Positions 1 through 64,000 of a stretch of DNA of 64,000 nucleotides are shown piece by piece (within the stretch, counting starts at the first letter, position 1; each line of letters starts with the position of its first letter). This stretch comes from Candidatus Omnitrophota bacterium (GTDB lineage Bacteria > Omnitrophota > Gorgyraeia > Zapsychrales > Zapsychraceae): contig JAJDCA010000071.1 of NCBI GenBank assembly GCA_029261055.1, positions 153,778-217,777 of the forward strand. The letters are read 5' to 3'. A program made the position numbers and the translations under genes. The notes under the pieces were generated by a model. That model had not been told where the DNA came from, searched no databases, and was given only the letters and a program-made list of their open reading frames with translations.

Positions 1-1
1 G

Positions 2-490
2 CGCGCCCATGAGTTAGGCATGTTCACGATTCTTTGGTGTTATCTACGTAATCCTGGGTTTAAGAAGGGTGGAACAGATTATCATGCCGCGGCTGATCTG
101 ACTGGTCAGGCTAATCATTTAGGGGTTACCATTCAGGCAGATATTATCAAACAAAAACTTCCGGAAAATAATGGTGGATTTAATGCCTTAAAGTTTGCAA
201 AAACACATAAATCTGTTTACGACAAGCTTTCTTCTGATCATCCTATTGATTTATGCCGATACCAAGTAGCTAATTGTTATATGGGTAAAATTGGTCTTAT
301 CAATTCCGGTGGAGCTTCAGGCGATAATGATATGCAAGATGCTGTTAAAACAGCCGTTGTCAACAAGCGTGCAGGAGGGATGGGTTTGATTTCCGGCCGT
401 AAAGCGTTCCAAAAACCTGTCGATGAAGGAGTTAAACTCCTTAATGTTATTCAGGATGTGTATCTTTCTGATGAAGTAACGATTGCATAA
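2..490 (+). CDS. fbaB: Class I fructose-bisphosphate aldolase (DhnA/FbaB type), 5'-truncated by window edge
   Basis: Frame open from position 2 (RAHELGM...); motifs [41 protein letters not shown]. Confidence 0.9.
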
Positions 491-507
491 GGTTTTTTAA
501 AAATATT

Positions 508-556
508 ATTAAAAAGGGCAATTTAATACAATTTGTATTAAATTGCCCTTTTTAAT
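508..556 (+). terminator. Long perfect hairpin, likely intrinsic (bidirectional) terminator
   Basis: ATTAAAAAGGGCAATTTAATACA-att-TGTATTAAATTGCCCTTTTTAAT directly after fbaB. Confidence 0.75.
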
Positions 557-570
557 GTCGGCCGTAATGA

Positions 571-599
571 TTGACAAATTTAAGAGAGTATGATACATT
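571..599 (+). promoter_or_regulatory. Sigma70-type promoter for the bamD operon
   Basis: TTGACA-17 bp-TACATT with TGn extension, 7 nt before ATG 607. Confidence 0.5.
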
Positions 600-606
600 T
601 TGCCTT

Positions 607-1563
607 ATGATTAAAAGATGTATAATAGTATTATTTTTATCCATATTTTCTTTATCAATTGCAAAAAATAGCTTCGCATTTTGGGTTTGGACACCGGAAA
701 CAAATAAATGGACCAACCCTAAATATTCCGTTAAAGAAACTCCCGCCGAACAACTTGAATATGCACAAGAATTTTATCAAGCCAAAGAATATAAAGAAGC
801 GATTCGGGAATATCGAAAATTATTGAAGCATTATCCTCGTGCGCGTCAGGCTCCTGATGCGCAGTATTTTATCGGACGTTGTTTTGAAAATCAGGAGCAG
901 CATTACGGTGCCTTTAAACAATATCAATTAGTGATAGATAAGTATCCATTTAGTGAACGCTCGGCAGAGATTGTAAAAAGACAGTATGATATTGGCGTGA
1001 AATTTTTAGAAGGAAAGACATCGCGCAGTAAGTTGATGGAAGCTATATCGGATGAAGATTATGACGTGGTTAACGTATTTAATGCGGTAATTAAGAATGC
1101 TCCTTATGGAGATTTAGCTGGTCCGGCGCAGTATAAAATTGGTTTGTATTTTTTAGAAAAGCAGTTGTATCAAGATGCCAGGGATGAGTTTGAAAAGGTG
1201 ATTAATGATTATCCGGATAGTGAATGGTCTAAGGCGGCAAAATATCAAATTGCTATGTCTGATTCTAAACGTTCTGCGGGCGCTCAGTATGATCAAAAAA
1301 TTACAGAATCAGCTGTAGAAGAATTTAAAGAATTTGTGGAGGTTTATCCGGAGGCGGAATTGTCTAAAGAGGCTAAAACACAAATTCAAGAATTGAAGGA
1401 AAAAGAAGCAGAAAATAATGTATTAGTTGCTAGATTTTATGAAAAACAAAAGAATTTTAAGGCAGCTAAGATGTATTATCAGACTATTGTTGATGAATAC
1501 CCAAGTTCAAAGTGGGCTTCTGAATCATTGAAGAAAATTCGTGACTTAGGAAAACAAAACTAA
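607..1563 (+). CDS. bamD: Outer membrane protein assembly factor BamD-like TPR protein
   Basis: Signal peptide, repeated TPR 'YP.S..A' motifs; upstream of lptE-holA; ATG 607 preferred over TTG 571. Confidence 0.75.
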   Translation: MIKRCIIVLFLSIFSLSIAKNSFAFWVWTPETNKWTNPKYSVKETPAEQLEYAQEFYQAKEYKEAIREYRKLLKHYPRARQAPDAQYFIGRCFENQEQHYGAFKQYQLVIDKYPFSERSAEIVKRQYDIGVKFLEGKTSRSKLMEAISDEDYDVVNVFNAVIKNAPYGDLAGPAQYKIGLYFLEKQLYQDARDEFEKVINDYPDSEWSKAAKYQIAMSDSKRSAGAQYDQKITESAVEEFKEFVEVYPEAELSKEAKTQIQELKEKEAENNVLVARFYEKQKNFKAAKMYYQTIVDEYPSSKWASESLKKIRDLGKQN

Positions 1564-1579
1564 GAGGTTAAAATACATA

Positions 1580-2116
1580 ATGCGTAAATTTATTTTTTTA
1601 TCTATTTTTTTAACAATTTTTTCCATAAGTTGCGGTTATTCTACACGGTCGACACTTCCAGCGAATATTAGAACTATTTATGTCGAACCTTTTAAAAATA
1701 ATATTGACTACACGGCATCAAGCGGGCGCAGGGTTTATTTTTCTTTATTGGAAGTTAATTCAAGGAATGCGGTGATTGATCGATTTTTGTTTGATGGTCG
1801 TTTGAAAATTGCTAAACCTGACGAAGCAGATTACATCCTTAAAGGGAATCTTGTGGGGTATGAAAGAAGTCCGTTAAGGTATACAGATAGCGATGATGTG
1901 GAAGAATATCGGGTGCATGTTAGTGTATCCTTTGAATTATTAAATCCTTACGCAGAGGAAGAGGGAGAGGAGGTTCTTTGGGCCGAACCTAGTTTTGTCG
2001 GAGAGGCTACCTATTTTGTAACAGGACCTTTAGCTTCATCTGAAGAAACAGCTGTGGATGAGGCTATTATTGATTTGGCGCGTCGTATTGTTGAACGGAC
2101 GATTGAGGATTGGTAA
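1580..2116 (+). CDS. lptE: LPS assembly lipoprotein LptE family
   Basis: Lipobox ISCGY, 'LPANIRTIYVEPFKN', C-terminal 'IIDLARRIVERTIEDW'. Confidence 0.75.
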   Translation: MRKFIFLSIFLTIFSISCGYSTRSTLPANIRTIYVEPFKNNIDYTASSGRRVYFSLLEVNSRNAVIDRFLFDGRLKIAKPDEADYILKGNLVGYERSPLRYTDSDDVEEYRVHVSVSFELLNPYAEEEGEEVLWAEPSFVGEATYFVTGPLASSEETAVDEAIIDLARRIVERTIEDW

Positions 2117-2760
2117 TGGTGTACCTCCTTTGCGGTGAGGATAGTGGTGCGAAAGACCGGAAAATTACAGAAATTAAGAAAAAGTATATTTCAAGCAATG
2201 AAGCCTTGGAATTTGATTATGAGGCTTTTTATGGACAAAAATTAGACCCTGCTGAATTAAAAAAATCTCTTATTGCCCTTCCCGCTGTTGCCAAACAAAG
2301 GCTCATTCTTATTCGTTCTGTCCACAAATTAAATCCTCAAAATAAAGAAATTATTTTTCAATTTATTCAGAAAAAAGAAAAATTATCGGTATTGATTTTA
2401 GATTCTGAAAAAATTGATGCAAAGGATAGTTTTACAAAAAAAATAACTCCGTTCGTTCAGTTGCTGCGTTTCTCAACGGAATCCCAGAAAAATGTTTTTG
2501 ATATGACAAGAGCCATGTCTTCTGGGAAAGGAGAGCAGGCCCTTAAAATATTAGAGGGTTTGATATCTTCCGGAACGCATCCTTTGCAGCTTATGGGTGG
2601 GTTAGTTTGGTTTTGGGGAAAGTCTCGGAATCGGTTATCGGAAGAGCGTTATCGCAATGGTCTTTTAGCTCTTGAAGAAGCAGATCTAAACATTAAACGA
2701 AGTCGTTTAAATCCTATTCATGCTTTGGAAATTTTGGTAGTTAAATTAATGAACATTTAG
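2110..2760 (+). CDS. holA: DNA polymerase III delta subunit (short form)
   Basis: 'VYLLCGED' N-terminus, 'EADLNIKRS...ALEILVVKL' C-terminus; lptE-holA-rpsT context. Confidence 0.7.
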   Translation: MVMVYLLCGEDSGAKDRKITEIKKKYISSNEALEFDYEAFYGQKLDPAELKKSLIALPAVAKQRLILIRSVHKLNPQNKEIIFQFIQKKEKLSVLILDSEKIDAKDSFTKKITPFVQLLRFSTESQKNVFDMTRAMSSGKGEQALKILEGLISSGTHPLQLMGGLVWFWGKSRNRLSEERYRNGLLALEEADLNIKRSRLNPIHALEILVVKLMNI

Positions 2761-2816
2761 GATGGAATTGAAGGGGTGCTGAGGTAAATGATAAGAATTT
2801 TTCTAATTAAGAATTA

Positions 2817-3089
2817 CTACTTATCACTTACCACAGTATTTAATAATTTACTAAATCGAGATTTTCGTCGTGAAGCAGTATTGTCATGTAGGATATTGCG
2901 TTTAGCGGCTTTATCCAATTTCTTTTGAACTAATTTTAGATTAGCTTGAGCATCTGAGGTGTTTTTATCGTTGACGCTGGTAAGAAATTGTTTGATTGTT
3001 TTCTTGAGGTCAGTTTTGATATCAAGATTATGCATCCGACGTTTTCTAGTTTTTCTTAATTCTTTAATTCCTGACTTTCTTTGCGGCAC
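2817..3089 (-). CDS. rpsT: 30S ribosomal protein S20
   Basis: 'KSGIKELR', 'LDKAAKRNILHDNTASRRKSR'. Confidence 0.95.
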   Translation of the reverse strand: MPQRKSGIKELRKTRKRRMHNLDIKTDLKKTIKQFLTSVNDKNTSDAQANLKLVQKKLDKAAKRNILHDNTASRRKSRFSKLLNTVVSDK

Positions 3090-3144
3090 AGTGCTGCTCC
3101 TTTCGTTAATTTAAGAAACGTCAATATATCAAATAGGTTCATTT

Positions 3145-4731
3145 ATGTCAACCAATAAATTTTCCCCCCGGGCTATTATTAAATCAACGTCTGTTTTATC
3201 TTTAGGGACCTTAAGTTCGCGTATTTTGGGGTTTTTACGAGATATTATTTTAGCAAAATTATTAGGAACTGGGATTAAAGCGGATGCTTTTTTTGTGGCC
3301 TTTAAAATTCCTAATTTATTTAGGGATTTTGTTGGGGAAGGGGCTACAAATGCAGCGGTTGTGCCTGTTTTTTCAGAATATTATGCCAAAAAAGATAAAG
3401 AGGACTTTTGGAACTTTGTGAGTGTTGTTCTTTCTTTAGCTTTTATTGTCCTTAGCGTAATTACTCTTTTGGGCATTGTTTTTGCACCTCTTATTGTTCG
3501 TATGATTGCACCGGGTTTTATGGCAGATCCGGAAAAACTTTTATTGACTATTCAGTTAACGAAATGGATGTTTCCGTATCTTATTTTTATTGGTTTGACG
3601 GCCTACAGTATGGGGATTCTTTACACTTTTCGATCGTTTGCGGTGCCGGCATTTAGTCCATGTTTGCTTAATATTGCCATTATTATTAGCGCGTTTATTT
3701 CTTCAAGAACGATGGTGGAGCCCGTATTTGGTCTGGCTGTGGGTGTTCTTGTAGGGGGGCTATTGCAGCTTATGATTCAATTAGTCCCATTAAAGAAATT
3801 AGGTATGCGATATCGAAAGCCTAAGACATTACGCCATCCCGGGGCAAAAAAGATTGGTCGATTGCTGTTGCCGAGAATGTTTGGAAGTGGGGTTTATCAG
3901 CTAACGGTGCTGATTGATACGTTTTGTGCTTCTTTATCTTTTGTTGTCGGGCAAGGTGGAATTTCTGCAATTTATTATGCAAATCGACTCATTCAGTTTC
4001 CTATGGGGGTTTTTGGCGTTGCTTTAGCTAATGTAGTGTTGCCGACACTTTCCGATTTTGCCCACAAAAAAGATATGGATTCTATGAAAAAAACAATTGT
4101 TTTTTCTTTGGAAAATATCTTTTTTGTGATGTGTCCTTTTATTGTTATATTTGCACTTTTATCGACGCCTATCATTCGGGTGCTTTTTCAGCGTGGGGAA
4201 TTTAATGCTTATTCTACCGATATTACGTCCTGGGCGCTTACGTTTTATGGTTTGGGATTATTTAGTTTTGGCGGGATTAAGATTTTGGTGACGGCATTTC
4301 ATGCTCTTCAGGATACGAAGACACCTGTTAAAGTGGCTATTTTTTGTTTGGTTGTGAACGCAGTTTTGAATTTTGTTTTAATGGGTCCGCTTAAAATCGG
4401 CGGCATTGCGTTGGCCAGTGCCATAGCGGGGACTGTTGATTTTTTGATACTTTTTTATTTTCTTGAAAAAAAGCTTGGTAAGTTTAATGGCCAATTAAAA
4501 ATGTATTTCTTAAAGGTGATTTTGGCTGCAGCCCTTACCGGGGTTGGGATGTTTACTTTTTGGCGATATTGTTTTATTTCCAATGAAATCATTAAGTTAT
4601 GTTTTGCAATCATAAGCGGATTTTTATTTTACGGGTATGTCTGTTATGTATTCAAAGTTATGCAAGCTCAAAAGGTTTGGAAGTGGTTAAGAGATTGTCC
4701 CAAAACAGCTTGGACAACTCCCAAGAAGTAG
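3145..4731 (+). CDS. murJ: Lipid II flippase MurJ (MviN)
   Basis: 'SRILGFLRD', 'DAFFVAFKIPNLFR..GEGA', 'YYANRLIQFPMG', 'DTKTP'. Confidence 0.95.
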   Translation: MSTNKFSPRAIIKSTSVLSLGTLSSRILGFLRDIILAKLLGTGIKADAFFVAFKIPNLFRDFVGEGATNAAVVPVFSEYYAKKDKEDFWNFVSVVLSLAFIVLSVITLLGIVFAPLIVRMIAPGFMADPEKLLLTIQLTKWMFPYLIFIGLTAYSMGILYTFRSFAVPAFSPCLLNIAIIISAFISSRTMVEPVFGLAVGVLVGGLLQLMIQLVPLKKLGMRYRKPKTLRHPGAKKIGRLLLPRMFGSGVYQLTVLIDTFCASLSFVVGQGGISAIYYANRLIQFPMGVFGVALANVVLPTLSDFAHKKDMDSMKKTIVFSLENIFFVMCPFIVIFALLSTPIIRVLFQRGEFNAYSTDITSWALTFYGLGLFSFGGIKILVTAFHALQDTKTPVKVAIFCLVVNAVLNFVLMGPLKIGGIALASAIAGTVDFLILFYFLEKKLGKFNGQLKMYFLKVILAAALTGVGMFTFWRYCFISNEIIKLCFAIISGFLFYGYVCYVFKVMQAQKVWKWLRDCPKTAWTTPKK

Positions 4732-4838
4732 CTTCAGAGTTACGTAAGAAATTTTTTTACATAAAAATTTAAATATTGACAACTAACACGGTGATTTGTT
4801 ATGATAATCACCAAGTTAGTCGTTAATTGGAGGAATTT

Positions 4839-5978
4839 ATGGATATTAAAAGGTGTATCAATCTTCGGGCAACCCTTAATAAAAAATCATTATTTTTATT
4901 TGGCCCCAGGCAGACGGGGAAGTCCTGGTTGATCAATCGTTATTTTAAGGATTGTAGAATTTACGATCTTTTGGATAGTGAAACATATCTTTTATTAAAT
5001 CAAAATCCAAAAAGATTAGAACAAGAAATTCAGCCAGAGGATAAGATTGTTGTTATTGATGAAATACAAAAACTTCCATCTCTTCTTGATGAGGTGCATC
5101 GGCTTATTGAACAGAGGGGGCTTCATTTTTTATTGACCGGATCTAGTGCAAGAAAATTACGCCGGGGTGGTGTCAATTTATTGGGGGGGAGGGCGCGGTC
5201 GCGTCATTTACATCCTTTTATTTTTAACGAACTTAATAATCATTTCAATTTATTAAAAGCTCTTAATTATGGTTTGATTCCTTCTATTTATTTTTCTGAT
5301 GCCCCCCAGGAAGATTTAAAAGCATACGCCGGTGATTATTTAAAAGAAGAAATAGCGACGGAAGGGTTAACTCGTAATGTGCCGGCGTTTAGCCGTTTTT
5401 TACAAGTAGCAGCCTTATGCAACGGATTATTAATCAATTATGCCAGTATTTCTAGTGACGCGCAGGTGCCAAGCAGTACGGTTCAGGAGTATTTTCAAAT
5501 TCTACGCGATACCCTTATTGGGTTTGATGTGCCCGCGTGGAAAAAAAGTATAAAGCGTAAGCCTGTGGGTACCTCAAAATTTTATTTTTTTGATGGAGGC
5601 GTTGTTCGATTTTTACAGAATCGATCCCCCTTTGAAGAAAAATCTCCAGAATTTGGAGATGCCTTTGAAACGTACATAGCGCATGAATTAAAATCTTTTA
5701 TTGATTATTCTCTGTCAGGGGAGCTTTGTTACTGGCGCTCTAGATCAGGTTTTGAAGTTGATTTTATTGTTAATGATATGCTGGCGGTGGAGGTAAAAGC
5801 AAAACAAAATATTACACCCAAAGATATGCGTGGTATTAAAGCTTTACAGGAAGAGCATAAATTATCGCATTATGTTATTGTTTCTTTAGAACAGCGGCCT
5901 CGCATTGTAAATAATATTCACATCCTTCCCTGGAAAGATTTTCTTTTTCAATTATGGGATGGGAAATTTAATAAATAG
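4839..5978 (+). CDS. AAA+ ATPase with DUF4143 C-terminal domain
   Basis: Walker A GPRQTGKS, Walker B VIDEIQK, LTGSS, 'YWRSRSGFEVDF...AVEVK'; GGAGG before ATG 4839. Confidence 0.85.
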   Translation: MDIKRCINLRATLNKKSLFLFGPRQTGKSWLINRYFKDCRIYDLLDSETYLLLNQNPKRLEQEIQPEDKIVVIDEIQKLPSLLDEVHRLIEQRGLHFLLTGSSARKLRRGGVNLLGGRARSRHLHPFIFNELNNHFNLLKALNYGLIPSIYFSDAPQEDLKAYAGDYLKEEIATEGLTRNVPAFSRFLQVAALCNGLLINYASISSDAQVPSSTVQEYFQILRDTLIGFDVPAWKKSIKRKPVGTSKFYFFDGGVVRFLQNRSPFEEKSPEFGDAFETYIAHELKSFIDYSLSGELCYWRSRSGFEVDFIVNDMLAVEVKAKQNITPKDMRGIKALQEEHKLSHYVIVSLEQRPRIVNNIHILPWKDFLFQLWDGKFNK

Positions 5979-5996
5979 TCAAATTTTAAAAGAATA

Positions 5997-6239
5997 ATAA
6001 CATGTTGATACATAATAGTTTATGTTTTAATGAGTTTTTATTCGTTTATTAGAATTTCTGTAAACTATTAACCATCAGTTGGTTACAATATTCCTACCTG
6101 AAATTTGTGTCCCCTTGACATGTGCTTAAAATATGTTATCTTTTCAGTGTATTAGAGAAGAAAACGATATCTTGAGTCATTTCGTATAAAAACCTGCCAA
6201 TAATCCTGCCTGTCGGTAGACAGGCTCGCCACGGATTGG
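5997..6239 (+). promoter_or_regulatory. Conserved upstream region of giant gene 1 (two 27-bp IHF-like boxes, TTGACA/TATCTT promoter, CCAAT...ATTGG leader hairpin)
   Basis: Same layout and partial sequence identity at 52037-52263 upstream of the paralog. Confidence 0.65.
6205..6224. repeat. 20-bp CCTGCCTGCCGGCAGGCAGG-family palindrome (variant)
   Basis: CCTGCCTGTCGGTAGACAGG; related copies at 45112, 53118, 53292. Confidence 0.8.
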
Positions 6240-6267
6240 CCTATTTTTAACTCAATAGAGGAAAAAT

Positions 6268-9200
6268 ATGTTTATTTTACGCCAAAAACAACGGGTGCGT
6301 GTAGCGTACAGAGTGTTATCAGCCTTTATTATGGCCGTATTTTCCGTAACAACAATTATCCCAAGTGGTTATGCACAGAGTGTATCTTTGCCAACGGCAG
6401 GCACGGTTTTAAACCTTCCTGTGCCCGGCACGATGGTGGGCATAACCGAAGGATTTACCCCGGCTCTGATTAAAGGTATTACCATTTATCCGGACAATCC
6501 TTTGATGTTTGATTTTATTGTGGATAGCGGGCATTCTGAGATGACTGGAGAGGCCCTTAAAGATGAGGCGTCTGATATGATTAAATATTTCCTGGCGGCC
6601 TTAACCATTCCGGAAAAGGATTTATGGGTCAACTTGAGCCCGTATGAGGCGGACCGTATTATTCCTGATGGTTTGGGCGACACCTCTATGGGTCGCGATA
6701 TGTTGTCGCAAGATTATATGCTTAAACAACTTACGTCTTCGATGATGTATCCGGAGGATGAGCTGGGTGGTGAATTTTGGGAGCGTGTGTATGATAAGGC
6801 TTATGAAAAATTCGGCAACACCGACATTCCAATGAATACTTTTAACAAAATTTGGATTGTGCCACAGGCGGCTGAAGTCTATGAGCGTGAAAAAAGTGCT
6901 TTTGTAGTGGGCAGCCGTTTAAAGGTTATGTTGGAAGAAGACTATGTCGCTTTGCAGAAAAATTTAGGGGTGGAACAATATGGATTAGATGCGATGCCCA
7001 AGAGCGAGGCCAAGGTTGTCAGTGGTGTCACCTCAGAGGTAGTGCGTGAAGTCTTGATTCCTGAAATCGAACGCGAAATAAACGAAGGCGCCAACTTTGC
7101 CAAACTCCGCCAGATCTACCATGCCATGATTTTGTCTACGTGGTACAAAAAGAGGCTGCAGGAAAGTTTATTGGGACAGGTGTATGTAGATCAAAATAAA
7201 ACCATGGGCGTCGATACTCAGGATAAGCAGATCAACCAAAAAATTTACGATCAATATGTCGAATCTTTTAAAAAAGGCGTGTACAACTACATTAAAGAAG
7301 ATTACAACCCCGCCACCCAACAAATCACCCCCCGCAAATATTTCTCCGGCGGAATGAATCAATCCATGTTGAGCCGTATTTTTAAATTTATGGATAGGCC
7401 GACACGATTTGAGGTAGCACCGACAGGATTTGAGATATCCTACCAAACAAGTCTGATCGATGCCAATAAAGACAATGCGAGTATTGCCGTGCGTGTGAAA
7501 GAAGAGGTTGAATCGCAGGTTGATTTTGTGTTGATGAACTCAGAAAAAGAAATCGTTTCGGATGAGTCGATGCTTCAAGATTTTGATCCGTTTTTTTTGA
7601 TGAGTCTTATAACAAAATGGTCGCCTAAATATGAGGATGATTTAAAGGTATTCCACTTTATAAGGCATTTATATCTTGCCTGGATAGCGACGAAGGGGGA
7701 TCTTGCTAAGGCAACAATGACTTTAACGGAGAAGTCTTCATTTAAAAAATTTATTCAGGATAAAACTTTAGTCAATAAGGCTATTGAAGGGTCGCTTTAT
7801 GTGAATAATCCGAATATTAAAGGTTTGCTAAAAAACATCCGCACAGATATCACCAAGGCTGAAAATAAAATAAAGGCGGTAAGAAGAGAATTTGTTGGGG
7901 TGAATGAAAAAAGTACACAGGAAACGCAGGAGGCGGGGATGATCACGCTTCAGAATGTTCTTTTGAAAAATAAGAGTGCTGGTAAGACAGGGGAGGAGGA
8001 TGTTTTTGGAATAAGCATTAGTCGATTTCCAAGTGATCAATACGGTGAATTCGAGGCAAATTTTATCCAGAAAGATGGAAATACTGTGCAAATAATTGCA
8101 TGGCAAGAAAATAAAATTATTGACGTTGATTACAATCAGACAATGGAAAATTTTTACAAGGATCATAATTTATTTTATCGCAATAATAAAAAAGGGATTC
8201 CAACGGTAATTATTGAGGAAAAGTACGGAAAAAATAGAAAAATTTATAAAATTACACGTGGTGAAGGGCAAGAAGTAATGAAACAAAAGGATTTCAAAGA
8301 GCTTGTTTGGAATGATACGGCGATGGTTACAGATAAAGAAAGTCAGGCCGCTAAGAAGATATTGTTTGATTTTAGAGAAAGTGAAGCTAATAGGATGAAT
8401 ACTGCAAGAATACGAAGAGTCCATGTTCTTATGAATGCAATGAGAATTCGGTATGCCATAGGAAAAGATGAAGGAAGCAGTGTTGTTGGCATATTTTATG
8501 ATATGGAAAAAGCATTCTTGAAAAAGCAATCCAACTTCAAGCACTCAGATGCAATATTATTTTATCATACTGTTTTAGCGTTGGATCTACCAGACGAAGA
8601 ATACGTAACGCTAAAAAATAGTGTGATGCAAAGCTTGTTCCGTTTGGCAGAGAGAATAATGAAGGAAGAGGGGATCGTCATTAGTGTAAAGGAGATTTTA
8701 GCCCAGAAGGAAAAAATAAAAATGGCTATGATAAACGTTTTGCCGCATATGAAGCATTTTAAACATATGGAGTGGGGTGTCTATGATTACATTGATCGGG
8801 TTTTAAGCAGTTCAGATAAGAAATGGGATGAAGTATATTATTACAAGTACAAGGTGGCGATAAGTTTAGGGGAGAGCTATTCCAAGTTAGGGCATTCATT
8901 TGAAGGTGTTTTTGCGAAGATTAAGGGGAAGATAGCTTCTTTTCGGGCCAATGATTATGTAGATGTGTTTAGACAGTTGAATAAAAAATATACCGCGGAT
9001 GCATTGTATCAGGGGTTACCCTACACGGTAGATGGGGTGCGGATTTTTAAATCGAGATTAAAACAATACCGTCAGGATTTCAGATCGGCCATGGATACGC
9101 ACTATAAAAATATTTTTAAACTCGCACTTAAAGGTGAGCTGGAAGACAGTCCTTATGATATTTATGAAAATGAAGGGTCATCATTGCAAAATCAAGCAGG

Positions 9201-11340
9201 TGCGCAACTTTCTACAGAAGAATTAATTTATCTTAATGGCATTGCGGCAGGAAATGAATCGTTCTGGTTAGAAGCGTGGAGAATGCGCAATGCTTTTCAA
9301 AACAGTCCGGATGAGGTCGAAAGACTAATAATCCTTGAGGATGTTTTTAATGGCAAATCAATAGAGTTGGGGCTTTTAAAAATAGAAAAGGACGAAAAAA
9401 AGAAGGATAAGGAAAAAATAGCAATACTTGAAGTTGAAATGAAATCGATCGAAGAAACAATTGACCTTCTTTTAGAGAAAAAGCAAGAGATTTTAAGTGA
9501 AGTAGAGTATGTTGCGGAGGATGAGAATGAACAGAATCTAGCCATGTTAGTAGGGCTGAATCAGAAGATTGATCAATGGCTGCAGGGGCTTGAAAAAGAT
9601 GAAGACGCGGCGATGGCAGCGTTTAAATCATTGCTCCTTAAGATTAAACAGAAAATAACGGGGATATCTAATCGGAAAAAAATTGTTGTCGAGGATATTC
9701 CAGGTCTTGAGACGCTTGGGGTATCGATGGAAAATTTCCTAAATGCAGAAGGTATCCATACACCCAAAGATGCGGCTAAGTTGGGTAAGAGCATCAATGA
9801 GACGATAAACAGAGCGATTAAAGCATTTAGAAAGCGAGGTTCAGTGGATTTTACAGAAGATAATCTTTTCGCACTTCTTCTTAAGAAATATGATGAAAAT
9901 GTGCCCATTAATCGGGACGATTTAATGAAAGATTTAGAAAAATTTTCCCTAGGTGTGTATTCGAATTCTGTTGAGTTTGGCCTTATCAAATTACAATTAC
10001 AAATGAAAGTGTTTCTAAATCGGAACGTCGAGTGGTTTTTGAGTCCTATGCATCACTTTCCTCAAGCGGTGGCCAGGGCCAGTCAAGATAATAATATTGG
10101 GAGAACTATTGAAATGTTGGGCGAAATTTCGACGTATTTAGATGATGGAGTAACCTTTGCTGGAAACGCGGCGAGTAGGATATTCAAGAAGTATAAATAC
10201 ATAGATGAAAATAATTATGAAGAGATGGCCGATGAGTATGCACAAGTAGTGCGTTCTCTTCAAGATCACATCAAACAAATTGCAGATGAAGATCATGAGG
10301 AATTTCAAGAGATGATAGATATTTTAAATGCCAGTATTCAGCAACAGCTTGAAGATGTCTTGGGGGGTATTGCAGAGGCTAAAGTTCCTTATGTAGAAGA
10401 AAGAGGAGGTAAACGTTTTTCCATAGGTATTCCTTATGATTTGAGGGATAGCTTTGCTAAAAATGTAGTGAGTATCTATGAACGCCATACTGACTGGATG
10501 AACATTCTTAAAGTATCTTTAAAAGGGACCTATCGTGATTTGAAAATTAAAATAGATGAAGTGCGGGAGATGGAGAAAAAGTTCATAAATGATTATTTTA
10601 ATGTCAGGCCAAATAGCAATCTTTTGAAGGAAGAAGAAAAAGAAATATATATCCCAAGAGTAGAAGAGTTTTATGAGAAGTTAGCTGAATTTGAAGGAGT
10701 AAAAATGCCATCTAAGGAGAAGCGTTGGATTACGGGGTGGATTTTAAAATTAGAGGGCATATATAAAGGATTAGGAGGGGCAGACAAGGTTATTGATCGC
10801 GTGAATGTAAAGACAATAGGCGACGGCATGGACACCTGGGATGATTTGCCGGATTTTGATCAAATAACGGCAGAATTAGATGACTCCATGATGGCCACGA
10901 CTCTGGCAGAATTGCTAGAGAAATTGAAAATGTCAAAAGATGAAGTGGATAAAAAGGCTGTTACAAAACAAATATTTAGACTGGTGGACGAAGATTTAGA
11001 CGAGCCTTTAAAAGGTAGATTTCTTAAACAATTCACTGAATTAAATGGTGAAACGGATAAAGCGAGCATAACTCCCATTGGTGGTATTAATTTTGATTCG
11101 GCGATGTTGAATTTGCAGATTAAGCGCGATGGGGCTGGGGTGCCCTTGCCTTTGATTGAGCAGGATATGGATTTGGGTATGCGTGTCCAAGGATTTTTGC
11201 CGATTATTATTAATGCTACTCCAGTAAGCCTGCCGCAGTTGCTTGGTTTTTCCGATACTGTACCGCAAGAGGCCGATTCTTCGACTATGAGTCTGTCTTA
11301 TCACATCCTCACCCGCGACCCGCAGGATATTATCATTTAA
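6268..11340 (+). CDS. Giant secreted modular protein, paralog 1 (conserved N- and C-domains, variable core), function unknown
   Basis: 1690 aa; signal peptide ending GYA-QS; N-domain up to RKYFSGG and C-domain GGINFDSAMLNLQIKRDG align by eye with 52327-56097. Confidence 0.85.
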   Translation: MFILRQKQRVRVAYRVLSAFIMAVFSVTTIIPSGYAQSVSLPTAGTVLNLPVPGTMVGITEGFTPALIKGITIYPDNPLMFDFIVDSGHSEMTGEALKDEASDMIKYFLAALTIPEKDLWVNLSPYEADRIIPDGLGDTSMGRDMLSQDYMLKQLTSSMMYPEDELGGEFWERVYDKAYEKFGNTDIPMNTFNKIWIVPQAAEVYEREKSAFVVGSRLKVMLEEDYVALQKNLGVEQYGLDAMPKSEAKVVSGVTSEVVREVLIPEIEREINEGANFAKLRQIYHAMILSTWYKKRLQESLLGQVYVDQNKTMGVDTQDKQINQKIYDQYVESFKKGVYNYIKEDYNPATQQITPRKYFSGGMNQSMLSRIFKFMDRPTRFEVAPTGFEISYQTSLIDANKDNASIAVRVKEEVESQVDFVLMNSEKEIVSDESMLQDFDPFFLMSLITKWSPKYEDDLKVFHFIRHLYLAWIATKGDLAKATMTLTEKSSFKKFIQDKTLVNKAIEGSLYVNNPNIKGLLKNIRTDITKAENKIKAVRREFVGVNEKSTQETQEAGMITLQNVLLKNKSAGKTGEEDVFGISISRFPSDQYGEFEANFIQKDGNTVQIIAWQENKIIDVDYNQTMENFYKDHNLFYRNNKKGIPTVIIEEKYGKNRKIYKITRGEGQEVMKQKDFKELVWNDTAMVTDKESQAAKKILFDFRESEANRMNTARIRRVHVLMNAMRIRYAIGKDEGSSVVGIFYDMEKAFLKKQSNFKHSDAILFYHTVLALDLPDEEYVTLKNSVMQSLFRLAERIMKEEGIVISVKEILAQKEKIKMAMINVLPHMKHFKHMEWGVYDYIDRVLSSSDKKWDEVYYYKYKVAISLGESYSKLGHSFEGVFAKIKGKIASFRANDYVDVFRQLNKKYTADALYQGLPYTVDGVRIFKSRLKQYRQDFRSAMDTHYKNIFKLALKGELEDSPYDIYENEGSSLQNQAGAQLSTEELIYLNGIAAGNESFWLEAWRMRNAFQNSPDEVERLIILEDVFNGKSIELGLLKIEKDEKKKDKEKIAILEVEMKSIEETIDLLLEKKQEILSEVEYVAEDENEQNLAMLVGLNQKIDQWLQGLEKDEDAAMAAFKSLLLKIKQKITGISNRKKIVVEDIPGLETLGVSMENFLNAEGIHTPKDAAKLGKSINETINRAIKAFRKRGSVDFTEDNLFALLLKKYDENVPINRDDLMKDLEKFSLGVYSNSVEFGLIKLQLQMKVFLNRNVEWFLSPMHHFPQAVARASQDNNIGRTIEMLGEISTYLDDGVTFAGNAASRIFKKYKYIDENNYEEMADEYAQVVRSLQDHIKQIADEDHEEFQEMIDILNASIQQQLEDVLGGIAEAKVPYVEERGGKRFSIGIPYDLRDSFAKNVVSIYERHTDWMNILKVSLKGTYRDLKIKIDEVREMEKKFINDYFNVRPNSNLLKEEEKEIYIPRVEEFYEKLAEFEGVKMPSKEKRWITGWILKLEGIYKGLGGADKVIDRVNVKTIGDGMDTWDDLPDFDQITAELDDSMMATTLAELLEKLKMSKDEVDKKAVTKQIFRLVDEDLDEPLKGRFLKQFTELNGETDKASITPIGGINFDSAMLNLQIKRDGAGVPLPLIEQDMDLGMRVQGFLPIIINATPVSLPQLLGFSDTVPQEADSSTMSLSYHILTRDPQDIII

Positions 11341-11408
11341 CCTTCTGATGTTACGATTTTAGAATAAAATAACCTTGTATTATAGTCACAATATTGTATA
11401 ATTAACCT

Positions 11409-12737
11409 ATGAAAAGATTCATAGAAGAAGAATTAATAAAGTGGAAAGATGATTCAGATCGAAAGCCGCTTATTCTTTCAGGGGCTCGGCAAGTTGGCAA
11501 GTCTTATGTCATAGAACGCAACTTTTCTTCCAATTTTGATCAGGTTTTAAGTATCAACTTTGAAAAACAGCCTGAGTTTAAGGATTGTTTTGAGTCAGAC
11601 TTATCACCGGGAAAAATTATTCGTAAAATTGAGGCTTTAAGCCAGAAAAGAGTAGATATTGGTCGAACCCTAGTTTTTTTGGATGAGATTCAAATTTGCC
11701 CAAAAGCCATAACGGCTTTGCGGTATTTTTATGAAGAACTTCCTGCCTTACACCTTATCGCCGCGGGATCGCTGCTTGAGTTTACAATGGAAAGTATTTC
11801 TGTGCCTGTGGGGAGGGTAACTTACCGTCATTTAACTCCGTTATCATTTGAAGAATTTCTTTATAATTCCGGGAATGAAATTTTATTAGAAGAAATATCA
11901 CGGCATAATTTTGATGCCCCGTTTGATAAGGTGGTGGCTCAAAAAGCGGAAGTTCTTCTTAAAGAATATATGGCGATTGGAGGGATGCCGCAGGTTGTAG
12001 ATCGGTATATTCAGAATCAAGATTATTTAAAATGTCAGGAAATTTTGTCAGATTTGCTGGAAACTTATACTAACGATTTCCCTAAATATGGTCGAAGGGA
12101 TGCGGATTTGAAATATATTGATTTAGTTTTCGCGAGAGCTGCGCATCTCGTAGGAAAGCAGTTTAAATATGTTCATATTACGCGGGATATTCAATCAAAA
12201 TACATCAAACAAGGCGTTGACCTTCTTGTTAAGGCTGGCGTTTTGTCCTTGATTTACAAAACATATGGTTCTCCTCTGGGGGCTAATTATAATCCGCATC
12301 GTTTTAAGCTGCTATTTCTTGACATTGGTCTCATGCAAAGGGCATGTGGTTTGAACATATCTAGATGGGTAAGTGATGGGCATGATTTGATTCACGCAGG
12401 GGTGATCGCTGAACAGTTTGTAGGGCAGGAAATTGCAGCACATGCACATTTTAAAAAAGGAAGACTGTATTATTGGGAGAGAGACAAAAGGGGGAGTTCT
12501 GCGGAACTTGATTATCTTGTGGAAATGGCTGGGCGCATTCTACCTGTTGAGGTTAAATCAGGAACCATCGCCAGGTTAAAGAGTTTGCAGAATTTTCTGA
12601 AAGCGCATCCTGATATTCCTGAAGGAATTAAAGTATCTCTCGACAATTCTGGAAAGAAACAAAATATTCGTTCAATCCCGCTGTACGCCTTTGGGAGCTG
12701 GTTAAAACGGCAGGATTATACTAAATCTATTAAATAA
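11409..12737 (+). CDS. AAA+ ATPase with DUF4143 domain
   Basis: GARQVGKS, FLDEIQ, AAGSLL, GGMP, 'YYWER...AELDY...PVEVKSG'. Confidence 0.9.
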   Translation: MKRFIEEELIKWKDDSDRKPLILSGARQVGKSYVIERNFSSNFDQVLSINFEKQPEFKDCFESDLSPGKIIRKIEALSQKRVDIGRTLVFLDEIQICPKAITALRYFYEELPALHLIAAGSLLEFTMESISVPVGRVTYRHLTPLSFEEFLYNSGNEILLEEISRHNFDAPFDKVVAQKAEVLLKEYMAIGGMPQVVDRYIQNQDYLKCQEILSDLLETYTNDFPKYGRRDADLKYIDLVFARAAHLVGKQFKYVHITRDIQSKYIKQGVDLLVKAGVLSLIYKTYGSPLGANYNPHRFKLLFLDIGLMQRACGLNISRWVSDGHDLIHAGVIAEQFVGQEIAAHAHFKKGRLYYWERDKRGSSAELDYLVEMAGRILPVEVKSGTIARLKSLQNFLKAHPDIPEGIKVSLDNSGKKQNIRSIPLYAFGSWLKRQDYTKSIK

Positions 12738-12769
12738 TTTTTTTAGTTTTTCGATACGAAGCATTCACG

Positions 12770-14002
12770 GTGACCATTAAAGAAAAAATACAGGCATTGC
12801 CTTTAACCAGCGGGGTGTATTTGATGAAAAATGCGGCTGGGAAGGTGATTTATGTGGGCAAAGCGATCGCTCTGCGTAAAAGAGTGCAGTCGTATTTTCG
12901 TAAATCGCAGGCGCCGATTTCTAAGACGGATCTTTTGGTTTCGGAAATTCGGGATATTTCGGTAATTGAGACCGCGAGTGAGGCTGAGGCACTTATTCTT
13001 GAAGCGAGCCTGGTTAAAGAATATAAACCTAAATACAATATTGATTTAAGAGATGATAAGAGTTATCCTTTGATTGAAATCTCTGGGGACATGTTTCCGC
13101 GTATTTCTGTGGAGAGGCCGCATAAGAAAAAAAAGGATAATAAATATTATGGGCCGTATGTTAAGGTGGGATTGGTACGCGAGGCATTAAGTTTAATCCG
13201 AAAGATTTTTCCGTTTAGGACATGTGATCCGTTTCCTCAAAAAGAATGCCTGGATTATCATATCGGTTTATGTGATGCGCCGTGCATAAAGCATATCAAT
13301 AAAAAAGATTATGCCAAGAATGTGCGCAATGTATGTTTGATTCTAGAGGGGAGAAAAGATTCTTTATATCGGAAGTTAAGGAAAGAGATGGAGACGTGCA
13401 CTCAAAAACAGCGGTTTGAAGAGGCGGCTAAAGTGCGAGATCAGCTTCAGGCTTTAGGGGCTTTGTATTCCGGGACAAAAGATATTAATTATTATAAAGA
13501 GGCCGAGCAATTACAACGTGCTTTAGGTTTGCCTCGTTTGCCTGAACGTGTTGAGACATTTGACATTTCGAATACTATGGGACAACAAGCAGTTGGATCT
13601 ATGGTTTCATTTTTGCATGGCAAACCAGACAAAAATAATTATCGGCGTTTTCGCATAAAAGAAGTGGAAGGTATTGATGATTTTAAGATGATTGCAGAAA
13701 TTGTGCGCAGACGTTATCGTCGTTTGAAGAAGGAGGGTCGGACTTATCCTGATCTTATTGTTATTGATGGAGGAAAGGGGCAGCTTTCGGCCGCATTTAG
13801 AGAATTACGATTATTGGATGTAGAAATTCCTATTATTTCCTTAGCTAAACGGGAAGAAGAAGTGTATCTTCCTCAAAAGAGAAGTTCCATTAAGTTGTCA
13901 TCTCATTCATTGGGATTAAAGCTTCTTCAACGGACACGTGATGAAGCGCATCGTTTTGCAATTACTTATCATAGGAAGTTGAGATGGAAAAACACAATTT
14001 AA
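12770..14002 (+). CDS. uvrC: Excinuclease ABC subunit C (short, no HhH tail)
   Basis: GIY-YIG N-terminus (GVYLMK...IYVGKA), Cys cluster, UVR domain, 'FDISN', 'DGGKGQ', 'RDEAHRFA'. Confidence 0.9.
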   Translation: MTIKEKIQALPLTSGVYLMKNAAGKVIYVGKAIALRKRVQSYFRKSQAPISKTDLLVSEIRDISVIETASEAEALILEASLVKEYKPKYNIDLRDDKSYPLIEISGDMFPRISVERPHKKKKDNKYYGPYVKVGLVREALSLIRKIFPFRTCDPFPQKECLDYHIGLCDAPCIKHINKKDYAKNVRNVCLILEGRKDSLYRKLRKEMETCTQKQRFEEAAKVRDQLQALGALYSGTKDINYYKEAEQLQRALGLPRLPERVETFDISNTMGQQAVGSMVSFLHGKPDKNNYRRFRIKEVEGIDDFKMIAEIVRRRYRRLKKEGRTYPDLIVIDGGKGQLSAAFRELRLLDVEIPIISLAKREEEVYLPQKRSSIKLSSHSLGLKLLQRTRDEAHRFAITYHRKLRWKNTI

Positions 14003-14316
14003 TCCAAAAAAATTTATTTTTCGGATTAACAAATTTTCAGTGGCAAGTTTTAGCAACTACAGTTAAAATCCCACTAGGAGAAACGAGATCGTACAAATGG
14101 GTAGCGCAACAAATTGGTAATCCAAAGGCAGTACGTGCGGTAGGTCAGGCTTTACGAAGGAATCCTTTTCCGGTTATTATTCCTTGTCATCGAGTGATTA
14201 AATCAGACGGATCTTTAGGTGGTTATGCAGGAGGGCCATCAAAGAAAAAAAAGGAGTTACTAGATTTGGAACAAAGAATTGTGCAAGGGGTTAAAAAGTT
14301 TAAGATAAAGAATTAA
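13984..14316 (+). CDS. ogt: Methylated-DNA-protein-cysteine methyltransferase (single domain)
   Basis: 'IPLGETRSY', 'AVRAVGQA', active-site PCHRV. Confidence 0.85.
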   Translation: MEKHNLIQKNLFFGLTNFQWQVLATTVKIPLGETRSYKWVAQQIGNPKAVRAVGQALRRNPFPVIIPCHRVIKSDGSLGGYAGGPSKKKKELLDLEQRIVQGVKKFKIKN

Positions 14317-14410
14317 GAAGTAAGAAGCAAAGACGCAAGAAGCAGAAACCTCATAAGGTTGGTTAATTTTTTTCGCTGCATCTTGGTTCTATACTTTTTT
14401 ACTTCTCTTA
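14313..14410. repeat. Hairpin made of degenerate ~8-bp periodic repeats
   Basis: AAGAAGT/AAGAAGCA/AAGACGCA... arm followed by complementary TTCGCTGC/ATCTTGGT/...ACTTCTCTT arm. Confidence 0.6.
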
Positions 14411-14424
14411 AGAGAGGAGCGTAT

Positions 14425-15504
14425 ATGAAAGTTAAAGAACTTTTTCAAATTATGGTTGAAAGAGAAGCTTCGGATATGTATTTACGGACAAAGGCTTATC
14501 CTCGTGCACGGATTAATGGGCAAGTAGAAGTGGTTGGGACGGAAGCTCTTTCCAAGGAAGAGATGTCTGCTGTAACAAATTTTCTTTTGGAAAAAGAACA
14601 ACTACGAAGACAATTTCTGAAAGAGATGGATATTGATTTTATCCATGTGGAAGAGGGCGTGGGGCGTTTTCGAGTTAATATTTTTATGCAACGAGGTTCC
14701 CCTGCTATTGTTGCCAGGCACGTACATTCACATTCCAAAACATTTGAAGAATTAAATTTACCTGCCGAATTATTTCAGAAATTTTGTGAAGAATCCAAGG
14801 GGATGTTTATTTGTTCTGGACCGGCAGGAAATGGAAAGTCAACGACCATTGCCACAATGATTGAGCATATTAATACAACCAAATCTAAACATATCATAAC
14901 GGTTGAGGATCCTATTGAATTTTTATTTACAGATAAAAAAAGTATTATTAACCAAAGGGAATTAGGTTTAGATGTTCCTTCGTATCTTTCTGCCTTAAAG
15001 CATGTTACTCAGCAGAGCCCGGATATTGTTTACATTGGTAATATTAGAGATGAAGAAACCATGCGCGCAGCTATTACAGCTACAGAATTGGGTACTTTTG
15101 TGATGACTACATTTCATACGGTCAATGCCGTTCAGGCGATCATACGTATCGTTAATTTCTTTCCACCGTATTTACATGATGAAATAAGGATGCAGCTTTC
15201 AATAATACTGAAAGGAACGATTTCTTTGCGGTTACTTCCACGTAAAGATGGGAAGGGTCGGGTTCCTGCGTTTGAAACTATGGTCGTTACTCCAACCATC
15301 GCGCGTTTAATCAGAGAGGGTCGTATTCGTGAAATTCAGAACTACATTGATGAAGGGGCTATGTTTGGTATGCAATCGTTTAAGAAATCTTTAGTCTCTT
15401 TAGTGAAGCGGGATTTGGTTAATGAAAATGCAGCGCGTGAGTATGCGGATAGTAAAGATGATTTTAATCTTGAATTAAAAGGGATTAAACGAACGTCGGA
15501 ATAA
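14425..15504 (+). CDS. PilT/PilU-family type IV pilus ATPase
   Basis: 'ASDMYL', 'GRFRVN', Walker A GPAGNGKST, 'TVEDPIE', 'NQRE', His box TFHT; GAGGAG before ATG 14425. Confidence 0.9.
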   Translation: MKVKELFQIMVEREASDMYLRTKAYPRARINGQVEVVGTEALSKEEMSAVTNFLLEKEQLRRQFLKEMDIDFIHVEEGVGRFRVNIFMQRGSPAIVARHVHSHSKTFEELNLPAELFQKFCEESKGMFICSGPAGNGKSTTIATMIEHINTTKSKHIITVEDPIEFLFTDKKSIINQRELGLDVPSYLSALKHVTQQSPDIVYIGNIRDEETMRAAITATELGTFVMTTFHTVNAVQAIIRIVNFFPPYLHDEIRMQLSIILKGTISLRLLPRKDGKGRVPAFETMVVTPTIARLIREGRIREIQNYIDEGAMFGMQSFKKSLVSLVKRDLVNENAAREYADSKDDFNLELKGIKRTSE

Positions 15505-15602
15505 GAGATTGTAAAGAAATATTGATGTTTTTTTGCAGCACTTAATTGAATATTAGAGAAAATTTGTGATATACTATTTTTTAAAAAAAATGGAAAATTC
15601 TT

Positions 15603-16698
15603 GTGATAGATGATATTAAAAAACAGATTAATCATATTGAGGGAAAATTAAAGCACCTCAGGGGGTTTCTTTGACTTAGCTGAGAAGCAAAAAATAGTCG
15701 AATCTATTCAATCTCAAATGAATGAGGCTGATTTTTGGGAGAATACGGCTAAGGCAAATAAGTTGATGAAGGAAATGAAGTATTTAAAAGGATGTGTAGA
15801 GCCCTTTGAAGAGAGTGTTAAAAAAGTTACCGACCTTAAAGAATTAGCTGAATTATCCGCAGATGATGAAGAACTTTTAACACAGATTCAGGAAGAAGTT
15901 ACTGTTCTTGAAAAGGATGTTGATGTCACAGAGCTGCAAAGTATTTTGGCGGGCCCTTTTGATCGTAATAATGCCATTCTCAGTATTAATGCAGGTGCGG
16001 GTGGAACAGAATCATGTGATTGGTCAAATATGCTTTTGCGGATGTATACCCGTTGGGCGGATGAGCGTAAAGCACAGGTTAAAGTATTAGATATTTTGCC
16101 AGGTGAAGAGGCTGGTGTTAAGAACGTCACGCTGAGCATAGAAGGCGATATGGTGTATGGTTATTTGAAGGGGGAAAGAGGTGTTCATCGGCTAGTGCGG
16201 ATATCACCTTTTGATTCCAATAAAAGACGACATACTTCTTTTGCTTCTGTTGATGTTATTCCTGAAATAGAGGATGATATTGAAATCGAAATTAATCCTG
16301 ATGATTTACGGATTGATATTTTTCGTTCTTCCGGTCCTGGTGGTCAAAGTGTAAATACCACGGATTCAGCGGTGAGAATTACACATATTCCGACAGGGAT
16401 TTCTGTTCAAAGTCAGAATGAACGATCGCAGTTGCAAAATAAACAGAATGCAATGAAGGTTCTTCGAGCACGACTTTACGAATTGAAACTTAAAGCTCAG
16501 GAAGAGAAGATTTCAAAAGAATATGCAGAAAAGCAAAAAATCGAATGGGGAAGTCAAATTCGTTCGTATGTAATGCATCCCTATTCGATGGTCAAGGATC
16601 ACCGGACCGACGCAGAGACAGGTAATGTCGCTAAAGTTATGGACGGGGGTATAGATTTGTTTATAGAGGCTTATTTAAAGAAAAAGGATAAAGGATAA
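15603..16698 (+). CDS. prfB: Peptide chain release factor 2 with programmed +1 frameshift
   Basis: GTG 15603 frame runs to AGGGGG-TTT-CTT-TGA-C (15660-15675); the +1 frame continues into the ORF carrying SPF and GGQ. Confidence 0.95.
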
Positions 16699-16701
16699 TT
16701 T

Positions 16702-19700
16702 ATGTTTGATTTTCTTATTAAGAAACAAGCTGTTAAAAATACGCAAAAATTTATTGATAAATTAGAGCCTAAGGTGCAAGTGTATGTTTCAGAAGAACTG
16801 CCTTTGCCATCAGTTAAGGTGATAAAGAAAAAAGCTGCTATTGTATCTCAGATTAATGCCCTTGAAGAAAAAATTAGTGGATTGTCTGATGGTGATTTGA
16901 AGGCAAAGACACAGGAATTTAAGTCAAGATATCAAGAGGTGGTTAAAAAAGATCAAGAGGCTCTGGCACAACAGCAAGATTTTTATAAAAAAGCATCGGG
17001 ACCTGAAGAAAAAGAAAATATTAATCTGCAAATAGAAAAGGCGCAAGAGACACTTAAGAAGGCGAAGCAAAAGTCTCTTGATGAAATTTTACCTGAGGCT
17101 TTTGCTGTGGTGAGGGAGGCAGGTAAAAGAGTGCTTTCGATGCGACATTTTGATGTTCAAATGATTGGCGGTATGGTTTTGCATGAAGGGAATATTGCAG
17201 AGATGACTACAGGGGAAGGGAAAACTTTGGTAGCAACATTACCTTCTTATTTGAATGCCTTAACTGGCGAAGGTGTGCATGTTGTGACCGTGAATGATTA
17301 TTTAGCTAATCGTGATTGTGGATGGATGGGGCCGATTTTTGAATTTTTAGGGTTAACCATTGGCGTGATTCAACATGATATGATGCCGCGCGAACGTCAG
17401 GACGCTTACGCATGTGATATTGTTTATGGAACAAATAATGAATTTGGATTTGATTATCTTCGAGACAATATGGTGAATTACAAAGAAGAAATGGTACAAA
17501 AAAGACATCATTTTGCGGTTGTTGATGAGGTGGATAGTATTTTGATTGATGAGGCAAGAACGCCGCTTATCATTTCCGGTCCGGCTGAAGAATCTACAGA
17601 TAAATATTACAGAGCAAATGAAATTTCCAAAAAACTCAAAGGTAGGCGCGTAACGGAAAAAGATGAAATTGATGCTAAGCATCGTCAAGAAGATTTATCT
17701 GTAGGGTTTGATTATATGGCGGATGAAAAGGCTAAATCTGTTTCATTGACGGAAACGGGAGAAATAAATGTGGCCAAATTATTTGGGATCGATAATTTGC
17801 ATGACATGGAAACCATCGAGTATCGTCATCATATTTTAGCAGCGTTGAGAGCTAAAGAGTTTTTTGTACAAGACGTAGACTATGTTCTTCGTGATGGTGA
17901 AGTCATTATCGTTGATGAATTCACCGGACGTATGATGCCGGGTCGACGCTGGTCGGATGGTTTACACCAGGCTGTAGAAGCCAAAGAAGGGATTAAGATT
18001 GCACGGGAAAATCAGACGTTAGCAACGATTACATTCCAGAATTATTTTCGGCTTTATGAAAAATTGTCCGGTATGACCGGTACAGCGCATACCGAAGCAA
18101 CAGAGTTTAAGCAAATTTATGATTTAGACTGCGTTTCAATTCCAACAAATAAAAAGTTACAGAGGACTAATCATCCAGATTGTGTTTATCGAAGTTTGAA
18201 GGAAAAATTTGCCGCCGTTGTGGAGGAAATTGCCGACTGTCATAAACAAGGGCAGCCTGTTTTAGTGGGGACAATTTCCATAGAGAAATCCGAATTATTG
18301 TCGAAAATGTTAAAACAGAAAGGTGTTGAGCATAAAGTGCTTAATGCTAAATATCATGAAATGGAAGCTCATATTATTGCCCAGGCGGGACGATATAAAG
18401 GTGTAACCATTGCAACGAATATGGCTGGTCGCGGAACGGATATTGTTTTGGGAGGGAATGCAGAATATTTGGCTCAGAATTTAGTTGAACAAAAGGTTAA
18501 AACTAAAAAATCTGAAGAAGGAGACTCAGAAGAGTTAACAGAAAAATTTATTGAACAGTTTCGGCAGCAGGTAAAAGAGGAAAATGGAAAAGTTCTTGAG
18601 GCGGGTGGTTTGTATGTTTTGGGAACGGAGCGGCATGAATCTCGGCGGATTGATAATCAGTTGCGTGGTCGTCAGGGGCGTCAGGGGGATCCAGGGGCTT
18701 CACGTTTTTTTGTTTCTTTGGAAGATGATTTAATGCGCCTTTTTGCTTCCGATAGAATTATTGGTCTTATGGATAAACTGGGTATGGAAGAAGGGCAAGT
18801 GTTAGAGCATCCGTGGTTGACAAAAGCGATTGAGAATGCGCAGAGAAGAGTTGAGGGACATAATTTTGAAATTCGTAAACATCTTTTGGAATATGATAAT
18901 GTGATGAATCGACAGCGTGAAGTTATTTATAATCTTCGACGGGATGTTTTAGAAAGTGAAGATGTTAAATATCTTATTGTTCAGGCTATTGAAGATGCCG
19001 CTGAAGATATTGTTGCACAGCATCTTTTTGAGGATGGGCAGGAAGAATCCGGTTGGGATATTGAAGGATTAGAAACTTATTTAAAGACTAAGTTTAATTG
19101 TGATGTAGGAGATCATAGGGAAAAATTGAATGATATGTCCAGGGAGAAAATTGCCGATTTAATTCGTGAAAAATTATTATCCCTTTATGGTGTGAAAGAA
19201 AGAGATATTGACTCTCAAAATTTACGTCATTTGGAAAAAATGCTTTTATTACAGACCATTGATGCGAAATGGAAAGATCATCTTTATGCTATGGATCATT
19301 TAAAGGAAGGGATTAACCTTCGTTCTGTTGCCCAGAGAGACCCGATTATTGAATACAAGAGAGAAGGTTTTGAAATGTTTCAGCAGATGTATATTTCTGT
19401 CAGCCGCGAAGTGATTGAAATTTTGTTTAAGATACAGTCGGCAGAACCTTCGCAAAAAGTTAAAGGTGTTTTTAGTTCATTGCCTCAGAAACTCGTTCAT
19501 AATGAATTTTCCGGTTTATCTGGGCCAGAAGCTCAAGATCAAGGCCTTCAGCCCATTCAGCCGTCATCATCCTCCTTTTCAAGTGCATCTCCTCAGGAAA
19601 ACGCGCCTACTTTTGAACCTCTCCGAAAAACTGGCCCCAAAGTCGGCCGCAATGACCCCTGCCCCTGCGGCAGTGGAAAAAAACATAAAAAATGCTGCGG

Positions 19701-19704
19701 GTAG
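16702..19704 (+). CDS. secA: Protein translocase subunit SecA
   Basis: 'EMTTGEGKT', '[20 protein letters not shown]', '[11 protein letters not shown]', C-terminal [13 protein letters not shown]. Confidence 0.98.
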
Positions 19705-21203
19705 AAAAATTAATAAAAAAGAGTGCCCCGATACTTCTAGTTTGTTTTTCTGCGATATTGCTCACCTTGGCTTTTCCTAAAACTGACGTATGGATTTTGA
19801 CATGGATTGGGCTTGTGCCATTAATGTTGGCTTTGGATGGGCAGAAGCCGTTTAAAGCGTTTTGGACGGCATATTTTTGTGGCGTGCTTTTTTTTGCCGG
19901 TACGCTGTATTGGCTTGTTCATGTCACGATTCCTGGGGCGATGCTTATGGTTTTGGTTTTGTCTGTTTATTTTGGTTTGTTTGGTTGGGGTTATAGTTAT
20001 TTTTCTGGTCAAAAGCCAGTGTGGAAATTATTTTTACTGCCTAGCCTTTGGGTAGGGTTAGAGTTTTTACGTACACATCTTTTTACTGGTTTTGGGTGGG
20101 CGAGTTTAGGATATTCGCAGTATAAAAATTTACCAGTGATTCAAATAGCAGATATTACCGGCCTATTTGGTGTTTCATTTTTGATTGTGATGGTGAATGT
20201 TTTTTTGAAGGAATGGATCGTAACCACAAGCAGACCTCCGAGGTTTGTTTGTGGTCTGATTGTGGTGATTACGCTTGGAATTGTTTTAGGGTATGGAGGT
20301 TTTCGTCTCAATGAAAAGGATAGTTCTTCGGGGATGTCCGTAGCGGTTGTTCAGGCTAATATTCCGCAAGAAATGAAATGGCGGGAATCGGCTTGGCCAA
20401 GCATTATGAAAAAATATTTGGCCTTAACCGAAAAAGCATCTCAAGATCAGCCAGATCTTATTATTTGGCCTGAAACAGCTTTTCCAGGGTTTTTGTGGGA
20501 AGATGATGATGTATTAAAAGATGTAAGGCAATTGGTACGCAATATTCAAATACCTTTATTGTTTGGCTCTGTTGTAAAGGAGGGGGGGGACTATTATAAT
20601 TCGGCTATTTTCCTCGACAAAGATGGTGAATTCTCTGAAGGTTATAATAAAATACATTTAGTCCCTTTTGGTGAATATATTCCTTTGCGAGGATTTTTTC
20701 CGTTTTTAAGTGATATTGTGCCAATCGCAGACTTTACACCAGGTAATCAATATACTGTTTACAAAAAAGGTTTTTCAGTTTTAATTTGTTTTGAAGATAC
20801 GATAGCCTGGTTGACAAGACAATTTGTAGGGCAAGGGGCGCAATGGTTGATTAATATTACGAATGATGCATGGTTTCAAGATACAAAAGAACCTTTTATG
20901 CATTTGCAAGGATCGGTTTTTCGTGCGATTGAAAATAGAAGAAATCTTGTCCGGGCTGCGAATACAGGGGTAAGTTGTTTTATTGATTCTTATGGAAGGA
21001 TTGTGCAGAAATTGCAGAATCAAAATCAAAAAACAACCTTCATCGCTGGTTCCTCCACGGGAACGGTTTATTTAAGGGATAGAAAATCTTTTTATACAAA
21101 ATATGGAGATGTTTTTGCATATTTATGTTTTGGGTGTATACTGATGGGTGTTGTGTTAAGAAATTTAAAAATTTCTGGAGAAAAATATGAAAAATATACT
21201 TGA
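19692..21203 (+). CDS. lnt: Apolipoprotein N-acyltransferase
   Basis: 'WPET', 'KIHLVPFGEY', 'LICFED', 'TNDAWF', 'RAANTG'; exact start uncertain. Confidence 0.93.
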   Translation: MLRVEKLIKKSAPILLVCFSAILLTLAFPKTDVWILTWIGLVPLMLALDGQKPFKAFWTAYFCGVLFFAGTLYWLVHVTIPGAMLMVLVLSVYFGLFGWGYSYFSGQKPVWKLFLLPSLWVGLEFLRTHLFTGFGWASLGYSQYKNLPVIQIADITGLFGVSFLIVMVNVFLKEWIVTTSRPPRFVCGLIVVITLGIVLGYGGFRLNEKDSSSGMSVAVVQANIPQEMKWRESAWPSIMKKYLALTEKASQDQPDLIIWPETAFPGFLWEDDDVLKDVRQLVRNIQIPLLFGSVVKEGGDYYNSAIFLDKDGEFSEGYNKIHLVPFGEYIPLRGFFPFLSDIVPIADFTPGNQYTVYKKGFSVLICFEDTIAWLTRQFVGQGAQWLINITNDAWFQDTKEPFMHLQGSVFRAIENRRNLVRAANTGVSCFIDSYGRIVQKLQNQNQKTTFIAGSSTGTVYLRDRKSFYTKYGDVFAYLCFGCILMGVVLRNLKISGEKYEKYT

Positions 21204-21918
21204 TAATGTAAAAACGATAGGTGTTTTATTATCCGTATTATTTGGCATTTCCTTGATTAATTATCTCTTTGTTTTCCACGTTGAGGGTTTTAGTTGGAAC
21301 ACAGTTTTTTTAATTGTTTTATTTGTAGGCTCATTTGTGGGCTCATTAGCCGTGATTTGTTTACAAGATTGGGGGAGGGTTGTATTAGTTTTGGCGCACG
21401 CTTTTTTGGCAGTGTATTTTATAAAACCCTATTTAATAATGGACAATATTTTATCCATTGGATACGTATCTATAAGTATTATAATTATTCTTTTTTTTAC
21501 CCAAGAACAAACCAAAACACGCTTTTTGGTAAAAGGTGGAAAAGTCGATTGGAAATCTATTTTAGTTGTTGATGATGATGAAACTTTGTTGAGGACGATT
21601 CGTCCAATTCTGATTACGCATGGCTATTCTGTTTTAACGGCAAATACAGGTGAAAGCGGCTTACAAGTTGCGATTAGCCAGAAACCTGATTTAATTATTT
21701 TGGATGTTATTCTTCCGGGAATGATAGGAAGAAAGGTATGTGAAAATTTAAAATCAAACCCAGCCACCAAAAATATTCCTGTGGTTTTTTTAACGGCAAA
21801 AGATTCTGCTTATGATATTCAAGCCGAAATGGATGTCGGCGGTGAAGCGCATTTAACTAAGCCGGTTAATGCGAAGGCACTAATTGAAACCATCCGAAAT
21901 GTCCTCAAGATGCGGTAA
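21187..21918 (+). CDS. Membrane-anchored response regulator (4 TM + C-terminal receiver domain)
   Basis: Hydrophobic N-half; 'ILVVDDD', 'PDLIILDVILPG', 'FLTA', 'KP'. Confidence 0.8.
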   Translation: MKNILDNVKTIGVLLSVLFGISLINYLFVFHVEGFSWNTVFLIVLFVGSFVGSLAVICLQDWGRVVLVLAHAFLAVYFIKPYLIMDNILSIGYVSISIIIILFFTQEQTKTRFLVKGGKVDWKSILVVDDDETLLRTIRPILITHGYSVLTANTGESGLQVAISQKPDLIILDVILPGMIGRKVCENLKSNPATKNIPVVFLTAKDSAYDIQAEMDVGGEAHLTKPVNAKALIETIRNVLKMR

Positions 21919-21922
21919 TTTT

Positions 21923-22843
21923 ATGAAATCCCCCCTTAAACTAAAAGAATTTAATCGAGCATTTGCCCGGAATAGTTTATATGCCGTTTCGTGGTGTTTT
22001 AATCGTCTTCCTTTTTGGGCTATTCGTTTTTTTTCTTATCTGCTTGTGTCTATTGCATTTTATTTTATTAAGAAGCAGCGAAAAATTGCACAAGAGAGTC
22101 TTGATATAGCTTTTGGTCAAGAAAAAAGTGCCCAAGATGTTAATAATATCATAAAGAAATGTTTTAGGAATTTTGGTTACGGCATGATTGAAATGTTTTA
22201 TTTTATGGCCCACCCACAACTGATTAATCCACAAGTTGCATTAGAAGGTAAAGAGCATATTGAAGCCGCCTTTAAACAAGGAAAAGGAATTATTGCGGTA
22301 ACAGCCCATTTTGGTAATTTTCCATTGATGATGTTGCGTTGTATTAGGGAGGGATATAAGGTGAATGTTATTCTTCGTCATATGCGGGATCAAAAATTTG
22401 AAGAATTTTTAGCAAAAAAAAGATCTGAGGTTGGATTAAAATCAATCTATGCCATCCCACGTCGAGAGTGTGTAAAAACTTCTTTGGAAGCGTTAAAGAA
22501 TAATGAAATGGTGTTTATTCCCCTTGATCAAAATTTTGGAAGTAAGGGAGGCGTATTTGTGGATTTTTTTGGACAAAAAGCGGCGACAGCCACAGGTCCG
22601 GTTGTTTTTGCCCGCCGTTCAAATGCTGTTATTTTACCCATGTTTGTTGTGCGGCAAAAAGATGATACGCACAAAATTATTGTGGAGCCACCGCTTGAGC
22701 TTGAAGAGGGAAAAGATGATGAGGATGTGAAATTAGTGAACACTGCAAAAATAACAAAAATTATTGAGAAGTATATACGGAAGTATCCCGAGGAATGGGG
22801 TTGGATGCATCGACGCTGGAAGAGCCGCCCAAAAACTCGGTAA
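21923..22843 (+). CDS. Lipid A/lysophospholipid acyltransferase (LpxL/HtrB family)
   Basis: 'TAHFGNF', 'DQ', 'VDFFG', 'YPEEWGWMHRRWK'. Confidence 0.85.
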   Translation: MKSPLKLKEFNRAFARNSLYAVSWCFNRLPFWAIRFFSYLLVSIAFYFIKKQRKIAQESLDIAFGQEKSAQDVNNIIKKCFRNFGYGMIEMFYFMAHPQLINPQVALEGKEHIEAAFKQGKGIIAVTAHFGNFPLMMLRCIREGYKVNVILRHMRDQKFEEFLAKKRSEVGLKSIYAIPRRECVKTSLEALKNNEMVFIPLDQNFGSKGGVFVDFFGQKAATATGPVVFARRSNAVILPMFVVRQKDDTHKIIVEPPLELEEGKDDEDVKLVNTAKITKIIEKYIRKYPEEWGWMHRRWKSRPKTR

Positions 22844-22862
22844 CATTGGAGAACATTAATTT

Positions 22863-23030
22863 ATGGCTAAAAAATCACTTTATGCAATCGCAGGTATTCC
22901 CTTATTAATTGTGGGCATTACATTAATCCTTGTGTGGTGGGTAGATGTTGTTAGTATTTTTCGTGGAGGTATTGGATTGGCCTTAGCCCTGGCTGGATTA
23001 TTAGTGTTATATTCGGCAAATAAAAAATAG
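22863..23030 (+). CDS. Small 55-aa two-TM membrane protein (not in ORF track)
   Basis: MAKKSLYAIAGIPLLIVGITLILVWWVDVVSIFRGGIGLALALAGLLVLYSANKK; GGAG upstream; fills the intergenic gap. Confidence 0.7.
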   Translation: MAKKSLYAIAGIPLLIVGITLILVWWVDVVSIFRGGIGLALALAGLLVLYSANKK

Positions 23031-23055
23031 CGACGAGCCATTATTCAAATTAATT

Positions 23056-24033
23056 ATGTATTGGTTACAATTTCTTATAAGTGCTTTTATGATAGTTATC
23101 AGTGGGGTTCGGCTTACTCGATACGCTGATAAACTTAGTGATCAAATTCAACTTGGAAAAGTATGGGTTGGAATTATGCTGTTGGGACTTGTAACGTCTT
23201 TACCTGAGTTAGTGACGAGTCTCATAGCTGTGATTTCTATAGGCGCGGAAGATTTAGCCGTGGGTAATTTGCTGGGAAGTAATAATTTTAACCCTATGCT
23301 CATTGTTGTTATGGATATAATTTATCGGAAAGGATCTGTTACGAATGCTATTGTGCCACGTTCTTCCCATAAAATATCCGCATTTTTGGCGATGAGTCTA
23401 GCCATAGTCGTGATTATGCAAATCTTTTTTAGGATACCATTTCTTTTTTCTTTGGGAAGTTTTTTGATCGTTTTAATTTATTTTGGAGGAATGAGATATT
23501 TGGCGCATATTGGGAAAGCAGAGTCTCAAACACAGCAATATGATACATCGCAAAAACCGATGTCGCTAAGTCGTATATGGATAAATTTAATCGTGAGTGC
23601 TATATTGATTGTTTTGGCGGCTATGTGGTTGACACATTCGGCAGATACAATAGCTGAAAAGACAGGTTTGGGGCGGACGTTTGTAGGAAGTATTCTTTTA
23701 GCTATTGTCACTTCGTTACCTGAAATGGTAGTTACGATTTCGGCCTTAAAATTAGGTTCATTTGATTTGGCGGTAGGAAATATTTTTGGCAGTAATATGA
23801 CCAATACTTTTATTCTTGTCATTTGTGATATGGTTCAGCCTGGAGCCGCCATATTAAATGCCGTTGCCCCAACCCATATTTTTACGGCGATTTTAAGTGT
23901 TATTTTGGTAGGTGTTGTTGTGACAGGTATTTATACAAGAAATAAAAAAACAATTTTTGGTTTGGGGTGGGATTCTGTTATAATGATTTTTTTCTTTATT
24001 ATGGGGACGGGGCTGCTGTATAAATTGAAATAG
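23056..24033 (+). CDS. Cation:Ca2+ antiporter (CaCA/YrbG family)
   Basis: Two alpha repeats 'TSLPE...AVGN..GSN'. Confidence 0.9.
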   Translation: MYWLQFLISAFMIVISGVRLTRYADKLSDQIQLGKVWVGIMLLGLVTSLPELVTSLIAVISIGAEDLAVGNLLGSNNFNPMLIVVMDIIYRKGSVTNAIVPRSSHKISAFLAMSLAIVVIMQIFFRIPFLFSLGSFLIVLIYFGGMRYLAHIGKAESQTQQYDTSQKPMSLSRIWINLIVSAILIVLAAMWLTHSADTIAEKTGLGRTFVGSILLAIVTSLPEMVVTISALKLGSFDLAVGNIFGSNMTNTFILVICDMVQPGAAILNAVAPTHIFTAILSVILVGVVVTGIYTRNKKTIFGLGWDSVIMIFFFIMGTGLLYKLK

Positions 24034-24051
24034 TTTTTGGGAATAAATATT

Positions 24052-24651
24052 ATGCTTAAACATTTTAAAAAATATTTTCTTTCAGGATTAGTCGTTTTTC
24101 TTCCGATGGCTTTGACGGTGTATTTATTTGTTTTGGCCATAAATTTTACGGATGGACTTGTTGGGAAGTATTTGCAGCCTTATTTTTATGAGAATTTTGG
24201 TTTTTATTTCCGAGGGATTAGTATTCTTGTCGGTGTTTTTCTTATTGTGTCGGTAGGTTTTTTTGTGACGAATTTCTTAGGACGAAAGGTTTACGATTTT
24301 TTTGAGAAACTGTTGGTTAAACTTCCATTTTTTAGACAGGTGTATCCAGCCATTAAAGAAATGGCTATTTTTTTATTTTCTCGAGAACGATTGAGTTCTT
24401 TTCGTCAAGTCGTTTTATTGGAGTATCCGCGGAAAGGTATTTATTCGTTTGGTTTCTTAACAAATGAATCGGCGCAAAAAGTTTCAGAAGCAACTAAAGT
24501 GGAATTATGTAATGTGTTTGTCCCGAGTGCTCCTGGTCCTTTAACAGGTTTTGCGCTCATGGTGCCTAAAAAAGAAATTATTTTTACAGATATTACTGTT
24601 GAAGAAGCTTTTAAATTTATTGTTTCAGGTGGGGTGGTTAATCCCGGATAG
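24052..24651 (+). CDS. DUF502 family membrane protein
   Basis: 'KYFLSGL', 'EYPRKG', 'VFVPSAPGPLTG', 'FIVSGG'. Confidence 0.85.
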   Translation: MLKHFKKYFLSGLVVFLPMALTVYLFVLAINFTDGLVGKYLQPYFYENFGFYFRGISILVGVFLIVSVGFFVTNFLGRKVYDFFEKLLVKLPFFRQVYPAIKEMAIFLFSRERLSSFRQVVLLEYPRKGIYSFGFLTNESAQKVSEATKVELCNVFVPSAPGPLTGFALMVPKKEIIFTDITVEEAFKFIVSGGVVNPG

Positions 24652-24775
24652 TCCGGGTAACTCTGATTCAGAGACTTTTTTAATAATTTTAATTGCTTAT
24701 TAGGCCCTTTTTTTGTATAAATATCGTTTAAAAAGTTTGAATAAACAATAGCATAGAAAAGAGAGGTGTATTACT

Positions 24776-24856
24776 ATGAGTAAAAAGAAAAGAAGAGGGA
24801 AATTAAGTTGGCGTTCTAAAAAAGCAAACCATGGAACCAAACCAAACAAAGGATAA
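24776..24856 (+). CDS. bL37-like small ribosomal protein (26 aa, not in ORF track)
   Basis: MSKKKRRGKLSWRSKKANHGTKPNKG with strong RBS GAGAGGTG; KANHG..PN motif as in actinobacterial bL37. Confidence 0.7.
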   Translation: MSKKKRRGKLSWRSKKANHGTKPNKG

Positions 24857-24863
24857 ATAATAT

Positions 24864-26960
24864 ATGTCAGACTTTATTTTTTTTGTGCCACTGTGTGCCG
24901 TAATTGCATTAGGTTTTTCAGGATATCTTACCTTAAAAATATTTCGGCATGAAGAAGGCAGTGAAAAAATGATCGAAATTGCTGTTGCCGTTCGCGAAGG
25001 TGCATCAGCCTATTTAGGTAGGCAATATAAAGCTGTCAGTGTCTTTTTTCTTATTGTATTTTTATTGCTTTTTGGACTTGTCCTTAAGGGGTATTTTGTT
25101 ATATTTGTGCCGTTTGCTTTTATTGCAGGTGGATTTTTTTCCGGTTTAGCTGGATTCTTTGGGATGAAAATTGCCACGCATTCGAGTGCACGGACAGCTC
25201 ATGCCTGTAAATCGAGTTTGAATGCCGGCCTGAGGCTCGCTTTTTCGTCAGGGGCTGTTATGGGATTTATCGTCGTTGGACTCGGCCTTTTAGATATAAG
25301 TATTTGGTACTTTGGTCTTGACTGGTATTATTCTAATAATCCCCTTCCAGAAGGTGTTAGTAAATTAACGGTCATTACAAGTACAATGCTGTGTTTAGGA
25401 ATGGGGGCGAGTTTTATGGCCCTTTTTGCGCGTGTTGGTGGCGGTATTTTTACGAAGGCAGCTGATGTTGGAGCCGATCTTGTTGGGAAAGTTGAGGCAG
25501 GCATTCCAGAAGATGATCCTAGAAATCCAGCTGTTATTGCAGACAATGTTGGGGATAATGTTGGTGATGTAGCTGGCATGGGCGCAGATCTTTTTGAATC
25601 TTACATTGGTTCGATTATCGCGACGTCAACATTGGGTGTAGCGGCTGGTCTTGGTGTAAAAGGTCTGACGGTTCCTATGATATTAGCTTCTGTTGGCGTT
25701 TTAGCTTCTATTATCGGAACGTATTTTGTTAAGACAAAAGAAGATGCCACACAAGAAGCCTTACTCATGGCCTTACGAAAAGGAATTTTTATTGCTTCGG
25801 GAATTGTGGCCGTATTGGCTTATATTATTGTCAGGGGGGTTCTTGGGATTCAATATACCGGAATCGCTTGGGCGATTATTACAGGATTATTAGCAGGTTT
25901 ATTCATTGGATTGACGACAGAATATTTTACGTCTGCTAGTTATAAGCCTACGCAAAAATTATCTGAAACAGCTCTAACAGGTCCGGCAACGATTATTATT
26001 GGAGGTTTGTCTTTGGGTATGATGTCTACGGCAATGCCTGTTATTATTATTGCCGGCGCGATATTACTCAGTTTCTTTCTGGCGGGTGGTGGTAGTGACA
26101 CTACTCTTGGATTGTATGGCATAGGTATTGCAGCAGTAGGAATGCTGAGTACATTGGGAATTACATTAGCAACGGATGCTTATGGGCCGGTAGCTGATAA
26201 TGCCGGCGGTATTGCGCAGATGGCTGATCTTGATCCTGAGGTACGAAAAAAAACAGATGCCCTTGACTCATTAGGAAATACGACAGCCGCTACGGGAAAA
26301 GGTTTTGCCATTGGTTCGGCTGCTTTAACGGCATTAGCTTTAATTGCTGCGTACAAAGAAGGGGTTATTTTAGCCGGCGGAACAATTCATCTTGATTTGA
26401 TGAATCCGGTGGTTTTAATTGGTCTTTTTATTGGAACAATGATGCCATTTTTATTTTCAGCTTTGACGATGAGTGCTGTAGGGCGGGCTGCAGGTATGGT
26501 AGTCGTCGAAGTTAGGCGACAGTTTAAAGAGATTGCAGGTATTATGGAAGGCAAAGGTAAACCTGATTATGCCCGTTGTGTGAGTATTGTAACAAAAGCT
26601 GCTTTGAAAGAAATGATATTGCCCGCATTATTAGCTTTAGTCACCCCGATAGTTGTTGGAATTTTATTTGGTGTTAATTGTGTCGGAGGGCTTTTAATTG
26701 GAGCGACAGCATCAGGTTTTGTTTTAGCCATTATGATGGCCAATTCCGGTGGGGCGTGGGATAACGCCAAAAAACATATGGAAGAAGGCGCTTGTGGCGG
26801 TAAGGGCTCAGATGCCCATAAAGCCGGTGTGGTTGGAGACACCGTGGGGGACCCGTTTAAAGACACTTCCGGACCGAGCATTAATATTCTTATCAAACTT
26901 ATGTCTATCGTTTCAATTGTTTTTGTAGCATTTGTGATTAAAAACACCTTAATTCCTTAA
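24864..26960 (+). CDS. hppA: Membrane-integral pyrophosphatase, K+-dependent type (probably Na+-pumping)
   Basis: '[20 protein letters not shown]', 'DNVGDNVGD', GNTTAA (Ala marks K+-dependent type), '[11 protein letters not shown]'. Confidence 0.95.
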
Positions 26961-26969
26961 TTCTCTACT

Positions 26970-28496
26970 ATGAAGCAACCTCAATTAAGTGAAGCGCATC
27001 ATCCGCGACCGCAGTGGAAGTCTCGAATGGGATTTATCCTTGCTGCATTAGGATCAGCCGTTGGATTAGGTAATATTTGGCGGTTTTCTTACCTGTGTTA
27101 TAAAAATGGCGGCGGAGCGTTTCTTGTTCCTTATCTTATTGCCCTCTTTGTTGTGGGTATTCCCCTTATGATTTTAGAATTAGGCATCGGGCATCGTATG
27201 CGCGGTAGTGCGCCTATGACTTTTGCAAAAGTTAACCGTAATTGGGAATGGTGTGGTTGGTGGGCGGTTATTTGTGCAATGTTTGGGATTATGCTTTATT
27301 ATTCAACGGTGATTTCTTGGTGTTTTAATTATGTCTTTTTTTCATTTGATCTAAGGTGGGGAATAGATGCAAATCATTTCTTTTTTCAAGAATTTTTGAA
27401 AATAAGTTCTGGTCCTGGAGAAATTGGTGATATTATTTCACCCATTGTTTTAGGCTTGATTGGTGTTTGGGCTTTTAGTTGGCTCATTGTATTCTTTGGT
27501 GTGCAAAAAGGGGTGGAGCGCGCCAATAAAATTTTTATGCCTTTATTGCTTGTTCTAACGATTGTATTGGTTGTTTTAAGTGTTCGGTTAGAGGGGGCCA
27601 TGGAAGGCATTAAAGTATATTTAACTCCAAATTTTGATCTTCTCACCAAAAAGCAGGTTTGGATTGATGCCTTTTCTCAAATATTTTTTACGTTGTCCCT
27701 AAGTTTTGGGATTATGATTACGTATGCTTCCTATCTTCCACGTAAAGTTAATATTGTTAAAGATGCTTACATCATTAGTTTAGGTAATTGTTTATTCTCG
27801 TTTATTTCAGGTTTTGCCGTATTTGGGACGTTAGGATATATGTCACATGCAACGGGTAAACCTGTTTCTGAAGTTGTCAGTCAAGCTATTGGGCTTGCTT
27901 TTGTGACTTATCCGCAGGCCATCAGTTTGATGCCGAAAATGTTTTGTAATTTTTTTGGTGTCTTATTTTTTGGCAGCCTTGTCGTTGCCGGGTTATCTAG
28001 TGCTGTTTCATTGATAGAAGCTTTTAGTTCCGCAGTGATTGATAAGTTCCATTACCCTCGGAAGGTTGTTGTTTCTGTTGTATGCATTGCAGGGTTTTTC
28101 GGGAGCATTATTTTTACATCACAGAGTGGATTGTTTTGGATCGATATCGTCGATCATTTTATTAATCAATATGGGCTAATTTTGGTGGGTATTTTTCAGT
28201 GCATTTTATTAGGTTGGATTTTTAAATTATCCAAATTGCGAGAGCATATCAATCATGCCGGAGGAATTGTTTTGCGCAGATGGTGGGAGGTATGTATTAA
28301 ATTTGTTACTCCGATTGTTCTTATTTTGCTGTTTATAAATAATTTACAAAAGGAACTTTCCAGCCCGTATGAAGGCTATCCTTGGGAGGCGATTATTCTC
28401 ATCGGTCGTGACTGGTTAATAGTTGCTTTGATTGCGGCTTTGTTTGTTGCGATGCGCCCATGGAAAAGAGAATTAGTAGATCAATCTGAACATTAA
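26970..28496 (+). CDS. Sodium-dependent transporter, NSS/SNF family
   Basis: 'GSAVGLGNIWRF', 'NGGGAFL', 'QIFFTLS'. Confidence 0.93.
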   Translation: MKQPQLSEAHHPRPQWKSRMGFILAALGSAVGLGNIWRFSYLCYKNGGGAFLVPYLIALFVVGIPLMILELGIGHRMRGSAPMTFAKVNRNWEWCGWWAVICAMFGIMLYYSTVISWCFNYVFFSFDLRWGIDANHFFFQEFLKISSGPGEIGDIISPIVLGLIGVWAFSWLIVFFGVQKGVERANKIFMPLLLVLTIVLVVLSVRLEGAMEGIKVYLTPNFDLLTKKQVWIDAFSQIFFTLSLSFGIMITYASYLPRKVNIVKDAYIISLGNCLFSFISGFAVFGTLGYMSHATGKPVSEVVSQAIGLAFVTYPQAISLMPKMFCNFFGVLFFGSLVVAGLSSAVSLIEAFSSAVIDKFHYPRKVVVSVVCIAGFFGSIIFTSQSGLFWIDIVDHFINQYGLILVGIFQCILLGWIFKLSKLREHINHAGGIVLRRWWEVCIKFVTPIVLILLFINNLQKELSSPYEGYPWEAIILIGRDWLIVALIAALFVAMRPWKRELVDQSEH

Positions 28497-28518
28497 GAAA
28501 AATAAAAGGAGGCTTGCA

Positions 28519-28920
28519 TTGAATTTGTCATCCATCCGAAAGAGTATACTCTTAAAATTGTTTTTGTTACCATTATTAATTTCTTTATCAGGGTGTATTT
28601 ATGTTGTTGTCGGAGGGGTTGGTGTTTTGGGTGGTTATATTGTCAGCCCGGATACGGTTGAAGGGGTTGTGGAAAATGATATGATAAGTGCATGGGAAAC
28701 GGCTGTTGATGTCGTTTCCATTATGGGCACGATTCAAGAAGAATATGAAAGTAGTGGTATTATACTTGCTCAAATTCATAGAGCTAAAGTAATTGTAACG
28801 CTAACATCATTAAGTGATTCGGCGGTAAAAGTAAATGTAAAAGCAAGAAAAACCCTTTTTCCAAGAATTTCTATCGCCCAGGATGTTTATGCAAAAGTTG
28901 TAAGCCGTCTGAATGAATAG
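28519..28920 (+). CDS. Lipoprotein (DUF3568-like)
   Basis: Lipobox LSGC followed by Gly-rich hydrophobic stretch. Confidence 0.55.
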   Translation: MNLSSIRKSILLKLFLLPLLISLSGCIYVVVGGVGVLGGYIVSPDTVEGVVENDMISAWETAVDVVSIMGTIQEEYESSGIILAQIHRAKVIVTLTSLSDSAVKVNVKARKTLFPRISIAQDVYAKVVSRLNE

Positions 28921-28987
28921 ACCAATAGAATATTTGACATTTAAGTTTTTTTGTATATCATAGGTGTTTCATATTTATTTTTTGAGT

Positions 28988-29063
<76 letters not shown>

Positions 29064-29131
29064 TTTTTCTTGAAGTTAACTACGAAGTCGAACAAAATGA
29101 GACTAAGTGATTTAGCCTAGTAGAATCAAAA

Positions 29132-29160
29132 TGCCCGAACTATTTTTGTTCGGTTTTTTT
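29132..29160 (+). terminator. Intrinsic terminator after tRNA-Phe
   Basis: CCGAAC-tatttttt-GTTCGG-like hairpin followed by a T run. Confidence 0.55.
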
Positions 29161-29175
29161 ATAGATATAAAAACT

Positions 29176-29261
29176 GCCGTTGTAGCTCAGTTTCCGCCAC
29201 AAAGCGTGGCAGATCCGCCATGTATTTTGGTGGAGGTAGGGCAAGTGAGTTTATTCGTAAT
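29176..29261 (+). pseudogene. Degenerate 5'-half copy of tRNA-Thr(CGT) with 42-nt palindromic insert in the D-loop
   Basis: GCCGTTGTAGCTCAGTT identical to 31659, then insert 29193-29234, then GGTAG...ATTCGTAAT; no T-arm or 3' acceptor strand. Confidence 0.8.
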
Positions 29262-29336
29262 TTTTTAATATTTTGATGAATATTGGTATTGAAGTAATTA
29301 GCATCTTTTGGTGCCGTTTATTGTGAGTTTAAGAAA

Positions 29337-29963
29337 ATGACAAAGATAAAAATTTGGGAATCATTTTGTGATGGTCAGAATTTTTTTTATGGAATTGGAT
29401 GTAAGAAGAATTATAAAAAAGCTTTTGAGTTTTTAATGATAGCTGCCAATAATGGAATTCCTCACGCTCAAAATCTTATTGGATTTTGCTATTCAGAAGG
29501 AAAAGGAATTAAGAAAGATAGTAAATCAGGCTTTAAATGGTATCGTAAGGCTGTCCTTAATAAAAAGAAACATGATTCCTCCAGAAAAAATAGAGCTATT
29601 GCTTTTTGTAATTTAGCTATGATGTGCGATGAAGGTAAAGGCGTCGAAAAAAATTCAAAACTTGCGTTTAAATATTATAAAAGTGCTGCTGAATTAGGGG
29701 ACACTGAATCCCAGTGTAATTTAGGAGTTTTATATCATGAAGGTCGTGGCATTCAGCAGAATGATAAGTTATCGATCTATTGGACTAGAAAAGCGGCAAA
29801 AAAAGGTGATGATATGGCTCAATATAACCTTGGATTGTTTTATTTGGATGGAGATGGAGTCCAAAAAAGTAATAAATTTGCAAATTTATGGTTAAAAAAG
29901 GCTTCTGGTAACAGGAATAAAAAAACTGAAAAGAAGTTAAAGTTGATTAACAAATGTAATTGA
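29337..29963 (+). CDS. Sel1-repeat protein
   Basis: Repeated 'AQ.NLG..Y..G.G..K...A..W..KAA'. Confidence 0.9.
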   Translation: MTKIKIWESFCDGQNFFYGIGCKKNYKKAFEFLMIAANNGIPHAQNLIGFCYSEGKGIKKDSKSGFKWYRKAVLNKKKHDSSRKNRAIAFCNLAMMCDEGKGVEKNSKLAFKYYKSAAELGDTESQCNLGVLYHEGRGIQQNDKLSIYWTRKAAKKGDDMAQYNLGLFYLDGDGVQKSNKFANLWLKKASGNRNKKTEKKLKLINKCN

Positions 29964-30011
29964 TTCTAGTGCTCATCCTTTATAAAAGACAGCATTTATT
30001 TATGGCTCCAC

Positions 30012-30743
30012 ATGAAAGTTAAAATTTTAATAGTTTATTTTGTCTCGATAATGTGTAATTCTTATGCTTTTGCTGATGATATAAGTGGTTATGATGCTTG
30101 TCCTAAATCAGATTATAAATTAACTTTAAATGAATTTAGGAGTTTTGATAATCCAAGAGGTGTTGATATTACTTGTGAATATGAAAAACGATTTACACTT
30201 AGAGTGTGGTATTATTTAGATTCAGTTGAAAGTCAAGAGTTGTGTGAGAAGACAGCTTCATATATTGCATCGAATTCTAATGAAATTGAATTTATTAGGA
30301 AAGAAGAATCTCAATATACAGGTGTTGGCATAGAAGTTAAAAAACAATTTAAAAATTTTGTTATATTGAGTGTACTCAAAGATGGACCTTCTGAGAAGGC
30401 AGGTATTAAAGTTAATGATCAAATTCTTATGATTAACGAAGAGAGTGTAACAAACTTAAGTTTTGAAGAAGGTATTAAAATGATTGGAGGTCCAGAAAGT
30501 ACAAATATTAGGTTAAAAATATACAGACCAGAAGAAATGAATTATTTTGAAGTACTCCTAAGTCGTGAATTGTTAGCTCCTGCCTCAGTTACATTAACAA
30601 AGCTAAGTAGAGATTCTTTAATATCTGTTATGGTTAGAATGCCAAAAAGTGAAGAAAGTAATCAGGAGTTGATTGAATATTGGCAAGGAATGGCCAATCA
30701 GTTTTTATTTAGATTTAAAAATGAAGCTTATCAATGTAATTAA
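30012..30743 (+). CDS. Secreted PDZ-domain protein (CtpA-type PDZ, no protease domain)
   Basis: Signal peptide; 'YTGVGIEV', 'GPSEKAGIKVNDQILMIN'. Confidence 0.75.
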   Translation: MKVKILIVYFVSIMCNSYAFADDISGYDACPKSDYKLTLNEFRSFDNPRGVDITCEYEKRFTLRVWYYLDSVESQELCEKTASYIASNSNEIEFIRKEESQYTGVGIEVKKQFKNFVILSVLKDGPSEKAGIKVNDQILMINEESVTNLSFEEGIKMIGGPESTNIRLKIYRPEEMNYFEVLLSRELLAPASVTLTKLSRDSLISVMVRMPKSEESNQELIEYWQGMANQFLFRFKNEAYQCN

Positions 30744-30800
30744 AATATAGAAAAAGTGAAAAATTATAGAATATAGTATTAAAAATTTTTTAATTTCCAT

Positions 30801-30844
30801 GACGTTGTAGCTCAGTTAGTAGGGCCAGTGAGTTCATTCGTAAT
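30801..30844 (+). pseudogene. Second degenerate 5'-half copy of tRNA-Thr(CGT)
   Basis: GACGTTGTAGCTCAGTTAGTAGGGCCAGTGAGTTCATTCGTAAT. Confidence 0.8.
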
Positions 30845-30975
30845 TTTCTAAATTTGTAGATATATTGCTTTTTGAACAGAAAATAGGATATAAAATTTGA
30901 GAAATATACTGACATAATTAAACCTAGTAGAGTTTTTCATACTTAATAGAATTTAAGAATAATAAAGAATTTGTT

Positions 30976-31572
30976 ATGCTACAGATTATCAAGCGTATAA
31001 TTCGTGCAGCTAAATTGGATTTAACTCTTTATGAAGAAATTAAATTCGATAAAACAGCCACACGTCAGGCAATATTTATTGTTGCTTCGTGTAGTTCTTT
31101 TTTAGGGGTGTTTCTTTCTATAGCGAGTCGAAATTTAATTTTTATACCAATGTATATCATATCGGGATTAGTAAGTTGGTATATTTTGACGTATTGTATT
31201 TATTTTGTTGGTACAAAATTTCTTAAATCTTCACAAACAAACGTTGATCACAGGAGTTTGTTAAGAACGATAGGGTTTTCCTATTCCCCTGGATTAATAA
31301 TATTTTTATTCTTAATTCCTGGTATTGAGTTGAATTTGTTAATTTTAATTGTTAAAATTTGGATGTTAAGTTCATTGGTTATTGCGGTACAAAATACTTT
31401 TGGTTATAAAAATGTAGGGAGAGCGATAGGTGTTTGCATTATAGGGTGGATTGTTCAAATTGTTTTTTATATTATTCTTGGGACGCTATTGTTTATTGTT
31501 AAAAAATCTTCGAACAAGACTCCATCAAAAGATTTAAAGCTTGAGGATAATAGAATTTCAATCCCAGGATAG
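30976..31572 (+). CDS. Yip1-family membrane protein
   Basis: 'RAAKLD..LYEEI..D..ATRQA', 'LLRTIGFSYSPG', about 5 TM. Confidence 0.7.
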   Translation: MLQIIKRIIRAAKLDLTLYEEIKFDKTATRQAIFIVASCSSFLGVFLSIASRNLIFIPMYIISGLVSWYILTYCIYFVGTKFLKSSQTNVDHRSLLRTIGFSYSPGLIIFLFLIPGIELNLLILIVKIWMLSSLVIAVQNTFGYKNVGRAIGVCIIGWIVQIVFYIILGTLLFIVKKSSNKTPSKDLKLEDNRISIPG

Positions 31573-31658
31573 CGTGGAATATGGTTTTAAATGTTAAAAA
31601 ATATGGGGAATAGACATCTAAATAGGGAAAGTCCACTGTCCCTCAATTACAAATTCAT

Positions 31659-31731
<73 letters not shown>

Positions 31732-31736
31732 TTTAT

Positions 31737-31783
31737 TTAGGAATTTCGATGCTTTAACGAAATTCCAAACGGGTTTAATACCC
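31737..31783 (+). mobile_element. Truncated MITE-like hairpin element (IS200/IS605-end-like)
   Basis: TTAGGAATTTC-loop-GAAATTCCAAA.GG.T.TAAT.CCC, shared with 61081. Confidence 0.5.
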
Positions 31784-31865
31784 TTGATTATCCTTCTTGA
31801 AAGATTTTTTATAAGATGATATACTTCTGCCTTAACTCATTGAAAGAAAATACGTTTTGCTTCTT

Positions 31866-33368
31866 ATGAAAAATTTCTTAATAAAAATATGGGTGTTTCT
31901 TGTAGTTATCTTTCTTGGGCTTCCTTTTGCCGCACAAGGACAGGGGACGGCTACGGATTCTTATACGCATCATGGTCGCGTTATGTTGGAGTGGGGAAAT
32001 GTGACTGAGGCTGTTGATGATTTTAGCAAGGCTATTTTGCGTGATCCTCATAATAGAGAAGCCCAAGGGCAATTGATGGCCTTGGCTTCGCAGGGTAGCT
32101 TAACGCCTCAACAAAGGATCAATTTGGTCCTTTTGAAAGACTTAGTGAAATATAATCAGAGCCTTGAGGCTAAAGTAGATTATTATGAAACTAAAAATAG
32201 GCTGCTTAGAGAAATTCTCATCCAGAAAGGATATCCTGTACCTTTTAGTGATGAAGAAATTATACAGATTAAGTTTAATGGAACATCAGCTGAACCATTA
32301 GAGCAAGTGAATGCAGCGTTAAGGTTTGAAAAACAACAATTATCAGATAAAATTGTATTTTTGAAAAAAGAGTATGATCGTTTAAGAAATGTGCGCAGTG
32401 AGAACTTCTCAAATGTGCGGCGTGTTGTTAAAACGCAACCATCGGAAAGGATAACGCATTTTTATAACCCGTATTCTGAAGATTTTCATAATAGAACAAA
32501 AGGTTCAACAGAATCTTTGAATGTTCCATCAGAGCAGATAATTCGAAATCAAGACATGTATGCGGCTCAATTTAAACCTGTGGAAGTCCCAACGGTTATA
32601 TCGGCATCACGAGAAGATGCCCTTATGTTGAAAAACGAATTAGCCCTTGTACTTGGAAAATTGAATAATTTGGAAAGAAATATTACACAGAAAGATCAAA
32701 GAATTGAAGAATTAAATAAACAAATCGTTAATTATGCCTTGGAGCTTTCTGAAGTTAAAATGATGTTAACACAAAAGATTGAAAAAATTTCGTCATTTAA
32801 TACGGCATTGATTGATATACAGTCGCGATTTGAACTTGGGCAGAGAATAATCCAAGAAAAAGATGGAACAATTCAATCCGTTCAAGCTATGCTTCAAGAG
32901 GTCAGGACACAGTTATTTTCACGGGAAAATGAAATAAAGACTATCCTAACGTCTAAGGATGAAAAATTGGTTGAGCTGAACGGCATATTGCAAGTTTACA
33001 AGGAAAAGCTCGGTGATGTTCACCAAGAAGTAAAAGAAAAAGGGGCAAGTGTGTCTACTTTAGAAGATCAATTAACGCTTGTGCAGGTTAAAATGTTTGA
33101 GAAAAATAAAATGCTTCGTAAAACACAAGAACAATTTTTGAAATTAGAAGGACAGTTAAAGGATATTCAAAATAATGTGTTTGAATTAAAGGGGTATTCA
33201 AAAGGCAATAGTAAAATTCTTGAATTTGATGAAGATGTTTCAGGTTTGCAAGGTGAGTTAAAAAATATTCACCAATTTTTATTAAAGCAATTAAGCAGTT
33301 TTGAGGATTCTAACAGTAATTTTGCTGTTGAGGATTTGCGTGACGTCAGGGAAATGCTTGATAAGTAA
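31866..33368 (+). CDS. Secreted protein with N-terminal TPR and long coiled coil
   Basis: Signal peptide, one TPR ('AVDDFSKAILRDPHN'), heptad-rich C-half. Confidence 0.7.
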   Translation: MKNFLIKIWVFLVVIFLGLPFAAQGQGTATDSYTHHGRVMLEWGNVTEAVDDFSKAILRDPHNREAQGQLMALASQGSLTPQQRINLVLLKDLVKYNQSLEAKVDYYETKNRLLREILIQKGYPVPFSDEEIIQIKFNGTSAEPLEQVNAALRFEKQQLSDKIVFLKKEYDRLRNVRSENFSNVRRVVKTQPSERITHFYNPYSEDFHNRTKGSTESLNVPSEQIIRNQDMYAAQFKPVEVPTVISASREDALMLKNELALVLGKLNNLERNITQKDQRIEELNKQIVNYALELSEVKMMLTQKIEKISSFNTALIDIQSRFELGQRIIQEKDGTIQSVQAMLQEVRTQLFSRENEIKTILTSKDEKLVELNGILQVYKEKLGDVHQEVKEKGASVSTLEDQLTLVQVKMFEKNKMLRKTQEQFLKLEGQLKDIQNNVFELKGYSKGNSKILEFDEDVSGLQGELKNIHQFLLKQLSSFEDSNSNFAVEDLRDVREMLDK

Positions 33369-34852
33369 TGAAATTATTTTCTAAATATTTGTTATTGTTT
33401 TTTGGTTTATGGAGCGTAACGGCTGTTTCTACGGCGGCTTTACCACCGACAGATGCTGTTGTTAAAGTTTTTGTTACGTCCAACAGCATGGATTATCAAA
33501 GTCCCTGGCAATCTGAGGGAACGCAGGTTGCAGGTGGCTCAGGCAGTATTATCAGCGGCAATAGAATTCTTACCAATGCCCACGTAGTAGCCGATCACAC
33601 TTTTATTCAAGTCAAAAGAAATGCCGATCCTAAGAAATATACAGCTAAGGTTGAAGTTATTGGTTACGATTGTGATTTAGCTCTCCTTTCCGTTGATGAT
33701 CCCGATTTTTTTAAAGATATTAAGCCGTTAGATTTTGGTCAGTTGCCCAGTTTGCAAGATACGGTGGCTGTTTTAGGGTATCCACAAGGTGGGGATAAAC
33801 TTTCGATTACAAAAGGGGTTGTCTCCCGTATTGAGTTAACTTCTTACGTTATTAGTTCCCGAAAATTATTAGCCGTACAAATTGATGCTGCCATTAATCC
33901 TGGCAATAGCGGTGGTCCAGTGGTAAAGGATGGTCAAATTGTTGGTGTCGCCATGCAGGGGTATAAATGGGCGCAAAGTATTGGATATATGATTCCGATT
34001 CCGGTTATCGAACATTTTTTTCAAGATCTTGAAGATGGAACCTATGATGGTTTTCCAGTTATGGGGATTGAGTTTCATAATACGGAAAATAAGGCGCTCA
34101 GAAAATTTTATGATCTTGGAAAAGATGAAGGCGGTATACTTGTTAATAAGGTTTTACCATTTTCACCAGCCTTTGAAGTTATTAAGGCAGGAGATATTAT
34201 TCTTAAGATAGGCGATGTTTCTATTGGTGAAGATGGAACATTTGCTTTTCAAGGTGGTGAGCGGCTTTCAATGTCTTACCTTATTACAAGCCAACAAATC
34301 GAGGGGAAAATTTCGATAAAAGTTAAACGTAATAAGAAAGTGAAAGATGTTATTGTCAAGCTGAGTTCTTTTGTACCATTAGTGCCGTATCCGCATCATT
34401 TTAAAAAACCATCGTATTATATTTTTGGGGGTTTGGTTTTTACTGTGCTGAGTGCAGATTTATTAAGTTCGTGGGGTGAACGGTGGTGGGAAAATGCCCC
34501 TTTAGAACTAAGTAATTATTATTTTGGAACAGGTCGGTTGAATGATAAAAAACGTCAAGAATTAGTTGTTCTTTTAGACGTTTTATCCGATGATGTCAAT
34601 GTTGGTTATCATAATCAAGCCAATGTTATCATTACAAAGGTTAATGATCAGGAGTTTAGGTCATTCAAAGAGTTTGTATTGCTTCTCAATAAAATAAAGA
34701 CTAAGGAAGAATATACTTTAATTGAGACGGAGCGCGCTTCACGCATTGTTTTGGATAATGCAAATATTGATCAAATTGATGAAAAAATTTTAAACCGCAA
34801 CAATATTCCTTACCTGTACTCATCGGATGTTGCTAACTGGCTTGGAAAATAA
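33368..34852 (+). CDS. HtrA/DegP-family serine protease with PDZ domains
   Basis: Triad motifs TNAHVV, DCDLALL, INPGNSGGP. Confidence 0.92.
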   Translation: MKLFSKYLLLFFGLWSVTAVSTAALPPTDAVVKVFVTSNSMDYQSPWQSEGTQVAGGSGSIISGNRILTNAHVVADHTFIQVKRNADPKKYTAKVEVIGYDCDLALLSVDDPDFFKDIKPLDFGQLPSLQDTVAVLGYPQGGDKLSITKGVVSRIELTSYVISSRKLLAVQIDAAINPGNSGGPVVKDGQIVGVAMQGYKWAQSIGYMIPIPVIEHFFQDLEDGTYDGFPVMGIEFHNTENKALRKFYDLGKDEGGILVNKVLPFSPAFEVIKAGDIILKIGDVSIGEDGTFAFQGGERLSMSYLITSQQIEGKISIKVKRNKKVKDVIVKLSSFVPLVPYPHHFKKPSYYIFGGLVFTVLSADLLSSWGERWWENAPLELSNYYFGTGRLNDKKRQELVVLLDVLSDDVNVGYHNQANVIITKVNDQEFRSFKEFVLLLNKIKTKEEYTLIETERASRIVLDNANIDQIDEKILNRNNIPYLYSSDVANWLGK

Positions 34853-34854
34853 TT

Positions 34855-35787
34855 TTGAAAAAATTAAATTCTTACCCCAAAAGTAAATCAAATTATTTTG
34901 TTCTTATTTTAAAAGGTTTTTGTATGGGAACCGCGGATATTATTCCCGGTATTTCCGGTGGGACCATTGCTTTTATTTTAGGTATTTATGAGGAATTTAT
35001 CCAGTCTATCAAATCATTTGACCTGCCGTTTTTGCAATTGCTTTTTCGTTTTAGAATTCGTGAAGCTTTTCAGAAGGTGTCCTGGAAATTTCTTGGGTCT
35101 ATTCTTCTAGGTATTATTTGTGCAATTTTAACTTTGTCAAAATCTCTTAGTTGGCTTTTACACAATAAGCCGATCTTAATTAATTCGTTTTTCTTTGGAC
35201 TGATCTTAGCCACGATTCCTATTGTTATGCGTGTTATGAAACAATGGACTGTAGCTAAGGGGATATCCGTTGTCGTTGCGGCTATGGGGACTTATTTTTT
35301 TGTAGGGATGGCACCGGTATCAACACCTGAGGCATTATGGTTTGTTTTTTTAAGTGGGGCGGTAGCCATCAGTGCCATGATTATGCCGGGGGTTTCTGGC
35401 GCCTTTATTTTAGTTTTATTTGGCAAATATAGTTTTATTCTTGATGCGGTGAATCATCGTGATTTTGTGGTTTTAGGTGTTTTTATTTTAGGTATTGGTG
35501 TAGGGGTTATAACATTTGTTCGTGTTTTAAGTTGGCTTTTTAAAAATTACCATGATGCAACTATTGCCGTTATTACCGGAGTTGTCATTGGTTCTCTCAA
35601 TAAAATTTGGCCATGGAAAGAAACCATACGAGAAATAACGACAAGTCATGGGAAAATTATACCGATTGAGCAAATAAATATATGGCCAGCGTCCATAAAT
35701 AATGAAGTAGGTTTTGCCGTTGGGCTTATGGTTATTGGATTTGTTATGGCGTTAAATTTAAATGTTTTTGGCAATAAGAAATCATAA
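34855..35787 (+). CDS. DUF368 membrane protein
   Basis: 'KGFCMGTADIIPGISGGTIA', 'AMIMPGVSG', 'IWPWK'. Confidence 0.9.
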   Translation: MKKLNSYPKSKSNYFVLILKGFCMGTADIIPGISGGTIAFILGIYEEFIQSIKSFDLPFLQLLFRFRIREAFQKVSWKFLGSILLGIICAILTLSKSLSWLLHNKPILINSFFFGLILATIPIVMRVMKQWTVAKGISVVVAAMGTYFFVGMAPVSTPEALWFVFLSGAVAISAMIMPGVSGAFILVLFGKYSFILDAVNHRDFVVLGVFILGIGVGVITFVRVLSWLFKNYHDATIAVITGVVIGSLNKIWPWKETIREITTSHGKIIPIEQINIWPASINNEVGFAVGLMVIGFVMALNLNVFGNKKS

Positions 35788-35799
35788 AAAAGGAGGCTT

Positions 35800-37131
35800 A
35801 TGCAACGTATCTTTTTAAAAATTATTATGACATTTGGGTTTATTTTTTGTTCCGGCAGTTTAGCTTTTTCTGGTGAGGAGATTGGGGTTGATTCCGGTGT
35901 GACTTCCTGGATGATAACATCAACGGCATTAGTGCTTTTGATGATTCCGGGATTGGCCATGTTTTATGGTGGTTTGGTACGTGCGAAAAATGTTCTTGGG
36001 ACTATGTTGCACAGTTACAGTGCCATGGCAATTATCGGTGTTTTTTGGGCCGTCTGTGGTTATTCTATGAGTTTTGGTCCGAGTGTGATGGGAGGGTGGT
36101 TTGGATGGGATCCCGACTTGGTTTTTCTGTCAGGGATTGATGATAAAATTATGGACGCGGGGGTTCCGGAATATGTATTTGCCATGTTCCAGGGGAAATT
36201 TGCGATTATCACACCTGCTATCATTGCAGGGGCCTTTGCTGAAAGGGTACGTTTTAAGACCTATTGTATTTTTATTCTATTGTGGACTATTTTGGTCTAT
36301 TCCCCTTTATGCCATTGGGTTTGGGCTGAGGATGGTTTTATTTTTAACATGGGGGCTAATGGAGCTATTGATTTTGCCGGTGGGACAGTGGTTCATATTT
36401 CATCAGGAATCAGTGCGTTAGTTATTGCTCTTTATTTAGGCTCCCGGCGTGGTTATCCAAGAACGGCTATGCATCCGAATAATCTTGTGATGACATTGAT
36501 TGGAGCCGGTCTTTTATGGGTGGGTTGGTTTGGATTTAATGCAGGAAGTTCAATAGGAAGTAATCTGGACACAGCCCGAGCTTTAACGGTTACGCAAGTT
36601 GCCGGTGCATCCGGAGCTTTGATGTGGATGCTGATAGAAGGCTTCAAACATGAAAAGGTTACCAGTTTAGGGGTGGCGAGTGGTATTTTAGCTGGGTTGG
36701 TTGTTATAACGCCGGCAGCCGGTGTGGTGCAGGTTAAAGGGGCGATTATTTTGGGTTTTATTGCTTCGATTTTTAGTTATAGTGCTATTCAGATGAAAAA
36801 TAAATTAGGATATGATGATACTTTAGATGTATTTGGCATACACGGCGTATCCGGGATTGTCGGAGCTCTTGGGTTGACATTTTTTATCCGTTCCAGTTGG
36901 ATGGAAGAAGCGGCAATTTTGGCCGGCGGTTCATGGACCGTTCTCCAGCAGTTAGGCGTACAAGCTTTGGCCGTATTGATTACTGTTATTTATGCTTCAA
37001 TTATTACATTCATTTTGGTTGTTATTTTAGAAAAGACAATAGGTTTTCGTATCACAGAAAGAGAAGAAATGGAAGGTCTTGATCATAGCCTTCATGGCGA
37101 ACATGGGTATGGGTTAATTAATTTGAATTAA
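35800..37131 (+). CDS. amtB: Ammonium transporter
   Basis: 'DFAGGTVVH', 'WVGWFGFNAGS', 'DDTLDVFGIHG'. Confidence 0.96.
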   Translation: MQRIFLKIIMTFGFIFCSGSLAFSGEEIGVDSGVTSWMITSTALVLLMIPGLAMFYGGLVRAKNVLGTMLHSYSAMAIIGVFWAVCGYSMSFGPSVMGGWFGWDPDLVFLSGIDDKIMDAGVPEYVFAMFQGKFAIITPAIIAGAFAERVRFKTYCIFILLWTILVYSPLCHWVWAEDGFIFNMGANGAIDFAGGTVVHISSGISALVIALYLGSRRGYPRTAMHPNNLVMTLIGAGLLWVGWFGFNAGSSIGSNLDTARALTVTQVAGASGALMWMLIEGFKHEKVTSLGVASGILAGLVVITPAAGVVQVKGAIILGFIASIFSYSAIQMKNKLGYDDTLDVFGIHGVSGIVGALGLTFFIRSSWMEEAAILAGGSWTVLQQLGVQALAVLITVIYASIITFILVVILEKTIGFRITEREEMEGLDHSLHGEHGYGLINLN

Positions 37132-37140
37132 AGGTTATTC

Positions 37141-37245
37141 TTAGAGAAGCAAGAAATAAAGAAGTAAGAATCAGAGAGATAAAACAGCGTTAATTTTTTG
37201 TTTTGTTCTTTGCATCTTGCTTCTTTGTGCCTGTGCTTCTTTATT
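37141..37245. repeat. Hairpin of degenerate ~8-bp periodic repeats
   Basis: AGAGAAGC/AAGAAATA/AAGAAGT... arm and complementary ...ATCTTGC/TTCTTTG/GCTTCTTT arm; same style as 14313. Confidence 0.6.
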
Positions 37246-37260
37246 AGTGAGGAGAGTTAT

Positions 37261-37602
37261 ATGAAACTTATTACTGCAATAATTCAACCTGATAAATTAG
37301 ATGAGGTACGGGAAGCTCTTATAAAAAAAGATATTAAACGCATCACGGCCAGTCGTGTTACAGGGCGTGGTCAGCATGTTGAAGAAGATTTGTACCGCGG
37401 TCAGGAAGTGGCCCTTGATTTAATTCCAAAGGTACGTGTTGATATTGCCTGTAATGAAAAATTTGTTAAGGTCATTTGCGATACCATTATCAAATCTGCC
37501 CGGCATAATAACGGAAAGTTGGGGGATGGAAAGATTTTTGTCACAAATCTTGAAGAATGTATCCGCATCCGCACCGGTGAAAAAGGGGCGGATGCTATTT
37601 AG
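37261..37602 (+). CDS. glnK: P-II nitrogen regulator
   Basis: 'MKLITAIIQPDKL', 'YRG', 'GDGKIFV', 'IRIRTGE'; next to amtB; GAGGAG before ATG 37261. Confidence 0.9.
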   Translation: MKLITAIIQPDKLDEVREALIKKDIKRITASRVTGRGQHVEEDLYRGQEVALDLIPKVRVDIACNEKFVKVICDTIIKSARHNNGKLGDGKIFVTNLEECIRIRTGEKGADAI

Positions 37603-37616
37603 TCTATAAATATAGT

Positions 37617-37681
37617 CAAAAAACCGGGGCAGGTATGAATTTAAAATATATCTTTAAATTTGTATCTGCCCTTGTTTTTTG
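37617..37681 (+). terminator. Long hairpin/terminator after glnK
   Basis: GGGCAGGTATGAATTTAAA...TTTAAATTTGTATCTGCCC plus T run. Confidence 0.65.
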
Positions 37682-37762
37682 GATATGTCTATAAGTCGTA
37701 TGTTATACTTATAATGAATGGAAATGAGATGGGAATTTAAAAGATTAAATAAAGAGAAAATT

Positions 37763-38569
37763 ATGCGTTATTTTAGAACTAACAAACAAATTGTTGTTTT
37801 ATTGACAGTATGCCACTTTTTGTTAATAAGTGGGGTAGGAGGGGTTTATGCTTTTGATTTGAGCCTGGAAGGTAAGAAGTTGTATGAAGAGAAAACAGGA
37901 AAGAATTGGCAGGATGCGACTATTTATGAACAGGAAACTTTTTTGCAATATTTTCGAACTAGAAAACTTAATTCTACAAGAAATGTTAATAGTCAAAGAC
38001 AGGCGAAGGATGTAAACGAAGAAACGCAGGAGGTCAGTCAAGAAGTTCTAAAACGTACTCTTAAAATTCGTGGTGAATTTAAGGAAAAGACAGGTAAGGA
38101 GTGGGGTCAGGCGAATGAACGTGAGCAAGAAATATTTCTTAAGCATTTTCGTATTATTGAATTAAAGGAAAAACAAAAGAAGGTAACAAAAAAATATGCT
38201 CCGGATCCTAATGTTACATTAGAAATTCGTCGTAATTTTGAAAGAGGTCGAAATAAAAAATGGGAAGAGGCTACTGAGGAAGAGCAGAATAAATTTTTTA
38301 AAGATTATGAAAAGGCAAAAAAAATAGAGCTACAAAAAGAGTCCCGAAGAATACTTCAAGTAAAAAGGTCTGGGCAAATATCTGAAAGAAATAAAAAGAA
38401 TGCAAAAAGAAGTAAAAAGCGAGCCAAGATGCGGGAAGAAAGAGAAAGGATGCTTGAGCATCGCGCTAAGGAAAAGAAACGTCAGGATATACGGAGATGG
38501 ATCGTACAGACAAAAAGGAATTTTGATCGTAAACGCCAACAAATGCAGAGGAAGCGAAAGAAAAGGTGA
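37763..38569 (+). CDS. Secreted hypothetical protein with three Trp-containing repeats and a basic tail
   Basis: Signal peptide (VYA-F); repeats YEEKTGKNWQDAT..EQETFL / FKEKTGKEWGQAN..EQEIFL / FERGRNKKWEEAT..EQNKFF. Confidence 0.7.
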   Translation: MRYFRTNKQIVVLLTVCHFLLISGVGGVYAFDLSLEGKKLYEEKTGKNWQDATIYEQETFLQYFRTRKLNSTRNVNSQRQAKDVNEETQEVSQEVLKRTLKIRGEFKEKTGKEWGQANEREQEIFLKHFRIIELKEKQKKVTKKYAPDPNVTLEIRRNFERGRNKKWEEATEEEQNKFFKDYEKAKKIELQKESRRILQVKRSGQISERNKKNAKRSKKRAKMREERERMLEHRAKEKKRQDIRRWIVQTKRNFDRKRQQMQRKRKKR

Positions 38570-38626
38570 TAATAGCATCAAATCATCTTGCCAAATTTTC
38601 CCACCCAAATTACAATAAGTCATTTT

Positions 38627-39298
38627 ATGTCTAAAATAAATTATAAAGTTAAAGCTGTTATTTTTGATATGGATGGTGTGATTACTAACACCATGCCAGA
38701 CCATTATCGTTCTTGGAAAGTTATTCTTGATAAAGAAGGTATTCCGCTGACGCATCATGATGTTTATATTCGGGAAGGTCAGCCGGGGCAATTTTTTTTA
38801 AAGGAAATTCTTCCGAAATATAATAAAGTTTATAGTGAAAAATTAGCTAAAAGAATATTGCATGAAAAAGAAGAATATTTTAAGGGAATTGTAAAGACGC
38901 GGTTTGTGGTGGGGGCGAGAAGTTTTTTAAAGGGTTTGCATAAACGGAATTTTTGTTTGGCTTTAGTCACAGGAACGTCGCGTCATGAATTACATAAAAT
39001 ACTGCCACAACATTTGCTTGATTTATTTTCTGTCATAATTACGGGGACTGACGTCAAGAAAGGAAAACCTCATCCTGAGCCGTATCTAAGGTCTTTAAAT
39101 AAGTTGAACTTGAAGCCTTGTGAAGCCGTTGTCATTGAAAATGCCCCGTTTGGTATTCAGGCCGCAAAGAGTGCCGGAATGAAATGCTTGGCATTAGAAA
39201 CCTCATTATCAAAAGGGTATTTAAAGGAAGCCAATGGTGTTTTTATTTCTTTTAAAGCGCTTTGTAATAAAGTTAGTTTTAACCTCTTATCATCATGA
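38627..39298 (+). CDS. HAD-family phosphatase (beta-PGM-like)
   Basis: 'IFDMDGV', 'KGKPHPEPY', 'VIENAPFGIQAA'. Confidence 0.88.
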   Translation: MSKINYKVKAVIFDMDGVITNTMPDHYRSWKVILDKEGIPLTHHDVYIREGQPGQFFLKEILPKYNKVYSEKLAKRILHEKEEYFKGIVKTRFVVGARSFLKGLHKRNFCLALVTGTSRHELHKILPQHLLDLFSVIITGTDVKKGKPHPEPYLRSLNKLNLKPCEAVVIENAPFGIQAAKSAGMKCLALETSLSKGYLKEANGVFISFKALCNKVSFNLLSS

Positions 39299-40161
39299 TT
39301 AAAAAAACATTACTTCTTTATAAAAAAAGTTCTTACACGATATATTTTATGGAACGTAAGAATGCGTTATGTCACGATAAAAATACGGTGACTAAAAAAG
39401 CATTTGATCGTTTGATAAAATCGCATGATGAGCATTATGCTGCGTTAAAAAAAGTGCAGCATATTTTGCATAAATATAAGGTGGCGTATGACAAATGTTG
39501 TCGGGGGAATACGATTAATTATGCCAAATATGATTTAGTTATTACAGTCGGGGGAGATGGAACATTTCTTGAAGCGGCTCGAAAAATTAAGAATCAAATT
39601 ATTGTGGGGGTTAATTCTTCCCTTAGTTACAGCGTAGGAAAATTATGTGCGGCTAATACCAATAATTTTGAGTTGTTTTTAAGTGGTATTTTAGATAAAA
39701 GTCTAGAGATAAGTATTTGGCCTCGGTTAAGGTTACAATTGGAAGAAAGGGTTAATCCTATCGAGGTGATGAATGATATGTTGATTTGTCATGGTAATCC
39801 GGCGGCCATGAGCCGATATATTTTAAAAATTAAAGGTGTCAGGGAAAATCAACGCAGCTCAGGTCTTTGGATATCTACATCCTCGGGAAGTACGGGGGCT
39901 ATACATTCTGCCGGAGGCAAAACAATGGCTCCGGAAGAAAAAAATATGCAATATCGGCCCAGGGAATTATGTCAGAGCTGTAAGGGGGGGTATCGTTTAA
40001 CCGGTGATATTTTAACATCGCGTCAGAAGATTTCGGTGACCTCTTTAATGCGCAAGGGCATGATATTCATTGATGGTACGCATGTGCGTATCCCATTTGA
40101 TTTTGGGTTAACGGCAAAAATTGGGCTATCCCCAACACCTATCAGGACGGTTAAACTATGA
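39295..40161 (+). CDS. NAD(+)/NADH kinase
   Basis: GGDGT motif, 'ND', 'SSGLWIST..GST'. Confidence 0.85.
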   Translation: MIKKTLLLYKKSSYTIYFMERKNALCHDKNTVTKKAFDRLIKSHDEHYAALKKVQHILHKYKVAYDKCCRGNTINYAKYDLVITVGGDGTFLEAARKIKNQIIVGVNSSLSYSVGKLCAANTNNFELFLSGILDKSLEISIWPRLRLQLEERVNPIEVMNDMLICHGNPAAMSRYILKIKGVRENQRSSGLWISTSSGSTGAIHSAGGKTMAPEEKNMQYRPRELCQSCKGGYRLTGDILTSRQKISVTSLMRKGMIFIDGTHVRIPFDFGLTAKIGLSPTPIRTVKL

Positions 40162-40538
40162 AAGCTATTTTGTTAATTGCTCACGGCAGTTATAATGCCA
40201 AGGTTAAAATAGAAGTACGTGCGCTTGTTGATACGCTCCAAGAAAAATATTCCAAAAAACATCCCGATGAAAAAGTAATATTTGATTACGCTTTTTTGAC
40301 AATCGAAGATCCGGATGTTTATGAAGGGATTGAGCAGTGTGTTAATAAAGGGGCTAAAGAAATTGTTGTTTTGTTAAATTTTCTTAATTCCGGACGGCAT
40401 GCCGATGAAGATATTCCTAAGATGGTTGATAATGCCCGTAAGAAGTATCCTGACGTAGTTTTTCGGTTGACACCACCTTTGGGTTTGCATCCTTTAATCA
40501 ATGACCTTTTTCTTGATCTTATCGAAGCGAAGAAATAG
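40158..40538 (+). CDS. CbiX/SirB-type short chelatase
   Basis: 'LIAHGS', 'AFL', 'FLNSGRHADEDIP', 'PLGLHP'. Confidence 0.85.
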   Translation: MKAILLIAHGSYNAKVKIEVRALVDTLQEKYSKKHPDEKVIFDYAFLTIEDPDVYEGIEQCVNKGAKEIVVLLNFLNSGRHADEDIPKMVDNARKKYPDVVFRLTPPLGLHPLINDLFLDLIEAKK

Positions 40539-40565
40539 TCCAAAAGAAAATTGAACAACTCCTAA

Positions 40566-41618
40566 ATGAAACAAAACATTCCTTTCACAAAATTAATCAT
40601 GCAATGGTATCGGAAGAACGCTCGGGATTTACCGTGGCGCAGGACATCTGATCCTTATTCTATTTGGGTGTCTGAGGTGATGCTGCAGCAAACCACGGTT
40701 AATGCTGTTATTCCTTATTATCAGCGTTGGTTAAAAGAATTTCCAACGGTCCAACATGTAGCCAAGGCTTCTGAACAAAAAGTTCTTAAATTATGGCAGG
40801 GGTTGGGATATTATCAACGGGCTAAGAATTTGCATAAGTCCGCCCAAATAATATGTCAGGAATATGATGGGAAAGTTCCCAATACAGCTGAAGGATTGAG
40901 TAAATTACCTGGTTTTGGGCCTTATACGATTGGAGCGGTATTAAGTATTGCCTTTGATGTCCGGCATCCGATTATTGATGCCAATGTGCGTCGTGTGATT
41001 ATGCGGATACAGGCGATCGAAGGATTTGCGGATACCTCACAGGATAAAAAGATTTTAACTTTTCTTGAAAAAGCTTTACCTTATCGACATTTGAGCATTT
41101 TTAATCAGGCCTTGATGGAATTAGGCGCCTTGATTTGTGCTAATCGACAGGCAGCCTGTTTGCAATGTCCTGTGCGAACAGAATGTAAGGCTTATGCTAA
41201 AGGCGTTCAGGAAATTATTCCCACCCCGAAAAAGAAAGTGATTAAAGACTTACATGTTGCGATTGGTATTATTAAGAATAAAGAGAAATATTTTATTCAA
41301 AAGCGTCCTCCCAAAGGTTTATTAGCCGATTTATGGGAATTTCCGGGAGGCAAAATTGAACAAGGCGAAACGCCGCAACAAGCCTTAAAGCGGGAACTTA
41401 AAGAAGAATTAGACGTTGAAGTCATTTTAGAGCAACACGTTATGAATGTTCAGCATTATTACACCCAGTTTCGCGTCAAACTCCACGTTTTTTCCTGCCA
41501 ACTCAAATACAATCCCGCACAAGACGCCACTCACAAATGGGTCACCCCCCGCCAAATTATCAAATATCCTATGCCCTCTGGAAGTGCCAAAATTGTAGAA
41601 AAGTTGATAAAGCTTTGA
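40566..41618 (+). CDS. mutY: A/G-specific adenine glycosylase with C-terminal Nudix domain
   Basis: 'RDLPWR', 'SEVMLQQT', 'GLGYY', HhH 'LPGFGPYT', C-x6-C-x2-C-x5-C. Confidence 0.95.
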   Translation: MKQNIPFTKLIMQWYRKNARDLPWRRTSDPYSIWVSEVMLQQTTVNAVIPYYQRWLKEFPTVQHVAKASEQKVLKLWQGLGYYQRAKNLHKSAQIICQEYDGKVPNTAEGLSKLPGFGPYTIGAVLSIAFDVRHPIIDANVRRVIMRIQAIEGFADTSQDKKILTFLEKALPYRHLSIFNQALMELGALICANRQAACLQCPVRTECKAYAKGVQEIIPTPKKKVIKDLHVAIGIIKNKEKYFIQKRPPKGLLADLWEFPGGKIEQGETPQQALKRELKEELDVEVILEQHVMNVQHYYTQFRVKLHVFSCQLKYNPAQDATHKWVTPRQIIKYPMPSGSAKIVEKLIKL

Positions 41619-41697
41619 AGCGGTAAAATTTTTTATTGACAAATTTTATGAAGCAGTGTATCATTACTAACTTAATTAACTAACGAGACATTAGAAG

Positions 41698-42123
41698 ATG
41701 AAAATATCCGCTAAGACAGATTATGCGTGTCGGGCGCTTTTGGAGTTATCTTTGCATTGGCCTAATGAGGTGCCGTTGCATATTGGGGTGATTGCTGAAC
41801 GGCAGGGTATTCCGATGAAGTTTTTGACGCAGATTTTGGTTCTTTTAAAACAATTGGGTTATGTACAAAGTGTCCGTGGTAAAAGTGGGGGTTACCTTTT
41901 GACGCGGGAACCGCAGGCTATAAATTTGGGGGATTTTCTGAAGAGTTTTGATAGCGGGGCCTATGCTGCCTATAATAGAGAAAATAGTAAGAGCGAGCAT
42001 GTGATGGATTTGATTTGGGGAGAGATTAATGCAACGGTTGTTGAGGCTATGGAAAAAATTAATTTTGAAATTATTTGTCAGCGTAAGCGTGATCAGGATA
42101 ATGTGGTGATGTTTAATATTTAA
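41698..42123 (+). CDS. Rrf2-family regulator (CymR-like, no Fe-S cysteine triad)
   Basis: 'KTDYACRALLEL', 'SVRGKSGGYLL'; heads the cys operon; TTGACA/TATCAT promoter upstream. Confidence 0.88.
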   Translation: MKISAKTDYACRALLELSLHWPNEVPLHIGVIAERQGIPMKFLTQILVLLKQLGYVQSVRGKSGGYLLTREPQAINLGDFLKSFDSGAYAAYNRENSKSEHVMDLIWGEINATVVEAMEKINFEIICQRKRDQDNVVMFNI

Positions 42124-42136
42124 GTGATAAGAAGGG

Positions 42137-43102
42137 GTGAGAAGGATGTTTTGGGTGGTCATTATTTTGGCGGTGTTTTTTGCGGTTAATATGGGGGTGG
42201 CGAGTTTTGCGGCTTCATTTGCTACGGCTTATGGAGGAAAGGTTCTTTCACAAAAATCGGCAGGGTTTCTTTTTGTTGGATTTGTGATTTTGGGATCAGT
42301 TGTGCTTGGCAAAAATGTGGCCATTACTTTAGGTCAAGAGATTGTGCCACCGCTTTTTATTGGAAAAAAGGCTTTGATCGTGATTTTTGTGTCTGCGGGA
42401 TCGAGTATGTTTATTTCCAACCTCATGAAGATTCCGCAGTCAACCAGCTTAGTTACAGTGGCCGCTATTGCCGGTGTAGGAGCATATTATCGGAAAGTTA
42501 ATCTTCCCGTTATTGCGGGGTTGATTCCATTTTGGATTTTGCTACCTTTGATAAGTTATTTTATTACGCGTTATATTACGGGATTAATTTACCCACCACG
42601 CAAAGGTAATTTTTGGGTATATGAACGTTTTATTCATCATCGTGAAAAGTTAAAGAAGTTTGTTATTATTACGGGGTGTTACAGCGCATTTTCCGTCGGA
42701 GCCAATAATGTGGCGAATGTGGCGGGGCCTCTAATCGGGTTAGAAGGTTTTTCAGTATTTTTTGCATTAGTTATATTTGCAGGCATCTACGGAATGGGAG
42801 CTTTTACATTTGACGGACCGTTAAAAACAGCAGGTAAACATATCGTGCCCTTAGGGTTGATGACAGCCTCGATTATTTCTTGTGTGAGTGGTACATTAAT
42901 GATATTTGCTTCTCTCTTTGGCGTACCACAATCATTTGTCATGTTACAGATGGGCGCCATCTTTGCCGTGGCTAGTTTGAAGCATGGAACGGAGTTAACA
43001 TTTAATGATGCATGGACAAAGAAAACATTGTATACTTGGACCATTAATCCCGTGCTGACATTTGTGATCAGCTGGGGCTTGTGCTTTTTGATTATTAGAT
43101 GA
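42137..43102 (+). CDS. PiT-family anion permease (probable sulfate permease, CysP-like)
   Basis: 'GANNVAN' and 'P.STS' PiT motifs; located in the cys operon. Confidence 0.7.
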   Translation: MRRMFWVVIILAVFFAVNMGVASFAASFATAYGGKVLSQKSAGFLFVGFVILGSVVLGKNVAITLGQEIVPPLFIGKKALIVIFVSAGSSMFISNLMKIPQSTSLVTVAAIAGVGAYYRKVNLPVIAGLIPFWILLPLISYFITRYITGLIYPPRKGNFWVYERFIHHREKLKKFVIITGCYSAFSVGANNVANVAGPLIGLEGFSVFFALVIFAGIYGMGAFTFDGPLKTAGKHIVPLGLMTASIISCVSGTLMIFASLFGVPQSFVMLQMGAIFAVASLKHGTELTFNDAWTKKTLYTWTINPVLTFVISWGLCFLIIR

Positions 43103-43122
43103 ATCTGGAAAGTATCATGCTC

Positions 43123-43403
43123 GACACGAAATCGCTTTTAAGAGATTGCTGATAAATTATTTGCAATCTCCTAAGCAAAGATTAGCACATTCGGCTCAGA
43201 GGAGATTTCGTTCTGCTCGATCTCCAATTCGCCGCATGCACTAATCTTTGCTTTGAACGATTACAACTTTTAAGTTGTAAATTTTTGGTCAACCCGTCTT
43301 ATCAAGAGGTTGTGTTAAAGCCTGCAAGCGAATTGGACGCGACAAAAATACTACGTCCTCTGAGCTGAAAGGTTTTAACACAATTTCCAATAGACGGGTT
43401 GAC
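43123..43403. repeat. Structured repeat element, long copy (two large hairpins with a shared core in inverted orientation)
   Basis: Homologous to 58596-58743; core GCGAATTGG...CCTCTGAGC at 43328-43365 (+) and 43194-43232 (-). Confidence 0.85.
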
Positions 43404-43436
43404 TTGAAAGTGTCTTTTAATTTGGATAGTAGTAAA

Positions 43437-44369
43437 ATGAAAAATAAAATTATTAACAATGTGATTGAGCTTATCGGCGGGACGCCGTTGATACGGTTGA
43501 ATAAGATCGTTGCGCAAGAGAACTGTGCTGAGATATTAGGGAAGTTGGAGTCGTTTAATCCTGGGGGGAGTGTCAAAGATCGGCCTTGTTTGGCTATGAT
43601 TGAGAATGCTGAACGGAAAGGGATTTTGAAAAAAGGGGCAACGGTTATTGAGCCGACTACCGGGAATACCGGTATTGGGTTGGCTATGATTTGTGCGGTT
43701 AAAGATTATCGTTGTATTTTGACTATGCCTGAAGATTTAAGTTTGGAACGCATTTATCTTTTGCGTTCTTATGGGGCTGAAGTTATTTTGACGCCGGCCA
43801 AAAAAGGTATTCAAGGGGCTATAAAAAGGGCGGATGAGTTGAATCATAAAATAGCGGGCAGTTTTATGCCGCGGCAATTTAAAAGTCCTGAGAATCCTGA
43901 AGCCCATCGGCAGACAACAGCAAAAGAAATTTTAGAGGCTGTTGATGGAAAGATAGATGCCTTTGTCGCAAGCGTCGGTACAGGAGGGACAATAACTGGA
44001 ATCGGAGAAGTCTTGAAAAAAGAGTTTAATTCGATTAGAATTGTGGCCGTCGAACCCAAGAAAAGTGCTGTTTTATCTGGTCGACCGGCAGGAGCCCATA
44101 GAATTCAAGGTATCGGTGCGGGGTTTGTCCCAAAAACATTAAACCGCAATATTATTGATGAAATTATTTTAGTAGACGATCAAGAAGCCTTTGATATGTC
44201 ACGGCGTTTAGGGCACCAAGAAGGCCTATGTGTTGGGATTTCTTCAGGGGCCAATGTACTGGCAGCCTTGAAGGTAGCAAAAGATCTTGGTCCGGGTAAA
44301 CGTGTCGTAACCGTATTATGCGATACTGGTGAACGTTATTTTTCAATGGAACAATATTTTGAAGCGTAA
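43437..44369 (+). CDS. cysK: Cysteine synthase A
   Basis: 'KLESFNPGGSVKDR', 'TTGNTG', 'GTGGT', 'HRIQGIGAGF', 'DTGERY'. Confidence 0.95.
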   Translation: MKNKIINNVIELIGGTPLIRLNKIVAQENCAEILGKLESFNPGGSVKDRPCLAMIENAERKGILKKGATVIEPTTGNTGIGLAMICAVKDYRCILTMPEDLSLERIYLLRSYGAEVILTPAKKGIQGAIKRADELNHKIAGSFMPRQFKSPENPEAHRQTTAKEILEAVDGKIDAFVASVGTGGTITGIGEVLKKEFNSIRIVAVEPKKSAVLSGRPAGAHRIQGIGAGFVPKTLNRNIIDEIILVDDQEAFDMSRRLGHQEGLCVGISSGANVLAALKVAKDLGPGKRVVTVLCDTGERYFSMEQYFEA

Positions 44370-44378
44370 GGAATTATC

Positions 44379-45104
44379 ATGAATTATCAAGATAAAATAA
44401 AAGAGTATTTAGAAAAAACTAAAGATTATAGCCCGGAAGAAATTATCAAATTTGCCTATGAAGAGTTTGGGGCAAGGGTAAAATTTGCTTCGAGTCTGGG
44501 AGAAGAAGATCAAGTCATAGCCGATATGATTTCTCGTGAAGCGCCACAAATTGAAATATTCACATTAGATACAGGTCGGCTTTTTCAAGAGACGTACGAA
44601 TTGTTAGCTAAAACACAGAAAAGATATTCTACAAATTTAAAGGTCTATTATCCCGACACAAAGGCTGTTGAAGAAATGGTACAGCAAAAAGGGATTAATT
44701 TGTTTTATGAAAGTGTTGAAAATAGAAAACAATGCTGTCATGTACGAAAGATTGAACCTTTGCAAAGGGCTTTGAAAGATACGGATGCCTGGATATGTGG
44801 ATTGCGTCGGGCGCAATCCATTACGCGTACGGCCGTCGCAACATTTGAGTGGGACGAAGGTAATCAGAAAGTTAAAATTAATCCTTTGGCGGCTTGGAGT
44901 ATGCAACAGTTGCAAGAGTATATCAGCCAAAATAGTGTTGATGTTAATCCTTTGCATCAGCAAGGTTTTGTTAGTATCGGTTGTGCGAGTTGTACACGTG
45001 CACTTAAAGATGGAGAAGATATCCGCGCTGGTCGGTGGTGGTGGGAAGAACCGGAACAGAAAGAGTGTGGATTGCATGGCCGTTTAAAAGATGCAAAGAA
45101 ATAA
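44379..45104 (+). CDS. cysH: APS reductase (Fe-S-containing CysH type)
   Basis: 'LDTG', CC...CxxC ('QCCHVRK', 'SIGCASCT'), 'RAGRW', 'ECGLH'. Confidence 0.92.
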   Translation: MNYQDKIKEYLEKTKDYSPEEIIKFAYEEFGARVKFASSLGEEDQVIADMISREAPQIEIFTLDTGRLFQETYELLAKTQKRYSTNLKVYYPDTKAVEEMVQQKGINLFYESVENRKQCCHVRKIEPLQRALKDTDAWICGLRRAQSITRTAVATFEWDEGNQKVKINPLAAWSMQQLQEYISQNSVDVNPLHQQGFVSIGCASCTRALKDGEDIRAGRWWWEEPEQKECGLHGRLKDAKK

Positions 45105-45111
45105 GATGTAA

Positions 45112-45131
45112 CCTGCCTGCCGGCAGGCAGG
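45112..45131. repeat. Perfect 20-bp palindrome CCTGCCTGCCGGCAGGCAGG
   Basis: Exact self-complementary sequence in the cysH-cysD spacer. Confidence 0.95.
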
Positions 45132-45158
45132 GAAGCAGAGAAAAGGAATTAAAAAAAT

Positions 45159-46058
45159 ATGATAAAACAAAAAACTATGTCCAAATTAGATGTCATTGAA
45201 TCGCAGAGTATTTATATTTTGCGTGAAGCTTATCGAGAATTTAAAAATTTGGCTATGCTTTGGTCAATCGGTAAGGATAGTACCGTGTTGTTGTGGTTGG
45301 CCCGTAAGGCTTTTTTTGGGCATGTGCCTTTGCCTTTAGTGCATATTGATACACATTACAAAATTCCGGAAATGATAGAATATCGAGACAAACTCGCCCG
45401 TAAATGGAAATTGAATATGGTTTACGGCCAAAATACAAAAGCACTTGAATCGAAACAAACATTTCCTGATGGTGCTATTGATCGGATTGCCTGCTGTAAA
45501 TCATTAAAATCTGAAGCCCTTAAACATACATTGGCTGGAGATTGGCCAAGATACCGGATGAATCATCAAACAGGGAAGTATGATTTGGATACAAACACAG
45601 AACCGTATACCGGTGTGATTGTCGGTGTGCGTGCTGACGAAGAAGGTAGCCGTTCCAAAGAGAGGTATTTTTCCCCTCGCGATCGCAACAATGATTGGGA
45701 TGTTGGTGACCAACCGCCGGAATTATGGAATCAATTTAAAACAGATTTTGCGCCAGGAACCCATTTGCGTATTCATCCTTTATTAGACTGGACAGAATTG
45801 AATATTTGGGAATACATCGAACGGGAAAATATTCCGATTACTAAACTTTATTTTGATCAAGGCGAAGGCAAACGATACCGTTCGTTAGGATGTTATCCTT
45901 GTACAACCCCTGTAGAATCTCCGGCTAAAAATGTACAAGACATCGTTGAAGAACTACGTGGCGGAAAATTCGCCAACATCGCCGAACGCTCGGGACGTGC
46001 ACAAGACAAAGACGACGGCGGGGGTCTTGAGACGCTTCGCCTCGATGGATACATGTAA
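45159..46058 (+). CDS. cysD: Sulfate adenylyltransferase subunit 2
   Basis: 'SIGKDS', '[12 protein letters not shown]', 'HPLLDWTE', 'RSLGC'. Confidence 0.95.
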
Positions 46059-46068
46059 AGGTAAATAA

Positions 46069-47889
46069 ATGAATAATACAACAAGAGAACAGATGAATGT
46101 CGTGATTGTCGGACACGTTGATCACGGGAAGAGTACTTTGATCGGGCGATTGCTGGCCGATACGAAATCTTTACCGGATGGTAAGTTAGAGGCTGTGAAG
46201 GCGAATTGTAAACGGAATGCGAAGCCTTTTGAATATGCTTTTCTTTTAGATGCCCTTAAAGATGAGCAGTCGCAGGGGATCACGATTGATACGGCCCGCT
46301 GTTTCTTTAAATCTGACAAAAGAGATTACATTATTATTGATGCGCCGGGGCACATTGAATTTCTCAAGAATATGATTACCGGAGCTGCACGAGCTGAAGC
46401 CGCTGTTTTGGTGATTGATGCCAAGGAAGGTATTCGTGAAAATTCTAAACGGCATGGTTACATGATGTCATTTTTAGGGATTAAGAATGTGACGGTGTGT
46501 GTGAATAAAATGGATTTGGTGGATTACAGTGAAAAAGTTTACGAAGATATTAAAGTGGAGTATACAGAATTCTTGAAAGAAATTAATCTTAAGCCCAAGA
46601 ATTTTATTCCGATTAGTTCACGTGAAGGGGATAATATGGTGACCCTTTCGGATAAAATGCCTTGGTATAAAGAGTTATCAGTTTTAGAAGCATTAGATCA
46701 TTTTTCTAAAGCGGCTCCAGATTATGCGCGTGATTTACGTTTTCCCATTCAAGATATTTATAAATTTACAGCAGAGAAGGATGACCGACGAATTATGGCA
46801 GGACGTATTGAATCCGGGACTGTGTGTGAAGGGGATGAAGTTATATTTTTGCCGTCTAAAAAAACATCCCGAATTACAACGATAGAAGGTTTTAATCTGG
46901 CGAAACAAACCGAAGCTTTTGCAGGGCAGAGCACCGGGATGACATTAGATACACAAATTTACATTCGTCCCGGCGAAATTATGTGCAAAGCCAATGAAAA
47001 ACAGCCGCATGTAAGTTCAAAATTTAAAGGCAATGTTTTTTGGATGAGCAAAGAACCCCTGGTTAAAGGCAAGAATTATAAATTGAAGCTGGCGACGCAG
47101 CAGGTTCCGGTGGTTCTGTCGGATATTCTTAGTGTTCTGGATGCTTCAGAGTTGTCTTCGATCAAAAATAAACCGCAAGTTGATCGCCATGATGTTGCAG
47201 AATGTATTTTGGAAACTTTAAAACCTATTGCTTTTGATGAAGTGAATAATATTTCCGAAACAGGGCGGTTCGTGATTGTCGATAATTATGAAATTGTCGG
47301 TGGAGGTATTGTTTTAGCACCGGTATTTGATCAGGAAACGTCTTTAAATCAGCATATTAAAGAGCGCGAGTTCCATTGGGAGCGCAGTGACATTACGCCG
47401 GGTAAACGGGCTGTAAAATATCAGCATAAGTCTGCTTTTGTGGTCGTTACCGGTCAGGCGGATACAGGGAAAAAAGACATTGCCAAGATGTTGGAAGAAG
47501 AGTTGTTCAAGTTAGGAAAATTTACCTATTTCCTTGGTATTGCTAATGAGTCGTTGGCAAGCACCTCAAACTCTAATGATAAGACGTTAAAAAGAGTTCA
47601 GCACGTTCGACAGTTAGGGGAAATGGCGCATACGTTTACTGATGCTGGGTTGATATTGATTACAAGTATTTCCGATATTGATGATTACGATATTGAAACT
47701 TTAAAATCATTGAATAGACCTAACAAAACAATTGTTGTTAATGTCGGGGAAAATCGATTTTCTGAAGGTTACATCGATTTGACCCTTCCGAAAACAGACT
47801 TCGATGCTGAAGTACTTAAAAATACCGTGACACAAATTATTCAGTTATTAATGAAATCTATTGTTTTAGATCCGGAGTATTCAATTTAA
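46069..47889 (+). CDS. cysN: Sulfate adenylyltransferase subunit 1 with degenerate APS-kinase-like C-domain
   Basis: GHVDHGKST, 'QGITID', DAPGH, NKMD; C-domain P-loop altered to GQADTGKK. Confidence 0.9.
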
Positions 47890-47899
47890 AGTAAAGATA

Positions 47900-47967
47900 T
47901 CAGTCGTCAGACATTAGTCTTCAGTATGGTTTTACTGATGACGGACGTCGGGTGGCTAGAGACTACG
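47900..47967. repeat. Heptamer-periodic hairpin
   Basis: TCAGTCG TCAGACA TTAGTCT TCAGTAT ... ACTGATG ACGGACG...; related at 63361-63405. Confidence 0.55.
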
Positions 47968-47981
47968 TATTTCATATCAAA

Positions 47982-49817
47982 ATGAATATTTCTTTCATTT
48001 CCACGAAATTGTCCCGAATAAGTGTTTCGCTTCTAGTCGGGTTGGTTTTATTTTTACAGTCGGCCATTGCTCAAGATATATCCTTTGATGCAGAAGTAAG
48101 TACCAACAGGGCTGTTGTAGGAAATCCTATCCAATTAACGCTTATCATTCGCGGGACACAAAAAATTTCTCCGAAACAATTACCGCCGATAGATGGGTTT
48201 GACATCCAATATCAAAATTCTTCACAACGTTTTACAACAATCAATGGACAATTTGAAGGTTCGGTTTCATTTCAATATTCATTAGTTCCTTTAAAGGTTG
48301 GAAATTATGGCATACCCGCTTTAAAGCTGGCCATTGATGGTAAGGACTATACAACGCAGCCTATTTCTATTGAAGTTGTTGATTCTGCCGGGGGAGTATC
48401 ATCTCCATCTCAGGGCACACAAACTTCGCTTGATGATAGAATATTTGTACGTTTGGAAACATCAAAACAAGAAGTGTATTTAAATGATCGTGTGCCGATT
48501 AAGATGTTACTTTATATCGCCAATGTTGATGTTGATGATATCCAATATCCTCAATTAGAGCATGCCGGTTTTACGGTTGAGAAGGATGATCAATACAAAA
48601 AATATCAGCAAATTATTCAAGGGGTTCGGTATACAATTTTTGAATTTAATACATTTGCGTATCCAACACGATTAGGCGCTTTAACATTGGGGCCAGTTCA
48701 AATAGAATGTAATCTTATTGTACGTAATCAAAATCGAAGATCTTCATCTGGGCGAGGCAGAGGGGTCTTTGATGATGATTTCTTTAGTGGGTTTTTTGAT
48801 CGTGTTGAAAAAAGACCTGTAACATTAAAATCAGATCCGATCACGCTTAATGTTCTTCCCTTACCGGAAGATGGTCGGCCGCAGGATTTTTCCGGGGCCG
48901 TAGGAAATTTTAATTTTGATGTGTCGGTAGGGCCACGTGAGTTAAAAGTGGGGGATCCGATTACATTAAGGATGAAGATAAGGGGAAACGGGAATTTAAA
49001 GGCTGTGGAATTTCCTTCTTTTGCGAATCAGGATGAATTCAAGCTGTATGATCCGATTATTAAAGAAGAAAATAATACCAAGATTCTAGAGCAAGTGATC
49101 GTCCCAAAATCAGATCAGATAGAAACTGTCCTTGCTATTCAGTTTTCGTATTTTGATATTAATTATGGTAAATATCGAACGATAACCAGAGGGCCGTTTC
49201 CGATTAAAGTAGAAAAGTCAGATCAAGGTGAAGGGGTTAAGGTTATTGGGCTTGGTGAATTGGCAACTTCTATTGTTCCGCCGGAAAAATTAGGACAAGA
49301 CATAGTCTTTATTAAAGATTCTGCCGGGACGTTTCGTGCTAAGGGTGCGTGGCTTTACAGGCGGGTTGGATTTTATATTTTTCTTTTTGTGATGGGCATT
49401 TTTTGGGGTGTGGCGTATATTTTCTACAAACAAACACATCGTTTAAAAACAGATACCGTTTATGCCCGGCGTATGCAAGCGCCTCGACATGCGCGTAAAG
49501 GATTGATGCACGCTAAGAAGCTTTTGGAAGAAGGTAAAAGAGAAGACTATTACACTACGATTTTTAAGACTTTGCAGAATTATCTAGGCAATAAATTTCA
49601 TCTATCATCGGGGGCAGTGACATTTGAAACCATTGAAGAAATATTATTGAATAAACAAGGTGCCGATATGGCATCAGTCCGTAACAGATTAAAAATTATT
49701 TTTGACGAATGCGATATGATTCGTTATGCATCCGGACAGATTACGGCAAAGGATATGCAGGAAAATTATCAGAAGGTTGAGCAGATTATTGATTATTTGG
49801 AGAGGCACGTAAAATGA
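47982..49817 (+). CDS. batD: BatD-family protein
   Basis: Signal peptide, 'TTINGQ', 'FSGAVGNF', 'VGDPITL', TM near the C-end; followed by a BatE-like gene; start approximate. Confidence 0.85.
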   Translation: MNISFISTKLSRISVSLLVGLVLFLQSAIAQDISFDAEVSTNRAVVGNPIQLTLIIRGTQKISPKQLPPIDGFDIQYQNSSQRFTTINGQFEGSVSFQYSLVPLKVGNYGIPALKLAIDGKDYTTQPISIEVVDSAGGVSSPSQGTQTSLDDRIFVRLETSKQEVYLNDRVPIKMLLYIANVDVDDIQYPQLEHAGFTVEKDDQYKKYQQIIQGVRYTIFEFNTFAYPTRLGALTLGPVQIECNLIVRNQNRRSSSGRGRGVFDDDFFSGFFDRVEKRPVTLKSDPITLNVLPLPEDGRPQDFSGAVGNFNFDVSVGPRELKVGDPITLRMKIRGNGNLKAVEFPSFANQDEFKLYDPIIKEENNTKILEQVIVPKSDQIETVLAIQFSYFDINYGKYRTITRGPFPIKVEKSDQGEGVKVIGLGELATSIVPPEKLGQDIVFIKDSAGTFRAKGAWLYRRVGFYIFLFVMGIFWGVAYIFYKQTHRLKTDTVYARRMQAPRHARKGLMHAKKLLEEGKREDYYTTIFKTLQNYLGNKFHLSSGAVTFETIEEILLNKQGADMASVRNRLKIIFDECDMIRYASGQITAKDMQENYQKVEQIIDYLERHVK

Positions 49818-50587
49818 AATTGTATGCAAAATATTTTGGAACGACATTATTTGTACTGCTGGCGTTTGTTTTTACAGATTTAGCCATGGCGCAAATATCC
49901 AAAAGTGAAAGCCTGTCAAAATTTGTTTCTGCCGGATTAGCTTACAAAAGTGGGGAATATTCTGAGGCTATTGCAATCTATGAAGAAGTTCTTGATGGCG
50001 ACAAAGAAAGCGGGGCCTTGTATTACAATTTAGGCAATAGTTATTTTAAAGAGGGAAAGCGCGGTAAGGCAATTTTAAATTATGAACGTGCACTTCAACT
50101 GATGCCCCGCGATAGCGATTTACAATTTAATTATCGACACGCCCGCTCGTCTGTCAAAGGCTATGGTGAACAGAAGCCTTCCAATATTTTAAATCGATTG
50201 GCTCAGGCACATGTTCAATTTTATGCAGTTGATGAAATGGTCGTAATCATTACAATCATAACTTTGGCTCTAGGTATTCTTTATTTACTATCCCTTTATT
50301 TGAAATGGCCAACCAAATTACGTCAAAACTTCTTTATCATTTTAGGTGTTTTCTGGCTGATTTATACCGCCGGGTTTATTCTCAAATTTCAGCAAGATAA
50401 AAATATGGCTATTACTCTCACCAACGCAAAAGCCACCTTTGAACCCCGCCAAGAATCCACCACCCATTTCCAGCTTTCCGAAGGCATAAAAGTCAAAATA
50501 TTAAAAAAACAAGATAATTGGATCAAAATCAAACGCGCAGATGGAAAATTAGGGTGGGTTCAGGAAGATGCGGTAGAGAGGATTTGA
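49814..50587 (+). CDS. batE: BatE-like TPR/SH3 protein
   Basis: 'LYYNLGNSYFK.G..G.AILNYERA..L.PRD', 2 TM, SH3-like 'W.KI...DGKLGWV'. Confidence 0.8.
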   Translation: MKLYAKYFGTTLFVLLAFVFTDLAMAQISKSESLSKFVSAGLAYKSGEYSEAIAIYEEVLDGDKESGALYYNLGNSYFKEGKRGKAILNYERALQLMPRDSDLQFNYRHARSSVKGYGEQKPSNILNRLAQAHVQFYAVDEMVVIITIITLALGILYLLSLYLKWPTKLRQNFFIILGVFWLIYTAGFILKFQQDKNMAITLTNAKATFEPRQESTTHFQLSEGIKVKILKKQDNWIKIKRADGKLGWVQEDAVERI

Positions 50588-50592
50588 AGGGG

Positions 50593-51762
50593 TTACAAAT
50601 CATTCAAGAGGTGGATATCAGAAGGGTCTTTTATGATAAGTTTTTTGGTGGCTTTTATGCGGTTGAAAAGGTTTAATTGCTTTTTAGTAAGTTCTCGATA
50701 ATATTTTGATTCAATTAAGGTTTTATTTTGTGTATAGAAATCAATTTCTATGCCGTCCTCGTATATGTAAGATGGGCTTGCCTGACGGATTTTTAAGAAA
50801 ATATAGTTTTCAAAAAGGCTCCCTTTGTCTCGAAACCCTGTAAACAAAGTGCGTATGCCAAGGTCCGGGGCGTAGCCTTTTTTAGGGGATAGAAGTGTTT
50901 CATTAGTTTTACCATGGCGTGGGATAAGGTAAATTAAGTAGGTTTCGGCAAACATCGAAAGATAGCGTTTAGCTGTATCGGGCGCAATAGAGAGTATTTT
51001 AGCCATTTTATTGATACTTATTTGTTTGCCGGCACGTTCCATAAGGAGCATGAAATAGTCTTTTATCATTTGAGGATTCTTAATGTTATGATAGGCAATA
51101 ATATCTTTATAAATAATGTCATCGACCAGGGTTTTTAAATATTCACGATCTGGGTGGAGAACATATTCAGGGATACCACCGGTTTTCATATAATCTTCAA
51201 AATACGGTTCTTTAAGATAGTTTTCTTTTTGTTTGATGGTGATGTTACGAAATTGGCAAAATTCTTCAAAATCAAGTGGGGCGATTTCTAAAATACGTTC
51301 TCTTCCGGTTAAAAGTGCTTTTTTATCTTTGAGTAAAGAAGTGCTTGAGGAAGACGTATAAATTTTTACGTTTTGATTGTCATAAAGGTTTTTTAGTTGT
51401 AAATGTGGATTTTTTTTGTAGGTAATTTCATCAAGAAAAAGATAGATTTTTTTGTTAAGAGGCAGTTTGAAAATTTTGCGATATTCTGAAATGATATCAA
51501 GGATGGATTTATTTATTAAGGTATAATCATCCAGGCTCACATAAAAAATGTGTTTTGGGTTAGCTCCTTTATGAATAAGCCGTTGGATAAAAAGTTTCAA
51601 TAGAGTCGTTTTTCCAACCCTTCGTAAGCCGGTAAGGATAACGATTGATTTTGTGTTGAGAAGATTTTCCATGGAAGAAAGTATGCGCGGACGATCTTTA
51701 ATTGCTTCTAGTGAAATGGGCTCTTCCCACCATGGATTGTATTGGTAGAGTGTTTCTTTCAT
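50593..51762 (-). CDS. AAA+ ATPase with DUF4143 domain
   Basis: Start MKETLYQYNPWW; GLRRVGKT, FLDEI, GGIPE, 'EIDF...IESKY'. Confidence 0.88.
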   Translation of the reverse strand: MKETLYQYNPWWEEPISLEAIKDRPRILSSMENLLNTKSIVILTGLRRVGKTTLLKLFIQRLIHKGANPKHIFYVSLDDYTLINKSILDIISEYRKIFKLPLNKKIYLFLDEITYKKNPHLQLKNLYDNQNVKIYTSSSSTSLLKDKKALLTGRERILEIAPLDFEEFCQFRNITIKQKENYLKEPYFEDYMKTGGIPEYVLHPDREYLKTLVDDIIYKDIIAYHNIKNPQMIKDYFMLLMERAGKQISINKMAKILSIAPDTAKRYLSMFAETYLIYLIPRHGKTNETLLSPKKGYAPDLGIRTLFTGFRDKGSLFENYIFLKIRQASPSYIYEDGIEIDFYTQNKTLIESKYYRELTKKQLNLFNRIKATKKLIIKDPSDIHLLNDL

Positions 51763-52036
51763 GCCTAAAGTATACGTTATAATCGTATATTTATCAAGGA
51801 AATTATACGATAATGATAAAATAATAATGTAATTGTTAAATACCATGAAATAAGAAATTGACAATTTTGAATATCATGTCCTTAAGATATGTAAGTATTT
51901 AGCATTCTGAGTTGTCGAAGAGCGTTAAAAGCATGAAATTATTTCTAGCAGGACATTGAAAGCCCTGCGCATTCCATGCTGACACCGGGGAATTTTCTGA
52001 GTGTTTTCTTAAAAAAATAAGTATTTTAAAAGAAAT

Positions 52037-52263
52037 GTATCATGTTTTAAATCAATAGGTTATGCAATCTACAAATTTCTTCATTTTTATAATATATTAT
52101 AACATTATTTATTTCAATATGTTATGAATCATCTGGCTTCATTTCTCTCCACTTGACACTCGTCCAAAATATGTTATCTTTCCAGTATATTAATAAGAAA
52201 ACGTTTTATTCCACATAATTACACCAATAATTCCTACAGCAGGTAGGTCTCGCCACGGATTGG
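52037..52263 (+). promoter_or_regulatory. Conserved upstream region of giant gene 2
   Basis: 27-bp boxes 52037-52063 and 52099-52125, TTGACA 52153, TATCTT 52175, CCAATAAT...CTCGCCACGGATTGG 52224-52263. Confidence 0.65.
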
Positions 52264-52326
52264 TTAAATTTATAAAAATTAATTAGACATTGAACTACAA
52301 TGTTTTTTCATAATCCGGAGGAAATA

Positions 52327-55300
52327 ATGAACATTTACATAAAAAAACAACGTTTTTGTCTGTTTTACAGGGCTTTATCCGCCTTTATTGCCGTGGCATT
52401 CCTAACCACCAGCATTGTGCCGCAAGGGTTTGGGCTGAGCGCAGTCGAAGCCTATGCGCAGAGTATGTCTGTGCCAGCACCAATAGTGTTAAATTTGCCT
52501 GTACCGGGTACAATGGTCGGCATGACCGAAGTATTTACACCGGCAATGGTCAAGGGCATCACTATTCATCCGGATAATCCGCTTTTATTTGATTTTCTCA
52601 TCAATAAAGGGGATACCCATCTTAAAGGCGACGAATTAAAGACGGAAGCCAATAAATTGATTAAATATTTTTTGGCGGGCCTAACCGTGCCGGAGAAAGA
52701 AATGTGGGTTAACCTCAGTCCGTACGAAGCAGATAGAATTATCCCTGAAGGTTTTGGCGATACCGAAATGGGCCGGGATTTGCTTGCGCAAGATTACATT
52801 TTAAAACAGCTCACCTCATCATTGATGTATCCAGAAGATGAATTAGGTGAGGCCTTTTGGCAACGTGTTTATGAAAAATCTTATGAAAAATTTGGTCATA
52901 CAGATATTCCGATGAACACATTTAACAAAATTTGGATCGTGCCGGAAAACGCATCTGTGTATGAACACGAAGAAACTTCGACCGTGTATTTAGTGGATAG
53001 TCATTTGAAGGTGATGCTTGAAGAAGATTATGTTGCTGCGCAACATAATAGTGACGCGTCGCTCGTGGCTCGTGACTCGAAAAAACATTCGGATATCAAG
53101 CGCGCCACGCGTCACGCCATGCCTGCCGGCAGGCAGGAGCGACTAGCGACGAACCTTATCCGAGAGATTCTTATCCCCGAAATCGAACGCGAAGTCAACC
53201 AAGGCAAAACGTTCGCCAATCTGCGCCAGATTTATCATTCCGTTATTCTGGCCACGTGGTACAAACGAAAATTTGCTGTAGGGAACGAGCACCTGCCTGC
53301 CGGTAGGCAAGGTGCCCAATCCTTATTAGGACACGTGTATGTAGATCAAAACAAAACCAAAGGTGTAGATACGCAGGATAAAGACATTAACCAAAAGATT
53401 TATAATCAGTACGTCGAATCTTTCAAGAAAGGCGTTTACGATTACATCAAAGAAGATTATGATCCCGCGACTCGACAGATCATCCCGCGGAAATATTTCT
53501 CAGGAGGAGCGGAGCTTTTTCTGGCCAAAATAAATCACGCTATGCTCACTCCAGAAAGGCGTGTAGAGATAACAAGCGAGGGTAAGAATACAGATCGTGT
53601 TGTAGTGGAATTGAATGAAATCGGATTAAAAGGTACTGACTATGCACAAGTAGTTACAGATTCAGGAGAATATTTACAGCGGGCAGGTGATATTAAAAGT
53701 GCGGAAAATGTAGATGCAGTAATTAGTCCTATTGTCGATAATGCGATGCAAACATTTCCAGGCTTAATGAATAAATTTTCAAAGGATGGGTATGTTTTAC
53801 ATGCATTGGAACGAGGAGCTGATTTAACGCCTTGGGATGGAGAGGTTGTTATGGAATTGCTTGGTCAAATGACTGAAGGGCGTGAGTATGCGAATGGAGT
53901 TATTTATGATTCGGGTCATTATAGAAGCAGAAGTTTTACTTATTTTAACATGCCATTTTTGAGTGAATTGAGTGAAGATATTATTAGGTTTTCCGTTGAT
54001 TCATCTCATAAAAATCCAATCGAAGTAGTAGATACATCTGAAAATTTTGAGTTTTTTCTTGGTGAAAATAAAGAAACACAAAAAATTGAATTTTTAGCTT
54101 GGGAATGGAAACGACGCGATGTGAGCTATGAAGAACATAACATTTCCTATAAAGGTGAAAATGGGAAATATGATGTTCTTAAAATAAGCCCTAAGCAATA
54201 TGGGAATGTTTTGAGTAAAGGATTTGGAGTTGAAGAAAAACCTTCTAGTAATCAGATTGCCTATTTAGGGGCTACACAACTAAAAGGGAAAGAGTTTAAG
54301 GAATGGAATTTTTCTAATATTGAAGAAACTTCTCAGGGAAAGTGGGGGCATGGCTCTTCATATAGTATGGATTATCCTGAGTTTAAGAAAGACTTTATTC
54401 ATTACACGCAATATAGAAATGATGATGTAGATTTAATGACACACGTTTATTCAATTCCAGTAATTATGAAAGATAATCTTTCTTATAATATGGGTAAAAA
54501 TAAAAATAGCGAAGGTTTTGAAATTCGTATTGGCAGAAATAAAAATAGAGAAATTGAGTTTATGTTGTTAACAGCTCCACAAAAAATTATTTTAAGGTAT
54601 AAAAATAAGCTAGGAATGCCGAAAAGTAAAGTGATAACGAAAGCTGAACGTGATCAAATTTTAAAAGATCCGACAATAATTAATACAATAATATTTAATA
54701 GTAAGAAAATGTCCAAGGAATGGGTTGTTGATGAGGCAAAGGAAAAAGAATTTTCAGAAAACACTAAAACACGTATTCTAAATAATCAGGTAATAGTAGA
54801 TGAGCATACTAAGGTATTAAAAAATAAGAGAGTTGTGGAGATTAAAGAAAATGGAAAGAAGCCCTCCAACTTAATGCCGGAGAATAAAAAAGAACATGAA
54901 AAAGTTATGCGTATTAATAAAATAATAGAAGAGATGAAGTCGGTTGTTAAGAACCATTCTTTTCGTGACCTTTATTTTGGTCCAATTCTAGGACGAAAAA
55001 ATATTAAATCTTTTCGTGATTATTTAATAGCAGGGAATATACAAGACATTCAGGCGATTGTTTCTGGTATGAATCCACAGAAGGCAAAAGATAAGGGAGA
55101 AAAAAAGATTTTTAGAAAATATTATGAAAGTCCAAAATTTTCTAATTTAGCAACACAAATCAAATCAAAAGCAAAAGCTTTAATAGATAAGCTTCCTCAA
55201 ATCAAGGGAAAAAATCTAGAAGCCGAGATAAATTCTTTTCGTGAAGATGTTTTAAATGAAATTGAAAATCTTGATGCGGCGATGATTGGAAATGGTCAAG

Positions 55301-56097
55301 ATAATACCACCGTGTCGGCAGAAATAAAGCCAACTATCGTTATGATAGAAGATAAGGACGAACCTAATTCTAGCGAGCCTGATAAAGCTATGATGGAGAA
55401 AAAGACAATTTTATTAGTTGAGGATGATGAAGATATAAGAAAAGGATTGAAGGATTTCTTTGAGTCGAGAGATTACAATGTTATTGCGATGGAAAATGGT
55501 AAAGAGGCTTTAACACTTATAATAAAGAGAAAGGAAATGAAAGAGCCTCTTGATCTTGTTATAAGTGACTTAGATATGCCAGAGATGGATGGGATGGAGT
55601 TGCTAGAAAATGCAGAAAAAATATGGCCCGAATTACTTTTTATTATGCAATCAGGGAGAATGCCTTCAAATATTTCTGGTTTGCTTGAGAGGAAATCTAA
55701 TGTACATAAGGCTTTGGATAAAAGATTTGCTTTAGAGAAATATGAATCTGCGTTAAATGATTTGTGGGGGGATGTTGATTCAGCAATGATAAGGGCGGAG
55801 GAAGTGACGGGGGTAAATAAAGTTGGTGGTATCAATCTTGACCCGGCCATGCTGGATTTGCAGATCAAGCGTGATGGCAACGGTGTACCATTGCCGGTGA
55901 GTGAACAGGATTTTTCGATGATGCATATTGAAGGGGTTTTGCCTGTTATTATCAATGTAACGCCAGTTAATATTCCTATGCTGCTAGGTTTTGCAAATGA
56001 CGTACTCCCTGTTGCTGGCTGTCCATCGGATGATGAAATGATTGATTGCGATCGCGACTTGATTTCCATCAAACCGGAAGAGGAGGTTTTTTTGTAG
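52327..56097 (+). CDS. Giant secreted modular protein, paralog 2 (includes a receiver-domain module)
   Basis: GGAGG before ATG 52327; signal peptide ending AYA-QS; N- and C-domains shared with 6268-11340; REC domain at ~55393-55770. Confidence 0.85.
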   Translation: MNIYIKKQRFCLFYRALSAFIAVAFLTTSIVPQGFGLSAVEAYAQSMSVPAPIVLNLPVPGTMVGMTEVFTPAMVKGITIHPDNPLLFDFLINKGDTHLKGDELKTEANKLIKYFLAGLTVPEKEMWVNLSPYEADRIIPEGFGDTEMGRDLLAQDYILKQLTSSLMYPEDELGEAFWQRVYEKSYEKFGHTDIPMNTFNKIWIVPENASVYEHEETSTVYLVDSHLKVMLEEDYVAAQHNSDASLVARDSKKHSDIKRATRHAMPAGRQERLATNLIREILIPEIEREVNQGKTFANLRQIYHSVILATWYKRKFAVGNEHLPAGRQGAQSLLGHVYVDQNKTKGVDTQDKDINQKIYNQYVESFKKGVYDYIKEDYDPATRQIIPRKYFSGGAELFLAKINHAMLTPERRVEITSEGKNTDRVVVELNEIGLKGTDYAQVVTDSGEYLQRAGDIKSAENVDAVISPIVDNAMQTFPGLMNKFSKDGYVLHALERGADLTPWDGEVVMELLGQMTEGREYANGVIYDSGHYRSRSFTYFNMPFLSELSEDIIRFSVDSSHKNPIEVVDTSENFEFFLGENKETQKIEFLAWEWKRRDVSYEEHNISYKGENGKYDVLKISPKQYGNVLSKGFGVEEKPSSNQIAYLGATQLKGKEFKEWNFSNIEETSQGKWGHGSSYSMDYPEFKKDFIHYTQYRNDDVDLMTHVYSIPVIMKDNLSYNMGKNKNSEGFEIRIGRNKNREIEFMLLTAPQKIILRYKNKLGMPKSKVITKAERDQILKDPTIINTIIFNSKKMSKEWVVDEAKEKEFSENTKTRILNNQVIVDEHTKVLKNKRVVEIKENGKKPSNLMPENKKEHEKVMRINKIIEEMKSVVKNHSFRDLYFGPILGRKNIKSFRDYLIAGNIQDIQAIVSGMNPQKAKDKGEKKIFRKYYESPKFSNLATQIKSKAKALIDKLPQIKGKNLEAEINSFREDVLNEIENLDAAMIGNGQDNTTVSAEIKPTIVMIEDKDEPNSSEPDKAMMEKKTILLVEDDEDIRKGLKDFFESRDYNVIAMENGKEALTLIIKRKEMKEPLDLVISDLDMPEMDGMELLENAEKIWPELLFIMQSGRMPSNISGLLERKSNVHKALDKRFALEKYESALNDLWGDVDSAMIRAEEVTGVNKVGGINLDPAMLDLQIKRDGNGVPLPVSEQDFSMMHIEGVLPVIINVTPVNIPMLLGFANDVLPVAGCPSDDEMIDCDRDLISIKPEEEVFL
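53051..53150. repeat. In-frame heptamer-periodic hairpin with nested 20-bp palindrome
   Basis: GTGACGCGT...ACGCGTCAC arms; CATGCCTGCCGGCAGGCAGG at 53118-53137 encodes MPAGRQ. Confidence 0.75.
53278..53326. repeat. In-frame GTAG-type REP-like hairpin with nested palindrome
   Basis: GTAGGGAACGAGCAC-CTGCCTGCCGGTAGGCAAG-GTGCCCAATCCTTAT, encodes VGNEHLPAGRQGAQSL. Confidence 0.7.
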
Positions 56098-56133
56098 CAT
56101 TTTCTGTGGTGAAATATTCTAAAGATTTAACAT

Positions 56134-56180
56134 AGGGACACTTAAGGCGTTTTAAGAGCGTGGAAAGTGTCTTTTTTTTT
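56134..56180 (+). terminator. Intrinsic terminator after giant gene 2
   Basis: GACACTT...AAGTGTC followed by a T run. Confidence 0.6.
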
Positions 56181-56331
56181 GTAGTAGAATAATTATATGA
56201 TGGAATCGTGTAATTTCTAAATAAATCATACGATTACAGCTGAATATGTTTTAATGATCCATTATTTTTCCGTTTGCTTGATTTCTATAGGATGTACCCG
56301 TATACTTATAAATTCAAGAAGGGAATATATT

Positions 56332-56484
56332 ATGAAAAATAATATTTTTAAGGCGGGTTATCAACAAGATGAGAAAGATTGTTTTATTGAGGAGTACAGC
56401 GACGAAAGAGTTCAAGAATTTATGGAGGAAGATAGTTTGGATAAGGTAACAGCGGATAAGATGAAAGCCTTTAATGGCGCATAA
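56332..56484 (+). CDS. Small acidic hypothetical protein, possibly an AbrB-type antitoxin remnant
   Basis: 50 aa; 'IEEYSDERVQEFMEED'; TTGATT/TATACT promoter upstream. Confidence 0.4.
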   Translation: MKNNIFKAGYQQDEKDCFIEEYSDERVQEFMEEDSLDKVTADKMKAFNGA

Positions 56485-57151
56485 AATTCTAATTATCGAA
56501 GATGACCGGGATATTGCGGAGATGATTGAGTATAATTTGCAGCGGGAGGGGTATGTGGTTCTGAAGGTGTTTGATGGTCAGGAGGCTTTGCCGGCGGTTA
56601 CGCGGCATCGGCCGGATTTGGTTATTTTGGATATTATGTTGCCTTCGGTGGATGGGTTGGATATCTGTAAGGCTTTGCGTAGAGATGAAACTACCATTGA
56701 TCTTCCGATTATTATGTTAACTGCCAAATCGCAAGAGTCGGATAAGGTGATTGGTTTGGAGCTCGGGGCCGACGATTATGTGACCAAGCCTTTTAGTCCG
56801 CGCGAATTGATGGCTAGGGTTAAGGCGGTGCTGCGACGGACGAAAGTAGATAAATCTTCGTCCAAAACTTCTTTCGGCCCTGTAATCATTGATCATAAAC
56901 GTCACAGGGTTGACGTGGATGGTCAGGAGGTTATGTTGACGGCTACGGAATTTAAGCTATTAGATTTCTTGGTCCAAAAGACAGGGGCGGTTGTTTCACG
57001 TGATCAGATTCTTGATGCGGTTTTTGGGTACAGCTCCGAAGTGTATGACCGCACGGTCGACGCCCATATTAAATCCCTACGTAAGAAACTGGGACCTGCC
57101 AAAGATTACATTGAAACCATCCGGGGTTTTGGATATCGATTCAAAGAGTAA
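56474..57151 (+). CDS. phoB: PhoB/PhoP-type OmpR-family response regulator
   Basis: REC + winged helix ('RTVDAHIKSLRKKL', 'IETIRGFGYRF'); phosphate-gene context. Confidence 0.85.
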   Translation: MAHKILIIEDDRDIAEMIEYNLQREGYVVLKVFDGQEALPAVTRHRPDLVILDIMLPSVDGLDICKALRRDETTIDLPIIMLTAKSQESDKVIGLELGADDYVTKPFSPRELMARVKAVLRRTKVDKSSSKTSFGPVIIDHKRHRVDVDGQEVMLTATEFKLLDFLVQKTGAVVSRDQILDAVFGYSSEVYDRTVDAHIKSLRKKLGPAKDYIETIRGFGYRFKE

Positions 57152-57156
57152 TTTTT

Positions 57157-58584
57157 ATGAAAAATAAAATCCTTTGGAAATTTTTAGGGGCGTATCTTCC
57201 TTTAATTTTGTTGGCTATTCTTGTGCTTAATTTTTTTGTGAGTTTTAGCTTACGAAAACATTTTGAAAAGAAAATTGCCGATCAATTGCATAGTAGTTCT
57301 CTTTTAATTGGTGATATTTTTGGAACAACATTATGGCAGAATCAACAAGAAAAAATTATTCAACAAAAAGTCAAAGATCTGGGGCAAAGATTAAATATTC
57401 GTATTACGATTATTGGTAAAAATGGTGAAGTTTTGGGGGATTCTGAAAAGAATCCACAACATATGGAGTTGCATAATAATCGTCCTGAAGTCATAGATGC
57501 TCTTAGATATGGACTTGGAGAGAGTTCACGCTACAGCAGCACGCTTAAATATGATATGAAATATTTAGCGACAACGGTTCGTGATAATGGAGGTGTGCTT
57601 GGCGTTATTCGTTTGGCTCTTCCATTAACAGAGGTTGGGGCGCAGATCCGTGTAATTTATCGGGCGGTTTTAATCGGTGGGATTTTTGCTGCATTTTTGA
57701 TGCTGATCATCGGTTATTTTATTTCGCGTAGTATCACTACGCCTATTAGTGAAATGAGAGATATTGCCGGGCGAATTGCTAAAGGGGATTTTTCACGAAA
57801 ATTGAAAGTTAAAAGTAAAGATGAATTGGGTCAGCTGGCGCATTCTATGAATTCTATGGCAGATGAATTACAAATGAAAATTAGTCATTTGGAAAGAATG
57901 GAGCAGATGAAGACGGACTTTGTTGCCAATGTTTCACATGAACTTAAGACGCCGTTAACGTCTATTAAAGGTTTTATTGAAACTTTAGAGCATGGGGCCG
58001 TGGATGACAAGGAAACGGCTAAGCGGTTTATGGGTATTATTCGCAAACATGCTGATTCTTTAAGTAATATTGTTGATGATTTATTGAGTCTATCTGAAAT
58101 TGAACCTGGAAAGAATGAATTAATAAAAGTGCCGTGTGATTTGAAAGGAATATTAGATGAAGTTATCTTAGGGTTTAGTCATCGGTTGAAAGGAAAAAAC
58201 CAACAGTTAACGTTGGAGGTTAAAGGCAGAAATTTTCAACTTAAGGCGGATAAGATTAAGCTTGAGCAGATATTTGTTAATTTGATTGATAATGCTAGTA
58301 AATATACGCCGGAAGGTGGGGAAATTAAGATTACAATGGATGAACAAAATGATGTTTTGCAGGTAATTGTGCAAGATAATGGCATAGGCATTCCTAAGGA
58401 AGATTTAGATAATGTCTTTGAGAGGTTTTATCGTGTAGACAAAGCGCGTTCCCGCGAATTAGGGGGGACAGGTCTTGGATTGTCTATTGTTAAACATATT
58501 GTCGCTTTGCATAAAGGAACTATCGATTTAAAAAGTGAGATTAATAAAGGTACGGCCATAACGATTTCTTTTCCGAAAGTTTAA
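57157..58584 (+). CDS. phoR: PhoR-type sensor histidine kinase
   Basis: 2 TM, HAMP, 'FVANVSHELKTPLT', 'FERFYRVDKARSRELGGTGLGL'. Confidence 0.85.
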   Translation: MKNKILWKFLGAYLPLILLAILVLNFFVSFSLRKHFEKKIADQLHSSSLLIGDIFGTTLWQNQQEKIIQQKVKDLGQRLNIRITIIGKNGEVLGDSEKNPQHMELHNNRPEVIDALRYGLGESSRYSSTLKYDMKYLATTVRDNGGVLGVIRLALPLTEVGAQIRVIYRAVLIGGIFAAFLMLIIGYFISRSITTPISEMRDIAGRIAKGDFSRKLKVKSKDELGQLAHSMNSMADELQMKISHLERMEQMKTDFVANVSHELKTPLTSIKGFIETLEHGAVDDKETAKRFMGIIRKHADSLSNIVDDLLSLSEIEPGKNELIKVPCDLKGILDEVILGFSHRLKGKNQQLTLEVKGRNFQLKADKIKLEQIFVNLIDNASKYTPEGGEIKITMDEQNDVLQVIVQDNGIGIPKEDLDNVFERFYRVDKARSRELGGTGLGLSIVKHIVALHKGTIDLKSEINKGTAITISFPKV

Positions 58585-58595
58585 CCTTAATCAGA

Positions 58596-58743
58596 GACGC
58601 GAAATCGCTTTTAAGTAAAGATTAGCACATTCGGCTCAGAGGAGACCTCGTTCTGCTCGGCCTCCAATTCGCCTAATGCACTAATCTTTACTTTGAGCGA
58701 TTACGACTCAACTCGGTCAATCCGTCTTAATAAGAGGTTATGT
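58596..58743. repeat. Structured repeat element, short copy
   Basis: Homologous to 43123-43315, with a compensatory stem change. Confidence 0.85.
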
Positions 58744-58745
58744 AT

Positions 58746-58799
58746 CTTCACCTAATCTTCACATTTCCTTCACAGCAGTTTCACATAAAAACGTATAAT
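58746..58799 (+). promoter_or_regulatory. Pho-box-like array and -10 element
   Basis: (C/T)TTCAC(A/C) at 58746, 58757, 58768, 58779 (11-bp period), then TATAAT 58794. Confidence 0.8.
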
Positions 58800-58822
58800 C
58801 ATTTAATAGGAGTTCATACGTT

Positions 58823-59950
58823 TTGAAAAAAGAAACACTAAAAACAATTTTAAAATTTGCTGCCGTTTTTGCCCTTCTCTATTTTTTTCTTGTAAGTATT
58901 GGATTGATGGGGAAGGCTTTTAAGGGATTTGGTAAAGATTTTGCCGAAGCCCTTTTGAATACAACGTCTAATCCTTTTATCGGGCTTTTTGTTGGGATAT
59001 TTGCTACGAGTTTGGTGCAGAGTTCTTCCACAACCACATCTATTATTGTCGGCATGGTCGCCGCTGGTACCCTTACGGTCAGTGGAGCCGTGCCGATTAT
59101 TTTTGGAGCTAATATCGGAACAACCGTAACGAATTCTCTTGTTGCACTGGGGCATGTTTCGCGGCGGGAGGAATTTAAGCGGGCCATTGCTGGGGCCACG
59201 ATTCATGATTTTTTTAATTTAATTTGTGTAGCCATTCTTTTTCCCATTGAATTAGCTACAGGATTTCTCCAAAAAATGGCGACATGGTTAGCTAATGCTT
59301 TTATAAATTTTGGAGGTATAAAATTTACTAGTCCACTTAAGACAGCTACGACACCTGCGATTAGTGGTATTAAACATTTTATTCTGGATTTATTCCCGTC
59401 AAATCATACCTTGGGATATATCATGGTATTGGTCATTGCCTTTGGTATGCTTTATGTTGCCTTGTTTTTTATCGTAAAAGTGATGAAATCTATGGTAATG
59501 AAACAAACAGAGGCCGCATTTAACAATGTGATTGATAAGAATGGGTTTGTCGGGATTTTAGCTGGGGCTCTTTTTACGTTTCTTGTCCAGAGCAGTTCAA
59601 TTACAACGTCTATTTTAGTGCCTCTTATTGCATCCGGCATTATTAGTGTTGAGGCGGCGTTCCCTATTACTATGGGGGCAAATATTGGGACAACGGCGAC
59701 CGCTATGCTGGCTTCTTTTGCTACGGGAAACCCTTCAGCGATTATTATTGCTTTTGTGCATTTATTGTTTAATGTGATCGGGGTATCCTGTATTTATCCC
59801 ATCGCTATATTTCGAAAAATTCCTATTAAGCTGGCGAAAAGTTTAGGAGAGCTGGCCTTTCATAAAAGACGGTATGCTATTGCGTATGTGCTAAGTTTAT
59901 TCTTTATTATTCCGGGATTATTGATTATGATATCAAAGTTATTAAAATAA
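58823..59950 (+). CDS. nptA: Na+/phosphate cotransporter (NptA/SLC34 family)
   Basis: Two 'QSSS.TTS' and 'GANIGTT' repeats; TTG start with AGGAG. Confidence 0.9.
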   Translation: MKKETLKTILKFAAVFALLYFFLVSIGLMGKAFKGFGKDFAEALLNTTSNPFIGLFVGIFATSLVQSSSTTTSIIVGMVAAGTLTVSGAVPIIFGANIGTTVTNSLVALGHVSRREEFKRAIAGATIHDFFNLICVAILFPIELATGFLQKMATWLANAFINFGGIKFTSPLKTATTPAISGIKHFILDLFPSNHTLGYIMVLVIAFGMLYVALFFIVKVMKSMVMKQTEAAFNNVIDKNGFVGILAGALFTFLVQSSSITTSILVPLIASGIISVEAAFPITMGANIGTTATAMLASFATGNPSAIIIAFVHLLFNVIGVSCIYPIAIFRKIPIKLAKSLGELAFHKRRYAIAYVLSLFFIIPGLLIMISKLLK

Positions 59951-59970
59951 AAATTAAGGAAGGGAAAACT

Positions 59971-60639
59971 ATGTTTAAAAATATTTTATCTTTTTGGAAA
60001 GGGCGCGAATTTTTAGAGCAAGCCTTAGGTGAATTTAAAGTAATGCTTACAAATAGTCAGGAGATGTATACTCTTGTGACGCGAAAGCTTATTGATAATG
60101 AAGAGATTGAGGATCTTGAGGATAAAATTTATACTTTGGATAAAGAAATTAATGAAAATGAAAAGGCTATCCGTAAGCGTATTGTAGAGCATTTAATTAT
60201 GCAGCCATCAGTGGATGTTTCTGTTTGTCTTACGTTGATGAGTGTGGTCAAAGATGCGGAAAGATTAGGGGATTATTGTAAAAATTTGCATGAGATAATT
60301 GATCTTTTGGACAAGCCAATCAAAAAAGAAATTTACGAAGATCTTTTTAATGGTACAGATACGCAGCTTGCTGAATTTTTTGAGAAGACCAAGACCGCTT
60401 TTATGGAATCGGACGAGGATATTGCTGCCAGTTCTTGGGATGAGAAAAAACAAATTTCCAAACGATGTGACGAAATTATCGAAAAACTTGCCAAAAGTAG
60501 CTTAGATGTCAACACAGCGGTCTGCTTCACACTTATTGCCCGCCATTTCAAACGCCTGTCGTCCCACCTAACCAATATCGCCACCTCCGTCATTTTGTCG
60601 GTTGATGAATTAGATTATTTTGATGAGAGTAGAAAATAA
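59971..60639 (+). CDS. phoU: PhoU-family protein
   Basis: 'DAERLGDYCKN', 'KRLSSHLTNIA'; follows the Na/Pi transporter. Confidence 0.8.
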   Translation: MFKNILSFWKGREFLEQALGEFKVMLTNSQEMYTLVTRKLIDNEEIEDLEDKIYTLDKEINENEKAIRKRIVEHLIMQPSVDVSVCLTLMSVVKDAERLGDYCKNLHEIIDLLDKPIKKEIYEDLFNGTDTQLAEFFEKTKTAFMESDEDIAASSWDEKKQISKRCDEIIEKLAKSSLDVNTAVCFTLIARHFKRLSSHLTNIATSVILSVDELDYFDESRK

Positions 60640-60798
60640 TATCAAAATAATCTAATTATCCATTGGTATGGGTATAATTTTTTTATAACTTATTCGACAA
60701 AAAGCTCCCTTTTTGATATAGTTCTCATCAATTAAGCCATTAAATTGGTTTGGTAAAGGGCGTAGTTTTTAATTTTAACTGTAATTAAGGAGAGAAAA

Positions 60799-61080
60799 AT
60801 GACTAAAGCAAAAGCACGGCATATTTTGGTGGAAAACCAAGAAGATTGTCAGAAATTAAAAGAAGAAATTGAAGGCGGTAAAGATTTTGCAAGTGTTGCC
60901 AAAGAAAATTCTCAATGTCCTTCAGGTAAGAGTGGTGGAGATTTGGGGGAGTTTGGCAAAGGGCAAATGGTTCCTGAATTTGACCAAGTTGTTTTCAACG
61001 AAGAAGTTAATAAGGTCCACGGCCCTATTAAAACTCAATTTGGATATCATTTGGTTGAAATTACAAGTCGAGAAGGTTAA
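60799..61080 (+). CDS. ppiC: Parvulin peptidyl-prolyl isomerase
   Basis: 'ARHILV', 'S.CPS...GGDLG.F..GQMVPEFD', 'TQFGYH'. Confidence 0.95.
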   Translation: MTKAKARHILVENQEDCQKLKEEIEGGKDFASVAKENSQCPSGKSGGDLGEFGKGQMVPEFDQVVFNEEVNKVHGPIKTQFGYHLVEITSREG

Positions 61081-61152
61081 TTAGGAATTTCTAGCTGTAA
61101 AGAAATTCCAAAAGGATCTAATTCCCCGAGGCTTGCCTCGAGGAGATTCATT
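61081..61152 (+). mobile_element. MITE-like two-hairpin element (IS200/IS605-end-like)
   Basis: TTAG-GAATTTC..GAAATTCC, then CCCCGAGGCTTGCCTCGAGG-AGATTCATT, between convergent genes. Confidence 0.55.
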
Positions 61153-61158
61153 ACTAGA

Positions 61159-62271
61159 TTAGAAATTATTTTCAATTGTGCTAATAGCAATCGCGGTGAA
61201 TATGACGGGGGCACACCACGTTGATATGATGGGAGGAAAAAGACCCCCTTTGCCGAAGGCGAGTGCAACGGCATTGGTTACAAAATAGAGAAGCCCGATG
61301 GCAAAAGCAATAGCCACAGAAGTAAAGGCCGAACGTTTGCGGCTTTTAACCATCAAAACAAACGGCAACCCACACAAAACCGTCACAAACGATCCCAAAG
61401 GAAATGTTAATTTTTGATGCATGTCGACCTTGAGATTTCTTAACGCTTGGGTCGCCCCGCTGTTAGCAAATCGGTTAATGTAGGCCTTGAGTTGTTGAAA
61501 ATTCATAGATGAGACATTCAGCCGTTGCCGCAGAAAATCTTCCGGAGTTTCTTTAATATCCATTAATTTTTCTTTGTACACCTTCACCTTGACGGGGAGG
61601 TTAACGCTTTCCGGAGAAAATTCTGTAATTTGACATTGATAGAATTTCCATGCAATTCCCGTCCATTTACCTCTAAAGGCAACCAATTTTTGTTTAACGT
61701 TTTGATGGGCATCGTATTCCAGGATCGTAATGCCGCTTAATTCGTCATTGTTGGCGTCAAAGGCGTCGATAAAATAGAGGCGGTTTTTTAAGCCATAAAA
61801 TGTCAGGTTTCTGATTTTTTCTTTTTTCTTACGTTCCCGGTCAACTTTGAGAATCATATTCTCATCACGGATTTGTTTAACCGCCACTGTGGCTTGCGGC
61901 ACGTAACTTTCATTAAACCAAAAAAGGGCTATTACAATAAGGATGCTAAATGAAATAGCTGGTTTAGTAATTTGCCAGAAATTTAGACCGCTGGAGCGCA
62001 TGGCAATGATTTCATTGTGATTATTGAGTTGGCTGAACGTTAGTAAGGGGGCTAAAAGACAGGCGACCGGAACAGCTTGCATTTGTGTGAAAAATATCGG
62101 TAATGAGGTGAGGTAATATTTTGCAAGGATCGTAAAGGGAATTTTACGCTCAATAATCTCATCCAGCTTTCCGGTGACATCAATCAGAACATACAGAAAA
62201 CAAAATACGGCCAGCAACATAAAGAATGTGGAAATGATGGATCGGTTAATGTGTTTGTCTAAGATACGCAT
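61159..62271 (-). CDS. lptG: LPS export permease LptG
   Basis: 'MRILDKHI', 'NEIIAMRSSG', YjgP/YjgQ layout. Confidence 0.85.
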   Translation of the reverse strand: MRILDKHINRSIISTFFMLLAVFCFLYVLIDVTGKLDEIIERKIPFTILAKYYLTSLPIFFTQMQAVPVACLLAPLLTFSQLNNHNEIIAMRSSGLNFWQITKPAISFSILIVIALFWFNESYVPQATVAVKQIRDENMILKVDRERKKKEKIRNLTFYGLKNRLYFIDAFDANNDELSGITILEYDAHQNVKQKLVAFRGKWTGIAWKFYQCQITEFSPESVNLPVKVKVYKEKLMDIKETPEDFLRQRLNVSSMNFQQLKAYINRFANSGATQALRNLKVDMHQKLTFPLGSFVTVLCGLPFVLMVKSRKRSAFTSVAIAFAIGLLYFVTNAVALAFGKGGLFPPIISTWCAPVIFTAIAISTIENNF

Positions 62272-63344
62272 TTGTAGTTAAGTATAATCGCCAGAATTCC
62301 AGCGATGGCATTAGGTATCCACATAATAAAAATGGGTGGCAGGACATCTTTAATACCCAAAGCCTGACAGCCCATGGATAACAGGTAATAGCCAAATCCA
62401 AAAATCATGGCTAAAACGACATTAGCAGCCTTTTCCCTTCGATTTGTAATGATCGCTAAGGGGAATCCCAAAAGGATCAAGACTAAAGGGGAAAATGACC
62501 AGGAAATTTTGCGGTGATATTCTGTCCGCAACGGAGCGCTGTTGACAAACCGTCTGTTTAAATTATCAATTTCACTATCTAATTCTTTTAACGTCATACT
62601 TTTAGGTTTTTTTTCTACTTTTTTTTCTCCTGAAGATAAATCAAGAGTCATAAAATAATTTTTGAAATTGAGTTTGTAAAAATTTTGAGGATTTTCAAGG
62701 TTGGGTTCATCGGATGTTCCATCCATCAGTTTTAATTTGATCTGATCTTTTCCTGGAATAGGTGTAAATTCGCCACGCTTGGCAATGATCGTCCGGGTTG
62801 GGCCATCGGGCTGCGGCTGATAAATTGTGACATTGTACATTTTGTTGCCATCAATTTTATGGATAAAGAGAATTTGGTTATCAAATGAATGGATAAAAAT
62901 TCCAGCTTCTAACATAGCTGTTGGATTGTCTTTGCCAAGATTTTTGAGCAGCTTACGTTGCTCATGATGCGCATAAGGAACGACGCGTTCATTAAGAATA
63001 ATAGAACCTAAACTGATCAAAAGACCGATCATAAACAAGGGGGCTAGAATTTTGCTTAAATGAATGCCGTTGGCTCTCAAGGCAATAATTTCATTATCTG
63101 CCGAGAAGCGGCTGAAGGCCAGGATGACACTGACGAGGCAGGCGATTGGAAGTGTGTATCCGAGAAGCACAGGGATGTACAACACAAATACACGTCCGAT
63201 GGTCGCAAGACCGACGCCTTTATTAATAACCATATTCGTTAATTGAATAAGATTTCCGAGGAGAAAAACGCAGGTTAACACACCGAGAGATAAAATAAAG
63301 GGGAGAACGCATTCAGATAGGATGTAGTTTCTAAGGATTCGCAT
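62259..63344 (-). CDS. lptF: LPS export permease LptF
   Basis: 'MRILRNYI', 'RFSADNEIIALRANG', 'MWIPN'. Confidence 0.85.
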   Translation of the reverse strand: MRILRNYILSECVLPFILSLGVLTCVFLLGNLIQLTNMVINKGVGLATIGRVFVLYIPVLLGYTLPIACLVSVILAFSRFSADNEIIALRANGIHLSKILAPLFMIGLLISLGSIILNERVVPYAHHEQRKLLKNLGKDNPTAMLEAGIFIHSFDNQILFIHKIDGNKMYNVTIYQPQPDGPTRTIIAKRGEFTPIPGKDQIKLKLMDGTSDEPNLENPQNFYKLNFKNYFMTLDLSSGEKKVEKKPKSMTLKELDSEIDNLNRRFVNSAPLRTEYHRKISWSFSPLVLILLGFPLAIITNRREKAANVVLAMIFGFGYYLLSMGCQALGIKDVLPPIFIMWIPNAIAGILAIILNYKCVS

Positions 63345-63415
63345 TTATTAGAAATTTAAAGTTAGTCATCAGATGTCTGAAGACTGATGCCTGAAAGCTA
63401 AAGTCATTCAATTTA

Positions 63416-64000
63416 TTAAGCTATCGCCAGAGTTAACACCCCGACTGTTTTTACGCCGGCGGATTTGATGGTACGGGCTGCTTCCGAAGCCGTAGCGCCG
63501 GTTGTTAATAAATCATCTATAAGTAAAATTGATTTTTCGGAAAATTGCTTAAGATTTTTTATTCTAAAAGCCTTGTGGATATTTGTCCAGCGTTCTTTTT
63601 TACTTAAAAGAGTTTGGTTTTTGGTATTTTGCACGCGAATAAGATTATTTAAAGATAAATTAATATTAAAAGTCTGCGCAATAGTTTGAGCCAGTAATTG
63701 AGACTGATTGTATCCGCGTTCTCTTAGGCGGCTTGGAAAAAGTGGGATGGGGGTAATGATGTCAAACTGTTCAATATCCAAATTGTATTCGCGAATAAAA
63801 GAAATGATCAGTTTGGAAAATAATGGGCTCAGTAATGTTTTTTGGTGGTATTTAAATTTATGAATGAGGTGACGTAATGGATCATGGTAAAGGCAAGCGG
63901 CCCAGGCAAAATCAAAGTGAGGATTAGAGGTGGAGCAATCCTGACATCGCGGATGTTCAAAATTTTTTCCAAGGTGGCGTGAACATTTGGGGCAAAACGG
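63416..64000 (-). CDS. comF: ComF-family protein, 5'-truncated by window edge
   Basis: Frame open to the edge (PFCPKC...CQDC...IHKFKY), 'RERGYNQS', PRT motif 'LLIDDLLTTGAT'. Confidence 0.9.
   Translation of the reverse strand, partial: PFCPKCSRHLGKNFEHPRCQDCSTSNPHFDFAWAACLYHDPLRHLIHKFKYHQKTLLSPLFSKLIISFIREYNLDIEQFDIITPIPLFPSRLRERGYNQSQLLAQTIAQTFNINLSLNNLIRVQNTKNQTLLSKKERWTNIHKAFRIKNLKQFSEKSILLIDDLLTTGATASEAARTIKSAGVKTVGVLTLAIA

Follow-up and report, generated by a model that had tools for sequence, protein, structure and literature searches.

A family of Sec-type modular polyprotein candidates in Omnitrophota with a genome-specific motif at module borders

Introduction

The 64,000-nucleotide stretch of DNA analysed here (the window) carries two genes, gene 1 and gene 2, whose proteins have similar ends and largely unrelated cores punctuated by one short motif. 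This raises the question of what the motif marks, what reads it and where the proteins act. The genes come from a member of the Omnitrophota, ultra-small bacteria of wide distribution for which a predatory or parasitic life has been suggested (Seymour 2023, PMC10066038). A preliminary description of the locus proposed exported polyproteins whose conserved ends deliver or process swappable cargo delimited by (D/N)-x-(A/S)-M.

Results

Two genes with common ends and unrelated cores

Comparison of the two proteins gave 60% over 413 columns for the N-domain and 48% over 90 columns for the C-end, with no alignment elsewhere; the best match beyond the conserved ends had an E-value of 0.083. Both open reading frames, the landmarks RKYFSGG and GGIN, all 13 listed motifs and the weaker DNAS and DKAS were confirmed together with their codons (Table 1). 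Two of the 13, DSAM at 11095 and DPAM at 55840, are however not independent core motifs because they lie within the conserved tail, at GGIN+5. The 68-codon spacing of the first two motifs is true of both genes but is not conserved in the family, where only these two give 68; first-to-last motif spacing ranged from 6 to 91 among the 25 paralogs whose first 130 core residues hold at least two motifs. Cysteines in the gene 2 protein are confined to the signal peptide and tail.

Gene 1 and two AAA_14/DUF4143 genes form an insertion between murJ and uvrC, a response regulator is a further neighbour, and a trypsin-like/PDZ protein is also encoded in the window. Gene 1, gene 2 and the gene of a giant protein discussed below have a promoter signature in common with three other paralogs. 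An 11-base upstream element occurs, with at most one mismatch, in 12 out of the 75 regions examined upstream of family genes. The receiver domain of gene 2, between DKAM and DSAM, was overlooked in the first reading, as was the family of about 70 paralogs.

Table 1. Positions of gene 1, gene 2 and their parts in the window
Feature	Position	Strand	Remarks
Promoter signature, sigma-70-like (TTGACA..AATATGTTAT), gene 1	6115..6139	+	putative function
Upstream element, 11 bases, CGCCACGGATT, gene 1	6227..6237	+	conserved
Gene 1	6268..11340	+	1690 aa; intact ORF; no cysteine
Signal peptide, Sec-type, aa 1-36, gene 1	6268..6375	+	cut between GYA and Q; called by eye from sequence; pattern recurs in paralog N-termini
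Conserved N-domain, gene 1	6376..7353	+	end RKYFSGG at 7353; no known fold matched
NQSM, gene 1	7357..7368	+	weak variant; NxSM not enriched genome-wide
DNAS, gene 1	7471	+	weaker motif
DESM motif, gene 1	7561..7572	+	end of N-linker
Cargo, gene 1	7573..11055	+	about four modules (roughly 250, 410, 425, 60 aa); no homolog detectable
DTAM motif, gene 1	8314..8325	+	
NLAM, gene 1	9535..9546	+	weaker variant
DAAM motif, gene 1	9604..9615	+	
DDSM motif, gene 1	10879..10890	+	
DKAS, gene 1	11056	+	weaker motif
Conserved C-tail (GGIN...), gene 1	11080..11340	+	DSAM 11095 inside
Promoter signature, gene 2	52153..52177	+	putative function
Upstream element, 11 bases, gene 2	52251..52261	+	
Gene 2	52327..56097	+	1256 aa; intact; earlier in-frame ATG at 52300 gives 1265 aa
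Signal peptide, Sec-type, aa 1-44, gene 2	52327..52458	+	cut between AYA and Q; called by eye from sequence
Conserved N-domain, gene 2	52459..53508	+	end RKYFSGG at 53508
NHAM, gene 2	53533..53544	+	weaker variant
DNAM motif, gene 2	53737..53748	+	opens 510-aa cargo block without homologs
DAAM motif, gene 2	55273..55284	+	
DKAM motif, gene 2	55381..55392	+	9 residues ahead of receiver domain
Response-regulator receiver domain, PF00072, gene 2	55408..55743	+	E 8.9e-16; acidic pocket and phospho-acceptor Asp; motif on either side
DSAM motif, gene 2	55777..55788	+	12 residues past receiver domain
Conserved C-tail, gene 2	55825..56097	+	DPAM 55840 inside

A multi-copy family with conserved ends

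Both genes are members of a family of about 70 proteins with signal-peptide-like starts in the source genome, where it comprises 53 full-length paralogs and 91 open reading frames and takes up 8.6% of the genome. Every intact N-terminus of the family carries a Sec-type signal as judged by eye. The proteins are mostly 700-3,200 aa long, mostly soluble and multi-copy, and relatives, which form 8,309 unannotated clusters at 50% identity, stem mostly from Omnitrophota bacteria. The family is undescribed in the literature: neither a paper on it, under this or another function, nor one joining Omnitrophota with a polyprotein was found, although supplements and deposited catalogues could still mention it. 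The signature strings GGIDLN, RKYFSGG and NLSPYE had 0 occurrences among the literature matches listed, and the contexts of "dxam" there were unrelated.

The conserved ends had no match in Pfam or NCBIfam, and a search of the ESM Atlas returned unnamed clusters alone, the top one being commonest in Omnitrophota. Neither the N nor the C part is built of repeats; both are domains without repeat arms. For the N-domain model nothing was found by Foldseek at E<=0.001 and the best VIA-align Z was 3.4, with no known fold; the best Z in the fold search of a full-length model was 4.5. These results mean that no match was found and are not proof that the fold is new. In the structure model of a relative the C-tail is packed on the N-domain, and the two are predicted to form one unit of unmatched fold from which the cargo is looped out. 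No recurrent neighbour that could be a protease or secretion gene was seen in 66 loci (ORFs of at least 90 aa); neighbour clusters found in 3-5 genomes reflect orthologous loci, e.g. groES/groEL.

Enrichment of the motif in the cores

The motif was well above background in the source genome. D-x-[AS]-M was 14-fold enriched in 53 cores (159 vs 11.1 expected), with 59 vs 9.2 in the inner cores; the total is made up of DxAM (102 vs 5.4) and DxSM (57 vs 5.8). The D forms of the proposed delimiter stand, but its N forms are weak here (NxAM, 10 vs 4.6) or unenriched (NxSM, 6 vs 5.1), NxAM being enriched in genome G129 (16 vs 1.4). ExAM, DxAL, DxAI, DxGM and DxTM were at or below chance in the cores. 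In 38 family members of other genomes DxAM was found 57 times vs 5.6. The gene 1 core holds 4 D-x-[AS]-M vs 0.33 expected (P 1.5e-4) and that of gene 2 holds 4 vs 0.21 (P 5e-5; 20,000 shuffles each). As genomes and paralogs are related, P-values throughout this analysis overstate independence. Motifs close the cargo in 36/53 cores and occupy the N-linker in 44/53, often with at least two in this short segment, and segments without a motif reach 2,731 aa.

Selection at the protein level, as had been proposed, is borne out by varied codons and by the lack of a ribosome-binding site ahead of the Met. Internal translation starts at the motif were rejected as no Shine-Dalgarno enrichment was seen; a DNA repeat as the source of the motif was rejected as no flanking consensus exists.

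Position of the motif at module borders

Motifs lie at domain borders and outside folded domains: only 1 of 84 fell within a Pfam domain vs 13.1 expected, a test that was modest when confined to the inner cores (1/31 vs 5.3, P 0.023). Among 308 shared-module alignments, 71 begin just after a motif (16.9 at random) and 58 stop just before one (18.3), with 80 motifs inside vs 167 at random. The cores are not colinear, and swappable cargo modules are supported. Many domains nevertheless have no motif nearby, and one was found within 30 residues of the start of a complete Pfam domain in just 5/25. When a cargo module matched the N-terminus of a stand-alone protein, the motif was at most 13 residues from the first residue of the homolog in 10/20 cases and at most 2 in 4/20. 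Disorder profiling of the motif surroundings gave no information, as composition departs within about 10 residues only.

Hydrophobic segments resembling signal peptides follow the motif more often than expected, in 6/22 vs 1.7 in the source genome, 20/99 vs 5.7 overall and 8/17 vs 2.0 in a fresh set, where 6 of the 8 come from a single protein. No such enrichment was seen ahead of motifs (8/99 vs 7.5). Examples are DRAM-MTRRNFL, DAAM-ITRRNFV and SSPV-SRRNFLK...ESC. As these internal signal peptides are sited solely downstream, we favour cleavage over docking at the motif.

Genome dialects and a giant protein

In other genomes the motif reads SSP[VI] or SS[AS][ILV]. This dialect is uniform in 16/17 genomes and interleaved on the N-domain tree, with 77 of 200 members having too few motifs to be labelled. 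Giant proteins use the dialect of their own genome in 4/9 genomes (G129, 11 vs 2.8; G139, 9 vs 2.3; G095, SSP, 18 vs 0.6; G000, 9 vs 4.0), and in all four the motifs are clustered in one region. The other five show no clear enrichment, four of them being short or truncated; the G091 giant has no motif in the 39,944 of 44,145 aa examined, nor do the two family members of that genome. Some cargo modules are common to family and giants, while family N and C profiles had no match in the giant pieces searched, and an RSEVR motif was absent from the 9 giants examined.

Since the dialect tracks the genome and not the N-domain tree, and recurs in an unrelated giant, the motif is likely read in trans by one reader, in the family as well as in the giant. 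The obvious protease candidate is the C39 domain of the giant, for which the evidence points both ways. The only C39 domain of the source genome sits in a separate ORF of 44,961 aa and has its own double-glycine-like site behind it, and a C39 domain was not found in G143 or G135.

Cargo and cysteine content

Cysteine makes up 0.04% of the cores vs 1.3% of cytoplasmic-like and 0.71% of secreted-like proteins. In aligned residues, 2 in 1,817 were cysteine in cargo vs 11 in 1,709 in stand-alone homologs. Cargo includes phosphoglycerate kinase, uridine kinase, protein kinase, PPDK, DnaJ and receiver domains, and stand-alone homologs of the cargo enzymes are present in genome G000, which also has 8 secretin and 4 S8 matches. 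Transmembrane-like stretches that could stop transfer occur in 10/79 source-genome cores, gene 1 and gene 2 not among them. Residues 432-1596 of gene 1 had no homolog among the best 7,999 candidates (proteins of 929-2,958 aa), residues 1116-1537 had none in a separate search, and neither gene 1 nor gene 2 cargo had one in 40 relatives; a single weak PDB match was obtained for the window cargo (E 0.003).

Discussion

Explanations of the family and its motif

The family consists of conserved N and C parts around interchangeable, nearly cysteine-free modules separated by a genome-specific four-residue motif. This upholds the earlier view of an exported modular polyprotein with swappable cargo; processing by the conserved ends is not upheld, as the N-domain has no invariant Cys or His and matched no known fold, and the dialect points to action in trans. 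We see roughly an even chance that the proteins are Sec-exported polyproteins which are delivered to the inside of a host or prey cell and cleaved at the genome-specific motif by a single trans-acting protease. Sec would export them to the periplasm, where the unit of N-domain and C-tail would be a tag read by a secretin-type (Tad/T2SS/T4P) machine. The cargo would then cross unfolded, which would explain cores without cysteines. Cleavage near the motif, either between A and M or after the fourth residue, by a putative protease that may be the bacterium's own or its host's, would free ATP-dependent enzymes, signalling domains and modules with their own Sec, Tat and lipoprotein signals, which would then work in the recipient.

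It is rather unlikely, in our judgement, that export and cleavage at the motif leave the pieces in the producer's periplasm, at its surface or in the prey contact zone, with no injection. The Sec-type signals on all intact N-termini and the several secreted proteases in G000 (the S8 matches and the trypsin-like/PDZ protein of the window) are in line with this, as is the placement of most giant-protein domains outside the cell by West-Roberts et al. 2023 (10.1101/2023.11.21.568195); but the kinase, PPDK, DnaJ and receiver cargo requires ATP or cytoplasmic partners, and internal Sec, Tat and lipobox signals would be useless outside a cytoplasm. The same signals bear on an unlikely reading in which the motif is left uncut and signals to a secretion chaperone or ATPase where to dock, pause or unfold, the whole chain is delivered and the hydrophobic segments are membrane anchors. 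This would account no less well for a dialect acting in trans and for motifs at borders, no protease has been identified, and one cut would suffice in the N-linker where at least two motifs often stand. Free N-termini are nonetheless a better fit to intact twin-arginine and lipobox signals right after the motif, and to its fourth residue being the native start position in some enzymes.

Cutting in the producer cytoplasm, where the enzymes would act and the internal signals would use the producer's Sec and Tat, would explain the cytoplasmic-type cargo and the internal signals most simply and needs no injection machine. We consider it improbable given the scarcity of cysteine relative to cytoplasmic-like proteins and aligned homologs, the stand-alone cargo homologs already in G000 and the predicted packing of the C-tail on the exported N-domain. 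That the motif is a scar of cassette assembly (a short site of DNA recombination or a captured gene's start codon) with no role in the protein is very improbable. Its Ala codons lean to GCC/GCG (89/130 vs 38% in cores), its Ser codons lean to TCN and its Met sometimes coincides with a native start; yet all synonymous codons are used without a flanking DNA consensus, the Ala bias agrees with codon use in the N-domain, the Met has no Shine-Dalgarno signal ahead of it (16/206 vs 88/1,534), motifs also close the cargo and fill the N-linker, and the SSP dialects lack Met.

A broader reading can be put forward tentatively, as a possibility that we hold to be less than even. Some Omnitrophota would use a genome-wide proteolytic punctuation code, in which Sec-exported carriers and the giant deliver a cysteine-free second proteome into the host, one protease cuts a lineage-specific word, the products are routed by the Sec, Tat and lipoprotein pathways of the recipient, and the word changes in concert across genes when protease or host changes. 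The carriers would then number dozens, with a new scaffold of N and C parts, and the delivered set would be hundreds of enzymes, regulators and signal-peptide-bearing proteins. The family itself points to a putative, undescribed delivery scaffold filling the above share of the source genome, and its motif allows thousands of unannotated proteins to be divided into modules.

Comparison with known systems

In viral polyproteins independent proteins are joined by a short recurring motif that is read by one trans-acting protease. The family likewise has a motif that recurs at the borders of domains and lies outside folded ones, but it is cellular, exported, spread across dozens of genes and divided into genome dialects. 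Polymorphic toxins (CDI, Rhs, Maf) combine a conserved delivery part with a variable payload in many copies, the payload being a single C-terminal toxin, whereas that of the family is central and multiple and its C-end conserved; among ORFs of at least 90 aa, no small neighbour that might encode immunity recurred in the 66 loci. In type IX secretion, unrelated cargo proteins have a Sec signal together with a conserved C-terminal domain of short length, to which the family adds a conserved N-domain of 320 aa and delimiters within the chain. The family tail had no match to a type IX C-terminal domain in Pfam or NCBIfam, and we know of no type IX secretion in the phylum.

MARTX toxins have arms that contain repeats, leave the cell by type I secretion and carry an InsP6-activated cysteine protease domain of their own (PMC6315884). 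Like them, the family proteins are single polypeptides with conserved ends and variable central modules, MARTX effectors being released by interdomain cutting after delivery. The family differs by its Sec-type signal (called by eye), type I secretion going without an N-terminal signal peptide, by the absence of repeats, by a copy number of about 70 per genome and by a motif that also occurs in an unrelated protein. Pfam matched no MARTX-type cysteine protease domain (C80/CPD) in the two proteins or in any of 80 core pieces, and gene 1 is without cysteine; a genome-wide PF11713 search was blank, as was its control.

The giant proteins of Omnitrophota ("Archaeovorins") share with the family the phylum, a low cysteine content and overlapping sugar-metabolism enzymes, receiver domains, and HEAT and WD repeats, as well as the genome-specific motif in one region and the promoter signature. 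They exceed 10,000 aa and are multi-membrane, single-copy proteins with an N-terminal C39 domain, which family members are not; at 1,256 and 1,690 aa the proteins of the window lack the very large size, many TM helices and N-terminal C39/S8 of the giant type. Cleavage of giant proteins was proposed by West-Roberts et al. 2023, with the cleavage points stated to be unknown, and the main text of Nielsen & Lui 2026 (10.64898/2026.06.07.730766) makes no mention of cleavage, motif, proteolysis or linker. A motif that marks borders, is genome-specific and is shared with giants offers exact, testable sites for proteomics on this question. As in proteins of the Archaeovorin type, a single chain of the family links divergent domains of metabolism and signalling.

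Two ends conserved around a variable core

Both window ORFs were found to be intact, with all landmarks and motifs placed as in the preliminary description. The two proteins could be aligned solely at the N-domain (60%, 413 columns), which ends in RKYFSGG, and at the C-end (48%, 90 columns), which starts with GGIN; the cargo-bearing region between them is here termed the core. Profiles of both ends retrieved 91 ORFs from the window's own genome (G000), many at contig edges, of which 58 carried both ends, 20 only the N-domain and 13 only the C-tail. Full-length members numbered 53, and all 91 ORFs account for 8.6% of the genome. By record title, as deposited, 66 related loci fell to Omnitrophota/Omnitrophica (43), Planctomycetales (13), unnamed bacteria (9) and Desulfuromonadaceae (1). 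The N-domain, queried both by a single protein and by a profile, was present in 15 genomes of a 151-genome phylum sample, with 5/5 other genomes of the same order positive. The family forms 8,309 clusters at 50% identity, and where databases name a member at all, it is called 'hypothetical' or takes the name of its cargo domain.

Gene 1 was inserted locally: 16/16 relatives have no family gene in the murJ-uvrC interval. The AAA_14/DUF4143 ATPase genes on its two sides are missing from that interval in the same 16/16 and thus mark insertion sites. No match to the cargo of gene 1 or the non-receiver cargo of gene 2 was found in 40 relatives. Comparison of neighbours gave no recurrent gene beside family members. 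A family gene adjoins groES/groEL in six genomes (G000, L017, L019, L021, L023 and L034), a partly conserved position that is downstream in the five relatives and on the opposite side in G000. In some paralogs the C-tail holds a cysteine pair, often enclosing an acidic loop similar to a calcium-binding hairpin (C-x-D-D-D-x-D-G-x-C).

Locations of the features discussed (positions without a contig are those of the window)
Feature	Location	Strand	Length	Remark
Gene 1	6268-11340	+	1690 aa
Gene 2	52327-56097	+	1256 aa
AAA_14/DUF4143 ATPase gene	4827-5978			flanks gene 1
AAA_14/DUF4143 ATPase gene	11409-12737			flanks gene 1
AAA_14/DUF4143 ATPase gene	50593-51864			just upstream of gene 2
Palindromic element (CCTGCC...GGTAGACAGG-like)	~6205-6225; ~52233-52248			between promoter and 11-base motif
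C-tail cysteine pair, gene 2	56020-56050
Paralog with C-tail cysteine pair	G000:C72:7631-13669
Family gene beside groES/groEL	G000:C47:28346-37663
Giant ORF	G000:C73:4339-139224		44,961 aa	adjoins Tad-like genes; 16 cysteines; C39 intact
DxAM-punctuated region of giant	aa 8804-10021
Unrelated gene	G000:C6:106555-107415		286 aa	family promoter and 11-base element directly upstream
Family gene after it	G000:C6:107429
HtrA-like (trypsin-like/PDZ) protease gene	33368-34852
Release factor gene	15718-16698			ORF starts within PCRF domain
Sulfate-related genes	41698-47889			Rrf2 regulator, PHO4 transporter, PLP enzyme, two PAPS-reductase-domain genes, CysN/CysC-like fusion

A protein-level motif at module borders

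D-x-[AS]-M occurred 159 times in the 53 own cores (56,884 aa) against 11.1 in shuffles, and 59 times against 9.2 in the inner cores, which exclude 90 residues at the start and 45 at the end. The cores of genes 1 and 2 each held 4, where shuffling gave 0.33 and 0.21. DxAM alone ranked first in a de novo motif search and numbered 57 versus 5.6 in 38 family members outside G000. ExAM, DxAL, DxAI, DxAV, DxGM and DxTM were at or below chance in the 53 cores. Of the wider form (D/N)-x-(A/S)-M proposed earlier, the D variants carry the signal, NxAM being weak and NxSM unenriched. Two of the motifs listed (11095 and 55840) belong to the conserved tail. The 68-codon spacing between the first two motifs is not kept across the family, the distance varying from 6 to 91 among 25 paralogs. 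The claim of selection at the protein level was borne out: a DNA repeat is ruled out by the use of every synonymous codon and flanking DNA without consensus, and internal translation starts by Shine-Dalgarno-like words upstream of 16/206 motif ATGs versus 88/1,534 other core ATGs. The motif is thus a protein-level signal.

The motif also marks module borders, as had been suspected. A Pfam scan of all 79 own cores of at least 120 aa (80 pieces) gave matches in 31 pieces. When each family was represented by its best stretch and overlapping repeats were merged by hand (45 stretches), 1/84 motifs lay inside a domain where 13.1 were expected, and 1/31 versus 5.3 in the inner cores (P 0.023). The receiver domain of gene 2, for example, starts 9 residues past DKAM and stops 12 short of DSAM. 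A motif lay within 30 residues of 5/25 complete Pfam domain starts (1.5 at random), so many borders are without one. Independently of Pfam, and counting all three motif types described below, 308 mutually dependent internal alignments of modules shared between 361 cores were compared; 71 began just past a motif (16.9 random), 58 stopped just before one (18.3 random) and 80 motifs fell inside (167 random). One such module, at core residues 1738-2113 in one paralog and 423-784 in another, has a motif at its start both times. For twenty cargo modules the match was to the N-terminal end of a G000 protein that stands alone. Measured from where that homolog starts, a motif lay no more than 13 residues away in 10 of them, no more than 2 in four of these (phosphoglycerate kinase, enolase, PPDK and, by eye, transaldolase), and 9 had no motif. 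Enzyme names beyond Pfam matches are our reading of the sequences.

Genome-specific dialects

Members without DxAM were enriched in SSP[VI] (SSP 37 versus 3.1). DxAM dominates in G000, G129 (38 versus 1.5) and G139 (53 versus 1.6), SSP in DAOWGP, SBBO, G143 and G095, and SS[AS][ILV] in G079 (36 versus 3.6) and G057. No clear motif emerged among the patterns tried in G141, G091 and G131; members of the first two may use another dialect or none. On an N-domain tree of 200 sequences, of which 123 had two or more motifs of a single type and could be labelled, dialect was uniform in 16/17 genomes with at least two labelled members, yet labels switched 11 times. An SSP-bearing DAOWGP member and a DxAM-bearing G000 member are sisters (support 0.918), and DAOWGP's own members are up to 1.12 apart. 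The motif reader is therefore likely to be a single factor for each genome or each host rather than each protein's own N-domain.

Giant proteins and a shared promoter

A single C39 peptidase domain was found in G000, at the start of the giant ORF, and exactly one in 8/10 other genomes tested; none was found in G143 or G135. Its Cys, His and Asp are retained in 9/9 giants, but a double-glycine-like site follows the domain, which is only a weak candidate for the motif reader. Giants did not match the family N or C profiles and are distinct from the family, yet share some cargo modules and the motif with it. They bear their own genome's dialect: DxAM in G129 (11 versus 2.8), G139 (9 versus 2.3) and G000 (9 versus 4.0, P 0.02) and SSP in G095 (18 versus 0.6), packed in all four into one 1,500-aa window (P 0.002-0.004). 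Five other giants showed no clear enrichment, four being pieces of 1,146-8,708 aa and the long G091 giant having none.

A promoter signature with 10 matches in the genome lies upstream of five family genes, both window genes included, and of the giant gene. The unrelated gene on C6 has the look of an insertion separating a family promoter from its gene. Relatives of the palindromic element are read in frame as 'PAGRQ' within the gene 2 N-domain and the giant protein, which fits a REP-like repeat.

Export, structure and the fate of the chain

Intact family N-termini resemble Sec signals by eye. Cysteine makes up 0.04% of the cores versus 1.3% of cytoplasmic-like and 0.71% of secreted-like proteins, and 65/79 cores are cysteine-free, the remaining cysteines being mostly close pairs or a radical-SAM motif. 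The cargo is nonetheless cytoplasmic in type, and G000 encodes stand-alone homologs of it, most of them 25-50% identical. AlphaFold2 predicted a confident alpha/beta N-domain (pLDDT 78.7, pTM 0.81) for which no structural match was found and which has no invariant Cys or His. In the model of P0120, a natural relative of 603 aa, N-domain and tail were confident (pTM 0.68) and all three SSP motifs lay in segments with pLDDT <50; alignment of the cargo was not useful. One weak structural alignment, indirect and uncontrolled as evidence, covers residues 56-583 of this model (Z 4.0, rmsd 4.1, 93 residues) and suggests that N-domain and tail may form one compact unit. T2SS-, type IV pilus- and Tad-like loci of G000 contain 8 secretin matches.

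By our own rule, an uncharged stretch standing in for a signal-peptide predictor, a hydrophobic segment followed within 40 residues of 37/142 motifs versus 10.3; neither gene 1 nor gene 2 has one. Beyond core residue 100 the count was 20/99 versus 5.7 (own genome 6/22 versus 1.7), and ahead of motifs it was at chance (8/99 versus 7.5). Over the same part of the core a fresh set of 40 proteins gave 8/17 versus 2.0, six of the 8 from one protein. Several segments have twin-arginine or lipobox-like patterns immediately past the motif, 4/9 RRxF matches lying within 6 residues of it. The family protein P0169 carries six tandem cassettes, each opening with DxAM and then a signal-peptide-like segment.

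The likeliest course, to which we give an even chance, is that the polyprotein would be exported via Sec, that its N- and C-terminal unit would be recognised by a secretin-type machine, that the chain would enter a host or prey cell unfolded and that one trans-acting protease would cut it there at the motif. Cutting outside the cell, with no injection, is unlikely. That the motif is an uncut docking signal is doubtful. Signal peptides function at a free N-terminus and the segments after motifs therefore favour cutting over docking, although they could be retained as anchors or relics. Cutting within the producer's own cytoplasm is improbable, and a motif left as a mere assembly scar is very improbable.

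Injection followed by cutting at the motif would liken the family in working mode to MARTX toxins and viral polyproteins. It lacks the repeat arms, built-in protease and type I secretion that PMC6315884 gives as MARTX features. Seymour 2023 sets out the predator or parasite context for Omnitrophota. Cleavage of giant proteins is proposed, with no sites given, in the sections used of West-Roberts 2023, and those of Nielsen & Lui 2026 do not discuss cleavage or motifs. The family is real and undescribed in the literature searched; its mechanism is a proposal that is directly testable.

Elsewhere in the window, the sulfate-related genes look like an ordinary sulfate assimilation cluster, and the release factor gene, given where its ORF starts, is as expected for prfB with a programmed frameshift.
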